From: a virus | Virus record (IMG/VR): IMGVR_UViG_3300007734_000759 | Span: 23,154 to 87,153 of that record | DNA: 64,000 nt | Direction: 5' to 3' (one strand) | Part shown: piece after piece, positions 1-64,000 of the stretch | Numbering within the stretch: position 1 is the first letter of the stretch | Layout: each line of letters begins with the position of its first letter | Made by a program: the position numbers and the translations under genes | Notes under the pieces: model-generated | What the model was told of the DNA's origin: nothing | The model's input: only the letters and a program-made list of their open reading frames with translations | The model's database searches: none

Positions 1-3000
1 AGCAGTACGTATTATTACGATTTCTTTTTAAACTTTGGATCTAATAATCTTATAATTGCAAACAACGTTTTATTAGATAATACAGACATCACAAATCCTA
101 CAATTTTAATAAAACTATACGAACCGTTACCAGCAGAGTACGATGTTTATTCTGAATTGTGGATTGTTGAGAATTTAAGGGAGCCAGTAGCGTACAGTGT
201 AGAAATACTAACAACATTCGATGATCAAGCCCAGGGAATTCAATTAAAAGGTCCTAATTTTAATTTAAACATATCAAATGAGGTAAGTACAACTTCAACA
301 CCAACAAGTTTACAAGAGCTACTAACAACTGATCTAGCACTAGGTACAGCAAGTTTACAATACAACTTAAACAGTCTACTAGCTGAAAAAGGAATTGAAA
401 TCAACATCGACTACTCACAGTACGATAACTTTATACACTTCTCATCAGCTCAGACAAGACTTGAGAACTTCTACTACAAGCTAAGCTTATTAGAGCAATA
501 CCAAGCCTCTGCAAGCATCGTAACAAGTAACAACATATACACGTCAGGATCAAATGTATTATTACAAAATAAAATTAATGAAATAATAACAAACTTTGAC
601 GGGTATGAATACTACCTATATTACACCTCAGCAAGCACAGCGTGGCCAAAAACAAATACAGAACCTCCATTTATAAATACAACAACAACATCTACATTAG
701 GAACTGACTGGTTAGCAAACCAATTAATATCAGCTTCTAATTTTGACGAAACTAATAAAGATAATTTAGTATACTCAATTCCTCCCTACCTTAGGGACGA
801 TCCAATGAATTCTCAATTTGAGTTATTTGTTCAGATGGTCGGACAACACTTTGACATACTCTGGACGTATATAGGAGGTATAACTGAGAAATACAACGCA
901 GATAATAGATTGGATTATGGTATTTCTAAAGATCTCGTAGCCGATGCTTTACGCGATCTAGGAATCACAATATACCAAAATAACTTCAGCACTCAGAATA
1001 TTTACTCATCGCTGTTAGGAATAACATCAACAAACAGTTTATTAAATATTCCAAACACTACAAATACACTACCAGCTGCAACAGGGCTTGAATACATAAA
1101 CACATACGTTACAGCATCTTCAACAAGTTCTCTAGTACCCTTAGATGATGCTAATAAGGAAATTTATAAAAGAATTTACCACAATCTTCCATACCTACTA
1201 AAGAAAAGAGGAACTACAGCTGGGTTAAGAGCGTTGATTAATTTATACGGCATACCAGACACAGTACTAAGAATTAATGAATTTGGCGGACAAGATAGGA
1301 AAAACGCTGACGATTGGGATAACTGGCAAGATACATTTAACTACAGCTTCTATGTCACAGATGTAGATCAATCTATATATACACCAGCCGTGCTCTACCC
1401 TTCAGGTATTCCAAATACGATAATGGTACGGGTAAAGAGTCCTAAATTAAGTGAAGTGGTGTCTCCGGAAGTGATTCCAACACCTTTTACCAACAATATA
1501 ATGTTGATGTGCTCTAATACTCCCGTAGGATATGAACCAATAGAGTTCTATTCTGCACTAGTTGTAGAGTACACAGGCTCAGGACTTACATCAGGATCTT
1601 ATTCAGGTTCTATATACGATCCATATTACCAATACGCAACAGTAAAATGGATACCAAATATAAGCTACCCCCAGTACTCTGCCAGTGCGTACATACCATT
1701 TTACAACGAAGATTGGTGGTCAATAATGGTTACAGTCAACCCTGATATAGACAATAACGTATACACCAGTTCTCTGTACGTAAAACAAAAAGGAAACTCA
1801 CAAGGAGCTTCATATATACGATATGAGCAATCTCAACAAATATTACAACCTAACGTTGCTCTTGCACCTTGGGAGACGATAATAACACCTTATCCATATA
1901 GCTTCCTTATAGGAGATACTGAAATCAATAGTGTAGGAGCTACTGTAAGGAATGTACAAGAACTAAGGTACTATAGTACAGTAGTATCGGAGAGCATATT
2001 TGACGACTATGTAATGAATCCTTACTCAATTGAAAGTAATCAGATATCAGGATCACAATCGTCCTATAACAGCTTACGATTTAGAGCACCACTTGGATCA
2101 GATTTAGATACAACCTCACCAGCAACAAAAACCTCTATTCACCCAAGTATTACAGGGTCTAAAACTTCTACCCCAACAGCATCATTCTCAGATGGAAGCA
2201 GCACATATGCCAGCTATAAATTTAATTATCAAAAAAATCAGGAATACATATATCAAAAGCAACCAAACGCAGGTATTAAAATAGCAGTATCAGACAAGAT
2301 CAAGCTAAGTAGTACAACTCTACCGATAGGAAATACACTCTCTCCATACATATCAATTCAACAAAATCTAGCAGCAAGTCAAAGCTATACTCGAGATGTG
2401 AATTACACCGAGGCAGGATTTTCACCTCAAGATGAAATAAATGATGACATCATCGATCAATTAGGATACTTTAATTTTGGAGATTATATAGGGGATCCCC
2501 GATTAGAATCATCATCTTACACATCATATCCAGACCTCGACTCCCTTAGAGACTCCTACTTCGTAAAATATACTAAAAACTACAACGTCCAAGACTACAT
2601 AAGGTTAATTAAATACCTTGACAACTCTCTATTCAAAATGATTAAAGATTTCGTTCCTGCGAGAACAGGTCTAGCTTCAGGAGTTATTATTAAACAACAT
2701 CTACTAGAGAGAAACAGAACTCGCCCTGCCCAAGTTAGTTGGACAAGACCTGAATATACGGCATCTGTTACTACCCGAGCTGTGGGATATGCCACAGGAT
2801 CTAAAATTTATACATTCACAGGATCTACAGGAGGAACATTACCATACCTAACAGCCTTTACAAGTTCATTCTCTGGATCAACTTATCAGCCTGCATATCT
2901 TAACATATCCCAAAGTTGGAGTGAACAAATTAAAACAATTTCAGGATCTGTAACAAAAATACACAATACATTAGATGAGTTTTATAACGGAGAATTCCAA

Positions 3001-3234
3001 GGAACAGCCGTTACAGTAACTAATGGATCGCTAATAGATCCAAATTGTGAAATATTTTTAGACGTAAATGTTGCAGAAACGGATTATATTCCCGTTCTAT
3101 ATGATTATAGGGTCACCAGTCAGAGTATCTTCTTGAGTAACGTTGTACCACTTTTAGGTGAAATTAGTATTTATTATACGGACGAGGAGATAGCAATAGG
3201 ATCTCCAGGCAGACCAGGAACAATTACAGATTAA
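1..3234 (+). CDS. Large virion structural protein (baseplate/tail-associated), 5'-truncated
   Basis: Frame +1 is open from base 1, so the true start lies upstream of the window. S/T/Y/N-rich with many SGS/TGS motifs; begins a run of structural-looking genes. Confidence 0.55.
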   Translation, partial: SSTYYYDFFLNFGSNNLIIANNVLLDNTDITNPTILIKLYEPLPAEYDVYSELWIVENLREPVAYSVEILTTFDDQAQGIQLKGPNFNLNISNEVSTTSTPTSLQELLTTDLALGTASLQYNLNSLLAEKGIEINIDYSQYDNFIHFSSAQTRLENFYYKLSLLEQYQASASIVTSNNIYTSGSNVLLQNKINEIITNFDGYEYYLYYTSASTAWPKTNTEPPFINTTTTSTLGTDWLANQLISASNFDETNKDNLVYSIPPYLRDDPMNSQFELFVQMVGQHFDILWTYIGGITEKYNADNRLDYGISKDLVADALRDLGITIYQNNFSTQNIYSSLLGITSTNSLLNIPNTTNTLPAATGLEYINTYVTASSTSSLVPLDDANKEIYKRIYHNLPYLLKKRGTTAGLRALINLYGIPDTVLRINEFGGQDRKNADDWDNWQDTFNYSFYVTDVDQSIYTPAVLYPSGIPNTIMVRVKSPKLSEVVSPEVIPTPFTNNIMLMCSNTPVGYEPIEFYSALVVEYTGSGLTSGSYSGSIYDPYYQYATVKWIPNISYPQYSASAYIPFYNEDWWSIMVTVNPDIDNNVYTSSLYVKQKGNSQGASYIRYEQSQQILQPNVALAPWETIITPYPYSFLIGDTEINSVGATVRNVQELRYYSTVVSESIFDDYVMNPYSIESNQISGSQSSYNSLRFRAPLGSDLDTTSPATKTSIHPSITGSKTSTPTASFSDGSSTYASYKFNYQKNQEYIYQKQPNAGIKIAVSDKIKLSSTTLPIGNTLSPYISIQQNLAASQSYTRDVNYTEAGFSPQDEINDDIIDQLGYFNFGDYIGDPRLESSSYTSYPDLDSLRDSYFVKYTKNYNVQDYIRLIKYLDNSLFKMIKDFVPARTGLASGVIIKQHLLERNRTRPAQVSWTRPEYTASVTTRAVGYATGSKIYTFTGSTGGTLPYLTAFTSSFSGSTYQPAYLNISQSWSEQIKTISGSVTKIHNTLDEFYNGEFQGTAVTVTNGSLIDPNCEIFLDVNVAETDYIPVLYDYRVTSQSIFLSNVVPLLGEISIYYTDEEIAIGSPGRPGTITD

Positions 3235-3239
3235 TAATA

Positions 3240-5486
3240 ATGGCTTACAGACGAGGTGTAAAATTTCTTAAGATAAACAAGACCGATGCTTTAGGTAACG
3301 ATAAAACCGCTACCCTAAGCCAGTTAAAGAACATACGTATTAGATATTCTGATATAGGAGTAGTTCAATACGATGTTTTTAACAAAACTGAGTATCCAAC
3401 TTATTTTCTATTTCAAGTAGATTATAAAGATACGGTAAGCTCCATCGATAGAGGTATTTACGATTATAGATTGATAGCATCTTCAAGCACACTCAACGGA
3501 TTAGCCACATCAGTATTAGACGACATAGTACAGATTACAAACTACGACAGTACTCCAATTGCCAATTCACGATTTTTAGATAACGAAGGAACTTATACAA
3601 TAACAGACTCAGAACACTTCCCTAACGTAACTATTATATATACAGCATCCGTTAGTTATGGTGATTCGGGTGCAGGATATCCACTCAATCCAACTCTTCG
3701 ATTCTCAACAGGCGATTCATCTCCAGGATTAGTAATAACAAGTTCTTCACCAGGCGAAGTAAACAGTGACGGAACTATAACATTTTCAGGAACTTTTACA
3801 GACCCATTTCCTTCAAATAAAAACTACTTTTTGGAGGTATTTGCTACTTCTAGCAACAGTGCAAAACCTGTTTCATTTACAAATGCACGACTATTCGTAA
3901 CACAGTCTATAGGACCGACAGGAAACAGTCCTTTGCTAATTGTACCATCTCCCGACACTGCTTTAAAATTTGAAGGAACTGATTGTGATGTTACGTACGG
4001 ACTTATTGATAGGTATCCTACAAGTCAATATTTTATGGATATTGATTATTCAACAGGATTAACAATTCCAACAAATCAAATAGCATTGGTATCTGGAACA
4101 GCAACTCCAGCATCAGTTAAGGATTATTACTACTACCTACAAGCACAAGCAAGACCAAGATACCAAGGAAGTAGGTTAATAGGTCAGCAACTAAATACCT
4201 ACACAGCAGGAGATATTAGTTACGGTAAAGAACCCGTTATCAATTTAGGTCAAGCCTACTTCAGCTATTTTAATTACATTTACGGAGTATCTCCAGAAGT
4301 TAATGGAGTAATAGCAGCGGATATCAAATATGTGATAGATCAAGCAGGAGATATATACGCACCAGGATTAGATTCAGAGGCTGTGAGAACGTTAAGACAA
4401 AACTATCCAGAAGGATCCATAGCATCTGTAAAACTGATAGGTGAAACAAGCCAGGCAATGTCTACATACTTAAATAAAGAATTTACAGTATATAGAGCTG
4501 GTGCTAAAGTTAAACCTATTCTTTATTCACAAACAGGAAGTCTAGGATATACGTCAAGTATTGTCTTTAATCCAACTGCAGGAGCTCCTAAATCGTATAA
4601 AATGACAGCAGGGCAAGCAGATGGAGCTGTATATACAATTGCTGCAAACTCCCAACAATTTCCGTACGTATTCAGTCAAGAAACAGTAGATGAGGCAAGC
4701 TACTACGATAACTCAACAGGAGTATACACCTTTACACTAGCTCCCCTAGTTCAGGTGCAATTTCAAGCAGGTGTATCAGTAACAAATACATCAACAACAA
4801 ATAGTACTGTGCAACTACTAATCGTAAAGAATAATACTATACCGTTAGCCAACGTTTTAAAAACTCTTTTACCAGAAGAAAAGGATGCATCTGTTACAGC
4901 TACTGGAGGCTATGCTAGCTTTGCAGCTGGGGATACCGTAAGTGTTAAACTGATTAATTTATCAACCACTAATACGATAACCTCTAAAGACGGATTATTT
5001 CAAACTTTTCAAAACGGCTTAGCAGGATCAGCTGCAACATCAGCTCCATTTTTCTTATCAGGAAGTTCACCAACTTCTAGTATATTAACATGCTCATTAG
5101 ACTTATTTAAAAAGCTAGGATATCCACAAGCAGATATAACATCTAGTGGATTTAATCCAATAGTTGATAATTTTACATTTAAGGTAGGTGACCAATTAAG
5201 ATTTCAAAATGACGAGACTAGAGCTCACACCATAACAGCGATAGGTAATCCATCTACTCTATACGGCCCAACTCTTACGATTACACCTCCATTGGTATCG
5301 GGATCGAATATCGATTTCTTCTTATTACGAAGATTTGAGGACAGTACTAATACAGTTCTGTTGCTAGGGGGTAAGCCTGGTGGAGGTACTAGTGGAGGTA
5401 CTTTAACACCAAAATACGTTAGTGATGCGTTACAAAAAGGTACTTCTACCATATTAGCAAATTTATCATCAAAGAATTTAATTTAA
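3240..5486 (+). CDS. Virion structural protein (tail/baseplate-associated, beta-rich)
   Basis: 748 aa, T/S/G-rich, predicted beta-strand pattern, structural cluster context. Confidence 0.5.
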   Translation: MAYRRGVKFLKINKTDALGNDKTATLSQLKNIRIRYSDIGVVQYDVFNKTEYPTYFLFQVDYKDTVSSIDRGIYDYRLIASSSTLNGLATSVLDDIVQITNYDSTPIANSRFLDNEGTYTITDSEHFPNVTIIYTASVSYGDSGAGYPLNPTLRFSTGDSSPGLVITSSSPGEVNSDGTITFSGTFTDPFPSNKNYFLEVFATSSNSAKPVSFTNARLFVTQSIGPTGNSPLLIVPSPDTALKFEGTDCDVTYGLIDRYPTSQYFMDIDYSTGLTIPTNQIALVSGTATPASVKDYYYYLQAQARPRYQGSRLIGQQLNTYTAGDISYGKEPVINLGQAYFSYFNYIYGVSPEVNGVIAADIKYVIDQAGDIYAPGLDSEAVRTLRQNYPEGSIASVKLIGETSQAMSTYLNKEFTVYRAGAKVKPILYSQTGSLGYTSSIVFNPTAGAPKSYKMTAGQADGAVYTIAANSQQFPYVFSQETVDEASYYDNSTGVYTFTLAPLVQVQFQAGVSVTNTSTTNSTVQLLIVKNNTIPLANVLKTLLPEEKDASVTATGGYASFAAGDTVSVKLINLSTTNTITSKDGLFQTFQNGLAGSAATSAPFFLSGSSPTSSILTCSLDLFKKLGYPQADITSSGFNPIVDNFTFKVGDQLRFQNDETRAHTITAIGNPSTLYGPTLTITPPLVSGSNIDFFLLRRFEDSTNTVLLLGGKPGGGTSGGTLTPKYVSDALQKGTSTILANLSSKNLI

Positions 5487-5487
5487 C

Positions 5488-5496
5488 ATATTTATA
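5488..5496 (+). promoter_or_regulatory. ATATTTATA putative late-promoter motif
   Basis: Recurrent intergenic motif, 16 nt upstream of the ATG at 5513. Confidence 0.6.
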
Positions 5497-5512
5497 ATAA
5501 AAAAACAAATAC

Positions 5513-6169
5513 ATGGGATACTTAAATAACCAAGTAATAACAATTGATGCTATTCTAACTACCAAGGGCAGAGAACTGCTAGCAAGAAATGACGGTTCTT
5601 TTAGAATTACGCAATTCGCATTAGCTGATGATGAAATTGATTACACGTTGTATAACCCAACCCACCCATCAGGCTCAGCATATTACGGGGAGGCAATTGA
5701 CAACTTACCTTTATTAGAAGCGTTTCCTGAAGATAGCCAGATTATGAAATACAAATTGGTTACCTTACCTAGAGGAACAGCTAAACTACCTATACTAGAT
5801 TTAGGATATACAGCAATCACAATTAAACAAGGAGCATCTTTGTCCATCACTCCTCAAACACTAAACTACTCAGGAGGTAACAACTTTGAAAGTTCAGGCT
5901 ACTCCTTTACAATTTCCGATGTTAGACTAGCTAATACATTTACTGCAACAGGTATTCAAACAGCTCAAGCAACAGCTGCAAATACAACAACTACAATTGG
6001 AACTAACGTGTCTAAAACAGTAGTAGGAACATCTCTGAGCTTTACAGCAACAACTGTGAACACTCTTTTTGGAACTACAAATACAGCACTATATGCAACA
6101 TTAACAGTAGTAGGTAGAGATAGTGGAGCTAGATTAACAATTCCTGTAACAGTAAATAAAATATCATAA
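5513..6169 (+). CDS. Virion structural protein (tail/baseplate)
   Basis: 218 aa, N-terminal DAILTTKGRELLA...ITQFALADDEIDY segment, T-rich C-terminus. Confidence 0.5.
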   Translation: MGYLNNQVITIDAILTTKGRELLARNDGSFRITQFALADDEIDYTLYNPTHPSGSAYYGEAIDNLPLLEAFPEDSQIMKYKLVTLPRGTAKLPILDLGYTAITIKQGASLSITPQTLNYSGGNNFESSGYSFTISDVRLANTFTATGIQTAQATAANTTTTIGTNVSKTVVGTSLSFTATTVNTLFGTTNTALYATLTVVGRDSGARLTIPVTVNKIS

Positions 6170-6171
6170 AT

Positions 6172-7191
6172 ATGTCATTCAAGAGATTAGAAACAGATGA
6201 CTTCGTAATATCAGCAGATTCAATTACAGCTGCTATATGGACCAATAATAGCCCAACCTTAACGCAATTTTTTACATCATCAGTGCAAGCTGCAGGAGCA
6301 GCAGGACTGTTTTATCGTTCAGTGTACCAAACCGGATCAACTTTGACAGGCGCTGAAGTTCAGTTTGATCTAGTATACGGAAACAAAGCAGGATCAGGAA
6401 GTGCTCTTTACAACTCAGCAATTAATGGAAAATCTCCTACAACTACAATCTATGGACAATATAGAACACTAGTAAACGGAGATGAGAATACAGATTTCAG
6501 TTTTGGAGGAGTAACAGCAACTGAATTCTACGGAATATCAGTATCTAGAAACAGATACAAAGAATCCCTTTTTCCAGGATCTTTAACCCTAACTTTAAAA
6601 TCAGGATCAAACACTTTAACTCTAACAGATGATTCGCAAGTAGTTTCTTCTATATCCTTTAAAGATGCAGGTAGAGTATTCCAACTTGTCTCAGGATCTG
6701 CAGGGGTTAGAAACACAGGAAGACAGGCAAACGGCTATACAGTAGCTTCTGGATCTTATGGCTGGTTTCTACCAGACATCGGTACTATCTTATTAAATCC
6801 ACTAGCCCTTACAGCTTCAGTAGCAGATGGAGGAATGGCATTACCTACTAATAGATCAAGCAACTCAGACGGAGCAAATCTTAACACGATCTTTAACGCA
6901 ATCTCAGGAGGAGCTTCTTTCACATTAAATTCACAAGAAACAATCACATCAGATTACATTTTTATAAGACCGAGATCATCTGAATTTAACTACTCCGAAA
7001 ACCCCAGCTACATATCAGGATCTACAGGAGAGGTTATATATCCTGATTTTATCAATAATCCTCAAACTTATATAACAACTGTAGGATTATATAACGATAC
7101 AAATGATCTACTAGCAGTAGCTAAGCTATCTAGACCTTTGAAAAAAGACTTTACGAAAGAAGCTCTTGTTCGAGTTAAATTAGATTTCTAA
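6172..7191 (+). CDS. Virion structural protein
   Basis: C-terminus YITTVGLYNDTNDLLAVAKLSRPL is paralogous to that of the next gene. Confidence 0.5.
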   Translation: MSFKRLETDDFVISADSITAAIWTNNSPTLTQFFTSSVQAAGAAGLFYRSVYQTGSTLTGAEVQFDLVYGNKAGSGSALYNSAINGKSPTTTIYGQYRTLVNGDENTDFSFGGVTATEFYGISVSRNRYKESLFPGSLTLTLKSGSNTLTLTDDSQVVSSISFKDAGRVFQLVSGSAGVRNTGRQANGYTVASGSYGWFLPDIGTILLNPLALTASVADGGMALPTNRSSNSDGANLNTIFNAISGGASFTLNSQETITSDYIFIRPRSSEFNYSENPSYISGSTGEVIYPDFINNPQTYITTVGLYNDTNDLLAVAKLSRPLKKDFTKEALVRVKLDF

Positions 7192-7194
7192 TGA

Positions 7195-8181
7195 ATGAGT
7201 GCGTTCAAAACATTACTAGCATCTGATTTAATTGTAACCCCTTTTACAGTTAATAAATCACTTTCCTTCACAGGAACAGAGTTTACAAGTTCCGCTGTAG
7301 GAATCGATAAGTATATAGGTAGGTATACAACAGGTACAGAGACGACAGGATTTTTCACAGGAAGTTACCCAGTCTATCAGAAAGCCGTTTATGATTCCGT
7401 AAAGCAACTATATTACTCAAACTATTCAGGATCTAGGTACAATGCCTCAGGATCTTTCGAAAATTACCTCTCATCGACGGTAAACTGGAGTATAGGAGAT
7501 GCTTTCGATACATTTCCAAACACAGGGATCGATAGATACTTTCCATACACACAATCCTACAATGATAGTGTGATAGGGGTCATAACAATTCCTAGAAAAT
7601 TGTACGGAAGTTATATAACACCAAGCTCTTTTGTACTAGACTACAAGGCAATTGTTGTAGGAACGGGATTAGTAAGTGGATCACTTTACGATGATGGGGA
7701 AGGTAATATACTAGCACATCCTCAAGATGTTCATGTAGGAAATATTATATATCAACATGGTATAGTCACTATTACAAATAACATAACAGTAGGAGCACTT
7801 ACTGTTGCCGAATATGGTAAAGGTAGATATGGAACAATTGATCTTTATGGAAGTTCTGCAGGGAACGGGGTATTATTAGTACCAACTATTATCAACAATA
7901 CAAACCTAACCTGCTCTTACCAAGCAAGCACCCAGTTATATGAAACACAAATTAAATGCACGATATCACCTAGCGAATTTAATACTACATTAAATCCAAC
8001 GATATACGAAGGAACAGGATCTATATATGGATTTGCAACAAGTTCTTATTTTGCACCTTACGTAACCACTGTAGGATTATATAACGAAAACCAAGAACTA
8101 CTTGCTGTAGCGAAGCTGGCACAACCTTTACAATCATCAACAACAACCGATACAACAATTCTAGTAAACATAGATCGATGA
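7195..8181 (+). CDS. Virion structural protein, paralog of 6172..7191
   Basis: C-terminus YVTTVGLYNENQELLAVAKLAQPL matches the upstream gene. Confidence 0.5.
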   Translation: MSAFKTLLASDLIVTPFTVNKSLSFTGTEFTSSAVGIDKYIGRYTTGTETTGFFTGSYPVYQKAVYDSVKQLYYSNYSGSRYNASGSFENYLSSTVNWSIGDAFDTFPNTGIDRYFPYTQSYNDSVIGVITIPRKLYGSYITPSSFVLDYKAIVVGTGLVSGSLYDDGEGNILAHPQDVHVGNIIYQHGIVTITNNITVGALTVAEYGKGRYGTIDLYGSSAGNGVLLVPTIINNTNLTCSYQASTQLYETQIKCTISPSEFNTTLNPTIYEGTGSIYGFATSSYFAPYVTTVGLYNENQELLAVAKLAQPLQSSTTTDTTILVNIDR

Positions 8182-8339
8182 ACCTTAGAGAAATAGTACA
8201 GCAGATAGTAGCTGAAAAGATTGCTAAAAAAAGCAACTGCTGCTACAAATGTGGACATATGCATAAAATGGGAACAGCCTGTCCAAAACCAACATACTCC
8301 AAATCAGATCCCAAACATTGCAAAAATAGAAAAAAATAA
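8178..8339 (+). CDS. Small basic Cys/His-rich protein (53 aa; absent from ORF track)
   Basis: MNLREIVQQIVAEKIAKKSNCCYKCGHMHKMGTACPKPTYSKSDPKHCKNRKK; ATGA overlap with the upstream stop; fills the gap exactly. Confidence 0.7.
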   Translation: MNLREIVQQIVAEKIAKKSNCCYKCGHMHKMGTACPKPTYSKSDPKHCKNRKK

Positions 8340-8341
8340 CT

Positions 8342-8800
8342 ATGTGGTTATATAAAGATAAAGAGGTTGCATCAATTGAGGATATGCCTCAAGGTACTAT
8401 AGGTTTTATTTACAAGGTTACTCATAAAACGACAAACAAATCGTATATTGGTAAAAAGGTTTTACAACATACTCTAAAAAAGAAACTTACAAAAAAAGAG
8501 CTTGCTGAATTAACAGGACCAGGCAAGAAACCAACTTTCAAAAGAGTGAGTAAGGAATCCGATTGGAAAACATATTATGGATCTTCTAAACCTCTATTAG
8601 CAGTACTAAAAGAAGAAGGATCTGAAAACTTTACAAGAGAGATTATTAAGTACGTTCATACAAAGAAACAACTAACCTATTTTGAAACCAAGTACCTTTT
8701 CTCATACGGAGTACTAGAATACCCAGATCAATACTTCAATGATAACGTACTAGGTAAGTTTTATACAAAAGATTTGACATCGTTGGAGATTGACGATTAA
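8342..8800 (+). CDS. GIY-YIG endonuclease (Seg/DenA-like, catalytic domain only)
   Basis: GFIYKVTHKTTNKSYIGKK motif, downstream YYGSS and conserved Glu/Asn (FETKY, YFNDN). Confidence 0.75.
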   Translation: MWLYKDKEVASIEDMPQGTIGFIYKVTHKTTNKSYIGKKVLQHTLKKKLTKKELAELTGPGKKPTFKRVSKESDWKTYYGSSKPLLAVLKEEGSENFTREIIKYVHTKKQLTYFETKYLFSYGVLEYPDQYFNDNVLGKFYTKDLTSLEIDD

Positions 8801-8813
8801 TTGTGTATATTAT
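8782..8813 (+). promoter_or_regulatory. Bacteroidota sigmaA-like promoter GTTG-N20-TATATTAT before primase
   Basis: Same 20-nt spacing as the sites at 59804 and 61577; resembles the TTTG/TAnnTTTG consensus. Confidence 0.5.
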
Positions 8814-8816
8814 AGC

Positions 8817-9752
8817 ATGGTTAATCAGGTTTTGATAGGTTTAGTAGATAAAGTACTGGGAACAGGAAAACCCACTGCTCGTAATAATCGAGCATACACT
8901 TGCCCTTTCTGTAATCACCACAAACCTAAGTTTGAAGTTAATTTCACACCAAACGAAAAGAATCAATATCCATACAATTGCTGGGTATGTGGAGTGAAAG
9001 GAAGATCGTTGGTAAACTTATTTAGAAAAGTAAATGCATCAATTGCTCAACTTGAGGAATTAGGTTTACTACTTAAAGTAAAAGTAACAAACGACCAATC
9101 TCAAACTCAAACTCTCAAAATACAATTACCAAAGGAATACAAAGCGTTATCATCGGTTTCTAAAGGAGATATTGTAGCAAGGCATGCAATAAGCTATTTA
9201 AAGAGGAGAGGCCTTAATAAGCATGATATTCACAAGTATAGTATAGGGTATTGCAGCAGTGGTCAATATGCAAATATGATCATTATTCCTTCCTACGACA
9301 ATACTGGAGAATTAAACTACTTCATTGCAAGAAACTTTGATCAAAACTCCCCAGTCAAGTATAAGAATCCACCAATATCAAAAGACATTATTGCATTTGA
9401 GTTATTTGTTAATTGGAATTTACCAATAGTAATTTGCGAAGGAGCATTTGATGCCATAGCAATAAAAAGGAATGTAATTCCACTATTCGGAAAGATTATA
9501 TCAACTACATTAATGAAGAAGCTTGTAACTTCACAGGTAGATAAAATATACATTGCATTAGATAAGGACGCACAAAAGCAAGCACTACAACATTGTCAAC
9601 AACTTCTAGATTTAGGAAAGGAAGTTTACTTGGTTGACATGGAAGACAAAGATCCAAGTGAGATGGGCTTTGAGAATTTTACTAAACTAATTCAAACCAC
9701 TTTGCCGGTAGACTACTACGATCTCATGCAGAGAAAACTCCAAATGATATGA
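8817..9752 (+). CDS. dnaG: DNA primase (Zn finger + TOPRIM)
   Basis: CPFC...CWVC zinc finger; VICEGAFDA and IALDKDA TOPRIM motifs; ATG 8817 preferred over TTG 8790. Confidence 0.85.
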   Translation: MVNQVLIGLVDKVLGTGKPTARNNRAYTCPFCNHHKPKFEVNFTPNEKNQYPYNCWVCGVKGRSLVNLFRKVNASIAQLEELGLLLKVKVTNDQSQTQTLKIQLPKEYKALSSVSKGDIVARHAISYLKRRGLNKHDIHKYSIGYCSSGQYANMIIIPSYDNTGELNYFIARNFDQNSPVKYKNPPISKDIIAFELFVNWNLPIVICEGAFDAIAIKRNVIPLFGKIISTTLMKKLVTSQVDKIYIALDKDAQKQALQHCQQLLDLGKEVYLVDMEDKDPSEMGFENFTKLIQTTLPVDYYDLMQRKLQMI

Positions 9753-10543
9753 GTATAACTAAAGGAATGAATGTTCTAACAGAGCATAAGAAGAAGAAAA
9801 TTAACTTCGATGCTCCGTTGAAGCAAATAAACTTCTTAGACAGGAGAGTTTACAAAAGAGCTGAAGGAGTGTATTATCCATCAGTAACTACCATTCTAAA
9901 CTACATGCCAAAGAATAATTTCTTTATGACATGGTTGAAGGATGTAGGGCATAATGCTGATCTAATCGCAAGGAGAGCAGCTGAGGAAGGTACACAAGTA
10001 CATAAAGCAATTGAAGAGTTAGTAGAAGGGAATGAAATATCTTGGATTGACGATTACGGTAATGCTAAGTATAATGAGAATGTATGGGGAATGATATTGA
10101 AGTTTGCTGAGTTTTGGAATAACCATAAACCTAAATTAATTTCCTCAGAAGAATTTGCGTATTCCGACGAACATCAATTTGCAGGTACAGCAGACTTGGT
10201 AGTTGAAATGGATGGAGAGACTTGGTTACTAGATATTAAGACATCCAACGCATTACATAAGACTTATGACATGCAACTTGCAGCTTATGCAAAAGCACTG
10301 AAGGAAACTAGAAACCTCGAGATACAACGCACAGGAGTAATTTGGTTAAAATCTTCTAAAAGACAGACATCAAATAAACCAGGAGTGTATCAAGGTAAAG
10401 GTTGGGAGATTAAAATAGTAGATGAAATCGAATACAATTTTGACTTATTCCAGACAGTTTACAAACTTTACAAACTAGAAAACCCAACAACAGAACCAAT
10501 TTACAGTTCATATCCTACCACGATTTCTTTATCTTTAGAATAG
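9749..10543 (+). CDS. PD-(D/E)xK phage exonuclease
   Basis: PSVTTIL, GTQVH, FAGTADL, LDIKTS and QLAAYA motifs. Confidence 0.8.
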   Translation: MSITKGMNVLTEHKKKKINFDAPLKQINFLDRRVYKRAEGVYYPSVTTILNYMPKNNFFMTWLKDVGHNADLIARRAAEEGTQVHKAIEELVEGNEISWIDDYGNAKYNENVWGMILKFAEFWNNHKPKLISSEEFAYSDEHQFAGTADLVVEMDGETWLLDIKTSNALHKTYDMQLAAYAKALKETRNLEIQRTGVIWLKSSKRQTSNKPGVYQGKGWEIKIVDEIEYNFDLFQTVYKLYKLENPTTEPIYSSYPTTISLSLE

Positions 10544-10551
10544 ATATTTAT
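10544..10551 (+). promoter_or_regulatory. ATATTTAT putative late-promoter motif
   Basis: GATATTTATTACTAAAA upstream of ATG 10564. Confidence 0.55.
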
Positions 10552-10563
10552 TACTAAAACAGA

Positions 10564-11526
10564 ATGATTAAGCTATTATCGTTATTTAAGGATGTTATCC
10601 AAGAGGGAGGGAATGTTTTTGGTACAACTGATCGCATTAAAAGAGAAGATATACCACCTACTCTTGATAGGTTTGTAGAAGAATTAGGTAAGATTTTTCC
10701 ACAAAAGAAAAATACTTTTAAATTTCAAACCCTAGGATCTGTAGGACAGAAAGATGAATCAGGAGATATAGACTTAGGATATGATGGTAATAACCTTACG
10801 AAAGACGGAAAAGCTGATTTAGAAGGTTGGAACATCGATCCACAAGAGTTTCAAGAAACTTTTGATCGTATTAGAAAAAGAGTTAGATCGGCAACAGAAG
10901 AACAATCAACTAAACGAGCAATGCTTGAGCTGATTGCAAAACAAGTAATAGAAGCTCCAGGACCAATTAAAGCTGACATGAAAGCGGCAGGTAATGGTTC
11001 ACTATTCTTCGAGTTTCCTCAGTTCGATCCTTCTGGAAACGAATTGGATAAGCATGTACAAATCGACATCAATGTAGGTGATTTAGATTGGCTGAAGTTC
11101 TCGTATTATTCTAAAGGATACACAGGAAATATAAAAGGGTTGCATAGAACACAACTACTAGTAGCTTTGTTTAAAAATAAAGATTTAATTTTCAATCACA
11201 ATCTAGGAGTAAAAGATAAAGAAGGAAATGTATTAGCTAGAAATCCCCAACAAGTTCTAGATTTACTTAATAAAATTTATGGAACTAACATCTCTGAGGA
11301 TATAATTTACGACTACTCAGAGTTAATGGATTACCTACAAGCAAACCTACCTGAATCAGAACTCAATTCAATTTACGATATATACTTAAAAATCCTAGAC
11401 TCAACTAGAGCAGATATACCACAACACTTACAAGATTATTGGATTAAAAACCAAGAAAGGTTAGGCCTTAGAGGTAAGTTTTTACCAGACGATTCGAATC
11501 TAACAAAATATAAAATAGAAGCATGA
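10564..11526 (+). CDS. Pol-beta-superfamily nucleotidyltransferase-like protein with putative capsid-targeting leader
   Basis: LGSVGQKDESGDIDLG motif and third Asp in HVQIDINV; leader MIKLLSLFKDVIQE. Confidence 0.6.
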   Translation: MIKLLSLFKDVIQEGGNVFGTTDRIKREDIPPTLDRFVEELGKIFPQKKNTFKFQTLGSVGQKDESGDIDLGYDGNNLTKDGKADLEGWNIDPQEFQETFDRIRKRVRSATEEQSTKRAMLELIAKQVIEAPGPIKADMKAAGNGSLFFEFPQFDPSGNELDKHVQIDINVGDLDWLKFSYYSKGYTGNIKGLHRTQLLVALFKNKDLIFNHNLGVKDKEGNVLARNPQQVLDLLNKIYGTNISEDIIYDYSELMDYLQANLPESELNSIYDIYLKILDSTRADIPQHLQDYWIKNQERLGLRGKFLPDDSNLTKYKIEA

Positions 11527-13325
11527 GCGGTTCAGCAGGAGGACAAAGAATTTCACGAGCAGCAGTAGAAGCTACGGTCAAGGATTATATCGATAGAGTT
11601 CTTTCTAAATTCAAAGGATTCAAATCAGCAAAAGTATCCGGATCATATAATTACAGCGATAAACAAGACTTTGGCGATCTTGATCTAATTGTCTTTATTG
11701 AAGGAGATGATAAAAAACAAGTAAAAGATGCTCTTGCTAATTATTTACAAAGTCTACCCGATGATGTAATAGTTCCTTTTAAGAGTGAAAAGTACGCAGG
11801 GAAGAAACTTCTCAAACCAGGAGAGCTTGTAACCGTTTTATATCCAATAGCAGGAGTGCCAGGAGAATTTGTACAAATTGATAACATAGTAGCAATCTCA
11901 CAACAGGAAGAGCAGTTTAAACAGACCTTCTTGGATGTACCTGCTGCAACTCAAGGTTTAATTTTAGGACTAGTAAAAGCAGCAACTGTTGAGGAAGATC
12001 CACAACAAATCTTTAAAAGATTAGGAATAACAGATGTACCAACTCCTGAAGAAAATCAAGAATACGATTTCAATTTAAGTGGAGATAAATTATCACTTAG
12101 ATTAGTAACACTGGGAGATGGTTTTAAGGAGTTAGGTAGAGAAGTAGTTTGGACATCTCAAAATTGGAGCGATGTCGAGAAGCTGCTTTCAAATTATGAT
12201 TTAAACGTACCTTTTGAGGATCTACTTAAACAAGTAAAATCTAATCTGTCAACAGAACGAGGTAAGAATAGAGTAAAAGGAATTTTTAGGTCAATGGTTT
12301 CGGTTAAGAGTGGTGAGGTTGGAACTCCAAAAGGAGATGATAAGGAAAAAGCACTTACACAAGTAGCAGCTTTAGAAGGTAAGTATTCACAACTTACATT
12401 AGAATTAATTAAACCTTTCTTAGGTGAGCAAGAAGAATCACCACAATCAATCGCAGTATTTCCAGGAGCATTTAAACCACCTCATAGATCACACTTCGAA
12501 GTTATCCAAAAAGTAGCTCCAATGGTGGATGTTGTGAAAGTATACGTATCTAAGCAGCCAAGAGGAGGAGGGAAAGAGGTAACAATAACGCAAGATCAAG
12601 CATTAAAGGTCTGGGATATATATAAAAATTATCTACCAAACAACGTAGAGATTATACCAGCAACTAATGCAACCCCTGTTTTAGACGCGTATCAGGAGAT
12701 AGAAGCACATCCTAACAATCAATACTTAGCTATCTATGGAAAAGGTGAGGAAGGGCGCTGGAAAGCTGTTGAAAAGGATCGTAACAAGTATGGACATGTT
12801 AAAACTGTAAACTTAGGAGATATTGAGGGAGTATCTGCAACAAAGATTAGAACCTTACTAGCACAAGGAGATGATGCCCAACTTATTGAGTATTTACCTA
12901 GCATAAGTGAAGAAGACGCTTTAGAAGTTTTACACATATTACTTGGTACAGTAAGAGAGTTTGTTACACGTAAGGATTTAGAGGATGTAGAGCAAGTAGC
13001 TGATACAGAATTAGCTCCCGTAGACGTAACATTTGATAGACATTTTACAGATAGAGTAAACGATCCGAGAAACACTCCAGAAATCTCTAAAGAGGAGTTA
13101 ATAGACTTTTTTAAAAAACTAGCCAAGAAGCAGGGAGCTCTTAAATCTCTATTGAATAAAGACAGTGAAGTAGTTGCCAAAGATATGCAAAGAGATTTAA
13201 ACACTCCAATTATCGCTACACAAAAAGATAAATCAGGGGTTAAGCAAATAGCACCTAAAACTATCATGCGTAAGAAAAACTTCAATACTCCAAATAAAAC
13301 TATATTTGTAGAGAAGAAAAAATAA
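11523..13325 (+). CDS. Multidomain protein: Pol-beta-like NTase + HxGH-type nucleotidyltransferase + C-terminal unknown domain
   Basis: SGSYNYSDKQDFGDLDLIV and FVQIDNI; VFPGAFKPPHRSH and GVSATKIR; C-terminal FDRHFTDRVNDPRN domain. Confidence 0.65.
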   Translation: MSGSAGGQRISRAAVEATVKDYIDRVLSKFKGFKSAKVSGSYNYSDKQDFGDLDLIVFIEGDDKKQVKDALANYLQSLPDDVIVPFKSEKYAGKKLLKPGELVTVLYPIAGVPGEFVQIDNIVAISQQEEQFKQTFLDVPAATQGLILGLVKAATVEEDPQQIFKRLGITDVPTPEENQEYDFNLSGDKLSLRLVTLGDGFKELGREVVWTSQNWSDVEKLLSNYDLNVPFEDLLKQVKSNLSTERGKNRVKGIFRSMVSVKSGEVGTPKGDDKEKALTQVAALEGKYSQLTLELIKPFLGEQEESPQSIAVFPGAFKPPHRSHFEVIQKVAPMVDVVKVYVSKQPRGGGKEVTITQDQALKVWDIYKNYLPNNVEIIPATNATPVLDAYQEIEAHPNNQYLAIYGKGEEGRWKAVEKDRNKYGHVKTVNLGDIEGVSATKIRTLLAQGDDAQLIEYLPSISEEDALEVLHILLGTVREFVTRKDLEDVEQVADTELAPVDVTFDRHFTDRVNDPRNTPEISKEELIDFFKKLAKKQGALKSLLNKDSEVVAKDMQRDLNTPIIATQKDKSGVKQIAPKTIMRKKNFNTPNKTIFVEKKK

Positions 13326-13328
13326 TAA

Positions 13329-13625
13329 ATGTCTCAAACGATATTTCTTGATTGGAATGATGACCGGGTAGGAACTTGGGATGGTAACGACTTTGTATGG
13401 GAGTTTGTTGCTATTGTTATTCCCGATACTATTCCAACAACTGGAGGTGGTAGTTATGATGAGAGTGGAGCAAGAAAAAAACGTAGAACACGGATCAAAC
13501 TAATCACTTTCATTGATAACAAAGAGATAACAGAGGTAAAAGAAATAAAAGAATTTCCAAGTATATTTATACAAGACGCAAAGTTCGTCCAAAAAGATGG
13601 TATTAAACTTGAAATCAAACTGTAA
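13329..13625 (+). CDS. Hypothetical protein
   Basis: 98 aa ORF, tightly packed with its neighbours. Confidence 0.5.
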   Translation: MSQTIFLDWNDDRVGTWDGNDFVWEFVAIVIPDTIPTTGGGSYDESGARKKRRTRIKLITFIDNKEITEVKEIKEFPSIFIQDAKFVQKDGIKLEIKL

Positions 13626-14200
13626 TGTATATAGTATATCTTGACCAACCTAAGACATTTGAATGCTCAATCCAATTAGAAGGAGCTTCTATTTCAAATT
13701 CGAAAGCTAGGTTGATAATGGAAACCAAAGAAGGTCTTAATTTTATTTTCAATGGAAAAATAACAGACGACGGTAAGGTTTCTATTCCTATTACAAAACT
13801 AAAAAACATCATCAAAGAAGAGCAGAGAGGAAAAATTATGCTAGAAGTCATTGCAGATGACGTGTACTTCTCACCTTGGTCTTCTGATTTTGAAACAGCT
13901 CTAATGAAAAAGGTCCAAGTTACAGTAAACGAGGAGATAACCAAACCATCTAAACCAAGCGTATCAGTTACAATACACGAGCCTGCAAAACAACCTATTA
14001 GAAAAGTTGACCATTTGTTAGAAATTGTTTATATTCTAGCTAAGAATAAAATTACAATTCTAAACATTAAAGAAAATCAAAATAGGTTAAGTACTATAAT
14101 TGATAAGTACGTAGTTAATAAGAAACTCGATAAATCACAACTAAACGAAATTTTAACAAAACTACCTCAAAAATTATACGAGCTAACCTACAGTAAATAA
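13625..14200 (+). CDS. Hypothetical protein
   Basis: 191 aa ORF, stop/start overlap. Confidence 0.55.
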   Translation: MYIVYLDQPKTFECSIQLEGASISNSKARLIMETKEGLNFIFNGKITDDGKVSIPITKLKNIIKEEQRGKIMLEVIADDVYFSPWSSDFETALMKKVQVTVNEEITKPSKPSVSVTIHEPAKQPIRKVDHLLEIVYILAKNKITILNIKENQNRLSTIIDKYVVNKKLDKSQLNEILTKLPQKLYELTYSK

Positions 14201-14207
14201 CTAAGGT

Positions 14208-16268
14208 ATGCCTAATCCGCTATATAATCTTTTTGGTAAGAAAGTTTCCGATACCTACCACTCACTTCTACAATCAGGATCGGATGGTAAATTTTATGAT
14301 GGGGATGGAAATGAGGTTACTATTAATGCCACCATTCCTGATATCTATGTTCTAACAAGTTCATTTAATAATTTTACATCTTCCTATAATACCGGATCAT
14401 TTACCGGTTCTTTTACTGGTAGCTTATTAGGAACTGCATCTTATGCATTAAATGGAGGAGTAACTCAAATCACAGCAGGAACAGGTGTTATTATTTCTCC
14501 ACCTACTGGATTAGGCAATGTAACGGTAACATCGTTAGCACCAAGCTATAACACAGCAACAGGATCTTACGGATCTTTTTTCAGTACTGGATCACAAACA
14601 GCAGTACTAGCGACAGAAATATACTCAATGTCTATTTCAACAACAGACATTTCAAATGGAGTATACATAAGCGGATCAGGAGATCCATATAACACCTTCG
14701 TTAAGTTTACTAATGCAGGAACTTACAACATTCAATTTTCAGCACAGTTCTCCAATTCAGGAAACAACCCATCAGATGTAATTATTTGGTTGAGAAAAAA
14801 TGATGCATCATCTGTTAATGATTTAGCTGATAGTTCTGGAATATGTACTGTACCTGCTAAAAAAGGAACAGTTCCCGGTCAGCTTATAGCAAGTTGGAAT
14901 TACCTTATTAACGTAGTAGCAGGAGATTTTATACAATTACTATGGCATACTGCCGATGCAAACGTAATTACATTAGAAACTATAGCTGCAGGAACAAATC
15001 CAGCCCACCCAAGAACACCAGCACTTATCTTAACTGCCCAAAGAGTAGATACTTTTCTAAGCAACACAGGATCGTTTAGTGGATCGTTTACTGGAGAATT
15101 TACAGGAAGCTTATTGGGAACAGGAAGCTGGGCTGTAAGTGCAAGCCAAGCAGTAACATCTTCGTATTCTAATACATCACAAACTACGTCAACAATCACA
15201 GTAAACTCTTTTGGAAGTAATGTAGAGAGTTATCTACTGATGTCAAACGTAGTTGCATTACCTGGTGTAGCAATAGGAGGTGATGCTGATTTAAGATATA
15301 ATGCATCAACTAATAGACTCTCTGTAGGATCTATATCAGCTACAAGTTTAACAGGCTCTCTACAAGGAACAGCTAGCTGGGCAGATAATGCAACAACAGC
15401 GAGTTATATATTAAATGCTGTTAGTAGTTCATTCGCATCAACTGCTTCATTTGCTCCAAACTATCTGTTAGTAAGCAGCACTAGCTCAATGCTAGCTCCA
15501 TACGTCTTGAGTTCTCAAACATCTAGTTTTGTAACAAATTCTCAAACAGGATCATTTATAACAACAGCATCAGTTAGTTTAAATACGATTACTTTTACAA
15601 AAGCAAACGGTACAACTTTCCCGATCACCGTAGACACAGGATCAGGAGGCGGAAGTGGAGCAGGATTTCCATTTTCAGGTAGTGCTGTAATAACTGGATC
15701 ATTATTTATATCAGGTTCAGCAGGATTAACTATTACAGGTAGCGGTATACTTACCGCAGGTGCAGTTGGAGGTGATGAAGGAGGGGAAATTTTACTAGGT
15801 AAAGCTATCACCAATACTACATTAACAGGTTCCGGAGTTACAATTGATGTATACCAGAATAGACTTAGGATATTTGAACAAGGAGGTTCAAATAGAGGAG
15901 GATATTTCGATATTACAGACTTAGCCACAGGAGTAGGTACAAACTTATCAACCGCAGAAGTAACACTAAACAGACAAGCAGCTAGCTATGTTTTGGCACT
16001 TACGGACATAGGTAAATTAGTAGAGATGAACGTAGGTACTGCCAATACATTAACAGTACCGTCGAGTTCAACTGCCAACTTTCCAATTGGAGCTAAAATT
16101 GATATAGCACAATACGGAGCTGGTCAAACGACAGTAACTACCGGAAGTGTTAACGTACTATTACGAAGTGCAGGTAATGCGACTAAGCTAGCTGCCCAAT
16201 ATGCAGGGGCAACTGTAGTAAAAATAGCTACAGACGAATGGTACTTGTTTGGGAATATAACAGTATAA
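14208..16268 (+). CDS. Tail fibre / fibre-like virion protein
   Basis: Repeated TGSFTGSFTGSLLGTAS-type units, G/S/T-rich; C-terminal domain ends KIATDEWYLFGN. Confidence 0.65.
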   Translation: MPNPLYNLFGKKVSDTYHSLLQSGSDGKFYDGDGNEVTINATIPDIYVLTSSFNNFTSSYNTGSFTGSFTGSLLGTASYALNGGVTQITAGTGVIISPPTGLGNVTVTSLAPSYNTATGSYGSFFSTGSQTAVLATEIYSMSISTTDISNGVYISGSGDPYNTFVKFTNAGTYNIQFSAQFSNSGNNPSDVIIWLRKNDASSVNDLADSSGICTVPAKKGTVPGQLIASWNYLINVVAGDFIQLLWHTADANVITLETIAAGTNPAHPRTPALILTAQRVDTFLSNTGSFSGSFTGEFTGSLLGTGSWAVSASQAVTSSYSNTSQTTSTITVNSFGSNVESYLLMSNVVALPGVAIGGDADLRYNASTNRLSVGSISATSLTGSLQGTASWADNATTASYILNAVSSSFASTASFAPNYLLVSSTSSMLAPYVLSSQTSSFVTNSQTGSFITTASVSLNTITFTKANGTTFPITVDTGSGGGSGAGFPFSGSAVITGSLFISGSAGLTITGSGILTAGAVGGDEGGEILLGKAITNTTLTGSGVTIDVYQNRLRIFEQGGSNRGGYFDITDLATGVGTNLSTAEVTLNRQAASYVLALTDIGKLVEMNVGTANTLTVPSSSTANFPIGAKIDIAQYGAGQTTVTTGSVNVLLRSAGNATKLAAQYAGATVVKIATDEWYLFGNITV

Positions 16269-16272
16269 CGGC

Positions 16273-17091
16273 ATGATAGGAACAGTAGCAAGTAATCAAT
16301 TAACTCAAGAATATATTCAAATATTGAGTCAATCCAACGTTGCTCTTTCTGGCGTACGGCCTACCTATGTCAATCAATTAAAGCAAGATACATTAGTTAG
16401 ATCCCTAAAACAAGATGGATCTTGGAATCTTATAGACGTTTTGTATATATTTGCTAATGATGAATCAACAGGTAATTTTGCCTTACTGAATTGGACTAAT
16501 CCATCTCTATATTCATTAACAAAAATTAATTCACCTGTGTTTTTTTCAAATAGAGGGTATAGTAGTGCAAACTCTACTAACTATCTTTCATCATCATGGG
16601 CACCATCCAATGGAGTTAATTTTCAACAAAACAGTGCTTCAATAGGGGGCATGGTGTATAATACACCAACTGCTAACAGCTCAAGTGCTTTAATAGGAAC
16701 AAATGGAGCAACCCAAAATGCTGTATTTCTAGTACCCAGGACAGTAAGTACGTATAGAACATCTCTAAACCAAGCCACGTTGAATGCTAGTACTATTCCT
16801 CAAAACTTCATGGCAAGGAGAGTGATAGGAGCATTCAGATCACAATCACTAAACTACGATCAATTTTACCCATCTTCAAGTACTGTAGATGCGTTTATTA
16901 GACCAACAACCAACATGACAAGCTCCGCTCCTACAACACAACAAGTCAATATATTATCAGCTAATCAGAATGGTACTAGACTATACGGAGGAGATTTAAC
17001 AGCATCAATGGCCTGGTTTGGAGGATACGGAATTGTAAATAGATTAGCAACATTTACTGGTTCAATGACAACTTATATAAATTCAATTTAA
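16273..17091 (+). CDS. Putative fibre-associated structural protein
   Basis: N/S/T-rich beta pattern, directly follows the fibre gene. Confidence 0.4.
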   Translation: MIGTVASNQLTQEYIQILSQSNVALSGVRPTYVNQLKQDTLVRSLKQDGSWNLIDVLYIFANDESTGNFALLNWTNPSLYSLTKINSPVFFSNRGYSSANSTNYLSSSWAPSNGVNFQQNSASIGGMVYNTPTANSSSALIGTNGATQNAVFLVPRTVSTYRTSLNQATLNASTIPQNFMARRVIGAFRSQSLNYDQFYPSSSTVDAFIRPTTNMTSSAPTTQQVNILSANQNGTRLYGGDLTASMAWFGGYGIVNRLATFTGSMTTYINSI

Positions 17092-17092
17092 T

Positions 17093-17305
17093 ATGAGAGT
17101 ATTAAAAGGCAATCCACAACAGATAGCAATGTTAAATGGGTATCACAATAATAATTCAACTTTACTATTCCTTCCAGACTACGCAGGTAATATGACAACC
17201 TCTGTTAATGTCGTAGATAATCCTGATTTTGAAGCAATACGAGACGAACTACTACAACTAGAGGAAATAGAGTACGTAGAGTTCCCCATACAAGATGATA
17301 TTTAA
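17093..17305 (+). CDS. Hypothetical protein (possible fibre chaperone)
   Basis: 70 aa, acidic C-terminus, follows fibre genes. Confidence 0.35.
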   Translation: MRVLKGNPQQIAMLNGYHNNNSTLLFLPDYAGNMTTSVNVVDNPDFEAIRDELLQLEEIEYVEFPIQDDI

Positions 17306-17314
17306 TTAAAAGAT

Positions 17315-17683
17315 ATGTTCAAACATCATTTAGCCTCCCTGACAAAACACATGGTAGAATGCGGAATGCCCATTACTCCACTACCATCTGTGCAATTTAT
17401 ACACAACGACGAGGAGAATGCACAAGATATCCTAGGTAGAACAGCATATTACGAACCACAAAGTAAATGCATTGTACTTTACACTAAAGGAAGACATCCT
17501 AAGGATATACTAAGATCTTTTGCACATGAGATGATCCACCACATGCAAAATATAGAAGGAAGATTGAATCACATAGATACAACTAACGTAAACGAAGATC
17601 AAAATTTATATGAACTAGAGTTGGAAGCATACTCAAAAGGTAATATGTTATTTAGAGAGTGGGAAAACTCTTGCAGAGCATGA
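17315..17683 (+). CDS. HExxH zinc-metallopeptidase-like protein
   Basis: LRSFAHEMIHH with downstream ELEAY. Confidence 0.6.
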   Translation: MFKHHLASLTKHMVECGMPITPLPSVQFIHNDEENAQDILGRTAYYEPQSKCIVLYTKGRHPKDILRSFAHEMIHHMQNIEGRLNHIDTTNVNEDQNLYELELEAYSKGNMLFREWENSCRA

Positions 17684-18192
17684 TTAAATTAGAACAACTA
17701 CTAAAAGAAATACAACAACAGGATTATCGTATTTATTGTGATCTTGATGGAGTCTTGAGTAATTTTGACGGTAGATTTAAAGAACTCGTAGGCGATTCGC
17801 CCGACAATTACAAAGATCAATACGGCAAGAAAGCGTTTTGGAGAGCTATAGATGATCAAGGTGAGGAGTTCTGGTCAGGAATGAAACCAATGCCAGATGC
17901 TAAAAAGCTATGGAATTACATAGGCAAGTATAAACCCGAACTACTATCAGCACCATCGAGCAAGCAATATTCACACACAGGTAAACAACTATGGGTAGAT
18001 CAACACCTACCAGGTGTAACTCTGAACCTAAAACCCGCAACTGAGAAGCATTACTACTGCACAGGACCTTATGACATCTTAATAGACGACAGAGCAGACA
18101 CGATTCAAAGATGGAATAATGCAGGTGGTGTAGGAATTCTACATAAAAATGCACAAGATACAATAAACCAACTAGCTGAGCTAGGTTTATGA
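17680..18192 (+). CDS. HAD-family 5'(3')-deoxyribonucleotidase with putative capsid-targeting leader
   Basis: IYCDLDGVL, ELLSAP and ILIDDR motifs; ATG 17680 overlaps the upstream TGA; leader MIKLEQLLKE. Confidence 0.8.
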   Translation: MIKLEQLLKEIQQQDYRIYCDLDGVLSNFDGRFKELVGDSPDNYKDQYGKKAFWRAIDDQGEEFWSGMKPMPDAKKLWNYIGKYKPELLSAPSSKQYSHTGKQLWVDQHLPGVTLNLKPATEKHYYCTGPYDILIDDRADTIQRWNNAGGVGILHKNAQDTINQLAELGL

Positions 18193-18193
18193 T

Positions 18194-18202
18194 ATATTTA
18201 TA
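18194..18202 (+). promoter_or_regulatory. ATATTTATA putative late-promoter motif
   Basis: GATATATTTATAACTAAAA upstream of ATG 18218. Confidence 0.6.
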
Positions 18203-18217
18203 ACTAAAATAATCCAT

Positions 18218-18616
18218 ATGAAATTACAACATTTTAGAAAATTAATTAGAGAAATGGTTGAAATGGAGCTAGATGAGAAAAGAAAAGCTCCAGACAGAAA
18301 GCTAGAAAAAGACGAACTAGGAAAATTCTTCGTAGTAGTGAAAGTTACCTCAGAGGATTCTGATCCAGTAATGACAGTAAACTTGCTAGATTTTGCTCAC
18401 AAAATTAAGAGTGGTGAAATTCCATTGGAAAAACTTGATAGTGTATTTTCTAAAAGTGGATCTGCTCGTAAAAGGGCTAATGAGATTTTGAAAGTAGTTA
18501 AGGAAGAGAGAGAAGCTTTGGAAGAAGAAATGGAAAAGATCCGCGAATTAAGAAGACAGGAAGAGGAAATGAAAGCATCAGCAAAGTCAAAAGTTAATAA
18601 GTTAAAAGGAGCATAA
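18218..18616 (+). CDS. Hypothetical, putative internal head protein
   Basis: Leader MKLQHFRKLIREMVE; coiled-coil C-terminus. Confidence 0.45.
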   Translation: MKLQHFRKLIREMVEMELDEKRKAPDRKLEKDELGKFFVVVKVTSEDSDPVMTVNLLDFAHKIKSGEIPLEKLDSVFSKSGSARKRANEILKVVKEEREALEEEMEKIRELRRQEEEMKASAKSKVNKLKGA

Positions 18617-19191
18617 TGTCCAGCAACGTTTTGAAAAGAGAGTTTAGAGAAAAAGATGTGCAACGTCTTCGAAATTTGATTACCAACAAACAAGGTAATA
18701 AAACCTCTATCTCTACAGGTTACAATAAAGATGAGATTGTACGTAATGAGGGAGATGTGTGGGAGGAGGATGGTAGAAAGTGGACTGTTAAAAATGGAGT
18801 TAAGTCAAACATTACAAAATTAGATGGGGCTAGAAAAACAGCAACAATGCCGTTATTTTGTCCATGTTGTAGTAAATTAATGAAGCATAAGTTCGATAAA
18901 GGATTCTATATGCAATACTACAAATGTTACGATTGCGTAGTAAAGATTGAAACTAAGTTACGAGCTACGGAAAAATGGGATGATTACGAAAAAACAATCC
19001 ATAATGGAGATGTAGAAGGGTTAAAGAAAGATGTGACATTGTTTATGGAGAGTTTGTTAACAGAATCAAATCAAGGATTTGTAACAGAGCAAGGTGACAT
19101 CGAGCAGTGGAAGTCAGGAGGTAGGGATAAAGAGTTATTAAAAAAGCAGTTGGACGAAGCAATTAATTACTTAGATTCTTTAAAAAAATAA
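18616..19191 (+). CDS. Hypothetical protein with CxxC...CxxC zinc-binding motif
   Basis: FCPCCSK...KCYDC. Confidence 0.5.
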   Translation: MSSNVLKREFREKDVQRLRNLITNKQGNKTSISTGYNKDEIVRNEGDVWEEDGRKWTVKNGVKSNITKLDGARKTATMPLFCPCCSKLMKHKFDKGFYMQYYKCYDCVVKIETKLRATEKWDDYEKTIHNGDVEGLKKDVTLFMESLLTESNQGFVTEQGDIEQWKSGGRDKELLKKQLDEAINYLDSLKK

Positions 19192-19194
19192 ACT

Positions 19195-19809
19195 ATGGAA
19201 TTTATACTACCTGTAGTATTAGCATTAATAACCTCTATTCTTGGACCTATCGTAGTTGAATGGGTGAGAAAAAAGCTTAATAAGACGCCAATTAGCGATC
19301 CCTTAGCAGAGGCAATAGAGCACAACCAGGAGATAGATCACCAACTTCAACTGATAATGGATGAAACTGAGGCTAGTAGAATTTGGATAGCCCAATTCCA
19401 TAACGGAGGTCATTTCTACCCTACAGGTAAATCCATTCAAAAATTTTCAATATTTTACGAAAGAGTTGCTCCAGCGGTTAATTCCATCATGGAACTTTTC
19501 CAAAATATCCCAGTATCACTGTTTCCAAAAGCGCTAGGACAGCTATTTAAGGAAAGGGAGTTAATAATACTCGACTGTGAAAACGATGAAAACTTCGATT
19601 TACCATCTATACCAGGAGAAAGAGGTAGTCAATCCTTTTATATGTTGAGTATCCACGATACTGATGATAGATTCATAGGAGTATTAGCTTTGTCTTTCGT
19701 AGATAAAGGAAGAAGATTAACAAAAGAAGAGTGGATATTTATTAGAAGTCGAACAGGAACGATAGGTATGCTCTTAACAAACTATTTAAAAAACGTAAAA
19801 AAACAATGA
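19195..19809 (+). CDS. N-terminal TM + GAF-like domain protein; candidate T4-T-type holin
   Basis: Hydrophobic residues ~3-23, then ASRIWIAQFHNG...FIGVLALSF GAF-like pattern. Confidence 0.5.
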   Translation: MEFILPVVLALITSILGPIVVEWVRKKLNKTPISDPLAEAIEHNQEIDHQLQLIMDETEASRIWIAQFHNGGHFYPTGKSIQKFSIFYERVAPAVNSIMELFQNIPVSLFPKALGQLFKERELIILDCENDENFDLPSIPGERGSQSFYMLSIHDTDDRFIGVLALSFVDKGRRLTKEEWIFIRSRTGTIGMLLTNYLKNVKKQ

Positions 19810-20111
19810 CAGATTCTTTCAGCATACATAATTGGCAGTTGAAAAACGCCATTGAAGAGTATAGACAAATACTAGAGCCAGTTCCAGGACCTATACAAGA
19901 AGACGAGGTTGAAATTCTATGGAATAACCTTCGTAACCACACAGAAGTTAGAGCTGATATCATAGCAGCAGCATCACCCATAGCAAATGTAAACAGTAAA
20001 AGTTTTAATTGGGGAGACTTGAAGTCAAAACTTAGAGGCCTTATTGTTGGTTATTTCAACAATCACCCTAGAGAATTCTATTATTACGAGGGTATAGCAC
20101 AATCTATTTAA
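19806..20111 (+). CDS. Hypothetical protein
   Basis: 101 aa, ATGA overlap. Confidence 0.5.
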   Translation: MTDSFSIHNWQLKNAIEEYRQILEPVPGPIQEDEVEILWNNLRNHTEVRADIIAAASPIANVNSKSFNWGDLKSKLRGLIVGYFNNHPREFYYYEGIAQSI

Positions 20112-20125
20112 AGGTACTATTTATA

Positions 20126-20701
20126 ATGAGAACTAAAAAGCTACTTGATAATGTCGAAACTCTCGCTCGATCATTAGCACAAAGGTATGATCTCAACTAT
20201 GATTTAGTATTAGCAGCCGTAAGACAAGTTCTACAAAAGTTTAAAAAATTGAATGAAATGAATACAATTGAAAAATTAACCTGGCAGAAAAAAGCTGGAA
20301 TTATTTCCGAAACTCAATATAGAGAAGCTGTAGAAGCTCTTACATCTGAGGATGCTATTCGTAAAATGATACGAGAATCTCTACCAAGCATACTTAACGA
20401 AAAAAAGAAAAAAGCAAAGGCTAGTAAGGAAGAAACCCCTCCAGCAGAAGATGTAGATATGGATATGGAAGACACATCAACAGAAGGAGATGATTTTGGC
20501 ATGGATGCTGCTGAAGCACCAGCTCCAGAAACAGCAACACCTCAAGATGTCCAAAAAGAGTTAATGGATGCGTTGGAGGCTGCAAAGAAGATAGGAGATG
20601 TTAAACTACAAAGACAAATTAGCAACGCATTAACCTACTTCACTCGTCAACAAGTAGCAGGATCGGAGGGAGAAGCTTCTACTGCAGCACCTGCGTTGTA
20701 A
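20126..20701 (+). CDS. Hypothetical acidic protein, putative internal head protein
   Basis: Multiple LNE/ISE/IRE sites; WQKKAGII resembles the scaffold C-terminal MKKLAGL. Confidence 0.45.
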   Translation: MRTKKLLDNVETLARSLAQRYDLNYDLVLAAVRQVLQKFKKLNEMNTIEKLTWQKKAGIISETQYREAVEALTSEDAIRKMIRESLPSILNEKKKKAKASKEETPPAEDVDMDMEDTSTEGDDFGMDAAEAPAPETATPQDVQKELMDALEAAKKIGDVKLQRQISNALTYFTRQQVAGSEGEASTAAPAL

Positions 20702-20734
20702 TATTGAAAAAATATACTGATATTATCAAAAGAC

Positions 20735-21217
20735 ATGACAAAAGAGGAGTTTGTAGGGCTTATTAGAAAAGCAGTTAGGGATAAAGTAAAGTCAGGAAAA
20801 CTAGCTCTTCCAGGTAAAGGAGAGGTTACTATCCCTAGTAAATTTCCAACAGTGGAAGAAACGTTGGTAAAATTGCTAACAGACCAGTACCCTCTTTTTG
20901 TACAAGATATATTATGGATTGCTCCTCGTCCTACAACTTTTAAAGTAGTGTTTAAGAATAATCAATCAATGCTTATGGTTAAAACAGACACTGATTGGAT
21001 GGTTCAAATAGAAGGTAAAAAATATTACATGCCTTCTTTGCAAGATGAACAAAGAGCAGCAGAGGCGATTGCAAGAGTATTAGGATACGGACAAGCCAAA
21101 GGTGCGGCAGGAGAAACAGCTCCACCAGCGGGTGAAGGAGGAACAGCAACACCACTTCCACCAGCTGAAGAAACCCCACCATTTGAAGCTCCCGAAGAAA
21201 CCCCACCCGCAGTTTAA
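20735..21217 (+). CDS. Hypothetical protein with Pro/Glu-rich tail
   Basis: C-terminal EETPP repeats. Confidence 0.5.
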   Translation: MTKEEFVGLIRKAVRDKVKSGKLALPGKGEVTIPSKFPTVEETLVKLLTDQYPLFVQDILWIAPRPTTFKVVFKNNQSMLMVKTDTDWMVQIEGKKYYMPSLQDEQRAAEAIARVLGYGQAKGAAGETAPPAGEGGTATPLPPAEETPPFEAPEETPPAV

Positions 21218-21218
21218 A

Positions 21219-22250
21219 ATGATGCAAGACGTACTAGATAAATTTTTAAAGGAAGTAAGTTATAAATTTCCAAAAGGATATCCTGACATGAAAAACCCTC
21301 AGGATATTAAGTTATTAAATAAATTAGTTATGGAATATACAAATGAAGCAGAGGATCCTCAAATAGAACCTCAAGCAGATTCAACACAGCAATCATTATC
21401 AGAATACGATCAGATAATAGCAAGTACTATAGGAGACGGAAAAACTTATCCCAAGCCTACCGGTGCATACAAGATTGGACAAGATGGAAATGTAAATAGC
21501 ACTGATTTAAAATTCTATAAAGAGCTGTATTATAAAAGTCCTAAAACTGCAAAAGGAGGAGAATCAAGTAAAGGATCAGGTCACGGTGAAATAGCAATGT
21601 ACTGGCTTTTACAAAAAGAATATCCAGGACAAGTTCAGGATAATAGAAGAGAAGGTAAAGACGCAGCAGATTTAAAAATAGGTAATACAACCTTAGAGGT
21701 TAAAGCTGTAGGTACTAAACAAGTTCAATATGGTCGTATAGGGAGTGAAGGGGGAATCTTAGGATTGTTAAATGTAGTATTTGGAAGTACGGCAATGGAC
21801 AGTGCAATGGATGGTGAAAACTTCTTAAATGATGGAAGTGCCTTAGGCTTCACAAAAGATCAACTAGTAAAAGCAGTAACCGCCTTCGACAAACTCAGAA
21901 CAAACCAAGGCTTACGAGCATTGGCAAAAGGAGATGGTGTACCAAAGATAGACTTCATAACTCAAATGATGACTAAGCTCGACAAAGCACATCTTGCTAT
22001 GGGCGAGTATAAAAACGCAGAAGAAGGAGCAGGTAAAGTGTTACTAGATCTACTAGCCAAAAAAACAATTAGTAAAATGGGAGGAGATGGCTACTTAGTA
22101 GATCTCACACCGCAAGGCGGTATGAAATACTACCATCTTACATTAGATTACGTAAAAGGTCTTGATCCAAAGGATGCTTTAAATAGCGTAGTAGTTAACC
22201 AAGGGCAGTTGAAAGTTAACTTTGGACAGCTGTTGAGCAAGAAGCAATAA
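21219..22250 (+). CDS. Putative PD-(D/E)xK-fold nuclease-like protein
   Basis: ATG 21219 follows the upstream stop; GHGE...ADLKIGNTTLEVKA motif; N-terminal FLKEVSYKFPKGYPD. Confidence 0.45.
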   Translation: MMQDVLDKFLKEVSYKFPKGYPDMKNPQDIKLLNKLVMEYTNEAEDPQIEPQADSTQQSLSEYDQIIASTIGDGKTYPKPTGAYKIGQDGNVNSTDLKFYKELYYKSPKTAKGGESSKGSGHGEIAMYWLLQKEYPGQVQDNRREGKDAADLKIGNTTLEVKAVGTKQVQYGRIGSEGGILGLLNVVFGSTAMDSAMDGENFLNDGSALGFTKDQLVKAVTAFDKLRTNQGLRALAKGDGVPKIDFITQMMTKLDKAHLAMGEYKNAEEGAGKVLLDLLAKKTISKMGGDGYLVDLTPQGGMKYYHLTLDYVKGLDPKDALNSVVVNQGQLKVNFGQLLSKKQ

Positions 22251-22268
22251 AAACAACTATTTATTAGC

Positions 22269-22925
22269 ATGAAGCTAATAGACATACTAAAGGAATCAAT
22301 CCAACCGGCTAAGAAGGGTTGTTCATGCGGTTGTAACTCGTGTGACAACGCTCCAAAGCTAAAAGACACATCAACCATCATATCGGAAGGTTTACAATAC
22401 CATATCGCGAATAAAAAACCTATTACCGATACGTTATATAGGTACGGTAGCGATGCTCACATTAAGCTTATTATTGAAACTCGTCAACTATTAGAAGAAG
22501 GTCGTATTGAGCTTAGTGGAGATGATTTAGAACTATTCGAAGAGAGTGACTTAGGTAGAATAGGAATCTACGAAGGACAAAAAGTCCTTTTAGATTACCC
22601 ACTACTAGAAAACGAAGAAATCGACGAAGCTAAGCACGGCGGAAAAGATGTACAACTCAACAAACCTAGAAGAGGTGGTCCTAAAAAGTTTTTTGTTTAC
22701 GTTCGCAAACCTGGAGGAGGAATTAAGAAGGTAGCATTTGGAGCTAAAGAAGGAGGAGGTAACCTAGCTGTTAAACTCAACGATAGAGAAGCAAGACAAG
22801 CTTTTGCTAAGAGACATAAATGTGCACAGGCAAACGATAAAACAACTCCAAAGTATTGGAGCTGCAGACTTCCAAGATACGCAAAAGCATTAGGATTAAA
22901 ATCAAACTTTACAGGATTCTGGTAA
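22269..22925 (+). CDS. Modular putative internal head protein
   Basis: Leader MKLIDILKE, CSCGCNSC cluster, basic C-terminal module after IDE. Confidence 0.5.
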   Translation: MKLIDILKESIQPAKKGCSCGCNSCDNAPKLKDTSTIISEGLQYHIANKKPITDTLYRYGSDAHIKLIIETRQLLEEGRIELSGDDLELFEESDLGRIGIYEGQKVLLDYPLLENEEIDEAKHGGKDVQLNKPRRGGPKKFFVYVRKPGGGIKKVAFGAKEGGGNLAVKLNDREARQAFAKRHKCAQANDKTTPKYWSCRLPRYAKALGLKSNFTGFW

Positions 22926-22935
22926 AAAATAAAAT

Positions 22936-23493
22936 ATGGCAAATAAACTAACACAAATGAACGAAATGTTGGCTGCTTCCAATGAAGCAATCACAACCCC
23001 AATGACTCTTGCACCTGAGGTGGTTAAGATGTTAATAGAGAGAATTGGAGATGAGTATACAGCACACTACTTCTACAGAAACGCTGCAAACTGGTGCAAA
23101 GAGAAAGCATATTTCAGAGCAGCAGCTTTTTTTGATGGAGAAGCATCAAACGAATTAGAGCATGCCAAGTTAGTGCAAGATTATTTAGTGGATTGGAACA
23201 CTCTTCCAGTTATTCCACCCGTATCAATGGTACCACAATTTTGTAACCTAATCGATATTGTAAACAAAGCATACGACTTAGAGTACGGCTTGTATTTGAA
23301 GTACAACGAAAACTCAGCAGCAGTATTTCCAGCAGATCTAGCTACATTCGACTTCCTACAAGAACTAAGAATCGGACAGAGAAAATCAGTAGCAGAGTAC
23401 TCAGATCTACTAAATGCTGCACAGCTAGTAAATGTATCAAATAACTTTGAGGTTCTATACTTCGAACAGACATACTTTCCTGAAGTAGGATAA
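22936..23493 (+). CDS. Ferritin-like protein
   Basis: DEYTAHYFY, NELEHA, DLEY and FDFLQ...Q four-helix ferroxidase-type motifs. Confidence 0.75.
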   Translation: MANKLTQMNEMLAASNEAITTPMTLAPEVVKMLIERIGDEYTAHYFYRNAANWCKEKAYFRAAAFFDGEASNELEHAKLVQDYLVDWNTLPVIPPVSMVPQFCNLIDIVNKAYDLEYGLYLKYNENSAAVFPADLATFDFLQELRIGQRKSVAEYSDLLNAAQLVNVSNNFEVLYFEQTYFPEVG

Positions 23494-24278
23494 TGACTAA
23501 TCTTACTGACATATTAAAAGAAATTCTTCTTGATGAGAAAAAGAAGAGAGACAGATGTCTACGTATTGCAGATCGTAAGTATGATAAACCATCTGCATAT
23601 AAATCAGGTGCTGTAGTTAAATGTCGTCAAGGTAAGATTTGGAAAGATTTGAAAGAGAATTGGCAAGATACTTCTTGGGAAAATGAAAAAGGGCAAAAAA
23701 TAACCTTACCGCAGTTATTAGATGTTATAAAAAACTACCCTGTTAAAAATATTCCTGTAAAAGACGTAGAAAAAATAGTTATCAGAAAAGACACAGGAGG
23801 TATAGAATCTGATAGATTGGACAAAGCGGATACTCAACATCCAATTATAATTGTTGTAGACGATAATAATAATCTTAAATATATTCTAGACGGTAACCAC
23901 AGAGCCAATAAGGCCATAGATAATGAATTAAAAACCATTCCAGCTAAACTAGTAAACATTAAAGAATTACCACAAGACTTTCAAAATGTTTTAACTGAAG
24001 AAGAATCACTACGAAAGTGGTTCGGACGCAAAGGAGCACCTGGCAAATCGAAAGGTTGGGTAGATTGTAATACTTGTCGTGATGGTAAATGTAAACCGTG
24101 TGGCAGACAGGAAGGAGAGAAAAGATCAAAATATCCATCATGCAGACCAACACCAGCAGCATGTAAACAAAAAGGTAAAGGTAAGACGTGGGGTAAAACT
24201 AAGGAAAACCTAGACCCTAAAACATTCAAAGATACAGGAAAAGCCGCACCATACGGTTCAGGATATAAACCAGCATGA
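23493..24278 (+). CDS. Modular protein with ParB-N-like domain flanked by Cys-rich modules
   Basis: HPIIIV...YILDGNHRA; leader MTNLTDILKE; CNTC...CKPC...SCRP module. Confidence 0.6.
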   Translation: MTNLTDILKEILLDEKKKRDRCLRIADRKYDKPSAYKSGAVVKCRQGKIWKDLKENWQDTSWENEKGQKITLPQLLDVIKNYPVKNIPVKDVEKIVIRKDTGGIESDRLDKADTQHPIIIVVDDNNNLKYILDGNHRANKAIDNELKTIPAKLVNIKELPQDFQNVLTEEESLRKWFGRKGAPGKSKGWVDCNTCRDGKCKPCGRQEGEKRSKYPSCRPTPAACKQKGKGKTWGKTKENLDPKTFKDTGKAAPYGSGYKPA

Positions 24279-24279
24279 T

Positions 24280-24969
24280 ATGATAACTCTATTAGAAATA
24301 TTAAAAGAAGCATCTAAGGAAAAAACTGAACGTTTAGAAAAACAAGATGTAAAATTTAAAATACCAAAATTAAATTATTCATACTCTTCTCTTCAACCGT
24401 ACATAGATAAGGAGACTATGGAAGAGCATTTCAATAAACATTTTAAAGGATACACGGATAAACTTAATGCTGAATTAGATGAAAAATCTATCAGAGTAAA
24501 AGCTGAAAATCAAATTGAAGCTATTCAAATAATACTAGGTAAATATCCTAAAAATGATATTATTAGAAATAACGGCGGCGGTTTTTACAATCACGTCTTG
24601 TATTTTGAAAACATTACACCCGACTATAAGGCACCTTCAACTAAGTTTAAAAACTTATTAGAAAAAAACTTTAATTCATTTTCCGAATTTAAAGAAAAAT
24701 TTAAAGAAGCTGGTTTAAAGCAATTTGGATCAGGTTGGGTATTTTTAATTCAAAAAGGAAATAAATTAGTCATAGAATCATATGCTAATCAAGATAATCC
24801 GTATCTTGATAAAAATTTTAAAGGCAGAATTTTAATTGCTATGGATGTTTGGGAACATGCTTACTACCTAAAACATAAATCCCAAAGAGGAAATTATATT
24901 AATGATTTTTTTAAAGTAGTAGATTACAAAGTAGCTGAAGAAAGATTAGAAATACCAAATACTTTATAA
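24280..24969 (+). CDS. sodA: Fe/Mn superoxide dismutase (Mn-type signature) with N-terminal extension
   Basis: EEHFNKH, NNGGGFYNH, FGSGW, ANQDNP and DVWEHAYY motifs. Confidence 0.92.
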   Translation: MITLLEILKEASKEKTERLEKQDVKFKIPKLNYSYSSLQPYIDKETMEEHFNKHFKGYTDKLNAELDEKSIRVKAENQIEAIQIILGKYPKNDIIRNNGGGFYNHVLYFENITPDYKAPSTKFKNLLEKNFNSFSEFKEKFKEAGLKQFGSGWVFLIQKGNKLVIESYANQDNPYLDKNFKGRILIAMDVWEHAYYLKHKSQRGNYINDFFKVVDYKVAEERLEIPNTL

Positions 24970-24981
24970 AGAATATCCAAT

Positions 24982-25617
24982 ATGTTAAATAATAACATCC
25001 CGTTTTTTAAATGTTTAATCAAACAGTCGTATTTTACAAAAGATGTTAGAGATGCTGAGATATACCATGATGCTTATGCTTTTGGAATTCAATCAGTAAC
25101 AGGAAAAATTCTTACATTTCACGTAATGACCGATTATGGAATGTTAAGGTCGAGAGTTCCCATCTCAGAATTGTATATAAAAAAACCTGTAAAAGATATC
25201 CCATACTACTACAAGCAACTGTGGGACTGTTTTGATAATGACAGCACTGTGGTTTTTTATGAATACCTCAAAGAAAAACGTTGCAAAGTGATCCTTAGAG
25301 ATAAAACATTTACCTGGGCAACTTACATGTTTACCGTAGACTGGCAAAATAACCCATACAGCGACGAACCCAGTGACTACAAGTGTGGACACGTACTTAG
25401 AGCAGATGATGGTTATTTAATGTGTATGCCAAATAATAGAATTTTTTGGAAAGATTCTAATTGGATCACTAAAGAGTTTCCTATTGAACCTAAGGCAATT
25501 AAAGTAGATACTGAATTATTAGCAGTAGAATCTGTTGCCGACCGATGGATAACAGAGGATACTGATTCATTTTATTACGATATCCATGAAGCCGTACAAA
25601 GACCTAAAAGTCACTAA
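24982..25617 (+). CDS. Hypothetical protein
   Basis: 211 aa, aromatic-rich, no motif recognised. Confidence 0.55.
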   Translation: MLNNNIPFFKCLIKQSYFTKDVRDAEIYHDAYAFGIQSVTGKILTFHVMTDYGMLRSRVPISELYIKKPVKDIPYYYKQLWDCFDNDSTVVFYEYLKEKRCKVILRDKTFTWATYMFTVDWQNNPYSDEPSDYKCGHVLRADDGYLMCMPNNRIFWKDSNWITKEFPIEPKAIKVDTELLAVESVADRWITEDTDSFYYDIHEAVQRPKSH

Positions 25618-25846
25618 TAAGTATATTCTTCGAGAATTTTCACAAAACATTGATCCTATCGAACTTATGTGGCATAGGGATGATGAAGATAGGATGGTTG
25701 AAATAATAGGAGAAACTGATTGGAAACTGCAATTAGATAATCAACTTCCAACAAGCATGAACGAGCCTATATTTATACCAAGACATGAATGGCATAGAGT
25801 CATTAAAGGAACAGGAAATCTTACTTTGAAAATACACAAACTGTGA
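25586..25846 (+). CDS. Small cupin-like protein
   Basis: MWHRD...IFIPRHEWHRVIKG cupin-type pattern. Confidence 0.5.
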   Translation: MKPYKDLKVTNKYILREFSQNIDPIELMWHRDDEDRMVEIIGETDWKLQLDNQLPTSMNEPIFIPRHEWHRVIKGTGNLTLKIHKL

Positions 25847-27363
25847 AGAAACTAATATTAGAAATAGTAGAACTTAGTAGCGACGAAAGATCTCAAATAG
25901 ATCAGATCATACCTAAGATAGTGCAAGCATACCAAGAAGGTAAAGCAGTTAAAGGAGGAGCGTATCCGGTAGGAAGCATAACGTATAAAATGAGGTCAGC
26001 AGAAAACCTACCTCGACTACAGAAGCAGCAGAAAGATTTACAAGCTAAACTTGAGAAAGCTCCAGATGATCAAAAACCACCTATACAAGATAAATTAAGT
26101 AGGATAGACAAAGCCATATCGACCGAATCCCAAGGAGGAAAAGTTAGCATATTACTATCGAACGGACACAGACAACATCCAGAAAACGTGGAAGGTTTAT
26201 ACCTACCTGTAAATCTTACAAATTTACAAGATAACGTCATAAGCATTAGTCAAAATCTCGTTCAGAAATACTACGGATTAAAAGGAAAACTAACTGGTAG
26301 AGAGAAGGAAGGTGAGCAACAACTACGTCGAGTTTTAACTCACGAATTAGTCCATGCTAAAGATCCAACACTAAACCACCTTAGTCCAAACGCACAAGGA
26401 AGACGAGCAAGACCGGGAAGAGAGGAGACTGAGCAATCTGGTGAATTTAACATAGAAGCATATTTTAAAAAACCAGAAGAAGCACTAGCTTTCTCAAGCC
26501 AATTGAACGAAGTAATAACGAGATTAATATCTACTTGGATCAAAGATAACTTAAAGACAGGAGAGGAAATAGTAACTAAAATTCCTGGAGTGGGTGTTCC
26601 AATAATTCAACAAACCGATAAAGCTCTATACGCAAAAGCTGAAGAAATACAAGACGCATTACGGGACCTAGATCAGCTATTTGCTAAAGGGTTAAGAGCT
26701 AGAAGTTTTTCTCCTTTGGGTAAAGCGTTTATGAAGGAGATAGAAAGTGAGGGACTTTTCAAGAAGTTTTTTAATAAAATTTACAAATTCCTAGAAAAAA
26801 TAGGATTAAGTAAAAAAATAGAAACTCCTCAAGACAGCTATATTCAAGCAATGGAACTACTTAAAAAATACAACCCAAAAGGATACGAAGCAGCAGCTAA
26901 AGGATTTCGAAAGAGCTTCAAAAAACTAGAGCTAGCAATTAATGCAGCACTATATAAGAGAATGGTAGCATTACTTAAAGCTGCTGACGATCTTCCTGGA
27001 TTACAAAAAGAAAAAACTAAACTAGAAAAAGAACTACAAGCTTTAAAAGCAATCCCAGCAACTTCTAGAGAAAAGAGAGCAGAGTTGGAGAACCAAATAG
27101 GGCAGCTTGACTCTCTACTAAAAACAGCAACTCGGATCAATAAAAATCCAAATACTGCAAAGATTATACAAATAGCAGTTGAAGGAACTGACCCTCCAAG
27201 AGAGGAGATAGCAGATTCAACGAAGGTTAGTCAAATTAAAACAGAGCTTGAAGCAGCGAAAGGGAAGTTATATCCTAAACAAGCGGTAACTGAGATAACA
27301 GCTTTAAAGAATAGATTAGTAGAACAAGTTTATAAAAAAATAATTGAACTAGTACAAAGTTAA
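25843..27363 (+). CDS. HExxH metallopeptidase-like coiled-coil protein
   Basis: VLTHELVHAKD with downstream PEEALAF; leader MKKLILE. Confidence 0.55.
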   Translation: MKKLILEIVELSSDERSQIDQIIPKIVQAYQEGKAVKGGAYPVGSITYKMRSAENLPRLQKQQKDLQAKLEKAPDDQKPPIQDKLSRIDKAISTESQGGKVSILLSNGHRQHPENVEGLYLPVNLTNLQDNVISISQNLVQKYYGLKGKLTGREKEGEQQLRRVLTHELVHAKDPTLNHLSPNAQGRRARPGREETEQSGEFNIEAYFKKPEEALAFSSQLNEVITRLISTWIKDNLKTGEEIVTKIPGVGVPIIQQTDKALYAKAEEIQDALRDLDQLFAKGLRARSFSPLGKAFMKEIESEGLFKKFFNKIYKFLEKIGLSKKIETPQDSYIQAMELLKKYNPKGYEAAAKGFRKSFKKLELAINAALYKRMVALLKAADDLPGLQKEKTKLEKELQALKAIPATSREKRAELENQIGQLDSLLKTATRINKNPNTAKIIQIAVEGTDPPREEIADSTKVSQIKTELEAAKGKLYPKQAVTEITALKNRLVEQVYKKIIELVQS

Positions 27364-27373
27364 AAAATAAGAA

Positions 27374-28099
27374 ATGTCAATAGTAGTTGTAGGAGCAGGC
27401 TTAGCAGGGTTATCAGTAGTAGATACCTTACTACAGAATGATATGAACCCACAAGAAGTAGTGTTAATCCACGAAGGAGTAAATCCATGGGATCGTGATA
27501 GTATATACGGATTTGGAGGAAATACATGGACTAACAAACTTACGTTAACAAAAAAATTACAACTCTTACCCGAACTACAAAATTACTTAGATCCTCAAGA
27601 CATAGACGTGAAGATAGCACAGGCAAGTACTTTCATAAGTAAGTATACTAACAGCAGAGCAGTGGAATACGAGGATCGAATTGAATTAGATTCCGAAACA
27701 GTAAATTATTTTTTAGCAAAAATATGGGCTGATTTTAGAAACAACCAAATTAAAATAGAAGGTGAGTCAGTCTGTAGGCAAATAACTAATATAAGCAATT
27801 ACATTATTTACGACAAACAAGGAGAGGATTTTCAACACGAGCAACGCTTCACTAAGTTAGTTCTTGCAACAGGAAGAGATGGATACAACGTGGCACACTC
27901 CTTAGGAGAATACGCTGCAGGTTTGGCAGATATTCCACTTAAAATAGTCACACCAAGTACTTTACAAGTTAACAAGAACTGTACTTTATGTAATATGGAA
28001 AGTGTTTATGTCGTAGGGAGTATATTAGGCTATACGAATCCTATGGTGTCAATTATCCAAGGAATTATAGCAGGAGAATCAATAGCAAAAAGTATATAA
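27374..28099 (+). CDS. FAD-binding oxidoreductase-like protein (short)
   Basis: VVVGAGLAG Rossmann motif, LVLATGR, VYVVG...GIIAGE; only 241 aa. Confidence 0.6.
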   Translation: MSIVVVGAGLAGLSVVDTLLQNDMNPQEVVLIHEGVNPWDRDSIYGFGGNTWTNKLTLTKKLQLLPELQNYLDPQDIDVKIAQASTFISKYTNSRAVEYEDRIELDSETVNYFLAKIWADFRNNQIKIEGESVCRQITNISNYIIYDKQGEDFQHEQRFTKLVLATGRDGYNVAHSLGEYAAGLADIPLKIVTPSTLQVNKNCTLCNMESVYVVGSILGYTNPMVSIIQGIIAGESIAKSI

Positions 28100-28440
28100 T
28101 GAAAAACATAGTAATATTGTGGATTATATCCATAGGTTTAGCAGTAGGAATAGGATGGTACTTACACAAAGAACCAACCACTCCACCACCAAGCACAGAC
28201 AGATATCAACATCAGATTGACAGTTTGATAAAATACAACGATAGTTTAAATACTCTCGTTGATCTCAACAACAAAGATATTTCTCGATTAAGAGATTCAA
28301 TTAATAAAGTTGAAGCAGGAATTGACAGGAAAGAAGATAATTTAGATAAACTAAAAAAAGATTATGAACAAAAAATTAAGCGTATTGATAGCTTGTCTTC
28401 TGATGAGCTTACCAAGCTTCTCACAGAAAGGTACAAGTGA
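28099..28440 (+). CDS. Candidate inner-membrane spanin-like protein
   Basis: N-terminal TM followed by a long coiled coil; overlaps the next gene. Confidence 0.5.
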   Translation: MKNIVILWIISIGLAVGIGWYLHKEPTTPPPSTDRYQHQIDSLIKYNDSLNTLVDLNNKDISRLRDSINKVEAGIDRKEDNLDKLKKDYEQKIKRIDSLSSDELTKLLTERYK

Positions 28441-28768
28441 TTCTTTAATACTACTTCCTAAGTCTATTGTAGTTAAAATTACAAAAGATTTGGAAAGATA
28501 TGATCTATGTAAGAAAGAAGTTCTAACAAAAGACAGTGTTATTCGTGATTATATTACTATAAAACATATCAACGATAGTATTATACATAAGCTAGACAGC
28601 AATCAAAACATACACCTAACACAAATTTCCAACTGGGAAAAAGCAGATTCTACACGGAATTTACAAGTAACTGGGTTGAAAAATGACGTAGAAAAGTACA
28701 AAACTCAACGTAATTGGGCAGGTGGACTGGGTGTAGCTTTAACGGTTTTGGCGATACTATTCCTATGA
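28364..28768 (+). CDS. Candidate spanin partner (signal peptide, coiled coil, C-terminal TM)
   Basis: MNKKLSVLIACLLMSLPSFSQ signal; C-terminal WAGGLGVALTVLAILFL. Confidence 0.45.
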   Translation: MNKKLSVLIACLLMSLPSFSQKGTSDSLILLPKSIVVKITKDLERYDLCKKEVLTKDSVIRDYITIKHINDSIIHKLDSNQNIHLTQISNWEKADSTRNLQVTGLKNDVEKYKTQRNWAGGLGVALTVLAILFL

Positions 28769-30333
28769 GTCAACCAGATTTAAGAGAGGCAATACGCCTA
28801 GAATTCATTAAATGTGCACAAGATCCAGCGCATTTTATGAAGAAATACTGTTACATTCAACACCCTCAGAAGGGTAGAATCCTATTTAATCTGTACCCTT
28901 TTCAGGGAAAAGTATTAAATTTATGGAAAGATAACAAGTATAATATCGTTTTGAAGTCGAGACAGTTAGGAATTTCTACACTTGGTGCAGGATATTCTCT
29001 ATGGTTAATGTTATTTCATAAGGATAAAAACGTACTTTGTATTGCAACTAAGCAAGAAACTGCTAAGAATATGGTTACCAAGGTGCGTTTTATGTATGAA
29101 CACCTACCTTCTTGGCTTAAAGTAACAGCGGATGAGAATAATAAACTATCATTAAGGCTGTCAAATGGCTCTCAAATCAAAGCAGTATCAGCTGCATCCG
29201 ATGCAGGTCGTTCAGAAGCTGTGTCATTATTGCTGATCGACGAGGCTGCTTTCATCGATGGCATTGGAGAAATATGGGCTTCTTCGCAGCAAACACTTGC
29301 AACGGGTGGGGGAGCAGTAGTATTATCAACTCCAAATGGAGCAGGTAACTGGTTTCACAAAACATGGGTAGACGGAGAATCAGGAGAAAACGACTTCTTA
29401 CCTATTAGATTACCCTGGAGTGTACACCCAGAAAGAGACCAATCATGGAGAGATACCCAAGATAAACTATTAGGACCACGAATGGCAGCACAGGAATGCG
29501 ACTGCAACTTTGATACATCAGGAGATGTAGTGTTCACATCTGAGGTACTAGAACAATACATGCCTATGATTCAAGATCCAATCGAACGTAGAGGGATGGA
29601 TAGAAACCTTTGGGTATGGGAACCAGTAGATTGGAGTAAGCAGTATATGGTTCATGCCGACGTGGCAAGAGGAGATGGAAAAGACTACTCAGCCTTCCAC
29701 GTAATGGATCTAGCAACTTGTACACAAGTGGCAGAGTATAGAGGACAAATCCCAACAAAAGAGTACGCTCAACTACTAACAGCAATAGCAACAGAATACA
29801 ACTCAGCACTCCTCGTAGTTGAGAATGCAAACATAGGATGGGCGGTTGTACAGGATATAATTGCTCTAGGCTATGCTAACCTACACTACACAGTAAAAGG
29901 AGAGCAGAACGCAGTAGAGACCTATATAAATGCATACGAAGATCCATCTAAGATGGTTCCAGGATTCACTACATCAGCTAAAACTCGTCCAATGATTATA
30001 GCTAAGATGGAAGAATATGTGAGAGAAGGTAGTGTTGTTTTTAAATCTAAACGACTGCTAGAGGAGATGAGAGTATTCATCTGGAAAAACGGAAGAGCAG
30101 AAGCGCTATCGGGATACAATGATGACTTAGTTATGAGCTTTGCTATAGGATTATATACAAGAGACACAGCACTGAGATATAGAGGTCAAAGTTGGGATAT
30201 GGGTAGAAGTATGTTTAATAATATGACTAAGGTTGATACGTTCTTACCTAAGAATTATGACGATTACAAAGACAGAAATCCATACCAAATGGATGTCAAT
30301 GGAGGACAAGAAGACATCCGTTGGCTATTCTGA
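28765..30333 (+). CDS. terL: Terminase large subunit
   Basis: KSRQLGIST Walker A, LLLIDEAAF Walker B, DVARGDGKD and DDLVM nuclease motifs; ATG 28765 overlaps the upstream TGA. Confidence 0.95.
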   Translation: MSQPDLREAIRLEFIKCAQDPAHFMKKYCYIQHPQKGRILFNLYPFQGKVLNLWKDNKYNIVLKSRQLGISTLGAGYSLWLMLFHKDKNVLCIATKQETAKNMVTKVRFMYEHLPSWLKVTADENNKLSLRLSNGSQIKAVSAASDAGRSEAVSLLLIDEAAFIDGIGEIWASSQQTLATGGGAVVLSTPNGAGNWFHKTWVDGESGENDFLPIRLPWSVHPERDQSWRDTQDKLLGPRMAAQECDCNFDTSGDVVFTSEVLEQYMPMIQDPIERRGMDRNLWVWEPVDWSKQYMVHADVARGDGKDYSAFHVMDLATCTQVAEYRGQIPTKEYAQLLTAIATEYNSALLVVENANIGWAVVQDIIALGYANLHYTVKGEQNAVETYINAYEDPSKMVPGFTTSAKTRPMIIAKMEEYVREGSVVFKSKRLLEEMRVFIWKNGRAEALSGYNDDLVMSFAIGLYTRDTALRYRGQSWDMGRSMFNNMTKVDTFLPKNYDDYKDRNPYQMDVNGGQEDIRWLF

Positions 30334-30358
30334 GTTGTCTATAAACAACTTATGTAGT

Positions 30359-30367
30359 ATATTTATA
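30359..30367 (+). promoter_or_regulatory. ATATTTATA putative late-promoter motif
   Basis: 10 nt upstream of the portal ATG. Confidence 0.6.
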
Positions 30368-30377
30368 ACAAAAACCA

Positions 30378-32279
30378 ATGGCAGATACTTCTGTATTTAG
30401 TAGATTAAAAAGATTATTCTCAACTGATGTTATAGTTAGGAATGTAGGAGGTAACCAACTGAAGGTTATCGACATTAACTCAATCCAACTTTCAGGTCAA
30501 ATTGAGACTAACTCCCTATACGATAGATTCACAAGACTCCACTTAACAGGAGCAGCTCCCGTATACAATCCAGCACTCAACTACCAAACTCTCCGTATTC
30601 AATTATACTCAGATTACGAAGCGATGGATACCGATGCTATTATTGCATCTGCTTTAGACATACTTGCTGATGAGTCTACTTTAAAAAACGACATGGGAGA
30701 AATTTTACAAATTAGAAGCTCCGATGAGACTATTCAAAAGTTACTCTACAATTTATTCTATGATGTAATGAATGTTGAGTTTAATTTATGGTCGTGGATT
30801 AGACAAATGTGCAAGTATGGTGACTTCTTTTTAAAATTAGAAATTGCTGAGAAGTTTGGAATATATAATGTAATTCCTTACACTCCTTATAACATAGTAA
30901 GAGAGGAGGGTTTTAATAAAGAAAATCCAACAGCAGTTAGATTTAAGTTTGATCCAGACGGATTGGGAGGAGGAAGCTCAGGGTACTACGGAGGTGCTCA
31001 AACAGCTTTAGAAACATCCAATACTATCTATTTTGATAACTATGAAATGGCACATTTCAGACTACTATCTGACGTAAACTTTCTACCATACGGTCGTTCC
31101 TATATTGAACCAGCTCGTAAACTGTTTAAGCAATATACTCTAATGGAAGACGCGATGTTAGTGCATCGTATTGTTAGAGCACCTGAAAAGAGAGTATTCT
31201 ATATCAACGTAGGAGGTATTCCACCTCAAGAGGTTGACGGATTTATCCAAAAGACAATTTCTAAGATGAAGAGAACTCCTTACGTAGATCAAAATACAGG
31301 AGAATATAATCTTAAATTTAATATGCAGAATATGATGGAAGACTTCTTCATCCCAGTAAGAGGTAATGATTCTGCAACTAAAATCGATACAACTAAAGGA
31401 TTAGAGTACGACGGCATTAAAGACGTTGAGTATTTGAGAGACAAACTATTCGCAGCTCTCAAAGTACCTAAAGCTTTTATGGGGTATGAAAAAGATCTAG
31501 AAGGTAAAGCAACGCTAGCATCGCAAGACATCCGATTTGCAAGAACAATTGAAAGACTTCAAAGAATTATCATATCAGAACTTACTAAGATTGGATTAAT
31601 TCACTTATATGTTCAAGGGTATACTGGAGAAGCTCTTACTAATTTCGAACTAGGAATGACTACTCCATCAATCATTTACGATCAAGAAAAGATCGCACTG
31701 CTGAAGGAGAAAGTTGACTTAGCTAAAAACATTATTGATGGTAAATTACTTCCATCCGATTGGGTATACGACAACGTATTCCACTTTAGCGAAGATCAAT
31801 ACGATGAGTATAGAGACTTAATTAGAGAAGATCAAAAACGAGCCTTCCGCCTTAATCAAATTATGAACGAAGGTAACGATCCACTAGAATCAGGCAAATC
31901 CTACGGAACACCACACGATTTAGCAATGCTATATGGAAAGGATAGAAATGAGGCTAATCAACAAAACCAAGTTCCATTAGGATACGAAGAGAAACCTGTA
32001 CTAGGTCGACCTGTTGAGAATCCAACAGATCGCAATACCCAAGATGATAACTTTGGTAAAGATAGATTAGGAACTCAGAGAATGAAGGACAGAGGCCTAG
32101 AATCAAACCCAGTAAAGCATGAATTCAAAGGGGGATCTCCATTGGCTTTGGAAACTACAAAGGCAGAGTATTTGAAAAATAAGCAATTACTAGAGCAATT
32201 AAACAACTCTAAGAAGATATTATTTGAACAAGGAAAGGTTGAAGAAGGTCTTTTAGATGAAAGACAAATTAGGGAATGA
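30378..32279 (+). CDS. gp20: Portal protein (T4 gp20-like)
   Basis: MEDAMLVHRIVRAPEKRVFYINVG, EDFFIPVRG and KLFAALKVP motifs; follows TerL. Confidence 0.93.
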   Translation: MADTSVFSRLKRLFSTDVIVRNVGGNQLKVIDINSIQLSGQIETNSLYDRFTRLHLTGAAPVYNPALNYQTLRIQLYSDYEAMDTDAIIASALDILADESTLKNDMGEILQIRSSDETIQKLLYNLFYDVMNVEFNLWSWIRQMCKYGDFFLKLEIAEKFGIYNVIPYTPYNIVREEGFNKENPTAVRFKFDPDGLGGGSSGYYGGAQTALETSNTIYFDNYEMAHFRLLSDVNFLPYGRSYIEPARKLFKQYTLMEDAMLVHRIVRAPEKRVFYINVGGIPPQEVDGFIQKTISKMKRTPYVDQNTGEYNLKFNMQNMMEDFFIPVRGNDSATKIDTTKGLEYDGIKDVEYLRDKLFAALKVPKAFMGYEKDLEGKATLASQDIRFARTIERLQRIIISELTKIGLIHLYVQGYTGEALTNFELGMTTPSIIYDQEKIALLKEKVDLAKNIIDGKLLPSDWVYDNVFHFSEDQYDEYRDLIREDQKRAFRLNQIMNEGNDPLESGKSYGTPHDLAMLYGKDRNEANQQNQVPLGYEEKPVLGRPVENPTDRNTQDDNFGKDRLGTQRMKDRGLESNPVKHEFKGGSPLALETTKAEYLKNKQLLEQLNNSKKILFEQGKVEEGLLDERQIRE

Positions 32280-32290
32280 TATATACACAT

Positions 32291-32299
32291 ATATTTATA
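32291..32299 (+). promoter_or_regulatory. ATATTTATA putative late-promoter motif
   Basis: Upstream of ATG 32314. Confidence 0.55.
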
Positions 32300-32313
32300 T
32301 AAAATACAACTCA

Positions 32314-33177
32314 ATGCTAGGCACATTTAAACACTCGAAATATAAAAACACGGGAATACTTTTCGAGCTACTTGCGAGGCAGATAACAGCTGACACTCTA
32401 TCAGGTAAGTCGACAAAGGCAGTTGATTTGCTAAAAACACACTTTGTAAAATCAGAATTAGGCAAAGAGTACAGGTTATACGAAACGTTAATGAAACAGA
32501 AGTCATTAACAGAGCCAAGAGCTCAGTTGGTTATTGAAACTCTATTAGATGCTTCTAAAAAACTTAATCGTAAAGTATTAAAGCGAGAAAAGTATAATTT
32601 AATTAAGGAAATTAAAAATCACTATAATTTAGAAGAGTTTTTTAAAACAAAACTTCCATATTACAAAACACAAGCCGCTTTTTATATTTTATTAGAGATG
32701 CATAACGCTGAAGAGCCGATCAACCCTTCACAAATTGTCCAAAATAAAATAACAATACTAGAACATTTAACATCTAAAAAAGTTGACGCAAACAAAGTAC
32801 AGTCAGAAGTTTTAGAGGAGTATGAAGGATACGATAAGGATCTACGTATTCTAGCGTACAAAATATTACTTGAGAAGTTTAACGGCAAGTATGCAGACCT
32901 TACAACCAAACAGAAACAAATCCTACAACAATACATTACATCGGTAGATTCACAACCTAAACTTCGTGAATATTACAACGTAGAAATTACTGAAATTAAA
33001 AAACAATTAACTAAAGTTTCAAAGCAGATTTCAAATAAAGTAGTAAAGATTAAAATAGAAGAAGTATTAAAATTTGCTACAGAAGTTGAAAAAACGACAC
33101 AGATTAACGGAGACGATATAGTAAACCTATTACAATTTCACGAACTGCTACACGAAATAAAAAAAGCTAATGGATAA
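32314..33177 (+). CDS. Helical hypothetical protein in head module
   Basis: Between portal and protease; ATG 32314 preferred because it follows the motif. Confidence 0.55.
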   Translation: MLGTFKHSKYKNTGILFELLARQITADTLSGKSTKAVDLLKTHFVKSELGKEYRLYETLMKQKSLTEPRAQLVIETLLDASKKLNRKVLKREKYNLIKEIKNHYNLEEFFKTKLPYYKTQAAFYILLEMHNAEEPINPSQIVQNKITILEHLTSKKVDANKVQSEVLEEYEGYDKDLRILAYKILLEKFNGKYADLTTKQKQILQQYITSVDSQPKLREYYNVEITEIKKQLTKVSKQISNKVVKIKIEEVLKFATEVEKTTQINGDDIVNLLQFHELLHEIKKANG

Positions 33178-33421
33178 AGGTAAACTTAGGGAGATTGTTA
33201 AGAAGATCATAAAAGAAATGTCTGTAACAGGTGGAGGAGTGGCAGGTGCAACTACCACCGCAGGAACAGGAGAAGGTGTAGCTACTAAGTATGCTTTTAA
33301 TCCAAATAGAAAGGCAAAAGGTACATCTCACAATTACTACACGGATAAGTTAGGATTCAAAGAAGCTCCCTCTGGAAGACCAAAGTCAAAAGTTATGGAT
33401 TATAAAGATCTATGGAAGTAA
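33170..33421 (+). CDS. Small putative internal head protein
   Basis: Leader MDKGKLREIVKKIIKE followed by a Gly/Thr-rich basic peptide. Confidence 0.5.
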   Translation: MDKGKLREIVKKIIKEMSVTGGGVAGATTTAGTGEGVATKYAFNPNRKAKGTSHNYYTDKLGFKEAPSGRPKSKVMDYKDLWK

Positions 33422-33436
33422 CTACTATTTATTAGC

Positions 33437-33601
33437 ATGAGAGATCTAGATGAAATATTAAATGAGTTAGAGCAAGCTAAAATGGAAGCACGAACTGCAC
33501 GGCAGCGTGTTAGTGATTTAGTAAGAGAAAGAAGAATAACTCGCAAAAAGACTCGTTTAGTAAACCTATTATACGAACTAATTAAAGAAAAAGCACTATG
33601 A
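33437..33601 (+). CDS. Small basic coiled-coil protein (54 aa; absent from ORF track)
   Basis: MRDLDEILNELEQAKMEARTARQRVSDLVRERRITRKKTRLVNLLYELIKEKAL; preceded by CTATTTATTAGC exactly as at 22257; ATGA overlap. Confidence 0.65.
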   Translation: MRDLDEILNELEQAKMEARTARQRVSDLVRERRITRKKTRLVNLLYELIKEKAL

Positions 33602-34641
33602 CGCTTCAACAACAATACAATTTAATCAAAGAAGGAAAAGGAGATAAAGCATATTTTCTTAAAAATGCTAAGTTTGAATTTCCAAACTTATTTAATGCAT
33701 ACACTTCTTACGAAGACGCAGCCACAATGCTAAAGGCTAAAGGACTGATTACAGAAGGAGTAGGAGGAGTAGTAACAGTTGGAAAAGACCAAGATTGGAT
33801 TGGAATCTTCAAACAAAACATTACAGAAGAAACTAAAGCAGTAGAAAAGAAAACCTCAAAAGAAGTTGAAGATGTGCTAGCTCATAACTACGATTATAAA
33901 GATCAAAAAAACATTGACAACTTAAATGGTCAAGCTTTTCTTCACGGATTCTACACAGAAATGCAAGATCCTAAGAATGAGGATAAAAATACAAACCAAG
34001 TTAAACAAATTGTAGCTAAGAATCTAGCAAAAGATCCACTATACTATACAAAAGATGGAATGTTTGGATTGAAAGGTGTAGGATATACAACAGAAGCTCC
34101 AGGCCTAGGAACACCAAAAGAACCTAAAGGTAGATACAAATCATCTGGATACGGAGACTTGAGAGAAGGTATAGAAAATAAAAAATTAAAACTACAGCGA
34201 ATCGTTAAACAAGGCTTAAAAGGATTAGATCTTTACAGAAACACCTCAAGCGATGGTGAGGAACTTTACTATTACGATGGAGATGTGTTATATAGTGTTA
34301 GGGATGATGGGTCAAAAGGACCTTCTGTTAGAATGAGTTTATTCGATATAACTGGATTGGAAGGAGAAGAACCAGAAAATACGTTCCTAAAACCAGGAGA
34401 AAAGCAAACCTTCAAACCTATACCAAGCCAAGCAGACACAGCAGGAGATAAACTAAGAGCTTCCACAGCCCGCTATAGTAAACTTAAAGAAATTATTCGT
34501 GAACTAGTCTTACAAGAGCTTAACGAAGAAACTCCAGCAGCCGATGCAATAGATAATCAAATCGATACGGTAAAAAAACAGTTAGGAGCTCTTTATACTA
34601 AAAAAGGACAGGAGTTGAGCAAACCAGGAACAGGATCGTAA
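33598..34641 (+). CDS. Modular putative prohead core / internal head protein
   Basis: Repeated LIKE, LITE, ITE, LRE and LNE sites; immediately upstream of the protease. Confidence 0.5.
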   Translation: MTLQQQYNLIKEGKGDKAYFLKNAKFEFPNLFNAYTSYEDAATMLKAKGLITEGVGGVVTVGKDQDWIGIFKQNITEETKAVEKKTSKEVEDVLAHNYDYKDQKNIDNLNGQAFLHGFYTEMQDPKNEDKNTNQVKQIVAKNLAKDPLYYTKDGMFGLKGVGYTTEAPGLGTPKEPKGRYKSSGYGDLREGIENKKLKLQRIVKQGLKGLDLYRNTSSDGEELYYYDGDVLYSVRDDGSKGPSVRMSLFDITGLEGEEPENTFLKPGEKQTFKPIPSQADTAGDKLRASTARYSKLKEIIRELVLQELNEETPAADAIDNQIDTVKKQLGALYTKKGQELSKPGTGS

Positions 34642-34642
34642 C

Positions 34643-35269
34643 ATGAGCAAGCAAGTATTAATAGAAACCCAAATCTTTAAACCTAAACCATTAACAATTG
34701 TTGAAGGTGTAGGAGGTACCAAGAACCTTTTGGTAGAGGGTATTCTTGCTACTGCTGAAGTGAAGAATGGCAACGGCCGTTACTATTCAAAAGAGTTGTG
34801 GGATAGAGAGATCGGCAAATACATGGAATTGGTTAGGGAGAGAAGAGCTTGTGGTGAGCTTGATCACCCCGATTCCCAAATTATAAACTTAAAGAACGTA
34901 TCCCACGTTATCACAGATATGTGGTGGGATGGGGATAAGGTAATAGGAAAAATTGAAATCCTACCAACCCCATCAGGAAACATTCTTACATCCTTGTTTG
35001 AAAACAGCATACCAGTAGGAGTATCTTCAAGAGGTATGGGGTCTCTAAAACAAGTAGGAGAAATCATGGAAGTACAAGATGATTTCGAACTCCTATGCTG
35101 GGACTTTGTATCAACACCATCTAACCCAGGATCATACATGGCTCCAGTAGGTAAGATGAGAATGAATGAAGGATTACAAGCTTCACAAGGAAGCACTGAC
35201 AAGTTTGCAAAAGTAAACCAAATCCTCACAGAAATTCTGTGTGCAAACGGTACTTGTCCATTATTTTAA
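34643..35269 (+). CDS. gp21: Prohead core protease (T4 gp21-like)
   Basis: GELDHP, GVSSRGMGS and WDFVSTPS motifs. Confidence 0.92.
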   Translation: MSKQVLIETQIFKPKPLTIVEGVGGTKNLLVEGILATAEVKNGNGRYYSKELWDREIGKYMELVRERRACGELDHPDSQIINLKNVSHVITDMWWDGDKVIGKIEILPTPSGNILTSLFENSIPVGVSSRGMGSLKQVGEIMEVQDDFELLCWDFVSTPSNPGSYMAPVGKMRMNEGLQASQGSTDKFAKVNQILTEILCANGTCPLF

Positions 35270-35299
35270 GCACCCCCCTATCGATAGTCTCGTTAGGCC

Positions 35300-35326
35300 A
35301 AGCCCTCTTCGGAGGGCTTTCTTTTT
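35300..35326 (+). terminator. Rho-independent terminator
   Basis: AAGCCCTC-TTCG-GAGGGCTT stem with UUCG loop, followed by TCTTTTT. Confidence 0.85.
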
Positions 35327-35368
35327 AAAAAAATTATATATATAAATATATTTTTGCAAAACTGCACC

Positions 35369-35376
35369 ATATTTAT
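35369..35376 (+). promoter_or_regulatory. ATATTTAT putative late-promoter motif before the long scaffold leader
   Basis: About 108 nt upstream of ATG 35485. Confidence 0.5.
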
Positions 35377-35484
35377 CCACGAATATGCTATTCCATTGTT
35401 AGGAGATTTTTATAGCATTACTGTATTATTGTTTATTTATTGCGTATCCAATATACGTATTCCCACAAAAAAATTTGAGGTAAA

Positions 35485-36822
35485 ATGTCAAGAGCATTAT
35501 TAAAAGAAGCAATTGCCGACGCAAAAGCCGTGAAGGAAGCTGCTATTGCAAACGCCAAGGCTGCTCTCGAGGAAGCATTTACACCACACCTGAAGGAACT
35601 TCTTGCTAGCAAACTGGAAAGTTTGGAAGAAGAAGAAATGGAAACTGAAGGAATGGGTAAAGCATCCAAGATGAAAAGAGCCATGGACGAGTATGGGATG
35701 GAGCATCCAGATATCGACATGGACGGCGATGGAGATGTTGACGCAGACGACGTCGCATTGATGAAGGAAATTGATCTCGATGAAATCTTAGCTGAATTAG
35801 ACGGCTTAGATGAAAAGAAGATCAAAACAGCTCGTCAAACAGACAACCGCGATGCGGAGGAAGAGGATAATCCATTTGATAAAGGTAGAACCAAACATCA
35901 ACCAATGGATGAAGCCAAGAAATCAGATGATTCTGAAGAAGAAGCAGATGATGAAGAATTTAACATGGATAACATTGAAAAAGCAATCAGAAAAGTCATC
36001 GACGATATGGTTGAAGCTGGTGAACTGGAAGCAGGAGAAGGCGAATCAAGAGAAGATGAGGATTCAATGAAAGACTTGGAAGATGATGCCATGGGTGAAG
36101 AAGATGAAGAGATTGACTTACAAGAGCTTATTAGAGAGATGAAAAAAGAAGAACAAATGCGTGAATATGTTGAAGGCGGACCTTCTTCTGAAAATGCTCT
36201 GTTGAAAGCCGTTGATGCTGCTCTTGAAAAGGGTGGTGAATTAGCTAAAAAACTATTGAAGCTACTAGCTAGTGGTGGTGGTGGTTGGCAAAGAGGTGGT
36301 ATGTATGAAGAGGACTTGAACGAATACGTTGAAGGTGGTCCTTCTTCTGAAAACGCTCTACTAAAGGCTGTTGATGCTGCTCTTGAAAAGGGTGGAGAAT
36401 TGGCTAAAAAGCTAATGGCACTACTTGCTCAAGGTGGTGGTGGTTGGGATCAAGGAGGTATTTATGAAGATGAGCTTAACGAAGCTTACTCTACCATTAA
36501 AACTCTCCGCTCTGAACTTAATGAAGTAAACTTGCTAAACGCTAAGTTGCTTTATACCAACAAAATCTTCAAAGCTAAAAACTTGACTGAAGGTCAAAAG
36601 GTAAAGGTTTTATCAACATTTGATAAAGCTACAACTGTAAAAGAAGTTAAATTGGTATTTGAATCACTAAGTACATCAATTGCTGCTTCTAACAGCACAG
36701 TTAAAGCTCCAATCAAAGAATCAATGGGCTTTGCATCTAAAGCTTCAGGCGTAGTTAAAAACAATCAAACGATTGAAACAGACGCTGTGATCGCTCGCAT
36801 GAAAAAGCTCGCAGGACTATAA
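35485..36822 (+). CDS. Prohead scaffold/core protein
   Basis: Highly acidic, between protease and capsid genes, ends IARMKKLAGL. Confidence 0.75.
   Translation: MSRALLKEAIADAKAVKEAAIANAKAALEEAFTPHLKELLASKLESLEEEEMETEGMGKASKMKRAMDEYGMEHPDIDMDGDGDVDADDVALMKEIDLDEILAELDGLDEKKIKTARQTDNRDAEEEDNPFDKGRTKHQPMDEAKKSDDSEEEADDEEFNMDNIEKAIRKVIDDMVEAGELEAGEGESREDEDSMKDLEDDAMGEEDEEIDLQELIREMKKEEQMREYVEGGPSSENALLKAVDAALEKGGELAKKLLKLLASGGGGWQRGGMYEEDLNEYVEGGPSSENALLKAVDAALEKGGELAKKLMALLAQGGGGWDQGGIYEDELNEAYSTIKTLRSELNEVNLLNAKLLYTNKIFKAKNLTEGQKVKVLSTFDKATTVKEVKLVFESLSTSIAASNSTVKAPIKESMGFASKASGVVKNNQTIETDAVIARMKKLAGL
36163..36480 (+). repeat. Two tandem 159-bp (53-aa) repeats within the scaffold
   Basis: EYVEGGPSSENALLKAVDAALEKGGELAKKL...GGGGW occurs at 36163 and 36322. 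Confidence 0.95.
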
Positions 36823-36853
36823 ATTAAAGTAAAACAAAAAAACTAAAAACGCA

Positions 36854-38563
36854 ATGAGCACAATTCAATCATTACTTGAATCAGCTAATCCTTGGAGAAA
36901 CGTACAATCTGACGCTGCAAGATTAGCAACCAAGTGGGCTAAAACTGGCTTGCTTGAAGGCCTAGATGGCGAAATCAATCGTAACAACATGGCTATGATG
37001 CTTGAAAACCAAGCTAAGCAACTTGTTGTTGAATCTTCAACTTCTGGTGGTGGTACCGCAGGTGGTACCTTTACTGCAGGTGTAGGTGAACAGTGGGCTG
37101 GTGTAGCTCTTCCATTGGTACGTAAGGTGTTTGGACAGATCGCTTCTAAGGAGTTCGTTTCTGTTCAACCTATGAACTTGCCATCTGGACTAGTATTCTT
37201 CTTGGATTTCCAATATGGAACTAACAAAAACCCATTCTCTAGCGCAGCAGGAGCCAACTCAGTATTCGGTGGAACTTCAACCCCAGGATCTTCTGCAGGA
37301 TATCCTTTCTCTACCAACAATGCAACCAACGGTTTGTACGGAGCTGGTCGTTACACCTACTCTACTAACTTGACTGGATCTCTATTGGCACAAGCAGCTG
37401 CTACCAACTTAGGTATCACAACTGCATCTGCTACTTGGGCTTCTTTCAACTTCGATGCTGATTTTACATCATCTTTTGGTACTTTTGACGTATACACTCT
37501 TACAAATGCTTCTACCAAACTAGTAAACATGGATAAAGAAGCAGTACGCAGCTTCTACATTTCTGGTTCATACACTGGTGCAACTAAAGCAGGTATCGCA
37601 TTGCCAGCATTCACAACTTATAATGCTACTACTGACGCTTTGTCCTTCATTGTAACTAAGTCAGCTTTCACAGGAGCTACTCCTCTAGCACCTACAGCAT
37701 TTACAGGTTCTTTCATCATCTCCTACTCAATGCAGCCTACTGACAATAAGAGAGGTGATTTTGAAGATACAAACACTACATTGAACCAAGCTTACAACAA
37801 CCCAATTTCTATTCCAGAAATCAACGTTCAGATGCAATCTCAAGCGATCGTTGCTAAAACTAAGAAATTGAAAGCTGTATGGACTCCTGAATTTGCTCAA
37901 GATTTGAACGCTTACCAAAACATTGATGCTGAAGCTGAATTGACTTCAATGATGTCTGAGTACGTTTCTCTTGAGATTGATTTGGAAATCCTAGATATGT
38001 TGATTCAAGATGCTGCTGCTGGTACTGAGTTCTGGTCTGCCGTTAACAACGTAGCTTACGACGGAACAGCTCTTACCACTCTTACCTCTGGTTTCTACAA
38101 CACTCAAGGTCAATGGTTCGCAACTCTTGGTACTAAAGTTCAAAAGCTTTCTAACAAGATTCACCAATTGACTCTTCGTGGTGGTGCTAACTTCTTGGTA
38201 ATGTCTCCAACAGTATCTACTATCTTGGAATCAATTCCTGGATTCGCTGCTGATGTGAACGGTCAAACTGAGAAAATGAACTATGCTTTCGGAGTACAGA
38301 AAGTAGGTCAATTGAACGGTCGCTATAAGGTTTATAAGAACCCATACATGACTGAAAACACAATCTTGGTTGGTTTCCGTGGTTCTCAGTTCTTGGAAAC
38401 TGGTGCTGTATTTGCTCCTTACATTCCATTAATTATGACTCCTCTTGTGTACGATCCAAACACCTTCACTCCACGTAAAGGTCTATTGACTCGCTACGCT
38501 AAGAAGATGTTGCGTCCTGAGTACTATGGTAAGATCTACGTATCTGGCTTAACTACTATCTAA
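36854..38563 (+). CDS. gp23: Major capsid protein (T4 gp23-like)
   Basis: FVSVQPMNLPSGLVFFLDF, KLKAVWTPEFAQDLNAY, APYIPL and FTPRKGLLTRYAKK motifs. Confidence 0.95.
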   Translation: MSTIQSLLESANPWRNVQSDAARLATKWAKTGLLEGLDGEINRNNMAMMLENQAKQLVVESSTSGGGTAGGTFTAGVGEQWAGVALPLVRKVFGQIASKEFVSVQPMNLPSGLVFFLDFQYGTNKNPFSSAAGANSVFGGTSTPGSSAGYPFSTNNATNGLYGAGRYTYSTNLTGSLLAQAAATNLGITTASATWASFNFDADFTSSFGTFDVYTLTNASTKLVNMDKEAVRSFYISGSYTGATKAGIALPAFTTYNATTDALSFIVTKSAFTGATPLAPTAFTGSFIISYSMQPTDNKRGDFEDTNTTLNQAYNNPISIPEINVQMQSQAIVAKTKKLKAVWTPEFAQDLNAYQNIDAEAELTSMMSEYVSLEIDLEILDMLIQDAAAGTEFWSAVNNVAYDGTALTTLTSGFYNTQGQWFATLGTKVQKLSNKIHQLTLRGGANFLVMSPTVSTILESIPGFAADVNGQTEKMNYAFGVQKVGQLNGRYKVYKNPYMTENTILVGFRGSQFLETGAVFAPYIPLIMTPLVYDPNTFTPRKGLLTRYAKKMLRPEYYGKIYVSGLTTI

Positions 38564-38586
38564 TAATAACTTGATCTAATTCTTAC

Positions 38587-38611
38587 AAAGGGAGCTTCGG
38601 CTCCCTTTTTT
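38587..38611 (+). terminator. Rho-independent terminator after the capsid gene
   Basis: GGGAGC-TTCG-GCTCCC followed by TTTTTT. Confidence 0.9.
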
Positions 38612-38615
38612 GTTG

Positions 38616-38624
38616 ATATTTATA
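38616..38624 (+). promoter_or_regulatory. ATATTTATA putative late-promoter motif
   Basis: Immediately after the terminator, upstream of phoH. Confidence 0.6.
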
Positions 38625-38654
38625 TTAGAGTTACGATAATTAAATAACGTTTCA

Positions 38655-39341
38655 ATGACATCAAATCACCACACTGATCCAATCTTCGCTGAGAAGAGAA
38701 GACCTAAGAATCCAATTAAGTTCAAAATGAACTTAAACGACGAGCAGAAGATAGCAAAAGAGATCATCCTTCAAACCCCAATCACACTTCTCAAAGGAAT
38801 GGCAGGTTCAGGTAAAACACTTCTCGCATGTCAGATAGCATTAGATATGTTATTTAAAAAAGATACAGAGAAGATTGTAATTACAAGACCGACTGTAGCA
38901 AGAGAAGAGATAGGATTTCTGCCAGGAGATATCAAAGAAAAACTTGATCCGTGGCTAGCTCCAATCTATGCAAACCTATACTTACTATACGATAAGGAGA
39001 AAGTTGATAAGATGATAGCAGATGGAACTATTGAGATCGTTCCATTTGCGTTTATGAGAGGTCGAACGTTCCCAAACAATGTAGTTATCGTCGATGAGTG
39101 TCAAAACATTACACACGCGCAAACAGAACTTGTTTTAGGGCGTTTAGGAAAAGGAGGGAAAATGATCTTTTGTGGAGATTTATCCCAAACAGACTTAAAG
39201 AATAAGAAAGATAGTGGTATTGGATTTTTTAATAGACTTGAGGAAAATATTAGAGGAGTAAAAGTAATAACCTTAAAGACAAACCACAGACATGAAATAG
39301 TAGAGCCTATCTTAAAAGTATACGAAGATTATCGAGACTAA
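38655..39341 (+). CDS. phoH: PhoH-family ATPase
   Basis: GMAGSGKT, FMRGRTF, DECQN and GDLSQTD motifs. Confidence 0.93.
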   Translation: MTSNHHTDPIFAEKRRPKNPIKFKMNLNDEQKIAKEIILQTPITLLKGMAGSGKTLLACQIALDMLFKKDTEKIVITRPTVAREEIGFLPGDIKEKLDPWLAPIYANLYLLYDKEKVDKMIADGTIEIVPFAFMRGRTFPNNVVIVDECQNITHAQTELVLGRLGKGGKMIFCGDLSQTDLKNKKDSGIGFFNRLEENIRGVKVITLKTNHRHEIVEPILKVYEDYRD

Positions 39342-39344
39342 TTG

Positions 39345-39353
39345 ATATTTATA
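39345..39353 (+). promoter_or_regulatory. ATATTTATA putative late-promoter motif
   Basis: GATATTTATAACTAAAA upstream of ATG 39363. Confidence 0.6.
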
Positions 39354-39362
39354 ACTAAAAAC

Positions 39363-39815
39363 ATGGCTAACTTAACTATACTGATTAATGAAAAGCTAAC
39401 CTTAGACGGTAATGATAGAGGTATACTAACTACTCAAGTGGTGTCAAATGTAAATAACATAGACAATAGAGTAGTAACTTGTCCCACAAGCTCTATCACT
39501 GAACTATTTAGTATGACAGACTCAGACCAATCATACGCAGCGTTTAAAACAGGAAGCTTTAGATACGGTAGAGTAACAAATAGATCTGAACTTCCCATAA
39601 AATTACAGGTTACTACTTACAACAGTAAGACGAGTACCGAAGCTTTTGCAAATTATATAGTAAGCGGAGGTTATTCTTTTATGATATCATCTCCAGTAGG
39701 TACAGGAAGTGCAGTACCAATAAATACTTTCGTATTCAACGACTACATCTCATCAATAGGAGTAGAACCCACAGGATCTGCAGCAGTTATCGAATACTTT
39801 ATAGCAACAACTTAA
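39363..39815 (+). CDS. Hypothetical virion protein
   Basis: Beta-rich; ATG 39363 preferred over TTG 39342. Confidence 0.45.
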   Translation: MANLTILINEKLTLDGNDRGILTTQVVSNVNNIDNRVVTCPTSSITELFSMTDSDQSYAAFKTGSFRYGRVTNRSELPIKLQVTTYNSKTSTEAFANYIVSGGYSFMISSPVGTGSAVPINTFVFNDYISSIGVEPTGSAAVIEYFIATT

Positions 39816-39826
39816 TTTAAAATACA

Positions 39827-40972
39827 ATGTCAAGTGTATCAATTTGGGCAGGATCCAGCACATTTATTCCAGGAATGACTCCTTTTGGTTTCTACGATTA
39901 CGATGTAGATTTCCAAAAAGATGCAGATAGAGTAGCAAAATTCTGTGCTCAACGCTTAGGATATCCGTTAGTTGATATTGAACTACAAGATATTAATTTT
40001 TATACAGCATTCGAGGAAGCTATCACAACCTATGGTAATGAAATGTATGCTTTTAAAGTTAGAGAAAATTATCTATCCTTAGAAGGAGCTAGCAATCTTC
40101 CAACTTTAAATGATAAAACCATAACACCTAACATGGGAGTAGTGATCCGACAATCAGATCAATATGGAACTGAAGCAGGAGTAGGAGGTAGTGTAACATG
40201 GAGATCAGGATCTTTGGATCTACAAGCAGGACAACAGCAGTATGATTTAACTATCTGGGCATCAGCATCAGGGATTCAAGCAGGGGATTTGGAAGTTAAA
40301 AGAGTATTTTTTGAAGAAGCACCTGCAATTGTACGATACTTCGATCCTTATGCAGGTACTGGTACCGACATACAAGCACTAATGGATACTTTCGACTTTG
40401 GTAATTACTCACCAGGTATTAACTTCATGTTAATGCCTATTAATTACGATCTCCAAAAGATACAAGCAATCGAGTTTAATGACCAGGTAAGAAAATCAAA
40501 TTATAGCTTTGAATTAATAAATAACCAGTTAAGAGTGTTTCCAATTCCAGAAAGACCTAAAAAACTACTATTTCAATACATATTAAAATCTGATAGGGTT
40601 AGTGGAAGCATATCACAAGGAAATAATTTAGTAACAGACATCTCAAACGTTCCTTACACAAATCCACAATACTTAATAATAAACTCAGTAGGAAGACAGT
40701 GGATATTTGAATACACACTAGCTCTTTGTAAAGAAATGTTAGGATATATTAGAGGAAAATATGGTCCCATCCCGATTCCAGGAGCAGAGGTAACTCTAAA
40801 CCAATCCGACCTACTTAGCGCTGCAACAGCAGAAAAAACAGCACTAATTGAAAGATTAAGAACCTACTTAGAGGATACATCTAGGAAAGCTTTACTAGAA
40901 CGTCGAAAAGACGAAGCAGAATTTAGAAGAACTGAGCTTGGAAATGTGCCGTTTACTATTTATATTGGATAA
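39827..40972 (+). CDS. Neck/head-tail adaptor (T4 gp13-like)
   Basis: RLGYPLVDIEL near the N-terminus; WIFEYTLALCKEMLGYIRGKY...PGAEVTLN. Confidence 0.8.
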   Translation: MSSVSIWAGSSTFIPGMTPFGFYDYDVDFQKDADRVAKFCAQRLGYPLVDIELQDINFYTAFEEAITTYGNEMYAFKVRENYLSLEGASNLPTLNDKTITPNMGVVIRQSDQYGTEAGVGGSVTWRSGSLDLQAGQQQYDLTIWASASGIQAGDLEVKRVFFEEAPAIVRYFDPYAGTGTDIQALMDTFDFGNYSPGINFMLMPINYDLQKIQAIEFNDQVRKSNYSFELINNQLRVFPIPERPKKLLFQYILKSDRVSGSISQGNNLVTDISNVPYTNPQYLIINSVGRQWIFEYTLALCKEMLGYIRGKYGPIPIPGAEVTLNQSDLLSAATAEKTALIERLRTYLEDTSRKALLERRKDEAEFRRTELGNVPFTIYIG

Positions 40973-40975
40973 GAT

Positions 40976-41329
40976 ATGATTAGCTTAGTAGAATTAACAA
41001 AAGATGCACAAAGTTTGAACAAAATGTTCAAGGTGCAGGTCATACTTGTCACTGATAGAAAGCATAATAAAACTGAAATTATCAATGAGCTTAGAGGAGT
41101 AGAGGGAGTTGTTTATATAAAAGTACGCCAAAACCAAAACATAATCGATAGAGGAGATGATAATAGCGAATACACTCTTCTAGAAATCAAATACATGGCT
41201 ACAAAAAACACTCCAATAGCAGCAATCAAAGCTATTAAACTAAAGGCTACTAAAGGTGATGAGGAGCAAAAACGTATTTTAGGCCTCCGTAGTATGTATA
41301 TTATTGAAAGGAGCGTAGTAGAAGTATAA
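40976..41329 (+). CDS. Hypothetical protein
   Basis: 117 aa between neck genes; leader MISLVELTKD. Confidence 0.45.
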   Translation: MISLVELTKDAQSLNKMFKVQVILVTDRKHNKTEIINELRGVEGVVYIKVRQNQNIIDRGDDNSEYTLLEIKYMATKNTPIAAIKAIKLKATKGDEEQKRILGLRSMYIIERSVVEV

Positions 41330-41823
41330 TGGCTTTATTTGGAAATAGAAGAGACGTCAACCTATTTACTACTATTAATAGGGAGCTTATCAGGAATATC
41401 ATATCCCAAGAGGTAGGATACTATAAATATAAATTAAACGACACAGTAAGCAACCTATACGGAGAAGCTGGACAAACAAGATACTTTACGGATCCAGTTT
41501 TAATGAACTGCCTGATATCCAAAGTAGATAACGTATGGTCAGGAAACGACTACGGACCTGATTTAGACCATGCTTTAACAATAAACTTCCTAAGGGAAGA
41601 CTTACAAGACATTGAATTATATCCAGAAGTGGGAGACGTGTTTATATATATTGATAACTACTATGAAGTAGATACTGTAGCAGATAACCAGTTCGTAGTA
41701 GGTAAAGACTTTGAACACGCTTACTCATCTGATCTAACTACCTTTGGCAGAAACTTCTCAATAACAGTCACAGCACACCTAGTACCTGCAGATAAGTATG
41801 GATTATCAAAAGAAAGAACGTAA
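41329..41823 (+). CDS. Head closure / neck protein (T4 gp14-like)
   Basis: SNLYGEA...F and YPEVGD...YYEV motifs; position between gp13-like and gp15-like genes. Confidence 0.7.
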   Translation: MALFGNRRDVNLFTTINRELIRNIISQEVGYYKYKLNDTVSNLYGEAGQTRYFTDPVLMNCLISKVDNVWSGNDYGPDLDHALTINFLREDLQDIELYPEVGDVFIYIDNYYEVDTVADNQFVVGKDFEHAYSSDLTTFGRNFSITVTAHLVPADKYGLSKERT

Positions 41824-42671
41824 TGGCAAAAAACGGACGCACTCCAAGACCTAAAACCCAGAAGGAGATTTCAATCACCCTGCAAGAGCCTTATAAACTT
41901 GCCAACTTAGAGAATCCAAATAATATATCTGTTCCAAACAGGGCAACTAGAACCTCGTTCAGAAGTGATGACACTAAACCGTTTACATTAGGAATTGTAG
42001 ATATTGATGAGTCTATAAAGTACTATATAGAGAATGTAATAAAACCAACTGTAATACAAAACGGAGAAAAACTAGCAATACCAGTAATATATGGTAACCC
42101 GGAGAAATGGAAAGCTGTACAAGCTGATGGTTATTATCGAGATAAGTTGGGAAAAGTCATGTGTCCTTTAATTATGTTTAAGCGAGATAGTATTGAGAAA
42201 GTTCGAACTATAGGAAATAAGTTAGATGCAAATCAACCTAACTTATATGGGTCTATGACTAAAAAATACTCTCCAATAAATGCTTATAGTAATTTTGATT
42301 TGCTAAATAACAGAATACCGGTAAAGCAACACTACTTGACGGTAATACCTGATTACGTTACTATAACATATTCTTGCACCGTTATGACCTACTACATAGA
42401 ACAATTAAATAAAGTAGTAGAAGCAATGAACTATGCATCTGACTCCTATTGGGGAGATTCTAACAGGTTCAAGTTCAGAGCAATGATAGATTCATTTACA
42501 TTAGCAACAGAATCAGAACTTAATAAAGAAAGAATTGTAAAAACTACTTTTAACATAAAACTAAACGGGCACCTAATACCAGATGTAATTCAAAAAGATT
42601 TAGTAGCAGCTAAAAAAGTAAACTCCAAAGCGCAAGTAATAATTACAGCAGAAACAACAGGTTCATTATAA
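41823..42671 (+). CDS. Tail terminator (T4 gp15-like)
   Basis: IPVIYGNPEKW, PLIMFKR and IEQLNKVVE motifs; gene order. Confidence 0.7.
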   Translation: MAKNGRTPRPKTQKEISITLQEPYKLANLENPNNISVPNRATRTSFRSDDTKPFTLGIVDIDESIKYYIENVIKPTVIQNGEKLAIPVIYGNPEKWKAVQADGYYRDKLGKVMCPLIMFKRDSIEKVRTIGNKLDANQPNLYGSMTKKYSPINAYSNFDLLNNRIPVKQHYLTVIPDYVTITYSCTVMTYYIEQLNKVVEAMNYASDSYWGDSNRFKFRAMIDSFTLATESELNKERIVKTTFNIKLNGHLIPDVIQKDLVAAKKVNSKAQVIITAETTGSL

Positions 42672-42681
42672 AATAAAATTT

Positions 42682-42930
42682 ATGGAAACTACAAAACTAA
42701 TACAGGAAGAAATAGATTCAATTACAAATCTAAAACAGGAATTCAATCAATTAATTAATACTACGGGGCTGATTGAGTATGAAATTCTAGACCTTACAGA
42801 GAAGAAAAAAATTATTGGACAACAATTACTAGCTGTTAGAAGTCAAGAGCAGGAAATCTATAAACAGTTAGTTGATAAGTATGGAGAAGGAACTTTATCT
42901 CTAGATACGGGGGAGTTCATTAAAGATTGA
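42682..42930 (+). CDS. Small coiled-coil hypothetical protein
   Basis: 82 aa ending KYGEGTLSLDTGEF. Confidence 0.5.
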   Translation: METTKLIQEEIDSITNLKQEFNQLINTTGLIEYEILDLTEKKKIIGQQLLAVRSQEQEIYKQLVDKYGEGTLSLDTGEFIKD

Positions 42931-42938
42931 TATTTATA
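42930..42938 (+). promoter_or_regulatory. ATATTTATA putative late-promoter motif
   Basis: GATATTTATACTAAAA upstream of ATG 42951. Confidence 0.6.
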
Positions 42939-42950
42939 CTAAAATAGTAA

Positions 42951-44207
42951 ATGGCAACAATTAACACAGGCAGTAATAAGATAGAGGATGGCTTAATAGT
43001 TTACGCTCAACACGTTAGACCAATCTACGATGCTTTAGTAGGAACGACAACTACGGATATAATCGTAGGAGGGGATTTAACACTAAACGGAGGATCAGGA
43101 CGTAAGCTAGATCTAGGCGCAGCCACTTTTACAGGCAGCTCTGCTCGCTTCACCTCTACAGTAAGTGCAAGTACAGACGTGTTTGTTGGCAATAAACTCA
43201 CTGCAATAACAGGATCATTTACAAACGTTTTAGCTACTAATATAACAGCAAGTCTAATCTCAGCATCCACAAATATTGCAGCTCCAGTAGGACTATTTAA
43301 CAACAATATTCAATTCCTAAGCTTAGGAACGATCATTACAGGATCAGGAAGTGTACCATTGCTGCAACACATTGTGACACAGTCTGGAGCTGTAGGACAT
43401 GGGTTAATTTTAGGTAGTTCACAATTTAGAGACTACCTAATACACGGTAATGCATCTCCTAGAATAGGAATAGGATCGTCCACAAGTATATCAACAGCAT
43501 CGCTAGCATCGGGATCATTTCTCTTGAACTTACCTTCTTTTACATTAGCACCATCAACCTTATTGATATCATCAAGTGATGCTTATGTAATGAAAGTAGC
43601 CACTGCAGCAAGATCGCAATCATTTGCAATATCAAGCTCAGGATTCGTAGGAATTAACACATGGACACCAAGAGAAGCACTAGATGTACAATTAGGTAAC
43701 GCAGCAATAAAAAATCCAACAACAACATCAGGATCGATTTTATACGTTGAGAATAACTCAGGACGAATATTAGATATAACAAATCAAATAACAAATTCAA
43801 TCTTTACTGTACAAACGATATCAGGAGCACCTATACTAGACGTAGGTACAAACTCCTCAGGAGTATCATATGTAGCAGTGACAGGAAACGGCTCAGGAAT
43901 AACTCCAGCAATCTCAAGTTCCTTAACTTTAACTAACGGTAGTTTAGGCTTACCCTTTACATCGGGAAGCACAGTTACGGCAGGCAATACTGATGTGGTA
44001 ATAGTCGCAACAGGAAACGTAACACTTCCAACGGCTACAACAGCAGGAATTGGTAGATTTTATATTATTAGGAACGCAAATCCACTAGGAGGAAGTTCAA
44101 TAACGGTAGGTGCAGGAGCTTCAGCAGTTAGTGGTATAACCTCACTAGGTCCTACAAGCGCATCTCAGTACATTAGTGATGGTACAGGTAGTTGGTATAG
44201 CTTATAA
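42951..44207 (+). CDS. Fibre-like virion protein
   Basis: G/S/T-rich; GFVGINTWTPREALDV fibre repeat; C-terminal beta module ending QYISDGTGSWY. Confidence 0.6.
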   Translation: MATINTGSNKIEDGLIVYAQHVRPIYDALVGTTTTDIIVGGDLTLNGGSGRKLDLGAATFTGSSARFTSTVSASTDVFVGNKLTAITGSFTNVLATNITASLISASTNIAAPVGLFNNNIQFLSLGTIITGSGSVPLLQHIVTQSGAVGHGLILGSSQFRDYLIHGNASPRIGIGSSTSISTASLASGSFLLNLPSFTLAPSTLLISSSDAYVMKVATAARSQSFAISSSGFVGINTWTPREALDVQLGNAAIKNPTTTSGSILYVENNSGRILDITNQITNSIFTVQTISGAPILDVGTNSSGVSYVAVTGNGSGITPAISSSLTLTNGSLGLPFTSGSTVTAGNTDVVIVATGNVTLPTATTAGIGRFYIIRNANPLGGSSITVGAGASAVSGITSLGPTSASQYISDGTGSWYSL

Positions 44208-44209
44208 TT

Positions 44210-45901
44210 ATGGGTATAGTAATAAAAGGAGGTTCCACTAAGGTAACAGGTGTAGGAAGAGCTAACACAGGTCCGTCAATTCCTACAAATGGATTAGTAA
44301 TGATCATAGACCCAAGTCTTGCACAAACAACATCATCAGCATATCCACTAATAACACCTCTTACATCATCACTTCTAACAGCAACAACTTCAAATATTTT
44401 ACCAGGAGCAGGTGTACTTGCTACTGTAGGATTGATAAGACGTGCATATCCAACAGGAGCAGACTCGTTTGTATATGCAAACACAGGTTCAACTCCAACA
44501 ATTACAACGATAGATGCACGAAATACATTTATCGATGTGCAAGGAGATGCATTAGCATATCTACAAAATAACGTACAAAATAATCTAACAATATTATACT
44601 GGTATTCCGGATTTTGTCCAGGTGTCAGCTATCCACAAGTTACTACTGACGCTACTCCTTATTATAAATTCAGCATGTTACTGAATCCATCTCCATCGCC
44701 AGTATTTCCAGTTAAAAGTGCCCTAGCAACCTCATTACCATCAGCCCAAATGGCATTTGCTTCTTCCGTATACGCAGGGGCTTCTACTTATAGGCTATGG
44801 CCCGCAACAGGTTTAAATACAACCCCGTTCCCGAATACAGGGTCGATGACTAAGACCGAAACAATTAACATTCCATCCTCTGTAAACTGGGGATCAGGTA
44901 ACCCAGCACCACTTCAAACAGGATCAAACACACCATCATACACAGCACATCCAGCTACTCCAAATCTCCCTGCATTTCATAGAGGTTTACAAATGAGCTC
45001 CTTTGCAGGAAGAGAAGTGTATAGGGATAACGATACGTGGAACTGCTTTGCATTAACAGTACAGCAGACCGATAAGACTATAACATCGTCTGTGTTTTTA
45101 AATGGTGGTTTATATGGTACTGCTGCTTACATTACATCATCATTAACCGTAGGAAAAGTTAGTGGAGGATCTACAAACTTAGGTAGCTACGATATTACAA
45201 ACAACAACCTAGATGCTTTTTACTTTACGGGATCAATCATATCTACTATAGGAGGAACAGGAGCAAGGATTCAAATCATCCCAACATCTTCAGGAACATT
45301 TACGGATACGACAGGTTTCCCTACAAGCACTAGAACATACTACTTCTCTTCAGGATCTACTATCGGAATAACTCTTCAAAATTTAGTAAATAAAATAAAC
45401 AACACAGCAGGACTATCAATTTTCTTCACGGCATCTCTCAACGCAACTACCGTAAACATTTCATCATCAGTAGTAGGCACGCAATTTAACAGTACCGTAA
45501 CTTTTAACTTTTCTAGCTCAGCACAAGCAATAAATACCTCATTATTCACATTTGCAGGAGGAACAGCCAACGCAGGATCGGGACCAATCACGACAACGCT
45601 ACTGCAGTCGGACCCTAGCGCCAGTGCTTTAAGGGTTGGGGTATCGGAAATACCAGCCATTGCTTCAGGATTTTATCGTAATGGATTAGCTGGATTGTTG
45701 GGAGCAACTTACATATACAATCGTATACTATCACAAGATGAAATTATACAATTTTATAATGCGTTAAAAAGTAAATACGGCAACACAGCATTAGGAAACA
45801 CTCCAAAAAACACATATAGGATATTTAACGCAGCGATATCAGGCTCAGGGGCATTAGGCATTTACGAAGAGCCAGTATCAAGCTCAGGAGTAGGATATTA
45901 A
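44210..45901 (+). CDS. Virion protein with LamG/concanavalin-like beta-sandwich
   Basis: NGLVMIIDP at N-terminus; WNCFALT...VFLNG; IYNRILSQDEIIQFYNA. Confidence 0.6.
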   Translation: MGIVIKGGSTKVTGVGRANTGPSIPTNGLVMIIDPSLAQTTSSAYPLITPLTSSLLTATTSNILPGAGVLATVGLIRRAYPTGADSFVYANTGSTPTITTIDARNTFIDVQGDALAYLQNNVQNNLTILYWYSGFCPGVSYPQVTTDATPYYKFSMLLNPSPSPVFPVKSALATSLPSAQMAFASSVYAGASTYRLWPATGLNTTPFPNTGSMTKTETINIPSSVNWGSGNPAPLQTGSNTPSYTAHPATPNLPAFHRGLQMSSFAGREVYRDNDTWNCFALTVQQTDKTITSSVFLNGGLYGTAAYITSSLTVGKVSGGSTNLGSYDITNNNLDAFYFTGSIISTIGGTGARIQIIPTSSGTFTDTTGFPTSTRTYYFSSGSTIGITLQNLVNKINNTAGLSIFFTASLNATTVNISSSVVGTQFNSTVTFNFSSSAQAINTSLFTFAGGTANAGSGPITTTLLQSDPSASALRVGVSEIPAIASGFYRNGLAGLLGATYIYNRILSQDEIIQFYNALKSKYGNTALGNTPKNTYRIFNAAISGSGALGIYEEPVSSSGVGY

Positions 45902-45924
45902 TTTAGTTTTTGAAGTTGGAGCAG

Positions 45925-45932
45925 ATATTTAT
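45925..45932 (+). promoter_or_regulatory. ATATTTAT putative late-promoter motif
   Basis: Upstream of the tail sheath ATG. Confidence 0.55.
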
Positions 45933-45949
45933 GATAAAGTAAATATATT

Positions 45950-47674
45950 ATGGCAGAAACTTTGATATCTCCTGGAGTTCTAGCAAGAGAGAACGACCAG
46001 TCACAAGTTACACAAGGACCCGTAGAAGCAGGAGCGGCTATTGTAGGACCCACCGTAAAAGGTCCTGTAGGGATTCCGACAGTAGTAACATCATACTCAG
46101 ATTACACAAATAAATTCGGAACTACGCTTGTATCAGCATCGACAACGTACACTTACTTTACATCGATAGCAGCTTACAACTACTTCCAAAACGGCGGTAC
46201 TACTTTACTAGTTACTCGTGTTGTACCTGAGTCATTTACCCCAGCAACTTCAAGCATCGTTTCAGGATCAAGCACAACACCAGTATTTACACTTGAAACA
46301 CTAAGCTCTGGAGTAGTGATGAATAGCACAGGAAGTGAGCTTGCAGGAGGAGTACTAGTATCAGGCTCTTCTGATAACATTAGATGGGAAATTGTAACAC
46401 CAAACACCTCATCTGGAACTTTCACATTGCTCATCAGACAAGGAAGTGATAACCAAACAACTCCTTCGGTATTAGAGACTTGGTCAAACTTATCACTTGA
46501 TCCTTTCTCTCCAAACTACATCGAAGCTGTAATAGGAAACCAAGTACAATCTGTAAATACCTCAGATACTACTTACTACGTACAAAGTGTCGGAGGGTAC
46601 ACAAACAAGAGTAGATACGTTCGTATTAAGTCTGTAAATTTTCCAACTCCTAATTACTTAAATTCATTAGGAAATATTACCTCTGCAAGTAACGGAACCC
46701 CATTTGACACCTTTATTCCATTAGCTGGATCAGGATCTTTTGGAGGAGCCACAGGTAGAAACGTTACAATAGATGGAGCAGCTTTCTACAACTCAACAAC
46801 CAGCGGTACAAATATTCAAGGTCTTTCTGCTGCTGCATACACAACTTCCATACAGCTATTAGGTAATGAAGATGATTACAAATTTAATATTCTAACAACT
46901 CCAGGTCTTACAACAGCAAATGCTCCAAGCCAAATTACATCACTTGTAACAACCTGCCAAAACAGAGGAGACGCAATCGCAGTCATTGACGTAGCAGCAT
47001 ACGGAGCTACTGTAAATACAGTGAAAACCAATGCTTCTGCCTACAATAACAGCTATGCAACAACTTACTGGCCTTGGCTACAAACAATAGATCCAGATAC
47101 TGGCAAGCAGGTATTTGTCCCAGCCTCCACAATGATCCCAGGGGTATACGCTTACAACGACTCAGTAGCTGAGCCTTGGTTTGCACCAGCAGGTATCAAT
47201 CGTGGTGGATTAGGAACAGTAGTTCAAGCAGAAAGACGTCTATCACAGGCAGATAGAGATAGCTTATACGTAAGCAATGTCAATCCAATCGCAACATTTC
47301 CAGGAACAGGAGTAGTTGTGTATGGACAAAAGACTTTGCAGAAAGCAGCATCTGCATTGGATAGAGTAAACGTAAGACGTTTGTTGATCGCTTTGAAAGG
47401 ATATATTTCTCAAGTAGCAAATAATCTAGTATTCGAACAGAACACAACTGCTACGAGAAATAACTTCCTAGCGCAGGTAAACCCTTATTTGGAATCAGTA
47501 CAACAAAGACAAGGTTTATATGCTTTCAAAGTAGTGATGGATGATTCAAATAACACCCCTGATGTAATTGACAGAAATCAATTAGTAGGTCAAATTTACT
47601 TACAACCAACTAAGACTGCTGAATTTATCTTGTTAGACTTTAATATTCTTCCTACAGGAGCAACTTTCAGCTAA
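45950..47674 (+). CDS. gp18: Contractile tail sheath protein (gp18-like)
   Basis: ISPGVLARE, PWFAPAGINRG, GQKTLQ...LDRVNVRRLL and PTKTAEFI motifs. Confidence 0.95.
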   Translation: MAETLISPGVLARENDQSQVTQGPVEAGAAIVGPTVKGPVGIPTVVTSYSDYTNKFGTTLVSASTTYTYFTSIAAYNYFQNGGTTLLVTRVVPESFTPATSSIVSGSSTTPVFTLETLSSGVVMNSTGSELAGGVLVSGSSDNIRWEIVTPNTSSGTFTLLIRQGSDNQTTPSVLETWSNLSLDPFSPNYIEAVIGNQVQSVNTSDTTYYVQSVGGYTNKSRYVRIKSVNFPTPNYLNSLGNITSASNGTPFDTFIPLAGSGSFGGATGRNVTIDGAAFYNSTTSGTNIQGLSAAAYTTSIQLLGNEDDYKFNILTTPGLTTANAPSQITSLVTTCQNRGDAIAVIDVAAYGATVNTVKTNASAYNNSYATTYWPWLQTIDPDTGKQVFVPASTMIPGVYAYNDSVAEPWFAPAGINRGGLGTVVQAERRLSQADRDSLYVSNVNPIATFPGTGVVVYGQKTLQKAASALDRVNVRRLLIALKGYISQVANNLVFEQNTTATRNNFLAQVNPYLESVQQRQGLYAFKVVMDDSNNTPDVIDRNQLVGQIYLQPTKTAEFILLDFNILPTGATFS

Positions 47675-47689
47675 AAAATAGTAACGTAG

Positions 47690-47698
47690 ATATTTATA
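47690..47698 (+). promoter_or_regulatory. ATATTTATA putative late-promoter motif
   Basis: Upstream of the tail tube ATG. Confidence 0.6.
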
Positions 47699-47718
47699 AA
47701 CGATAAACAAAGAATACC

Positions 47719-48207
47719 ATGGCAGTATTAGATCCAAATGAAATATTTTTCACCGCGTTCGAACCCAAAGTAAAGAACCGCTTTATTATGTACGTAGATG
47801 GTATTCCATCTTACGTAATTAAAAAAGTAGGAGCGATTGGTGTAGATATGGATGAAATTAAATTAAACCATATAAACGTATACCGTAAAATTAAAGGCAG
47901 AGCTAAGTGGGATGATGTGGAGATGACTCTTCACGATCCAATCACTCCATCAGGAGCTCAGGCAGTAATGGAATGGGTACGTCTACATCACGAATCAGTA
48001 ACAGGACGTGATGGTTACTCTGACTTCTATAAGAAAGACGTAACTGTAAACGTACTAGGTCCAGTAGGTGATATAGTATCTGAGTGGATTATCAAAGGTG
48101 CTTTCATTAAATCAGCTAAGTTTGGTGACTATAGCTGGGATGATGACAACGCAGCTCAGGAACTAACAGTAAACCTAGGAATGGACTACTGTATCTTGAA
48201 TTTCTAA
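47719..48207 (+). CDS. gp19: Tail tube protein (gp19-like)
   Basis: FEPKVKNRF, AVMEW...RDGY...YKKD and EWIIKGAF motifs; follows the sheath gene. Confidence 0.88.
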   Translation: MAVLDPNEIFFTAFEPKVKNRFIMYVDGIPSYVIKKVGAIGVDMDEIKLNHINVYRKIKGRAKWDDVEMTLHDPITPSGAQAVMEWVRLHHESVTGRDGYSDFYKKDVTVNVLGPVGDIVSEWIIKGAFIKSAKFGDYSWDDDNAAQELTVNLGMDYCILNF

Positions 48208-48236
48208 TCAATACACATATTTTACTTAGGTACAAG

Positions 48237-48262
48237 CCTCCCACTGTTGTGGGAGGTTTTTT
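48237..48262 (+). terminator. Rho-independent terminator after the tail tube gene
   Basis: CCTCCCAC-TGTT-GTGGGAGG followed by TTTTTT. Confidence 0.88.
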
Positions 48263-48270
48263 ATTTTAGT

Positions 48271-48279
48271 ATATTTATA
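48271..48279 (+). promoter_or_regulatory. ATATTTATA putative late-promoter motif
   Basis: Directly after the terminator, upstream of ATG 48299. Confidence 0.6.
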
Positions 48280-48298
48280 ATAAAATGTTTTTTAAATT

Positions 48299-49060
48299 AT
48301 GGAATCAAAGTTTAAGTTGCCAACAGAAATAGTTGAGTTGCCATCAAAAGGTTTACTGTACTCACAAGAAAGTCCTCTATCTAAAGGTACAATTGAAATG
48401 AAGTACATGACCACAAAAGAAGAGGATATCCTAACAAATCAAAATTATATCCGTCAAGGAATTGTAATTGATAAATTACTACAGTCGATGATTATTACTG
48501 ATATAAATTTCGATGATTTATTGATCGGAGACAAAGACGCTATTATGGTAGCTGCAAGAATTTTAGGGTACGGTAAGGATTATGTAGTATCATACGAGGA
48601 TCCGTTAACAGGACAAAACCAGAGCTATGCTGTTGACCTAACCTCGTTAAAGGACAAACCACTATCTCCAGCACTAAAGAAAGCACAGGGAGTGAATGAA
48701 TTTACTTTTACGCTTCCTCATAGTAAGACTGACATAACTTTCCGTTTAATGACCCACGGATTGGATAAGCAAATTGATAAGGAACTTGCAGGATTGAAAA
48801 AAATTAATCCTAATGCAACAGCAGAAATGTCAACTAGGTTAAAGTATATTATCACATCTGCGGGAGGATCACGTGACCAAAAAGATATTAGAGAGTTTGT
48901 AGACAATTACCTACTTGCAATCGATTCACGTGCCTTACGCGAGTATATGGCGGAACTTACCCCTGGAATCGATTTAACATATACTTTTGAAAAAGATGGC
49001 TACGTTGAGGAGGGCGTAGATCTCCCAATTGGGGTTGACTTTTTTTGGCCTAAGTCCTGA
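48299..49060 (+). CDS. Tail assembly chaperone / baseplate hub assembly protein (gp26-like)
   Basis: ELPSKG...MTTKEEDIL, LLIGDKDAIM; lies between tube and tape measure; ends in DFFWPKS. Confidence 0.7.
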   Translation: MESKFKLPTEIVELPSKGLLYSQESPLSKGTIEMKYMTTKEEDILTNQNYIRQGIVIDKLLQSMIITDINFDDLLIGDKDAIMVAARILGYGKDYVVSYEDPLTGQNQSYAVDLTSLKDKPLSPALKKAQGVNEFTFTLPHSKTDITFRLMTHGLDKQIDKELAGLKKINPNATAEMSTRLKYIITSAGGSRDQKDIREFVDNYLLAIDSRALREYMAELTPGIDLTYTFEKDGYVEEGVDLPIGVDFFWPKS

Positions 49061-49331
49061 ATATAGAATGTCTGTTTTTAGACAACTACATGAAATCGTT
49101 TATCATGGCAATGGAGGATACGATTGGGAAACTGTATATAATATGCCTCTATGGTTAAGAAGGTTTACTTTCAATGAAATCCAAGCATACCACAATAAAC
49201 GTAGTAAACAAGAAGATGAGGATGTTGTAGAAACAACAAGACAAAACATACGAGCAGCAGGGTTTGACAGATCCTCAACAAACCAAAAGATACCAGTTCC
49301 AGACTATGTAACAAAAGCGGGCAAAAAGTAG
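49041..49331 (+). CDS. Downstream chaperone ORF (gp51-like); likely read by +1 frameshift or from ATG 49068
   Basis: +1 frame is open through the T7 run (FFGLSPEYRMSVFRQLHEIV...YNMPLWLRRF). Confidence 0.6.
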   Translation, partial: FFGLSPEYRMSVFRQLHEIVYHGNGGYDWETVYNMPLWLRRFTFNEIQAYHNKRSKQEDEDVVETTRQNIRAAGFDRSSTNQKIPVPDYVTKAGKK

Positions 49332-49339
49332 CCCGCTTT
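49314..49339 (+). terminator. Hairpin at the end of the chaperone ORF (possible weak terminator)
   Basis: AAAGCGGGC (49314-49322) pairs with GCCCGCTTT (49331-49339); only a short T tract. Confidence 0.45.
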
Positions 49340-49348
49340 ATATTTATA
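49340..49348 (+). promoter_or_regulatory. ATATTTATA putative late-promoter motif
   Basis: Upstream of the tape measure ATG. Confidence 0.55.
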
Positions 49349-49369
49349 AGAGCATGCAAACTAATATAA

Positions 49370-52348
49370 ATGGGGCAAAGTAAACAAGATATACAAAATC
49401 TGATAGATCAACTTAATCAACTAAGAAAGGATGCTAACCGTCCTTTAGTGGATTTTGATGAGAAACAGTTTCAAGATGCTGCAAGATATGCTAAGGAGCT
49501 TAAAACACAGATCGACGAGGCACGAAGGACTTCAAAAGATTTAGCAAGTGAGTGGACTTATATTACAGATAGAATAAAAGAAGCATCTAAAAACTTAGAA
49601 GGTAACAATAGACATTTAGAAACTGCTAAACAAGCTTATAGTAGAATAGCAAATTTAACAGAGCAACTAGAACAACATGCCACTCAACAGTCAAATTTAT
49701 CGATTATAGAGCTAAGAACTATAAGAGCGAAGCTGGCTGAAGAAAAAAAATTACTAAATCAACAACTACAGCTGACAGATTTATCAGAGCAGGAACGACA
49801 GACTCTGGAAGAGAAATTAAAGCTTACTGATGAGCAGATTCAGAAAAGCACTAAGCTGATAAAGGAAGAGCAAAAACTTTCAAAGATTTTCTCGGATCAG
49901 AGAGAAATACTTAAAGAGGAAGTTCAACAAAGCATAAAACGAAACCTTGAAGCGATAAGCTACGGAAGTATTCTAAAAGGAGTATACAACGCAGCCGTAA
50001 ACCTCAGCGATAAAACTTATCAAAACCAAGTAAACCTAGGGTTATCCAGCAAAGCAGCTCAGGAGATGACCAATAACCTGATGCAGGTGTCTTCGACAAT
50101 GAAGAACGTCACGTTTGCAGATGCCGTAACGAGCAACCAGGAACTAAATGATCAGTTCGGAGTATCGACACAGTTTTCTAATGAGATGATACAATCTCAA
50201 CAGCAGATGAAAGATTTGCTGGGACTTAGCTCAGAGGAAGCAGGCAGGTTGGCGTCTTATACTGTATTGACAGGAGTAAAGCAAAACGATTTAACCAAGT
50301 CGATAGGTAAAAGCAGTGATAAACTCCTTAACAATAAAAAAATACTAAAAGAAGTTCTATCAATTGACGGGCAGCTGGCAGCCCAATATAAAAATGAGCC
50401 AAAACTTATAGCAAAGGCGGTTGAGCAAACAACTAAACTAGGTCTAACTCTAAAACAAGCAGCAGATGCTTCAAGAGGTTTATTAGATTTTGAAAGCAGT
50501 ATTGCCAACGAACTTGAAGCTGAACTACTGACAGGTAAGGACTTAAATTTAGAAAAAGCACGATACCTAGCCCTACAAGGCGACTCTGCAGGGGCAGCTA
50601 AGGAGATGATGCGAGAGGTAGGAGGATTGGCTGGATTCCAAAAGATGAACGTCCTACAACAAGATGCATTAGCTAAGTCTGTGGGAATGACAACTGACCA
50701 GCTTGCGGATGCAATGAAGAAGGAGGAGGAGATAAATAAGATTCGCAGAGAAGGGGGACCTGCAGCATTAGGAAGAATTGAAGAACTAAAAAGACAAGGC
50801 AAGACAGAGGAAGCAAACCAACTCCAGAAAAGCTTAGCTGAAGGAAAAAGTCTAGATGTTGCTGAGAAGGAATTGTCCATCAGCCAACAAATGCAAAAAA
50901 ATAAGGACAAGCTTACACAAGCATTAACTAAACTAGTTGCTTCTCCTGCAATGACAGCAATATCTAAAACACTAGGATTCCTAGCGGATATGCTAGCTAA
51001 TCCAGTTGTAAGTGCTGCCTTAGGTGGTATAGGAGCAGCAGCAGCCATAGTAGCAGGTATCGGAGCTGTTAGGAGTGTTATAGGAGTAGTAAAAAACATG
51101 CTGTTTGGCAAAAGAGGTGAATCAGCCAACCGACCTCTCTACACACAAAACGTAGGAGGAGGAGGAGGCGGAGGGTCTGCCTCTGCAGACTTAGCAGGAG
51201 CTCTTACAGGTGAAGGTGGAGGAGAAGGTGGAGGAGAAGGCGGAGGAGGTATTATGAGCATGTTTAAAAAAGGTGGATTAAAAAACATATTCAAAAAAGG
51301 AGGACTTAAAAATCTAATCAAAGGTGGAGGAGGATTGAAGGGTATGCTTAAAGGAGGATTAGGAGCAGTGATGGGAAGCGGTGGAGGAGGAATAGCATCA
51401 ATGCTACTAGGAGGTGAAGGAGGAGGATTTTTAGATTCAATTATGGGGGGAGGAGCTTCAGAAAGTGCAGGAGGAGCTCCAAGCAGTACAGGTCCACTAA
51501 CAAAGTCAGGTAAACCTGATATGCGGTACAAAGCTAATAGAGTAGGTGCTACAACTTCAAAAAGTGCATCCGTAGCAGGAGATGTAGCAGAAACAGCTTC
51601 AAAGGGAAAAGGAGGATTGTTTTCGAAAGTGGGAAACTTCTTTGGAGGAATGGCTAAAAAAGCAGGTGGCTTTTTAAGCAAACTTAATCCAATGACCTAC
51701 TTAAAAAAAATATTTACAGATAAAGGAATACTTAAAAAGGTTTTAAGTAAAATACCTAAAATAGGAAGTATAGCCAATTTAGCTATGACCGCCTACGATC
51801 TATATAGCAAAGGTGCTTCACTAGCTGAAATGAAGGAGCAAGGAGCAAGTTATCAAGACATAGGAAAACAGTTACTGATGACGATAGGAGATTTAGGAGG
51901 AACCTTCTTAGGAGGAATGTTAGGAACGTTAATAGGTCCGGGACCAGGAAACCTACTAGGAGGTATGCTAGGAGGAATGGCAGGTAGTGCATTAGCAGGT
52001 TTGATAGCGGATAATGTTAACTTAGAGGGATTAGGCAAAACCGTTGCAGGAATATTTGGAGGGGGTGGCGGTAGTGCACCTAAACCTGCTACAAAGGTGG
52101 AAGACGCGATCATCTCGGGACAAGGCCCAATAGTGAAAACATCAGCAGGAGTATTTCAAGGTCGTCCGGATGATGTAGCTATACTTGGTACAAAGGTAGG
52201 AGCAGGTGGGGGAAATTCGGAAATGGTGAATGAACTTAGGGCAATTCGACAAGTGTTGAGTCAAATTTTAGCAAAAGAAGGAGATATAACTTTGGATGGA
52301 ATTAAATTAGGTACAGCATTAAGCATTTCAACTAGAAAACTTCAATAA
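49370..52348 (+). CDS. Tail tape measure protein
   Basis: Long coiled-coil N-half, Gly-rich hydrophobic C-half, follows the chaperones. Confidence 0.85.
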   Translation: MGQSKQDIQNLIDQLNQLRKDANRPLVDFDEKQFQDAARYAKELKTQIDEARRTSKDLASEWTYITDRIKEASKNLEGNNRHLETAKQAYSRIANLTEQLEQHATQQSNLSIIELRTIRAKLAEEKKLLNQQLQLTDLSEQERQTLEEKLKLTDEQIQKSTKLIKEEQKLSKIFSDQREILKEEVQQSIKRNLEAISYGSILKGVYNAAVNLSDKTYQNQVNLGLSSKAAQEMTNNLMQVSSTMKNVTFADAVTSNQELNDQFGVSTQFSNEMIQSQQQMKDLLGLSSEEAGRLASYTVLTGVKQNDLTKSIGKSSDKLLNNKKILKEVLSIDGQLAAQYKNEPKLIAKAVEQTTKLGLTLKQAADASRGLLDFESSIANELEAELLTGKDLNLEKARYLALQGDSAGAAKEMMREVGGLAGFQKMNVLQQDALAKSVGMTTDQLADAMKKEEEINKIRREGGPAALGRIEELKRQGKTEEANQLQKSLAEGKSLDVAEKELSISQQMQKNKDKLTQALTKLVASPAMTAISKTLGFLADMLANPVVSAALGGIGAAAAIVAGIGAVRSVIGVVKNMLFGKRGESANRPLYTQNVGGGGGGGSASADLAGALTGEGGGEGGGEGGGGIMSMFKKGGLKNIFKKGGLKNLIKGGGGLKGMLKGGLGAVMGSGGGGIASMLLGGEGGGFLDSIMGGGASESAGGAPSSTGPLTKSGKPDMRYKANRVGATTSKSASVAGDVAETASKGKGGLFSKVGNFFGGMAKKAGGFLSKLNPMTYLKKIFTDKGILKKVLSKIPKIGSIANLAMTAYDLYSKGASLAEMKEQGASYQDIGKQLLMTIGDLGGTFLGGMLGTLIGPGPGNLLGGMLGGMAGSALAGLIADNVNLEGLGKTVAGIFGGGGGSAPKPATKVEDAIISGQGPIVKTSAGVFQGRPDDVAILGTKVGAGGGNSEMVNELRAIRQVLSQILAKEGDITLDGIKLGTALSISTRKLQ

Positions 52349-52353
52349 GTTAG

Positions 52354-52361
52354 ATATTTAT
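52354..52361 (+). promoter_or_regulatory. ATATTTAT putative late-promoter motif
   Basis: Upstream of ATG 52377. Confidence 0.55.
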
Positions 52362-52376
52362 CATAAAAGTACTATC

Positions 52377-52706
52377 ATGGGATTATACGATAAACTCACA
52401 AAAGGAGGAACTCCTTTCTCAATCACAGGAAACGGATCAACTCCATCAACAAATCCTCTAGCAACTAAGGATTCTAAAATGCATGCTGATAATAACGCGG
52501 CAGGCTATTCACTAAGTGGCCAGAATGCTTCACTAGTTAATTCTCAATACCAGCAGTACGTGGATGGAGTACCTAACTTCTTACCACAACCATCTGGATT
52601 GGATATCAACGGATTAAAGCCAATAACAGCATTAAAAGATCCTAAAACGATATCTATTAACGACAGCTTTTCAAAAGGACAATACCTTAACAATTTACCT
52701 CGCTGA
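52377..52706 (+). CDS. Hypothetical tail/baseplate-associated protein
   Basis: 109 aa after the tape measure gene. Confidence 0.45.
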   Translation: MGLYDKLTKGGTPFSITGNGSTPSTNPLATKDSKMHADNNAAGYSLSGQNASLVNSQYQQYVDGVPNFLPQPSGLDINGLKPITALKDPKTISINDSFSKGQYLNNLPR

Positions 52707-52710
52707 TTAA

Positions 52711-55533
52711 ATGGGTCTTGTAGATTTAAAAACCGATCTCAAATCTTTAAAGTTCGGAAAGGATAGACCTTTCGGTGGTAGCAGTAATCAACCTTATATA
52801 CAAAAACCAATTCCTGACGAGCTGCCAGTATCCTCTCCTGATTTTCTTTTGAGAAATGGATTTTTAAATCCAGTTTCTTCTGCAACAGACGTTGTTAGAC
52901 TCAGCAAGTATTTCACCGACTTGAAAACTCCTTCAGGTATTTTATTCACACTAAAGCAGAATACTTTATCTAGAACAGCAGTAAGAACCCAAGCATCGGT
53001 AGGACCACTAAACGATAAAATATACCTACCAACAAATACACTAGCCCAGGCCGCAGGTGTATCTACTGGACTGCATCTCAACAAACAAGGCGCTTTTGGA
53101 GGCGTAGCAGAGGATTTAGGATTCGGAGCGACATACGTCTCCAGACTTAGATTTTTAGGCACTCTAGGGCCTGTAGCAAACAGGTTAGTTGAGTTATATG
53201 ACAGTAAGATCGAAGGACAGTTTATAGCAGGTATTCCAATAAACAATGTATCTCCATTTGGTGGAGAGCTGCTTAGGTATCAAGGAGGTCCTGGTGCTCC
53301 GTTGGGAATAGGACAAACTAAGATTAAATTTGCAAAAGGCAGCCCAGGAATTCCTTCACAGATAGGACCTTTAAGAACTGGTAACAATAATCTGCAAATA
53401 AAATTAGGGAAGGCAAAAGGATTCATCTCAAGTGTCAATCAAAACCTTATACAAGACTATACTCCAAAGTTAGGAGTTACGTATGAGTACGATGCATCCT
53501 CAACAACCAATACTAATATTATAGGAGATACACTATTTCCTAATCCACTATCCCCAGGAGGAACCATCCTGAATCCACAATTCAATCCACAGATATATAA
53601 TCAAAGTCCAAACGGAGATATATACATAGGTCCAACAGGTCCTGAAATTAATCAAAGTAAACTTCAACAATCGATATTGAGACCTATTCCTACTATCGAT
53701 TATGTGAAAGTAGCAGGAATTGATCCAACCCTAACTATATCTGGGAAAGCGGCATCAGCAACTTCTAAGTACTACCTAAGTGCTAATGCATCAGGATTTA
53801 GTGCTGCGCAGAAGGCACAAATATTAAGCAGTTATCCTAACGGTCCAAACAACACAGTTACATTAGCATTTGACGGAACTGTTTATAAAAAAGACAACAA
53901 AGGAGAATTACTATTTAATCCCAGCACATCAGGACCAGAGCTGCTAGGTACAGTAGCATCTAGGTATCAACAAGGCAATGCTAAGCAGGTAAGCTTAAAT
54001 AACTCAAACTCAGGTCTTTTTAGATCAACATTAGGAGTAACTACCGGCTACCAAGGAGTACCAGTACAACCCCAATCATTTACACCTAACATATACAAAT
54101 CAGGTTCGTACATAACCCCAATACTTGATACAACTCTAGCCGCTTTAAAAAATCCTCAAGCAACAGCAGCTCAAGTTAGCTTAAACAACTCAGCATCGGG
54201 AGATTTTAAATCTTTGCTGCAAATTACAAACGAAAGTGGCTCCCAATTCGTAGATAGATCTTTTAAACTAGACTATGAGCCGACACTTAACTTAGGAGAG
54301 ATAGGACCTTTACCAGCTCAGTATATACAAAAGAGCGTATATACTACATTAGAGCGAAATGCTGATAGTAAGGAATCTAGATTAGGATTAAGTTCGCTAG
54401 CAAGCGGAAGCTTTAAATTTGAAGCATCCCTAATAGGAGCACAGCTTAGAGCACCGAGCGTTTATCAAGACTCCGGTAGTGTGAAAGTTGATACAACAGC
54501 AGTTCGAGGGGGAGTAGGTGGAGGAGGAGCTTCTCTAACAGCAGGATCTACCTACACATACACACAGCAACAATTAATAGATGTTAGTAAGGAAAATTTA
54601 AGAAAAGTACAGGATTTTCGCCAGGTACTTCGGGAACAGAAAAAACTAGGAGAGATATCTCCTGATTTGAATGTAAGTGCCAACGCACCTTCCTATGCTG
54701 ATAACAATATAGAAAAAAGAACAAACCTAGGTGATCCAGGCAAGCCTGGAAGAAGTCTAGTCAGCTACACGGCAGGACCAGTACAAGCAGGATCCAAAGT
54801 AGCAGATCCGTTAGATAAAATAAACGCATTATCTGTATACAAAAGTACTGGAGTAACAACTAACTTAGTTAAAAACGATTTAGTTAAGTTTAGAATAGCA
54901 GCCATCGATAGCAACAGTCCAAACAAAAAAGAATTCTTGCATTTTAGAGCTTTCTTAAACAACTTCAGCGATAGCTATACAGCAACATGGAATCCTATAT
55001 CGTATGTAGGCAGAGGAGAAAGCTTTTACAGCTATAATGGATTCGGTAGAACAATTTCTTTAGGGTGGACCGTTGCCGCACAATCCAAACCTGAGTTAAT
55101 TGCAATGTATAAGAAGTTAAACTTCCTAGCATCCAACTTAGCACCAGATTATAGTGGATTAGGATACATGAGAGGACCATTAGTGCAATTGACAGTGGGA
55201 GGTTATATATACGAACAAGTAGGATTTATAACAGGAATGACACTTGATATTCCTGAGGAAAGTACCTGGGAGATAGGAATTAATGACACGGATGCAGGAA
55301 ACGATGCAACTGTTAAAGAACTACCTCACATGATCAAAGTTACAAGCTTTGGTTTTACACCTATTCACGAATTTATTCCAAGAAAGCAAAGGAATAGTTA
55401 CGGAGAGGATGGCATAGGAGCTGTGCAATCCTACGGCCCTCAGCAGTACATAGCATTGGCTGCAAACGAAGATGCAACAGCAACTAACTGGAGCGATGCT
55501 GAACAGTATACAATAAACACACTTAAACGTTGA
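52711..55533 (+). CDS. Baseplate / tail-tube-initiator-like protein
   Basis: C-terminal tube-like domain (FRAFLNNFSDSY...YVGRGESFYSY...RTISLGW...PLVQLTVG), followed by LysM and hub genes. Confidence 0.6.
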   Translation: MGLVDLKTDLKSLKFGKDRPFGGSSNQPYIQKPIPDELPVSSPDFLLRNGFLNPVSSATDVVRLSKYFTDLKTPSGILFTLKQNTLSRTAVRTQASVGPLNDKIYLPTNTLAQAAGVSTGLHLNKQGAFGGVAEDLGFGATYVSRLRFLGTLGPVANRLVELYDSKIEGQFIAGIPINNVSPFGGELLRYQGGPGAPLGIGQTKIKFAKGSPGIPSQIGPLRTGNNNLQIKLGKAKGFISSVNQNLIQDYTPKLGVTYEYDASSTTNTNIIGDTLFPNPLSPGGTILNPQFNPQIYNQSPNGDIYIGPTGPEINQSKLQQSILRPIPTIDYVKVAGIDPTLTISGKAASATSKYYLSANASGFSAAQKAQILSSYPNGPNNTVTLAFDGTVYKKDNKGELLFNPSTSGPELLGTVASRYQQGNAKQVSLNNSNSGLFRSTLGVTTGYQGVPVQPQSFTPNIYKSGSYITPILDTTLAALKNPQATAAQVSLNNSASGDFKSLLQITNESGSQFVDRSFKLDYEPTLNLGEIGPLPAQYIQKSVYTTLERNADSKESRLGLSSLASGSFKFEASLIGAQLRAPSVYQDSGSVKVDTTAVRGGVGGGGASLTAGSTYTYTQQQLIDVSKENLRKVQDFRQVLREQKKLGEISPDLNVSANAPSYADNNIEKRTNLGDPGKPGRSLVSYTAGPVQAGSKVADPLDKINALSVYKSTGVTTNLVKNDLVKFRIAAIDSNSPNKKEFLHFRAFLNNFSDSYTATWNPISYVGRGESFYSYNGFGRTISLGWTVAAQSKPELIAMYKKLNFLASNLAPDYSGLGYMRGPLVQLTVGGYIYEQVGFITGMTLDIPEESTWEIGINDTDAGNDATVKELPHMIKVTSFGFTPIHEFIPRKQRNSYGEDGIGAVQSYGPQQYIALAANEDATATNWSDAEQYTINTLKR

Positions 55534-55832
55534 TGAGAAGATATCTAAATATATCAACAGAGAGGATAGAAGGTAAACAAGCTTACATAACCACTCAATA
55601 TCCTGAGATTCCTCTATCGGAGACTGATCTATACCTGTATGCAACAGTTGGAGATAGATACGATACCTTAGCATTACAATTTTACGACGATGCAACTTTT
55701 TGGTGGGTGATAGCAGCAGCAAATCCCAATAATGGATTAGATTCAATTGTACCACCTCCGGGAGTGCAGTTGAGAGTTCCTCAAAATCCATTTGATGTAG
55801 TAGCATTATTTAATAGACAAAACGCAAGATAA
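55530..55832 (+). CDS. LysM-like baseplate protein
   Basis: TVGDRYDTLALQFYDDATFWWVIAAAN...GVQLRVP. Confidence 0.8.
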   Translation: MMRRYLNISTERIEGKQAYITTQYPEIPLSETDLYLYATVGDRYDTLALQFYDDATFWWVIAAANPNNGLDSIVPPPGVQLRVPQNPFDVVALFNRQNAR

Positions 55833-55833
55833 A

Positions 55834-58800
55834 ATGCCAAATATAATAGGTGAAGGTTTTAGAGACTTCGTAGTTGATCAAATAACACGAAGAGAAAGAC
55901 AGTACGGACTTGCCACTAGAACAAACCAAAACATAGCATACCAAAATAGTAAAACTGGATGGGTGTGTATGGCTTCTGGAGTAAATGTGGCTGATGTTAA
56001 CTTTTTTAAAGGATCATCGTATCAAGGGTTAAATGTTGGAGACAATACTTTAGCAAAGCAATATGTATTATTCAACGGAACTTATAACAGCTTCAACCAA
56101 CAAACAACAACTAACGCAGATAAAATCCGAACAGGAATAAATAGAGCAAATCAGAAGGAAGGGATAAACCGAGACGGTAGTATTCTAAATGAAGGAGCTT
56201 ATGGATTAGGAGGTCTCGAATTTGGACTAAGACCAATGCCAGGGATTTCATCTGTAAGCATTACATCAGGACCCAGAGGATCGTTAAGATTTGCTGAGGT
56301 AAAAATTAAAGCATGGAACAGAGCCCAGTTTGAAGCGTTGGATGCTCTATATATGCGAATAGGATACACAGTATTAATTGAATTTGGTCATAGTAATTTC
56401 TACTACAACAATGGAACATATGAGGAAAACAATCCTTGGACACTGACAGATTCTTTCTTAGACGGTGTTAATAATCTCGGTTCTATAAAAAACGAAGCAG
56501 ATACTGTGGAGGTTGTTAGAGCAGGTAAGGCATTGGGACAATATGATGTGCTTGCTATGATTAGACACCTACGGGAAAAGTCCAATGGTAATTATGATGC
56601 TTTATACGGCAAAGTAGTTAATTTTAACTGGAGCTATCAGAAAGATGGTAGTTATGATATAACTGTTAAAGTAGTTAGTATGGGAGACGTTATTGAGGCC
56701 CTAAAGCTCAACACTATGTCAACCCCTAGAAGTCTAGCATCCGGAAGCACAGCTCAAGAAGGAGAAGCCCAAGCAATCGAAAACCCAACATCAGCACAGC
56801 TCATTGAAAGCTACTCAAGTAAGCACGACATAGGTAAGATGCTCAACGATGTACGCCTATCAATAGACCAGAACGGTACTGATAGCCCTGGCTACATAAG
56901 GTATGTAAAGTATGGTGTTTCAAAAGACTCAACAGGAAGAACCTTAGTAGATGCATTTAGATTGGGAGTTCTAGGATCCTTTCCTAGGTACTACATACGT
57001 CTAGGGTCGTTTCTGCAATGGTACCAAGTAGCAAAAATGATTGTTGTCAAAGACGACCAACCGTTATTGTCCATTGACTACGACACTGACTCTAATCTAG
57101 TGTACTTTGCTGAAGGTCAACGCAGTACTGATCCTACAATATGTATTCTATCCTTAGAATACCCTCTTATTGACGGAACTAAGAGAGTATACGCCCCTGG
57201 AGTGGAGAAGTATGCCGAAAATATAAAGCAAGGGTACGGTAAAATAATGAACACGTATATGAACTTCGAGTACCTGCTAACAACATTAGATGCTGTGCAG
57301 GATAGTGAAGGGAACGTAGTGTTAGTAGATTTTCTAGAAAAAATTCTTTCTGGAATCTGCGAAGCTACAGGCAATGTTAATAAACTATCAGTAGCGATAG
57401 ATGAAGAGGAAAATATTATAAGAATCATAGACGAAGTAAAATTACCAGGTAGAGACGAGTTAATAGCCAAGCTCAACAAAGGTAAAGCACCTAAACTTGC
57501 ATTATTTACTATGTATGGGTTTAGGACTGAAGGAAACGGTTCTGGAGCTAATAGAGGATCTTTCGTAAAAGATTTCAATATACAAACAGGTTTTTCTAAG
57601 GAAACCGCTGCAATGATAGCCATAGGAGCTCAAGCAAATGCACAAGTCGTAGGAGAAGATGCAACAGCATTTTCTGCTTGGAGTAGAGGCTTAGTTGATA
57701 GAATCGAACCTAGTAAATTAGATAAAGCAGTCAGCCCCGCTACAGGATCATTTGATGAAACGTTTAAAACAGATCTTGTCAACTACAACAAATATCTGAG
57801 TGAAATATCAAACGGTAATGGAACAGGAGCACCTACCTTTAATACAAACCAAATAAGCACCTGGGCTTCCTTTCAACGAACTTATCTACAATATAAGATT
57901 GGAGAAAATGCAAGATCCAAAGATGTAGCTTCGAATACAATAGGCTTTTTGCCAATCAACCTTTCTTTAACAATGGAAGGGTTATCAGGAATGAAAGTAT
58001 ATCAGAAATTTGCAGTTGATTCTGCTTTTCTACCTGCCAATTACCCAACAGCCTTAGAGTTCATTGTAAAATCCATAGCACACTCAATTGAAGGCAACCA
58101 ATGGACAACAACCATTGAATCGCTAGTAGTTCCTAATTCGATTCCTAAGACAGGAGAGATGGGATATTTACGAGAGGTACCGTCTGCAAACGGAGCACAA
58201 ACAGGAACAGGAGGAGGAGCTGCACCACCTCCAACCAATCAAGAACAGATCATAGGAACAGTTCCAGCAAGAGGAAATGATTCACAAGCAGCAGTAAATG
58301 CAATTATTGCAGCTGCAAATCACGTATTTGGAGTACCACTATCACCGGAAACAAGGTCGCGATGTGCTAGGTACACCTACAACTTAGCAAAATCCTACGT
58401 GGAAGCATTAGCTAATAACATTACAAAGCCAAGAGGGGCGTCAGAACCAGCAGGAGGAAATGCCAACGATGCCAGCTACCGAGCTGCTCTAACCAAGTTA
58501 GGTTATTCAGGAACTAAAATAGGCAATTTTAGAGGATCTGATCTAGATGCAGAGTTAAGGAAATCTCAGTTCAACATCGGAGACGTAATAATATACTATA
58601 GAGGAAGTGAAAAATTCCACACTCAAATTTACCACAAAGGTTATATATCTAAAGGATTCAATTGGGCTTGTGACCAGAAAAACAACTTTGGTGCTAATTT
58701 CGTATATAGACGTACACATTCAAACGCTATATTCGAGTTTTGGGTATTTAAAGCTCCAGGCTCAGTACCCCAAACAGTAGCCAATAAACCGCAAACAACA

Positions 58801-59133
58801 ACAACATCAGGACTGACAGCGGCTCAAGCAGCGCAGAAGATAAAAGAGTTTGGTGAGGATACTTTGATCGTGACAAATAAAGCAAAAGTGCAGTTAATAG
58901 TTTCACAGTTGGATACGGAAAACTGGCCTGAGTACAAAGTAGGTAGTGTGTTTCAAACATATCAAAATAAGGGAGCTGTGGCTAGAGTGGATCTCGAAGG
59001 AGGTGATCTAACATCAACCATTAAACCGCTAGGCAACGATTACGTTCAATTCCCATTAGACGTAAGTGGAGATACTGACGCTATAGTAGTTAAGATTAAA
59101 GTCACCGACATTGATACAATAACAAAAGAGTAA
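55834..59133 (+). CDS. Baseplate hub protein with C-terminal CHAP/NlpC-like cell-wall hydrolase domain
   Basis: 1099 aa; hub-type N-terminus (GLRPMPGISSV...NYDALYGKVVNFNWS); C-terminal CARYT...GDVIIY...HTQIY. Confidence 0.65.
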   Translation: MPNIIGEGFRDFVVDQITRRERQYGLATRTNQNIAYQNSKTGWVCMASGVNVADVNFFKGSSYQGLNVGDNTLAKQYVLFNGTYNSFNQQTTTNADKIRTGINRANQKEGINRDGSILNEGAYGLGGLEFGLRPMPGISSVSITSGPRGSLRFAEVKIKAWNRAQFEALDALYMRIGYTVLIEFGHSNFYYNNGTYEENNPWTLTDSFLDGVNNLGSIKNEADTVEVVRAGKALGQYDVLAMIRHLREKSNGNYDALYGKVVNFNWSYQKDGSYDITVKVVSMGDVIEALKLNTMSTPRSLASGSTAQEGEAQAIENPTSAQLIESYSSKHDIGKMLNDVRLSIDQNGTDSPGYIRYVKYGVSKDSTGRTLVDAFRLGVLGSFPRYYIRLGSFLQWYQVAKMIVVKDDQPLLSIDYDTDSNLVYFAEGQRSTDPTICILSLEYPLIDGTKRVYAPGVEKYAENIKQGYGKIMNTYMNFEYLLTTLDAVQDSEGNVVLVDFLEKILSGICEATGNVNKLSVAIDEEENIIRIIDEVKLPGRDELIAKLNKGKAPKLALFTMYGFRTEGNGSGANRGSFVKDFNIQTGFSKETAAMIAIGAQANAQVVGEDATAFSAWSRGLVDRIEPSKLDKAVSPATGSFDETFKTDLVNYNKYLSEISNGNGTGAPTFNTNQISTWASFQRTYLQYKIGENARSKDVASNTIGFLPINLSLTMEGLSGMKVYQKFAVDSAFLPANYPTALEFIVKSIAHSIEGNQWTTTIESLVVPNSIPKTGEMGYLREVPSANGAQTGTGGGAAPPPTNQEQIIGTVPARGNDSQAAVNAIIAAANHVFGVPLSPETRSRCARYTYNLAKSYVEALANNITKPRGASEPAGGNANDASYRAALTKLGYSGTKIGNFRGSDLDAELRKSQFNIGDVIIYYRGSEKFHTQIYHKGYISKGFNWACDQKNNFGANFVYRRTHSNAIFEFWVFKAPGSVPQTVANKPQTTTTSGLTAAQAAQKIKEFGEDTLIVTNKAKVQLIVSQLDTENWPEYKVGSVFQTYQNKGAVARVDLEGGDLTSTIKPLGNDYVQFPLDVSGDTDAIVVKIKVTDIDTITKE

Positions 59134-59137
59134 CAAT

Positions 59138-59851
59138 ATGGCATACTATCCACTATCGCAAATTAAAACAGGATTTTTCACAAACGGACAAGAGTATGTT
59201 TACAAAAATACAACTACTCTGTATGAAGGTCCTTATTGGAAAACCTCCAAAGGGGAGGTTTTTAGTGGACAAGGTCCTAATGACCCTACAACAGCGGAGC
59301 TTCAAATTAAACCACCTACTTTTGGTGAAAGTAATGAAGAATTAGGATACATACCCGAAGGAGAGGCAGGGTACGGAACTAAGCAAGTAATTCGATTACC
59401 TTTCGGAGAGCCTGACTTCGATTTTAGTGGTAATGAGTTAACTTCTAAATCAAAAGCTCCATATATAGGAGAGATGGTAGAGACGTATTTGAATATAACA
59501 AAACAAGACATAAATAATCTACCAATTATAGACATGCCTATATACAACTCCAAACCCCCTACAGAAAAGGACTATGCAGTAGGAGAGTTTCGCAGGTACT
59601 TTTGTAAAAAAAACAATGAAGTGCTATATTTAGAGATAGATAAAAACACATACGACGCACTGGAATCAAAAACTCCAACAAGTGCGTGGACACTATACAC
59701 ACCATTCAACATTTCTTGGCAAATTACAGGAGATAGGGAAAGCACTTATAGAACTAATAAAAACATTACCGAATTAGAAATTTCAAGAAAAAACTTAAAA
59801 TCATTTGCAGAATATCTCAAAAATGATTATCTTAAATATTACAGAGGGTAG
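59138..59851 (+). CDS. Hypothetical protein (baseplate-associated)
   Basis: MAYYP start, PTEKDYAVGEFRRYFCKK motif; ends the tail module. Confidence 0.5.
   Translation: MAYYPLSQIKTGFFTNGQEYVYKNTTTLYEGPYWKTSKGEVFSGQGPNDPTTAELQIKPPTFGESNEELGYIPEGEAGYGTKQVIRLPFGEPDFDFSGNELTSKSKAPYIGEMVETYLNITKQDINNLPIIDMPIYNSKPPTEKDYAVGEFRRYFCKKNNEVLYLEIDKNTYDALESKTPTSAWTLYTPFNISWQITGDRESTYRTNKNITELEISRKNLKSFAEYLKNDYLKYYRG
59804..59835 (+). promoter_or_regulatory. Bacteroidota sigmaA-like promoter TTTG-N20-TATCTTAA before polA
   Basis: Embedded in the 3' end of the upstream gene; same spacing and downstream octamer as 61577. Confidence 0.6.
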
Positions 59852-59868
59852 TATGAAAGATAAAGGTT

Positions 59869-61149
59869 ATGTTTTGGTTAGTTGAGACAAAAGAGCAACT
59901 ACAACAGCTTCCACATAGTGAGGAGATATTTGTAGAGTTGGTTCTTTACCACGATAGGCTACATCCTGCATTAAATTGTATTAGCTGCATCTACGTTAGA
60001 GGTATTGAGCAAAGTAAAGGTTTTATGCTTGCCTTATCTCACAACGAGGCTCTACCTTTACAATACGAAGATGTAGTTGAAGCATTATCTAAATACAAAA
60101 CAATCTTCGTAAGAGATAAGAAGCAATTCCTATACTTCTTCAATCTAAAGGGAGTTAAGGACATCAACCTAATCCAGCAAATAAAAGTAGATTGCACTAC
60201 TCCAACTCACGAAATCCTATACAGAAAGAACCATCAATTAGATTACATCAATACTTTTATTCCAATTGGTAAGCATTACGAGAGGTGTGAGGAGATATAC
60301 AATAAGGTTACACCGGCTTTTACAAGTGATATACCCGACCATTTTAAGTTCTACAACAACGATGCCACTAAGGTATTTTGGTACATTGAAAAGCAAGGTA
60401 TTCACGTAACACATCCTGAGGATTGCCTTGATTTACAAAACCCACAATACTCGATTGGAGACGATAGGATATACACTCATTACAACCTATATACAACTAC
60501 AACAAGACCGTCTAATGCTTTCAATGGAGTAAACTTTGCAGGTCTCAACAAAGAAGACGGAACAAGAAAGTTCATAACACCTCAAAACGATTTCCTACTT
60601 GAGATAGACATTAATGGATATCATCCAACCTTAATTGCAAACGTAATTGGGTATAATTTAGGATCAGATGGTGTTTATGAGCACTTTGCTCGAGTTTTAG
60701 ATGTAGAGGTTAGCGAAGCAAAGGAGCTAATGTTCAGACAATTGTACGGAGGTATTTCAAAAGAATATACTCACCTAGAGTATTTCAAAGAAGTAGATAG
60801 ACTGATAAACGATCTATGGAACGACTATAGAAGTGAAGGATATGTAAAATGTCTAGTATCAGATTATAAATTCGATGGATACAATATAGAAAATATTAAT
60901 AAACAGAAATTATTTAATTATTATATCCAAAACTTGGAAACAAGTAATAATATTCGTATATTAAAAGAGATATTGCCACTACTAACAGGTAAAACTAAGC
61001 TAATACTATATACGTATGATGCTTTTTTGTTTGATGTTAGCAAGGAGGAAAAGCAAATGATTCAACAAATAGTAGATACTTTTACGCAACACAACCTAAA
61101 AATTAAAATGAGTTATGGAGGAAATTACGATTCCCTACGCAGATTGTGA
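59869..61149 (+). CDS. polA: Family A DNA polymerase-like protein (short, divergent)
   Basis: Motif A LEIDINGYHP, motif B AKELMFRQLYGG, motif C YTYDAFLFD; thumb-like YTTTTRPSN. Confidence 0.75.
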   Translation: MFWLVETKEQLQQLPHSEEIFVELVLYHDRLHPALNCISCIYVRGIEQSKGFMLALSHNEALPLQYEDVVEALSKYKTIFVRDKKQFLYFFNLKGVKDINLIQQIKVDCTTPTHEILYRKNHQLDYINTFIPIGKHYERCEEIYNKVTPAFTSDIPDHFKFYNNDATKVFWYIEKQGIHVTHPEDCLDLQNPQYSIGDDRIYTHYNLYTTTTRPSNAFNGVNFAGLNKEDGTRKFITPQNDFLLEIDINGYHPTLIANVIGYNLGSDGVYEHFARVLDVEVSEAKELMFRQLYGGISKEYTHLEYFKEVDRLINDLWNDYRSEGYVKCLVSDYKFDGYNIENINKQKLFNYYIQNLETSNNIRILKEILPLLTGKTKLILYTYDAFLFDVSKEEKQMIQQIVDTFTQHNLKIKMSYGGNYDSLRRL

Positions 61150-61576
61150 TATTTATACCGAGAATAATTTCGGTAATCTAAATTTTAAGGACTTGAATAA
61201 TAAATTGTTTTGTACTTTTACTAAGAAAGAGTACGTCGACGATCTTCTTAATACATTAACGTCCAAGTACACAATCATGTATAATAAAATCTTCGTTTTG
61301 CAAAGCAACAACGGAGAATATGTGTGCACTTATAATGTCGACAATGGCAACATCAACGATCTACCTGGAAATACTATATTGGTACATCGTAAGAAAGAAT
61401 CAAATACACTATACACTATCAATGCTCTAAACGAGTTAATCAAACAACTCAACAACGGAATTGTAGATACAAGTTTCAAAGTAGAATGGAATCACTACAG
61501 AAACACAATCCTACTAACCCAGCAGAACGAGCTCAAGCAACTCAAAACTAAAATCTTTAAAATAGTTGAGCTATAA
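61115..61576 (+). CDS. Hypothetical protein (start uncertain; TTG 61193 possible)
   Basis: NKLFCTF...TILVHRKKESNTLYTINALNELI; an ATATTTATA at 61149-61157 suggests a downstream start. Confidence 0.55.
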   Translation: MEEITIPYADCDIYTENNFGNLNFKDLNNKLFCTFTKKEYVDDLLNTLTSKYTIMYNKIFVLQSNNGEYVCTYNVDNGNINDLPGNTILVHRKKESNTLYTINALNELIKQLNNGIVDTSFKVEWNHYRNTILLTQQNELKQLKTKIFKIVEL

Positions 61577-61608
61577 GTTGCTTTTACCACAAAAATTAGT
61601 TATCTTAA
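61577..61608 (+). promoter_or_regulatory. Bacteroidota sigmaA-like promoter GTTG-N20-TATCTTAA before SSB
   Basis: Intergenic; matches the sites at 59804 and 8782. Confidence 0.65.
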
Positions 61609-61626
61609 AATAAAACTTTAATTGTT

Positions 61627-62472
61627 ATGGATTTAAACGCTATTAAAAACAAACTAGCAAGTTTGCAAAGTAAGCAAAATGGTGGAAGTCGCAAAGATTA
61701 TGCGGATATCTACTGGAGACCGGAGATCGGTAAACACAATGTACGTATTGTTCCTTCTAAGTTCGACAAGAAGAACCCATTTAAGGAGTTGTACATTCAC
61801 TACGGAATCGACAAACCAGTAATGATTTCTCCTACTAACTTTGGTGAAAAAGACCCAATTGTTGAATTTGCAAAGCAATTACGTCAGACAACTGACAAAG
61901 AAAACTGGTCACTAGCAGGTAAACTTAATCCTAAAATGCGTGTATTCGTTCCTGTAATCGTACGTGGAGAAGAAGCAAAGGGAGTTCGCTTGTGGCAGTT
62001 CGGTAAAGAAGTATATACTGAGTTGTTGGCTATGGCTGACGATGATGATATCGGAGATTACACAGACATTGCTGAAGGACGTGACTTTACCGTAGAAGTA
62101 ACTAAGGGTAATCCTTACAATAAGACTTCTATTCGTCCTAAGACAAAACAAACTGCTTTGCACGATGATGCTGAGGTAGTTAAGAAGTGGTTGGAAGAAC
62201 AGCCAAATCCAACTGAAGCATTCAAACGCTACACCTTTGATGAAATGAAGGAAGCTTTGCAAAAATGGTTGAGTCCTGAATCTAAGGAAGATGAGATCAT
62301 CGATGATGAGAAATCAACTACCGAGGAGGAAGATGGAGACTTACCATGGGAGCAGAATCCACCTGTAGAGCAGAAAGCTGCTAAAAGCTCGAAGCCAATC
62401 TACAGCTTGGAAGCTAAACCTAAGCAAAGTGCTGAATCAAAGTTTGATAGTTTGTTTGATGATGAAGACTAA
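61627..62472 (+). CDS. Single-stranded DNA-binding protein (T4 gp32-like)
   Basis: WRPEIGKHNVRIVP, VIVRGEE...GVRLWQFGK, DIAEGRDF; acidic tail FDSLFDDED. Confidence 0.82.
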   Translation: MDLNAIKNKLASLQSKQNGGSRKDYADIYWRPEIGKHNVRIVPSKFDKKNPFKELYIHYGIDKPVMISPTNFGEKDPIVEFAKQLRQTTDKENWSLAGKLNPKMRVFVPVIVRGEEAKGVRLWQFGKEVYTELLAMADDDDIGDYTDIAEGRDFTVEVTKGNPYNKTSIRPKTKQTALHDDAEVVKKWLEEQPNPTEAFKRYTFDEMKEALQKWLSPESKEDEIIDDEKSTTEEEDGDLPWEQNPPVEQKAAKSSKPIYSLEAKPKQSAESKFDSLFDDED

Positions 62473-63542
62473 TGGCTAAGAAATCTTTAACACAAGCAGT
62501 ATCACAAGAACTAAAAGGAGCTTTCTCCTTGGAGAAATTCAAGGAGAAGAAGCTTCTCAGTTCAAGTGTTAAGTTCAAACCACAAAGATGGATTGCACTA
62601 TCAGAAGCTTTTCAAGAAACAACATCTATTCCAGGAATCCCTCAAGGACATATTGTACTTCTAAGAGGTCACTCCGATACAGGAAAGACAACAGCCCTAC
62701 TAGAAGCAGCAATCTCAGCTCAGAAAGCTGGAGTACTTCCGGTATTTATCATCACAGAGATGAAATGGAACTGGGAGCATGCTATCCAAATGGGATTAGA
62801 AGTAGAGCCAGTAGTTGACGAAGACACAGGTGAGATTCTAGATTACAGAGGGTTCTTCATCTATGTTGACAGAGAAACTCTACAGTCTATTGAAGATGTA
62901 GCAGCATTTATCTTAGATCTTTTAGATGAGCAGAAGAAAGGTAACCTACCACACGATCTACTATTCCTATGGGATTCGATTGGATCAGTGCCATGTGAAC
63001 TTTCAATCAAATCTAACAAGAACAACAACGAATGGAATGCAGGAGCGATGTCAACACAATTCGGTAATGGCGTAAACCAAAAGATTGTGATGTCTCGTAA
63101 AGAATCTTCCAAGTACACCAACACATTGGTTTGTATTAACAAAGTATGGACTCAGAAACCTGAATCACCAATGGGACAACCTAAGTTGATGAATAAGGGT
63201 GGATTTGCAATGTGGTACGATGCAACGTTCGTAGTTACGTTTGGAAACATTACTAACGCAGGAACTTCTAAGATCAAAGCAATCAAAGGAGGTCAGCAGG
63301 TAGAGTTCGCTAAGAGAACCAACGTTCAGATTGACAAGAACCACATCAACGGGATTACAACTCGAGGTAAGATCATTATGACTCCACACGGCTTTATTGT
63401 TGATGAAGAAAAAGCTCTGAAGAAGTACAAAGATGAACATTCTGATGAATGGAGCAGAATCTTAGGTGGAGGGGACTTCGACGTAATCGAAGAGAAAGAC
63501 GAACCAGAATCTACAAACTTCTTTGAAAACGAACCTGATTAA
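62472..63542 (+). CDS. uvsX: RecA/UvsX-like recombinase
   Basis: GIPQGHIVLLRGHSDTGKTT Walker A; LFLWDSIG; LVCINKV; adjacent to SSB. Confidence 0.85.
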   Translation: MAKKSLTQAVSQELKGAFSLEKFKEKKLLSSSVKFKPQRWIALSEAFQETTSIPGIPQGHIVLLRGHSDTGKTTALLEAAISAQKAGVLPVFIITEMKWNWEHAIQMGLEVEPVVDEDTGEILDYRGFFIYVDRETLQSIEDVAAFILDLLDEQKKGNLPHDLLFLWDSIGSVPCELSIKSNKNNNEWNAGAMSTQFGNGVNQKIVMSRKESSKYTNTLVCINKVWTQKPESPMGQPKLMNKGGFAMWYDATFVVTFGNITNAGTSKIKAIKGGQQVEFAKRTNVQIDKNHINGITTRGKIIMTPHGFIVDEEKALKKYKDEHSDEWSRILGGGDFDVIEEKDEPESTNFFENEPD

Positions 63543-63587
63543 TCAATAAAAGCTTGCTATAGTGGAGAGTGTTGGATAAATGTAGAT

Positions 63588-63595
63588 ATATTTAT
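63588..63595 (+). promoter_or_regulatory. ATATTTAT putative late-promoter motif
   Basis: Upstream of ATG 63610. Confidence 0.55.
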
Positions 63596-63609
63596 TTATA
63601 AAGTATTGT

Positions 63610-64000
63610 ATGAACAATTTCGATTTGAGAAGATATCTTATTGAAAATAAATTAACACGAAATTCTAGAGTATTAAAAGAATCTACCAAACCACAATACT
63701 CTCCACAGAAAGCTGCGAAAGCAGCAAATACAGATAATCCATATTCCGATAGACTACTACAAGCAATCGACCGCATCGATAGTAAGTATGGCTTGATGGA
63801 GAGGTTAATATTAGAAGTATCTTTTGAACAACTCAAAGCAGATTTTGTAGATAGTGGAAAGCTTACACAAGAGGTATTTGATGAAATTGTAGATGCTGCA
63901 GGTGGAAAAAAAGAAGTGGAGATGAAAGATGGAAAACCAGAGGAGAAGATAGTAGGTGGAAAATCAGCTTACGCTACATGGCTAGCTAAGAAAGTAGCTG
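63610..64000 (+). CDS. Hypothetical protein, 3'-truncated (absent from ORF track)
   Basis: MNNFDLRRYLIENKLTRNSRVLKES...; frame stays open to the window end; preceded by the late motif. Confidence 0.65.
   Translation, partial: MNNFDLRRYLIENKLTRNSRVLKESTKPQYSPQKAAKAANTDNPYSDRLLQAIDRIDSKYGLMERLILEVSFEQLKADFVDSGKLTQEVFDEIVDAAGGKKEVEMKDGKPEEKIVGGKSAYATWLAKKVA

Follow-up and report, generated by a model that had tools for sequence, protein, structure and literature searches.

Short N-terminal leaders on unrelated proteins of a T4-like phage probably belong to an enlarged capsid-targeting system

The window, the whole stretch of 64,000 nucleotides that was analysed, belongs to the 159-kb genome of a T4-like phage of Flavobacteria-type hosts. 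It contains a prohead module with the following features (here and below, a slash marks the presumed cut site).

30378..32279, + strand: portal protein of the gp20 family, without leader (Pfam PF07230)
33170..33421, + strand: small prohead-core-like protein encoded between portal and protease, as gp67/gp68 are in T4
33170-33217, + strand: its leader, ..IVKKIIKE/MSVTGGG
33437..33601, + strand: 54-aa ORF in the prohead-core position, candidate leader MRDLDEILNE (33437-33466)
33598..34641, + strand: 347-aa core/cargo protein, leader ..QYNLIKE/GKG (33598-33633)
34643..35269, + strand: prohead protease of the gp21/S77 family (Pfam PF03420, 103 bits against a 27-bit cut-off)
34643-34666, + strand: protease leader MSKQVLIE/T
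35485..36822, + strand: scaffold protein in the gp22 position, dense in h-x-E sites
35485-35508, + strand: scaffold N-terminal leader MSRALLKE/A
36778..36819, + strand: C-terminal end of the scaffold, ..TDAVIARMKKLAGL-COOH, conserved in relatives and template of the class-2 leader
36854..38563, + strand: major capsid protein of the gp23 family (Pfam PF07068 from residue 79)
36854-37033, + strand: capsid propeptide of roughly 60 aa

Sequence comparison identifies the protease as a genuine gp21-type enzyme. Specifically, it shares 30% identity with T4 gp21 along its entire length, conserves GELDHP and GVSSRG, and keeps the catalytic His and Ser, both of which are Ala in the inactivated T4 structure 5JBL. 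Its leader aligns with T4 QLLIE/T and is conserved in 79 orthologs, and LIE-9 fits the gp21 cleavage logo (PMC9026906). The scaffold ranks fifth of 192 proteins in h-x-E density, and its leader is kept as M.R.hLKE/AIA in about 60 relatives. The capsid propeptide carries the sites SLLE9, GLLE35, MMLE51 and, as the last, LVVE60, with all four Glu residues (E9, E35, E51, E60) invariant across 30 homologs. An earlier reading made from the letters without database searches (hereinafter the sequence-only reading) had counted MSTIQSLLE as the capsid leader; the site is present, but in SLLE only P3 is hydrophobic. Orthologs of 33170 keep hLKE/[IM]SATGTG while the part upstream varies; the 54-aa ORF 33437 falls below the length filters of the ortholog comparison. 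Across 73 distinct orthologs, 33598 keeps its leader (hh-x-E in 92%), and the protein has a second, class-2-like site, KAKGLITE/G, at residue 52. No portal-family N-terminus (0%) has hh-x-E.

The leader motif, hh-x-E with h = I, L, V, M or F and Glu at residues 7-15, was tested in all 224 proteins of the genome against shuffles of residues 2-20 and internal 9-residue windows, and the enrichment test was applied to three phages: the present one, Flavobacterium phage immuto and T4. The motif exceeds background, with 33/224 proteins positive compared with 11.5±3.2 in shuffles (z = 6.7-7.0); among internal windows 5.1% are positive, and the N-terminal excess over them has p = 5e-8. The excess holds under an alternative start-codon rule (z 5.4) and when the head module is left out (z 5.5), and positives are denser in the region singled out by that reading (14/43 vs 19/181 elsewhere; OR 4.1, p = 0.001). 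Immuto, the closest cultured phage, replicates it (29/218, z 5.3). The N-terminal leader observation is thus confirmed as real and beyond chance. Every leader quoted by the sequence-only reading was found where that reading placed it; in 17680 and 21219, the start that had been picked is an internal ATG.

Such N-termini might be ordinary amphipathic helices with no relation to the capsid, arising from AT-rich codon usage, from the initiation preferences of Shine-Dalgarno-less Bacteroidota or from helix-capping. Protein N-termini of this phage are indeed rich in Lys, Ile, Leu and Gln, and about 11 of the 33 positives are expected by chance; because this is about one third, individual assignments (e.g. 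21219, the exonuclease, PhoH) are uncertain. We nevertheless consider this explanation improbable. The signal is lost on shuffling and is confined to Glu: in the same genome, Asp, Lys, Gln, Asn, Arg, Ser or Thr in its place gives no N-terminal enrichment. T4, which has a similar GC content, shows an excess of about 10, near the count of its known substrates, compared with about 21 in the present phage, and the test picks up IPII, IPIII, gp24, gp21, gp22, gp68 and Alt. N-terminal sites also differ from internal ones in a hydrophobic P7 (59-61% vs 35-38%, two phages) and in Lys at P2. In a comparison of 50 leader-bearing proteins, similarity extended past the leader in a single pair, and orthologs retain the leader pattern while the leader sequence drifts.

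Outside the prohead module, the window contains the following leader-bearing or candidate features.

8178..8339, + strand: 53-aa ORF, leader MNLREIVQQIVAE (8178-8216)
9749..10543, + strand: PD-(D/E)XK exonuclease (Pfam PF12705), N-terminal ..NVLTE/HKKKK
10564..11526, + strand: Pol-beta-fold nucleotidyltransferase-like protein, leader MIKLLSLFKDVIQE/GGNVFG (10564-10605)
12417..12428, + strand: internal FLGE302/ site in ORF 11523-13325, directly before an NMNAT/cytidylyltransferase-like domain
17680..18192, + strand: NT5C-type 5'-nucleotidase (Pfam PF06941), leader MIKLEQLLKE (17680-17709)
18218..18616, + strand: 132-aa ORF, leader MKLQHFRKLIRE (18218-18253), TATTTAT upstream
21219..22250, + strand: ORF with ..DKFLKE, listed by the sequence-only reading
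22269..22925, + strand: 218-aa Cys-rich protein, leader MKLIDILKE (22269-22295)
23493..24278, + strand: 261-aa basic protein, leader MTNLTDILKE (23493-23522)
24280..24969, + strand: Mn/Fe superoxide dismutase (SOD), leader MITLLEILKE (24280-24309) in a 24-residue N-terminal extension
25843..27363, + strand: 506-aa HELVH-motif protein, leader (V->M)KKLILE (25843-25863)
63610..63999, + strand: class-3-leader ORF, 287 aa in the genome and running past the window end, MNNFDLRRYLIE/NKLTRNS

The identifiable enzymes are limited to the SOD, the NT5C nucleotidase, the Pol-beta-fold nucleotidyltransferase (NTase) and the NMNAT-like module. In the SOD, Pfam Sod_Fe_N begins at residue 25, and residues 25-26 align with residues 2-3 in dozens of SODs of known structure. 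The leader is an add-on: cellular SODs do not have it, which also argues against an ordinary helix. SOD orthologs retain it, and a 26%-identical SOD in L015 carries KKLIDLVE. A ferritin-like gene adjoins the SOD gene. Most orthologs of the nucleotidase have a leader of the same pattern but another sequence (LVDLIE, LLDLFE, DLLLE), and one has none. The 10564 family keeps the leader and an invariant E14 in 118 homologs, with Thr at P3 in about a quarter of members. The AF2 model of 10564 (pLDDT 85) matches DNA polymerase beta/lambda in Foldseek (E about 3e-5); residues 1-16 fall below pLDDT 50, so the leader is predicted to be detached from the fold.

Leaders on the remaining ORFs vary in how well relatives support them. 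Orthologs of 22269 begin MNNIKKIIKE, MDLKQLIRE or MNKLKQLISE, while others begin at the Cys motif, with LMLNE/ about 18 residues in. Orthologs of 23493 have MDLRKLVKE/VLNEQKAKRDRCLRI (L001) and ..IENIIKE/ILSEKKADRCLRI (immuto). The 25843 ORF starts with GTG, and its orthologs with ATG (MKKLISE, MKRLISE, MSKLLTE); its earlier label, peptidase, rests only on HExxH at residue 167, and the Peptidase_M91 match is sub-threshold (E = 0.069). The class-3 leader recurs in immuto, where four proteins begin MENFDLKKFLVE/NKLT.NS. For the candidate leaders of 18218 and 8178, a search for orthologs recovered none. At 21219 the Glu is not conserved, with FFKK, FLKQ, FIRK and FLNK at the same place in orthologs, and this ORF is probably a false positive. 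Conversely, the exonuclease, said to lack a leader, carries a conserved hh-x-E (VLNE, VLSE, RILE, RLLE and RVIE in orthologs).

In relatives with fused proteins, 14/14 junctions have h-x-E no more than 25 aa upstream of the domain that follows (background 0.39, p = 2e-6; the 14 include homologous junctions, which are not independent of one another). The SOD domain has cut-type sites on both sides, and the NT5C domain is preceded by KVMNE/ or GFIKE/. In ORF 11523, the linker ELIKPFLGE/QEESPQSIAVFPGAFKPPH before the NMNAT/cytidylyltransferase-like domain (phrog_3041, E = 4.5e-9) equals the leader MNQLVESLVKPFLTE/DQ.. of a free-standing L010 homolog. Such a location, at internal domain junctions, is not that of an ordinary N-terminal helix.

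The same location bears on whether the leaders are footprints of gene-shuffling recombination cassettes consisting of a promoter and a 5' coding end. Promoter-stem-loop cassettes are described in T4-type phages, 22269 and 33437 have a common ACTATTTATTAGC immediately 5' of ATG, and the late-type upstream motif TATTTAT is about 3-fold enriched at leader genes. However, the upstream 50 nt of leader genes are no more alike than those of other genes (p = 0.98), and P4, P3 and P1 are coded by mixed synonymous codons. Together with the leaders found within ORFs, distant from any promoter, this makes cassettes a very remote prospect.

A second leader class, missed by the sequence-only reading and new here, is a copy of the invariant C-terminal peptide of the scaffold followed by a predicted cut site. 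The scaffold tail is [FV]ARMQ[RKQ]LAG[LI][RK]K-COOH in about 60 relatives, and is also present in immuto, Mel-JY01 and RM378; the class-2 consensus is N-[DE]-x-F-x-R-M-Q-K-L-A-G-[LI]-I-T-E/. The strict tail motif occurs only four times in the six frames of the genome, at the scaffold C-terminus and in three N-terminal leaders. Pooled proteins have 80 C-terminal (scaffold), 20 N-terminal and 4 internal copies, and 24/24 non-scaffold copies continue with [LIV][IL][TKN]E. The class-2 leader would bind the prohead partner of the scaffold tail, most likely the capsid protein.

The T4 capsid targeting sequence (CTS) was reportedly described by Mullaney and Black in 1996. Its mapping by experiment assigns targeting to P7 and P4 and processing to P3 and P1 (PMC9026906). 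The leaders described here are amphipathic and 7-16 residues long; P7, P4 and P3 are hydrophobic, P2 is usually Lys and P1 is Glu. Every sequence-level expectation of a T4-type capsid-targeting and propeptide system has its counterpart: the gp21-family protease, the CTS register, leaders common to unrelated proteins, the SOD add-on, ortholog conservation, the linker role in fusions and the association with a late-type promoter motif. We therefore favor, as the likely explanation, an enlarged and diversified system of this type, drawing on what was directly observed: the motif statistics, the kind of protease, the conservation of the leaders and their add-on status, the sites at fusion junctions, and the match between scaffold tail and class-2 leader. 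By analogy with T4, short leaders on about 15-20 unrelated proteins, including the SOD, probably load the capsid. The prohead would be T4-like, built from portal (gp20), serine protease (gp21-type), scaffold and capsid protein (gp23); the leader would dock the tagged protein on the scaffolding core late in infection; after shell closure, the protease would cut behind the Glu, leaving the mature protein free inside the head. In relatives, these sites would also serve to cut the polyproteins made of the same modules. The steps that we infer are docking, cleavage, persistence of the cargo in the virion and its delivery together with the DNA.

The capsid-cargo interpretation of the sequence-only reading is thus partly supported. 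The leaders may instead be real protease substrates and core-docking peptides on proteins that are not delivered effectors, which either work inside the assembling head (e.g. SOD and ferritin shielding DNA), serve as core filler, or are degraded and expelled like T4 gp22, gp67 and gp68. Several tagged proteins have many internal h-x-E sites (the SOD ranks 12th in density), and their mature parts, unlike T4 internal proteins, are not basic, DNA-associated proteins. The rationale for packaging a nucleotidase or exonuclease beside the genome is not obvious, which counts against the cargo reading. T4 gp67 and gp68 are cut to fragments that mostly exit the head, whereas Alt, internal proteins and CTS-fused reporters are ejected into the host (PMC9026906). 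The SOD, NT5C and Pol-beta-fold catalytic domains are fully conserved, arguing for activity after processing. We consider such non-effector roles unlikely, though the most credible of the alternatives.

Several known systems are comparable. The P22 scaffold has a C-terminal coat-binding domain, and SaPI1 CpmB reportedly copies the residues with which the phage 80alpha scaffold binds the capsid through its C-terminus. Like the class-2 proteins, CpmB is a non-scaffold protein that reaches the procapsid interior because it has a copy of the scaffold C-terminal peptide; here, however, the copy is N-terminal or internal, is followed by a protease site, would bind the capsid protein only putatively, and is carried by many of the phage's own, mutually unrelated proteins rather than by a parasite's size-redirection protein. 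Encapsulin cargo-loading peptides are short terminal tags that send enzymes, typically ferritin-like proteins and peroxidases, into an HK97-fold shell. The tagged SOD beside a ferritin-like gene is a functional analogy only, as the encapsulin tag sits at the C-terminus and stays on the cargo, in a shell that has no DNA, portal or protease. Chlorovirus PBCV-1 packages a Cu/Zn SOD in its virion (PMC7019647), a viral SOD expressed late and carried in the particle, as is proposed for the phage SOD, but of an unrelated family, in a eukaryotic virus and with no known cleavable targeting leader.

The giant phages phiKZ, 201phi2-1 and SPN3US have propeptides on inner-head and ejection proteins (PMC5694885, PMC9026906). 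They share a gp21-related protease that cuts after the Glu of a short motif, and many head proteins are processed, some at several sites; their motif is A/S/G-x-E and their propeptides mostly exceed 100 residues, whereas the present phage has hydrophobic-x-E and T4-like length. In T4, gp21 removes the CTS of IPI, IPII and IPIII as well as the Alt and gp24 propeptides, Alt is a precedent for enzyme cargo, and foreign proteins are loaded by the tag alone (PMC9026906, PMC5694885, PMC3012670). Both phages place a 7-20-residue leader with hydrophobic P7, P4 and P3 and Glu at P1 on unrelated proteins, and have a homologous S77 protease, portal and capsid protein. The leaders resemble the T4 CTS, MKTYQEFIAE, in pattern only and not in sequence. 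Compared with T4, the present phage has about twice the excess of tagged proteins, and its candidate cargo includes an SOD, a nucleotidase, a Pol-beta-fold NTase and an NMNAT-like module instead of small basic proteins; its leaders fall into several classes and double as polyprotein-like fusion linkers in relatives.

The window spans positions 23154-87153 of a single source contig of 159,435 bp, has ~36% GC and carries nearly all of its genes on the + strand. No Shine-Dalgarno sequences are found at window genes, and the signal peptides in the window look Bacteroidota-like. The head module is of the T4 type. Specifically, it encodes a large terminase, a gp20 portal (PF07230), a gp21-family S77 prohead protease (PF03420), a scaffold whose gene occupies the gp22 position and a gp23 capsid protein (PF07068), and the order portal, core ORFs, protease, scaffold, capsid is that of T4 genes 20-67-68-21-22-23. 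Megablast searches of cultured phages with the head module gave no matches. Using tblastn, we recovered Flavobacterium phage vB_FspM_immuto (hereinafter immuto), Microcystis phage Mel-JY01 and Rhodothermus phage RM378, the closest cultured phages by capsid protein (57%, 49% and 35%, respectively); metagenomic relatives number thousands. GroES- and GroEL-like chaperonins are encoded outside the window, at genome positions 105859-107790, and are also present in immuto.

The protease matches PF03420 at 103 bits (cut-off 27 bits) and phrog_207 at 3e-55, and aligns with T4 gp21 over the full length with 30% identity (E = 1e-23). Its GELDHP and GVSSRG segments align with GELNHP and GVSSRG of T4, which contain the catalytic His and Ser; in the inactivated T4 structure 5JBL, Ala is located at exactly these two positions. 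In the same alignment, QVLIE/T of the protease (the slash marks a predicted cut after the P1 Glu) faces QLLIE/T of T4 gp21, a site that fits the cleavage logo (PMC9026906). The window protease is predicted to cleave after the Glu of (L/I)-x-E inside proheads; indirect indications are the density of sites in the scaffold and the presence of sites in the capsid propeptide and at fusion junctions. Predicted sites are kept over ~80 related loci in the protease (MKQhLIE/TQ, where h is a hydrophobic residue), the capsid protein (IQSLhE/SANPW), a core protein (hLKE/hSATGTG) and the core or cargo protein 33598 (QYNLIKE/GKG). The scaffold ranks 5th of 192 proteins in h-x-E density. Capsid propeptide sites E9, E35, E51 and E60 are invariant in 30 homologs, and E60 immediately precedes the stretch equivalent to the mature N-terminus of T4 gp23. 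Three further features lie in or beside this part of the head module:

Window 36163-36480, scaffold residues ~227-333: internal tandem duplication of ~53 residues (YVEGGPSSENALLKAVDAALEKGGELAKKL.. twice), with h-x-E sites at its bounds
Window 38655-39341, directly after the capsid gene: PhoH-like ATPase with a conserved N-terminal IFKE/KRKPKNP, here PIFAE/KRRPKNP
Window 39363-39815, next after the PhoH-like gene: ORF 39363 with a conserved LINE/K

The PhoH-like ATPase and ORF 39363 may also be protease substrates.

The sequence-only reading held that short N-terminal leaders ending in hydrophobic-x-Glu tag a toolkit of enzymes for prohead packaging, protease maturation and injection with the DNA. 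All the leaders that it quoted are present at their starts, and the enrichment that it presupposed is real. In a blind test, genes were called mechanically from the first ATG and scanned for a single motif, with ILVMF at both P4 and P3, P2 left free, and Glu at P1 falling on residues 7-15; 33/224 proteins match, compared with 5.1% of internal windows (p = 5e-8). Shuffling of residues 2-20 leaves 11.5±3.2 matches (z = 6.7-7.0), and substitution of Asp, Lys, Gln, Asn, Arg, Ser or Thr for Glu in the motif gives no excess over expectation. These shuffles and other-residue controls rule out pure amino-acid composition as the source of the leaders. The excess persists with an alternative start rule (z 5.4), with the head module removed (z 5.5) and outside the region of the original finding (z 3.6), which itself is four-fold enriched (14/43 vs 19/181).

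The same script finds 29/218 proteins in immuto, compared with 4.9% internally (p = 1.3e-6, z 5.3), and the leader types are the same. In T4 (150 kb, similar GC), whose non-substrate proteins are the sole cross-genome baseline for the motif test, 24/234 proteins match (z 3.0). The excess of motif proteins is ~21 in the studied phage, ~17 in immuto and ~10 in T4. Because the T4 matches include known substrates (IPII, IPIII, gp24, gp21, gp22, gp68 and Alt are among the matches), the T4 excess is roughly the number of known gp21 substrates. About one third of motif-positive proteins are expected to be chance matches. The T4 control also surfaced gp61.1 (gene 61.1, T4 18966-19130), an uncharacterised protein of 54 aa with the CTS-like start MKTFKEFIKE (CTS, capsid targeting sequence of T4 internal proteins).

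Aligned on Glu, the leaders have L at -6, [LI] at -3, [IL] at -2 and Lys at -1. In the studied phage and immuto, a hydrophobic residue occupies P7 at 59-61% of N-terminal sites compared with 35-38% of internal hh-x-E sites, and Lys is at P2 in 37% of N-terminal sites compared with 12% of internal hh-x-E sites. In T4 IPIII, residues 4 and 7 (P7 and P4) control targeting, while residues 8 and 10 (P3 and P1) control processing (PMC9026906). The leader positions match these mapped determinants, of which P4, P3 and P1 are supplied by the motif definition itself, and the register is therefore the same as in T4. The mature parts of leader proteins have a median length of 201 aa, and, of 50 leader proteins, a single pair shares similarity outside the leader. 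In T4, Asp at P1 prevents processing yet leaves targeting intact. The ability of the leader to direct prohead incorporation, removal in the virion and ejection with the DNA is putative.

The individual proteins considered are as follows (window coordinates, ORFs by start):

9749, + strand: exonuclease
10564, + strand: Pol-beta-fold NTase-like protein
11523, + strand: ORF with an NMNAT-like domain
17680, + strand: NT5C nucleotidase
24280, + strand: SOD
25843, + strand: HExxH protein
22936-23493, two genes upstream of SOD: ferritin-like (Dps-type) gene; the Pfam domain starts at residue 31, after a 30-residue N-terminal extension with QMNE and SNE

For SOD, 10564 and the nucleotidase, the leader is an added element outside the functional domain. 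In dozens of bacterial SODs of known structure, residues 2-3 are the counterparts of residues 25-26 of the window SOD, an offset supported by Pfam. SOD orthologs retain the leader, and a 26%-identical SOD on another phage contig has a leader of its own, KKLIDLVE. Across 118 homologs, the 10564 family retains the leader, with Glu14 invariant; residues 1-16 of 10564 have pLDDT <50 in a confident AF2 model (pLDDT 85), so the leader is detached from the fold. The fold matches DNA polymerase beta/lambda and so supports the NTase label. A PDB sequence search with nucleotidase 17680 gave no match, and the evidence for an added leader therefore comes only from leaderless orthologs (one NT5C ortholog lacks it) and from fusion junctions. 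Beyond a HExxH motif and a sub-threshold M91 match, Pfam, PHROGs and the atlas gave no support for the peptidase label of 25843, a protein with only 3 homologs. Two assignments are revised: 21219, previously listed as tagged, loses the Glu in orthologs, and exonuclease 9749, previously counted as untagged, carries a conserved hh-x-E. Tagged proteins are mostly without known function.

Several relatives carry fusion ORFs of 430-1600 aa built from NMNAT-like, 17315-like, nucleotidase and SOD modules. At 14/14 fusion junctions, the core of the following domain is preceded by an h-x-E at a distance of ≤25 residues, for which the background probability is 0.39 (p = 2e-6); junctions homologous to one another count as only partly independent. 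The fused SOD has cut-type sites on both sides, with a conserved EERLxEEEhLxE/ after SOD. ORF 11523 has an internal ELIKPFLGE302/ immediately ahead of the NMNAT-like domain, and in the related locus L010 the sequence of this internal site stands as an N-terminal leader, MNQLVESLVKPFLTE/. That a leader serves equally as a linker is expected of a cleavage site. ORFs of 1000-1600 aa in relatives join NMNAT-like, 17315-like, SOD, nucleotidase and unknown modules and are polyprotein-like in look:

L008, 3071-6832
L010, 1485-5405
L011, 8213-13021
L012, 6044-9088

A second class of leader copies the scaffold tail. The scaffold C-terminus is ..ARMKKLAGL; ~60 relatives end [FV]ARMQ[RKQ]LAG[LI][RK]K, and the scaffolds of immuto, Mel-JY01 and RM378 end ..WQKLAGIIK, ..ERMKKLAGIVK and ..ERIKRLAGL, respectively. 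The 13-residue motif N-[DE]-x-F-x-R-M-Q-[KR]-L-A-G-[LI] begins at residue 11 in three unrelated proteins elsewhere in the genome, and the strict scaffold-tail pattern has four matches in six frames of the genome, namely the scaffold and three leader proteins. Among 1,975 pooled proteins, 80 copies of the motif form scaffold C-termini, 20 are N-terminal (on proteins of 82-383 aa) and 4 are internal, and [LIV][IL][TKN]E directly follows 24/24 non-scaffold copies. In cultured records, tblastn with this leader matched immuto phages only. The natural reading of these sequences is that class-2 cargo would borrow the docking peptide of the scaffold and then be cut free; the capsid protein is a candidate binding partner of the scaffold tail. 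The immuto scaffold itself is identified by position, N-terminus and C-terminal motif as gp067 (immuto 25626-26867), which GenBank lists under the name 'DNA polymerase phi-like protein'.

Window 63610 carries a third leader, FDL[KR][KR][FY]L[VI]E/NKLT.NS, of which immuto has four copies. Predicted tagged proteins in immuto are:

gp087, NT5C nucleotidase
MKKQILSEQFRRMQKLAGIITE/S proteins
MENFDLKKFLVE proteins
Capsid protein
Protease

Elsewhere in the window, an ORF of 426 aa at 59869-61149 starts MFWLVE/TKEQ and matches the split N-terminal part of the immuto family-A DNA polymerase, which is encoded by two separate genes, gp001 and gp199.

Upstream of genes, TATTTAT is 9.5-fold enriched, including at the portal, tube and tape-measure genes, and its association with leader genes is ~3-fold (p = 0.004-0.02). 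A second motif, GTATCTTTAAG, is ~10-fold enriched 5' of genes, is confined to early-looking regions flanking the structural block and shows no association with leader genes; it is probably an early or middle promoter. Examples are:

Upstream of window 10564
Upstream of 78775
Genome 932-6258
Genome 128000-159000

Recombination cassettes were rejected as the origin of the leaders, with no extra upstream DNA similarity and mixed codons.

Tentatively, and as somewhat less than probable, we propose that a modular cargo system with two addresses operates in far-T4 phages of Bacteroidota, and possibly in those infecting cyanobacteria and Rhodothermus, and includes head loading, trimming and delivery with the DNA. 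One tag would be the T4-CTS-like helix, and the other a literal copy of the scaffold C-terminal docking peptide, relocated N-terminally with a protease site directly behind it. Either tag, on any gene or polyprotein module, would lead to loading, trimming and delivery. The injected set would be large and fast-evolving, comprising SOD, nucleotidase, the Pol-beta-like NTase and NMNAT-like enzymes, and would perhaps serve counter-defence or protect the incoming genome. Alternatively, the leader proteins may undergo processing in the head without being delivered as effectors. If the two tags work as proposed, very abundant uncultured aquatic T4-like phages deliver a broad, exchangeable enzyme set at infection, and the 'hypothetical' and auxiliary genes of such phages would need re-reading. 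The identity of scaffold tail and class-2 leader names a concrete docking-peptide candidate, which, if it acts as proposed, would provide a second, orthogonal tag for engineered protein delivery by phage capsids. Because immuto is cultured (on Flavobacterium sp. LMO8) and has the same pattern, the question is testable now.

Protein cargo in a phage head has its textbook example in the T4 targeting sequence, which to our knowledge has been described in no more than a handful of T-even proteins. We found no paper that describes CTS-type tags for this clade, such tags on enzymes like those seen here, or a tag copied from the scaffold tail. A review suggests that the T4 CTS is perhaps a general route for protein loading in T4-like phages (PMC9026906). 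Compared with the T4 CTS MKTYQEFIAE, the leaders are equal in length and pattern, the peptide being too short and divergent for any alignment statistic. T4 IPI-III are small, basic and DNA-associated (Alt is not), and the cargo candidates here differ; the net charge of the mature parts is no different from that of other proteins (p = 0.55), and a basic cargo like the T4 internal proteins is not supported. Packaged SOD is already known from chlorovirus PBCV-1 (PMC7019647), and a ferritin beside a tagged SOD resembles the typical cargo of encapsulins.

What the first reader, a model, noticed from the sequence alone, without database searches (positions are those of the whole stretch)
10564..13325. 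Tandem pair of divergent Pol-beta-type nucleotidyltransferases
Seen: two overlapping genes (ATGA) each carry GS-x(7-9)-GD[IL]D and a later VQID Asp, the Pol-beta NTase triad. The first has the cargo-like leader and a late motif upstream. They sit next to primase and exonuclease but do not look like replication enzymes. Established: this superfamily includes CD-NTases, tRNA-repair/CCA enzymes, protein AMPylases and toxin NTases. Inference: a (possibly heteromeric) injected enzyme that modifies host RNA or protein, repairs cleaved tRNA, or interferes with nucleotide second-messenger immunity. The substrate cannot be read from sequence.
Basis: partly seen in the sequence, partly recalled or inferred. 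Interest (0 to 1): 0.75.

Follow-up and report, generated by a model that had tools for sequence, protein, structure and literature searches.

The report
Head-targeted tandem mini-PolX-like phage enzymes
Two coupled late genes of a 159-kb T4-like phage encode a diverged pair of miniature DNA-polymerase-X-like enzymes, one with a T4-style "load into the head" tag and the other fused to an NAD-synthesis-like enzyme; this is probably an uncharacterised nucleic-acid repair kit, not a signalling or protein-modifying enzyme.

Summary
ORF1 (10564-11526, 320 aa) and ORF2 (11523-13325, 600 aa) overlap by ATGA. Both carry GS-x7/9-GDxD and VQID, and these residues are invariant in homologs.

ORF2 adds two more parts:
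- A phage-specific C-terminal domain that recurs on other phage enzymes.

ORF1's 14-residue leader ends IQE|GGN. Across the family the domain starts either M-GGNVF or directly after [LIV]-x-E. ORF2's domain behaves the same way in six natural fusions (…xE|SGxAGG). The phage encodes a T4 gp21-type head protease. Its SOD and its NT5C nucleotidase carry look-alike leaders.

ORF2 follows ORF1 in 78 of 78 related loci, behind a primase and a PD-(D/E)XK exonuclease. No ligase was found in the genome.

Best reading: a head-loaded fill-in or end-repair module. This is inferred, not shown.

The scan has already noted mini-PolX plus ligase-like modules in other phages. This is a ligase-less variant of that theme.

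The parts
10543..10551 (+). Late-promoter-like motif GATATTTAT, 12 nt upstream of the ORF1 start
   Evidence: 9 copies against 1.4 expected; ATATTTATW 18 against 5.0, with 16 of 18 on the + strand ahead of structural genes. Promoter function is inferred.
10564..10605 (+). ORF1 leader (residues 1-14, ending I-Q-E): CTS-like propeptide with a putative gp21-type cleavage site before G15
   Evidence: The leader pattern is conserved. Every ORF1-like domain that is not at the N-terminus is preceded by [LIVFT]-x-E, and the others start M-GGNVF. The AF2 model has low pLDDT here (51-69). Look-alike leaders occur on the SOD and NT5C. A gp21-type protease is encoded in the window.
10606..11325 (+). ORF1 mini-PolX-like core (residues 15-254): Gly-rich N-terminus GGNVFG, palm with G58 S59 / D68 D70 / D168, thumb with K191-L198 (KGLHRTQL)
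11326..11523 (+). ORF1 C-terminal helical subdomain (residues 255-320), invariant P286
   Evidence: AF2 helices 251-300; conservation. No informative fold match was found, so its function is unknown.
11523..12371 (+). ORF2 N-terminal PolX-like domain (residues 1-283): invariant start M-SGSAGG, G40 S41 / D52 D54 / D120, and a basic conserved helix region R250 K252 K270 K274
   Evidence: hhalign against the ORF1 family: prob 90.8%, E 1.2e-6, 189 columns. Foldseek: Pol lambda and Pol beta at E about 7e-7 over about 225 columns. 14 of 20 relatives hit Pfam DNA_pol_B_palm, best 3.1e-6.
12372..12440 (+). Low-confidence linker (residues 284-306) containing LIKPFLGE, a leader-like helix ending L-x-E
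   Evidence: pLDDT is below 50 at 286-291 and 300-305. The same I/L-x-P-F-L-x-E element forms the N-terminus of HIGH-domain-first relatives such as P0262 and P0244. It is not significant with the ORF1-leader matrix, so this is suggestive only.
12441..12950 (+). HIGH-motif nucleotidyltransferase domain (residues 307-476): G315-AFKPPHRSH-324 and S438-ATKIR-443
12954..13322 (+). C-terminal phage-specific domain (residues 478-600, DRHF-x-DRVNDPRN motif)
   Evidence: PHROG 23027 at 2.4e-19 and PHROG 14518. Stand-alone copies occur in Melnitz, phiM12-type and Paraglaciecola phages. By structure it recurs fused to CTP_transf_like, PAP2, DUF6267 and GH19 in phage proteins.
9749..10543 (+). PD-(D/E)XK (Cas4/RecB-like) exonuclease, conserved upstream partner
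   Evidence: Pfam PDDEXK_1 at 1e-8 and PHROG 298 at 4.6e-44. It lies upstream of ORF1 in nearly all 80 loci and in 34-39% identical relatives. An ESM-Atlas cluster combines PDDEXK_1 with an ORF1-like fold.
8790..9752 (+). DnaG-type primase, conserved upstream partner
   Evidence: Pfam DNAG_N and Toprim; PHROG 47 at 4e-43; synteny.
17315..17683 (+). HExxH metallopeptidase-like module. It is a separate gene here but fused to the C-terminus of ORF2 in most relatives.
   Evidence: hhalign of the ORF2-family profile against a free-standing copy: 99.3%. tblastn synteny. Weak Pfam hits to DUF6782 and Peptidase_M91.
17680..18192 (+). NT5C-type 5'(3')-deoxyribonucleotidase with an ORF1-like leader, if started at the ATG at 17680
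   Evidence: Pfam NT5C at 6.7e-8. Leader matrix score 12.8 bits, the best in the window after ORF1 itself. It lies downstream of the module in many loci.

Best explanation
ORF1 and ORF2 are translationally coupled late genes. They encode two anciently diverged paralogs of a miniature family-X-polymerase-like nucleotidyltransferase, with palm plus thumb and no fingers or 8-kDa domain, like ASFV Pol X.

ORF2 continues into two more parts:
- A HIGH-motif (PPAT/NMNAT-like) nucleotidyltransferase.
- A phage-specific domain that looks like an adaptor.

Together with the upstream primase and PD-(D/E)XK exonuclease, and the HExxH and NT5C genes further downstream, they form a conserved and frequently re-fused module.

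ORF1 is made with a 14-residue T4-CTS-like propeptide. I infer three steps:
1. The propeptide loads ORF1 into the prohead.
2. The phage's gp21-type protease cuts after IQE, exposing the conserved N-terminus GGNVF.
3. The enzyme leaves the head with the DNA.

Its most likely chemistry is two-metal nucleotidyl transfer onto a nucleic-acid 3'-OH. That means gap filling or end extension of phage DNA at or just after injection, downstream of the exonuclease. The HIGH-motif enzyme would supply an adenylylated cofactor or intermediate for the sealing step: NAD+ for the host ligase, or a 5'-adenylylated end.

What is shown: fold, catalytic residues, paralogy, linkage, the conserved E|G and E|S junctions, and the presence of the protease.
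What is inferred: packaging, cleavage, substrate and repair role.

My odds for each step:
- PolX-like pair: about 0.85.
- Head cargo for ORF1: about 0.55.
- DNA fill-in or repair role: about 0.4.
For: Fold:
- The Foldseek PDB top 50 are all Pol beta or Pol lambda. AFDB and ESM-Atlas neighbours carry DNA_pol_B_palm and DNA_pol_B_thumb.
- The ORF2 N-domain matches Pol lambda at E 7e-7. 14 of 20 relatives hit Pfam DNA_pol_B_palm. It is paralogous to ORF1.
- Catalytic residues are invariant.

Linkage:
- ORF2N follows ORF1 in 78 of 78 loci that have room downstream.
- Natural fusions permute HIGH-NTase, HExxH, PolX-A and PolX-B.
- An Atlas cluster combines PDDEXK_1 with an ORF1-like fold.

Cargo:
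- [LIVFT]-x-E precedes GGNVF in all 16 internal copies and in nearly all of the short leaders; otherwise the protein starts M-GGNVF.
- [LIV]-[NT]-E precedes SGxAGG in 6 of 6 fusions.
- A Peptidase_S77 (gp21) protease, a Gp23 capsid protein and a T4 portal are in the window.
- Similar leaders sit on the SOD and NT5C.
- A late motif lies upstream.
- T4 precedent: a 10-residue CTS, cleavage after Glu with determinants at P3 and P1, and use of the CTS to load diverse proteins (PMC9026906).
- Concept precedent: ASFV packages its PolX, ligase and AP endonuclease in the virion (PMC12172490).
Against: - No activity, virion proteome or cleavage has been measured.
- The only cultured relative (immuto) starts M-GGNVF with stop codons just upstream, so it has no leader. 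ORF2 has none either. Packaging is therefore not universal, and the enzymes must also work in the cytoplasm.
- Fusions joined by protease sites may reflect a shared destination (the head) and not a shared pathway.
- No ligase, AP endonuclease or glycosylase-type partner was found in the genome, so a complete repair pathway cannot be written.
- The substrate of the HIGH domain is unresolved, because PPAT and NaMNAT tie.
- RNA substrates are not excluded.
Confidence: 0.45

Rival explanations
1. Cytoplasmic replication or repair accessory, not cargo. The pair works in the infected cell with the adjacent primase and exonuclease, for example in primer removal and gap filling on the lagging strand, or in recombination-dependent replication. 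The leader would then be an N-terminal helix or a signal for some other location.
For: - Primase, exonuclease and ORF1 stay syntenic down to 34-39% identity.
- The immuto homolog and 32 cluster representatives have no leader.
- ORF2 has no leader.
- The family-X fold suggests gap filling.
- Immuto-like phages already carry unusual extra polymerases in replication contexts (PMC11348598).
Against: - This does not explain why E always directly precedes GGN or SGS in leaders and fusions, nor why unrelated enzymes (SOD, NT5C) share the leader.
- The genes sit behind a late, structural-type motif and between fibre-like genes.
Confidence: 0.22
2. RNA-directed enzymes. The two NTases tail or repair RNA 3' ends, for example tRNA cleaved by anticodon nucleases, or they tag host transcripts. 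The HIGH enzyme would take part in 5'-end activation or capping.
For: - Some ORF2N relatives weakly hit the MTPAP-like palm.
- Established knowledge: some family-X enzymes such as Pol mu and TdT readily use rNTPs.
- Earlier scan notes describe similar phage kits as possible RNA repair systems (leads only).
Against: - No PAP/OAS1-type or CCA body/tail domain is present. RNA NTases align over only about 100 residues, whereas PolX enzymes cover palm plus thumb.
- No RNA ligase or PNK partner was found.
- The conserved partners are a DNA primase and a DNA-type exonuclease.
Confidence: 0.12
3. Small-molecule or anti-defence enzymes. In one version the HIGH domain is a true NMNAT that rebuilds NAD+ against NAD-depleting defences. 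In another, the Pol-beta domains make or cap signalling nucleotides, like CD-NTases.
For: - Immuto's homolog is annotated as NMNAT/NadR.
- There are weak NMNAT HMM hits.
- Many fused relatives carry a GRFQP…GH motif, which I recall, without testing it here, as typical of NadM-type NMNATs.
Against: - The genome has no NAMPT partner.
- CD-NTase matches are weak and cover the palm only.
- The PolX-type thumb is conserved in both paralogs.
- The strict fusion with PolX-like domains and a nuclease is not expected for a metabolic NMNAT.
Confidence: 0.1

Closest known systems
African swine fever virus DNA polymerase X (O174L, 174 aa; PDB 5hr9)
   Same: - Minimal family-X architecture: palm plus thumb only, no fingers or 8-kDa domain.
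- GS…DxD…D catalytic set.
- Made late and packaged in the virion with other repair enzymes (PMC12172490).
   Different: - Only about 12% identity, and no sequence-level detection.
- ORF1 has an extra 65-residue helical C-terminal subdomain, a conserved Gly-rich N-terminus and a cleavable-looking leader.
- It comes as two paralogs, and no AP endonuclease or ligase partner was found in the phage.
PgVPolX of Phaeocystis globosa virus (PolX core fused to an NAD+-dependent ligase; PMC5537341)
   Same: A viral PolX-type enzyme fused to a second nucleotidyl-transfer enzyme that uses the adenylate/NAD chemistry needed for sealing. Fill, lyase and seal activities were shown to act together.
   Different: - PgVPolX keeps the 8-kDa lyase domain (Lys101) and a true LigA-type ligase.
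- Here the fused enzyme is a HIGH-motif PPAT/NMNAT-like Rossmann protein, not a ligase.
- No activity has been measured here.
T4 capsid-targeting-sequence cargo (IPI-III, Alt) processed by gp21 (PMC9026906)
   Same: - Short N-terminal amphipathic propeptide ending hydrophobic-x-Glu.
- A gp21-family protease (Peptidase_S77) encoded beside the scaffold and a gp23-type capsid protein.
- Late expression signal.
- The same tag on unrelated enzymes.
   Different: - The cargo would be nucleotidyltransferases, an SOD and a nucleotidase, not small basic internal proteins or an ADP-ribosyltransferase.
- Targeting and cleavage are untested in this phage lineage.
Mini-PolX plus ligase-like (DUF6267) pairs noted earlier by this scan in other large phages
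   Same: A stripped-down PolX-like enzyme with head-targeting-like leaders, tightly linked or fused to a second nucleotide-transfer enzyme. An Atlas cluster carrying DUF6267 is a structural neighbour of ORF1 (TM 0.58).
   Different: This genome has no DUF6267 and no other recognisable ligase. The partner here is a second PolX-like domain fused to a HIGH-motif enzyme.
Bacterial PPAT (CoaD) and NaMN/NMN adenylyltransferases (NadD, NadM, NadR)
   Different: - 17-21% identity, and the window's own protein scores below the Pfam and NCBIfam thresholds.
- It is embedded in a multidomain phage protein.
- The acceptor substrate is unknown.

Membership tests
Pol-beta-like nucleotidyltransferase superfamily | hG[GS]-x(7-13)-[DE]h[DE]h motif plus a third carboxylate on a later strand | tested here: met
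   ORF1 G58 S59…D68 x D70…D168 and ORF2 G40 S41…D52 x D54…D120. These residues are invariant, or for ORF2 S41 at least 90% conserved, in 55, 35 and 20 homologs.
Pol-beta-like nucleotidyltransferase superfamily | Alpha/beta palm fold | tested here: met
   The AF2 models (pLDDT 94 and 83) align with many solved superfamily members.
Family X DNA polymerases | PolX-type palm (Pfam PF14792) | tested here: inconclusive
   14 of 20 ORF2N relatives hit PF14792 (best 3.1e-6), and P0243 passes the gathering score (25.7 against 25). The window's own ORF2 and all ORF1 relatives do not. Structural matches are PolX-first.
Family X DNA polymerases | Thumb subdomain following the palm | tested here: met
   The ORF1 model aligns with Pol beta 142-335, Pol lambda 385-575 and all of ASFV PolX. 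Atlas neighbours carry DNA_pol_B_thumb. This rests on predicted structure only.
Family X DNA polymerases | Fingers and 8-kDa (HhH, dRP-lyase) domains of canonical cellular members | tested here: not met
   The alignments start at the palm (Pol beta residue 142). Only about 8 residues precede the first palm helix. ASFV PolX lacks these domains too, so this excludes the canonical form, not the minimal one.
Family X DNA polymerases | Templated dNTP incorporation | not testable with these tools
   This needs primer-extension assays.
CD-NTase / cGAS-OAS | Palm plus C-terminal helical lobe that cages two NTPs; cyclic or 2'-5' products | tested here: inconclusive
CCA-adding enzymes / terminal uridylyl- and poly(A) polymerases | Palm followed by a PAP/OAS1 substrate-binding or neck/body/tail domain | tested here: inconclusive
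HIGH-motif (cytidylyltransferase-like, PF01467) nucleotidyltransferases | (H/T)xxH motif after strand 1, an ISxTxxR-type motif, and a Rossmann-like fold | tested here: met
NMNAT or PPAT specifically | Acceptor-specific pocket and activity | tested here: inconclusive
T4-type CTS head cargo | Short N-terminal propeptide ending (L/I)-x-E, with a gp21-family protease in the genome | tested here: met
   The leader ends I-Q-E before G15. Peptidase_S77 at 2e-29.
T4-type CTS head cargo | Physical presence in virions in processed form | not testable with these tools
   This needs virion mass spectrometry.

The most novel reading that the evidence does not exclude
ORF2 is a ligase-independent sealing enzyme.
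1. Its HIGH-motif domain adenylylates a 5'-phosphate nucleic-acid end. This is the same chemistry as NMN + ATP -> NAD+, and it would produce AppDNA.
2. The adjoining PolX-like active site then catalyses attack of the 3'-OH on that activated phosphate, with AMP as the leaving group where a polymerase would release PPi.

Together with ORF1 (gap filling) and the upstream exonuclease, this would make a complete, head-delivered cut-fill-seal machine in a phage that has no recognisable ligase. A side possibility is that the strictly conserved free N-terminal Gly or Ser amine acts as an AP/dRP-lyase nucleophile, as in T4 endonuclease V or Fpg.
Probability: 0.08. Interest if true: 0.9.

Novelty: new variant of a known kind. 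Interest (0 to 1): 0.62.

Why it matters
- Family-X polymerases are known from cells, giant viruses and ASFV. I found no paper describing one in a tailed phage.
- The nearest predicted viral structures are all "uncharacterized" phage proteins.
- The family is large: ORF1 has 405 cluster representatives at E ≤ 0.001 and 1788 hits among 90%-identity clusters. The ORF1 half is invisible to Pfam and PHROGs.
- If ORF1 is loaded into the head together with an SOD and a nucleotidase, these environmental T4-like phages carry a genome-maintenance kit inside the particle. That would parallel the packaged repair system of ASFV. It would bear on how phages survive UV and oxidative decay in surface waters.
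- The conserved E|GGN and E|SGS junctions give a clean, testable case of polyprotein and cargo processing by a gp21-type protease outside the model phages.
- The constant pairing of PolX-like domains with a HIGH-motif enzyme, in a phage without a ligase, points to chemistry that has not been described.

Tried and rejected
- Complex prediction on ORF1(15-320) plus ORF2(1-290) gave no verdict (score 0.00). It counts neither for nor against binding.
- Sequence-level links to solved PolX structures failed. phmmer and profile HMMs of both families found nothing relevant in the PDB. BLASTP of ORF1 against ORF2 found nothing. Only profile-profile and structural comparison connect them.
- 7-deazaguanine link, suggested by immuto's fully modified DNA (PMC10516641): rejected for this phage, because the genome has no TGT/DpdA-type and no QueC match.
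- NAD+-salvage (NAMPT plus NMNAT) link: no NAMPT.
- 'NMNAT feeds a phage LigA' link: no LigA. There is also no ATP-dependent ligase, DUF6267 or Rnl-type ligase, and no AP endonuclease 2.
- Test of whether the ORF2 interdomain linker is a leader copy: not significant with the ORF1-leader matrix (best 1.7 bits in ORF2, 3.3 bits or less in homolog linkers). Only the motif-level resemblance to the N-termini of HIGH-first relatives remains.
- PADLOC and NCBIfam gave nothing useful for ORF1.
Full report
**Context.** The window lies in a complete 159,435-bp virus record with direct terminal repeats. All genes read on the + strand.
- The head module is T4-type: portal PF07230 (30378-32279), prohead protease Peptidase_S77 (34643-35269, E 2e-29) and Gp23 capsid protein (36854-38563).
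- The nearest cultured relative is Flavobacterium phage vB_FspM_immuto. It has the same local gene order: primase, exonuclease, a 302-aa hypothetical protein, and a 907-aa protein annotated as NMNAT.

**Observation.** ORF1 (10564-11526, 320 aa) and ORF2 (11523-13325, 600 aa) overlap in ATGA.
- They are conserved in diverse homologs. G58, S59, D68, D70, Q166 and D168 of ORF1 are invariant in 55 sequences of 30-82% identity.
- G40, G51, D52, D54, Q118 and D120 of ORF2 are invariant in 35 and 20 sequences; S41 is invariant in the 35 and at least 90% conserved in the 20.

**Fold of ORF1.** No Pfam, PHROG, NCBIfam or PDB sequence search recognises ORF1.
- Its AlphaFold2 model is confident (pLDDT 94, pTM 0.88).
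- An all-against-all structural search puts family-X DNA polymerases on top:
  - Pol lambda 8.4, TdT 8.2, Leishmania Pol beta 8.1, Thermus PolX 8.1.
- The Foldseek top 50 in the PDB are all Pol beta or Pol lambda.
- Named AFDB and ESM-Atlas neighbours are mostly DNA polymerase beta, lambda or X, and carry DNA_pol_B_palm and DNA_pol_B_thumb.
- ORF1 therefore resembles the minimal ASFV-type PolX, with an extra 65-residue helical C-terminal subdomain of unknown role.

**Fold of ORF2.** The model has pLDDT 83 and three parts.
- Residues 1-283 match Pol lambda, Pol beta and PolX (E about 7e-7 over about 225 columns).
  - Fourteen of 20 relatives hit Pfam DNA_pol_B_palm (best 3.1e-6).
  - A profile-profile comparison aligns ORF2 8-241 with ORF1 22-261 (probability 90.8%, E 1.2e-6).
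  - The two genes are therefore old paralogs.
- Residues 307-476 form a HIGH-motif nucleotidyltransferase.
  - The HxxH and SxTxxR motifs are invariant.
  - The acceptor cannot be assigned.
- Residues 478-600 are a phage-specific domain (PHROG 23027, 2.4e-19).
  - By structure it recurs on phage proteins carrying CTP_transf_like, PAP2, DUF6267 or GH19 domains, and it also occurs alone.
  - That pattern fits an adaptor better than a catalytic domain. This is an inference.

**Linkage.**
- In 80 viral loci of 52-90% identity, ORF2N directly follows ORF1 in all 78 that have room downstream. Primase and exonuclease lie upstream in nearly all of them.
- The primase-exonuclease-ORF1 order persists at 34-39% identity.
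- Natural fusions join the same modules in different orders:
  - ORF1 + ORF2N (P0246, 46% identical to ORF2 residues 2-283).
  - HIGH-NTase + ORF1 + ORF2N (P0243).
  - HIGH + HExxH + ORF1 + ORF2N (P0254).
  - ORF1 + HIGH + HExxH (P0290).
- An Atlas cluster combines a PD-(D/E)XK domain with an ORF1-like fold.
- In this phage the HExxH module is a separate gene (17315-17683), followed by an NT5C nucleotidase.

**Leader and processing.** ORF1's first 14 residues are an add-on.
- Thirty-two cluster representatives, and immuto, start M-GGNVF.
- All other complete copies carry either an 8-20-residue leader or a whole N-terminal domain.
- In nearly every short-leader case, and in all 16 internal copies, the residues directly before GGN[VI]F are [LIVFT]-x-E.
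- The ORF2-type domain shows the same thing independently. Unfused it starts M-SGSAGG. In six fusions it is preceded by [LIV]-[NT]-E.
- The mature N-termini would therefore be identical whether they are produced by Met removal or by cleavage after Glu.
- This matches the rule of the T4 gp21 protease, which cuts C-terminal to Glu with determinants at P3 and P1. T4's 10-residue capsid-targeting sequence loads diverse proteins into heads (PMC9026906).
- The window encodes a gp21-family protease.
- A matrix built only from ORF1-family leaders scores three other N-termini:
  - NT5C, started at the ATG at 17680: 12.8 bits.
  - The Mn/Fe-SOD: 11.6 bits.
  - ORF 23493: 6.4 bits.
  - The best of about 18,500 internal positions scores 9.2.
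- The tag is therefore shared by unrelated enzymes.
- ORF1 also sits behind the motif GATATTTAT. That motif is over-represented (9 against 1.4 expected) and lies before the portal, sheath-region and other structural genes.
- Packaging and cleavage remain inferences.
- The leaderless immuto homolog and the leaderless ORF2 show that packaging is not obligatory for function.

**Function.**
- The PolX-type palm and thumb are conserved, the two-metal carboxylates are invariant in both paralogs, and the recurring partners are a DNA primase and a PD-(D/E)XK exonuclease. These point to nucleotide addition at a nucleic-acid 3'-OH, most simply DNA gap filling or end extension.
- ASFV offers the closest concept. 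Its PolX, ligase and AP endonuclease are packaged in the virion, which is thought to allow repair before replication starts (PMC12172490).
- PgVPolX shows that viral PolX enzymes can be fused to a sealing enzyme that uses NAD+ (PMC5537341).
- This genome has no recognisable ligase of four families, no AP endonuclease 2, no NAMPT and no 7-deazaguanine genes.
- The role of the HIGH-motif enzyme is therefore open. It may make NAD+ for the host ligase, or it may adenylylate a 5'-phosphate end directly, which is the same chemistry. It may also do something unrelated.

**Earlier scan notes.**
- Notes on this same window propose the shared leader, the tagged SOD, the late motif and the HxGH domain. 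I tested each of these here, and they hold as observations.
- Notes on other genomes describe mini-PolX plus ligase-like (DUF6267) pairs or fusions with head-targeting leaders in large phages.
- The theme is therefore not new to this scan. The present locus is a ligase-less variant with a duplicated PolX-like domain and a HIGH-motif enzyme.

**Verdict.**
The superfamily, the coupling and the cargo-like tag stand. The fold points to family-X polymerase-like enzymes acting on nucleic-acid ends, not to CD-NTase, AMPylase or CCA-type functions.
- The family is uncharacterised and abundant in metagenomes. The mechanism remains inferred.

Noticed in passing
window 24280-24969: This is an Fe/Mn superoxide dismutase (Pfam Sod_Fe_N and Sod_Fe_C). 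The SOD core starts at residue 25, behind a 24-residue extension. That extension scores 11.6 bits with the ORF1-leader matrix, above every internal position in the window.
   Followed up: partly
window 17659-18192 (likely true start 17680): This NT5C-type deoxyribonucleotidase, if started at the ATG at 17680, begins with a leader very like ORF1's (12.8 bits). The listed GTG start at 17659 is probably wrong.
   Followed up: partly
window 13329-17091: Four genes (98, 191, 686 and 272 aa) separate ORF2 from its HExxH module. The 686-aa protein is fibre-like, with GSFTGS repeats. In immuto and many relatives that module is fused to ORF2 or adjacent to it, so this looks like an insertion of structural genes into the enzyme module.
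   Followed up: no
whole genome G000 (159,435 bp): No match was found to LigA, ATP-dependent DNA ligase, DUF6267 or Rnl-type RNA ligase profiles. This is despite the phage encoding its own primase and exonuclease.
   Followed up: partly
window 8342-8800: This is a SegE-type GIY-YIG homing endonuclease (Pfam, 6e-29). The matching PHROG 447 and the immuto record call the family 'NAD synthetase', which looks like a propagated misannotation.
   Followed up: no
window 22269-24278 and 40976-41329: Further ORFs begin with M-x-x-L-x-x-I/L-L/T-K-E-like N-termini. ORF 23493 scores 6.4 bits, while 22269 and 40976 score lower. They may belong to the same tagged set.
   Followed up: partly
ORF2 residues 478-600 (window 12954-13322): By predicted structure, this roughly 120-residue domain is attached to very different phage enzymes: cytidylyltransferase-like, PAP2 phosphatase, DUF6267 and GH19. 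It also occurs as a free small protein in Melnitz, phiM12-type and Paraglaciecola phages.
   Followed up: partly
L005:8921-9571: In a 39%-identical relative, the ORF1 homolog is followed by a free-standing HExxH-module protein and there is no ORF2. The PolX-B/HIGH gene is therefore not universal outside the immuto-like clade.
   Followed up: partly
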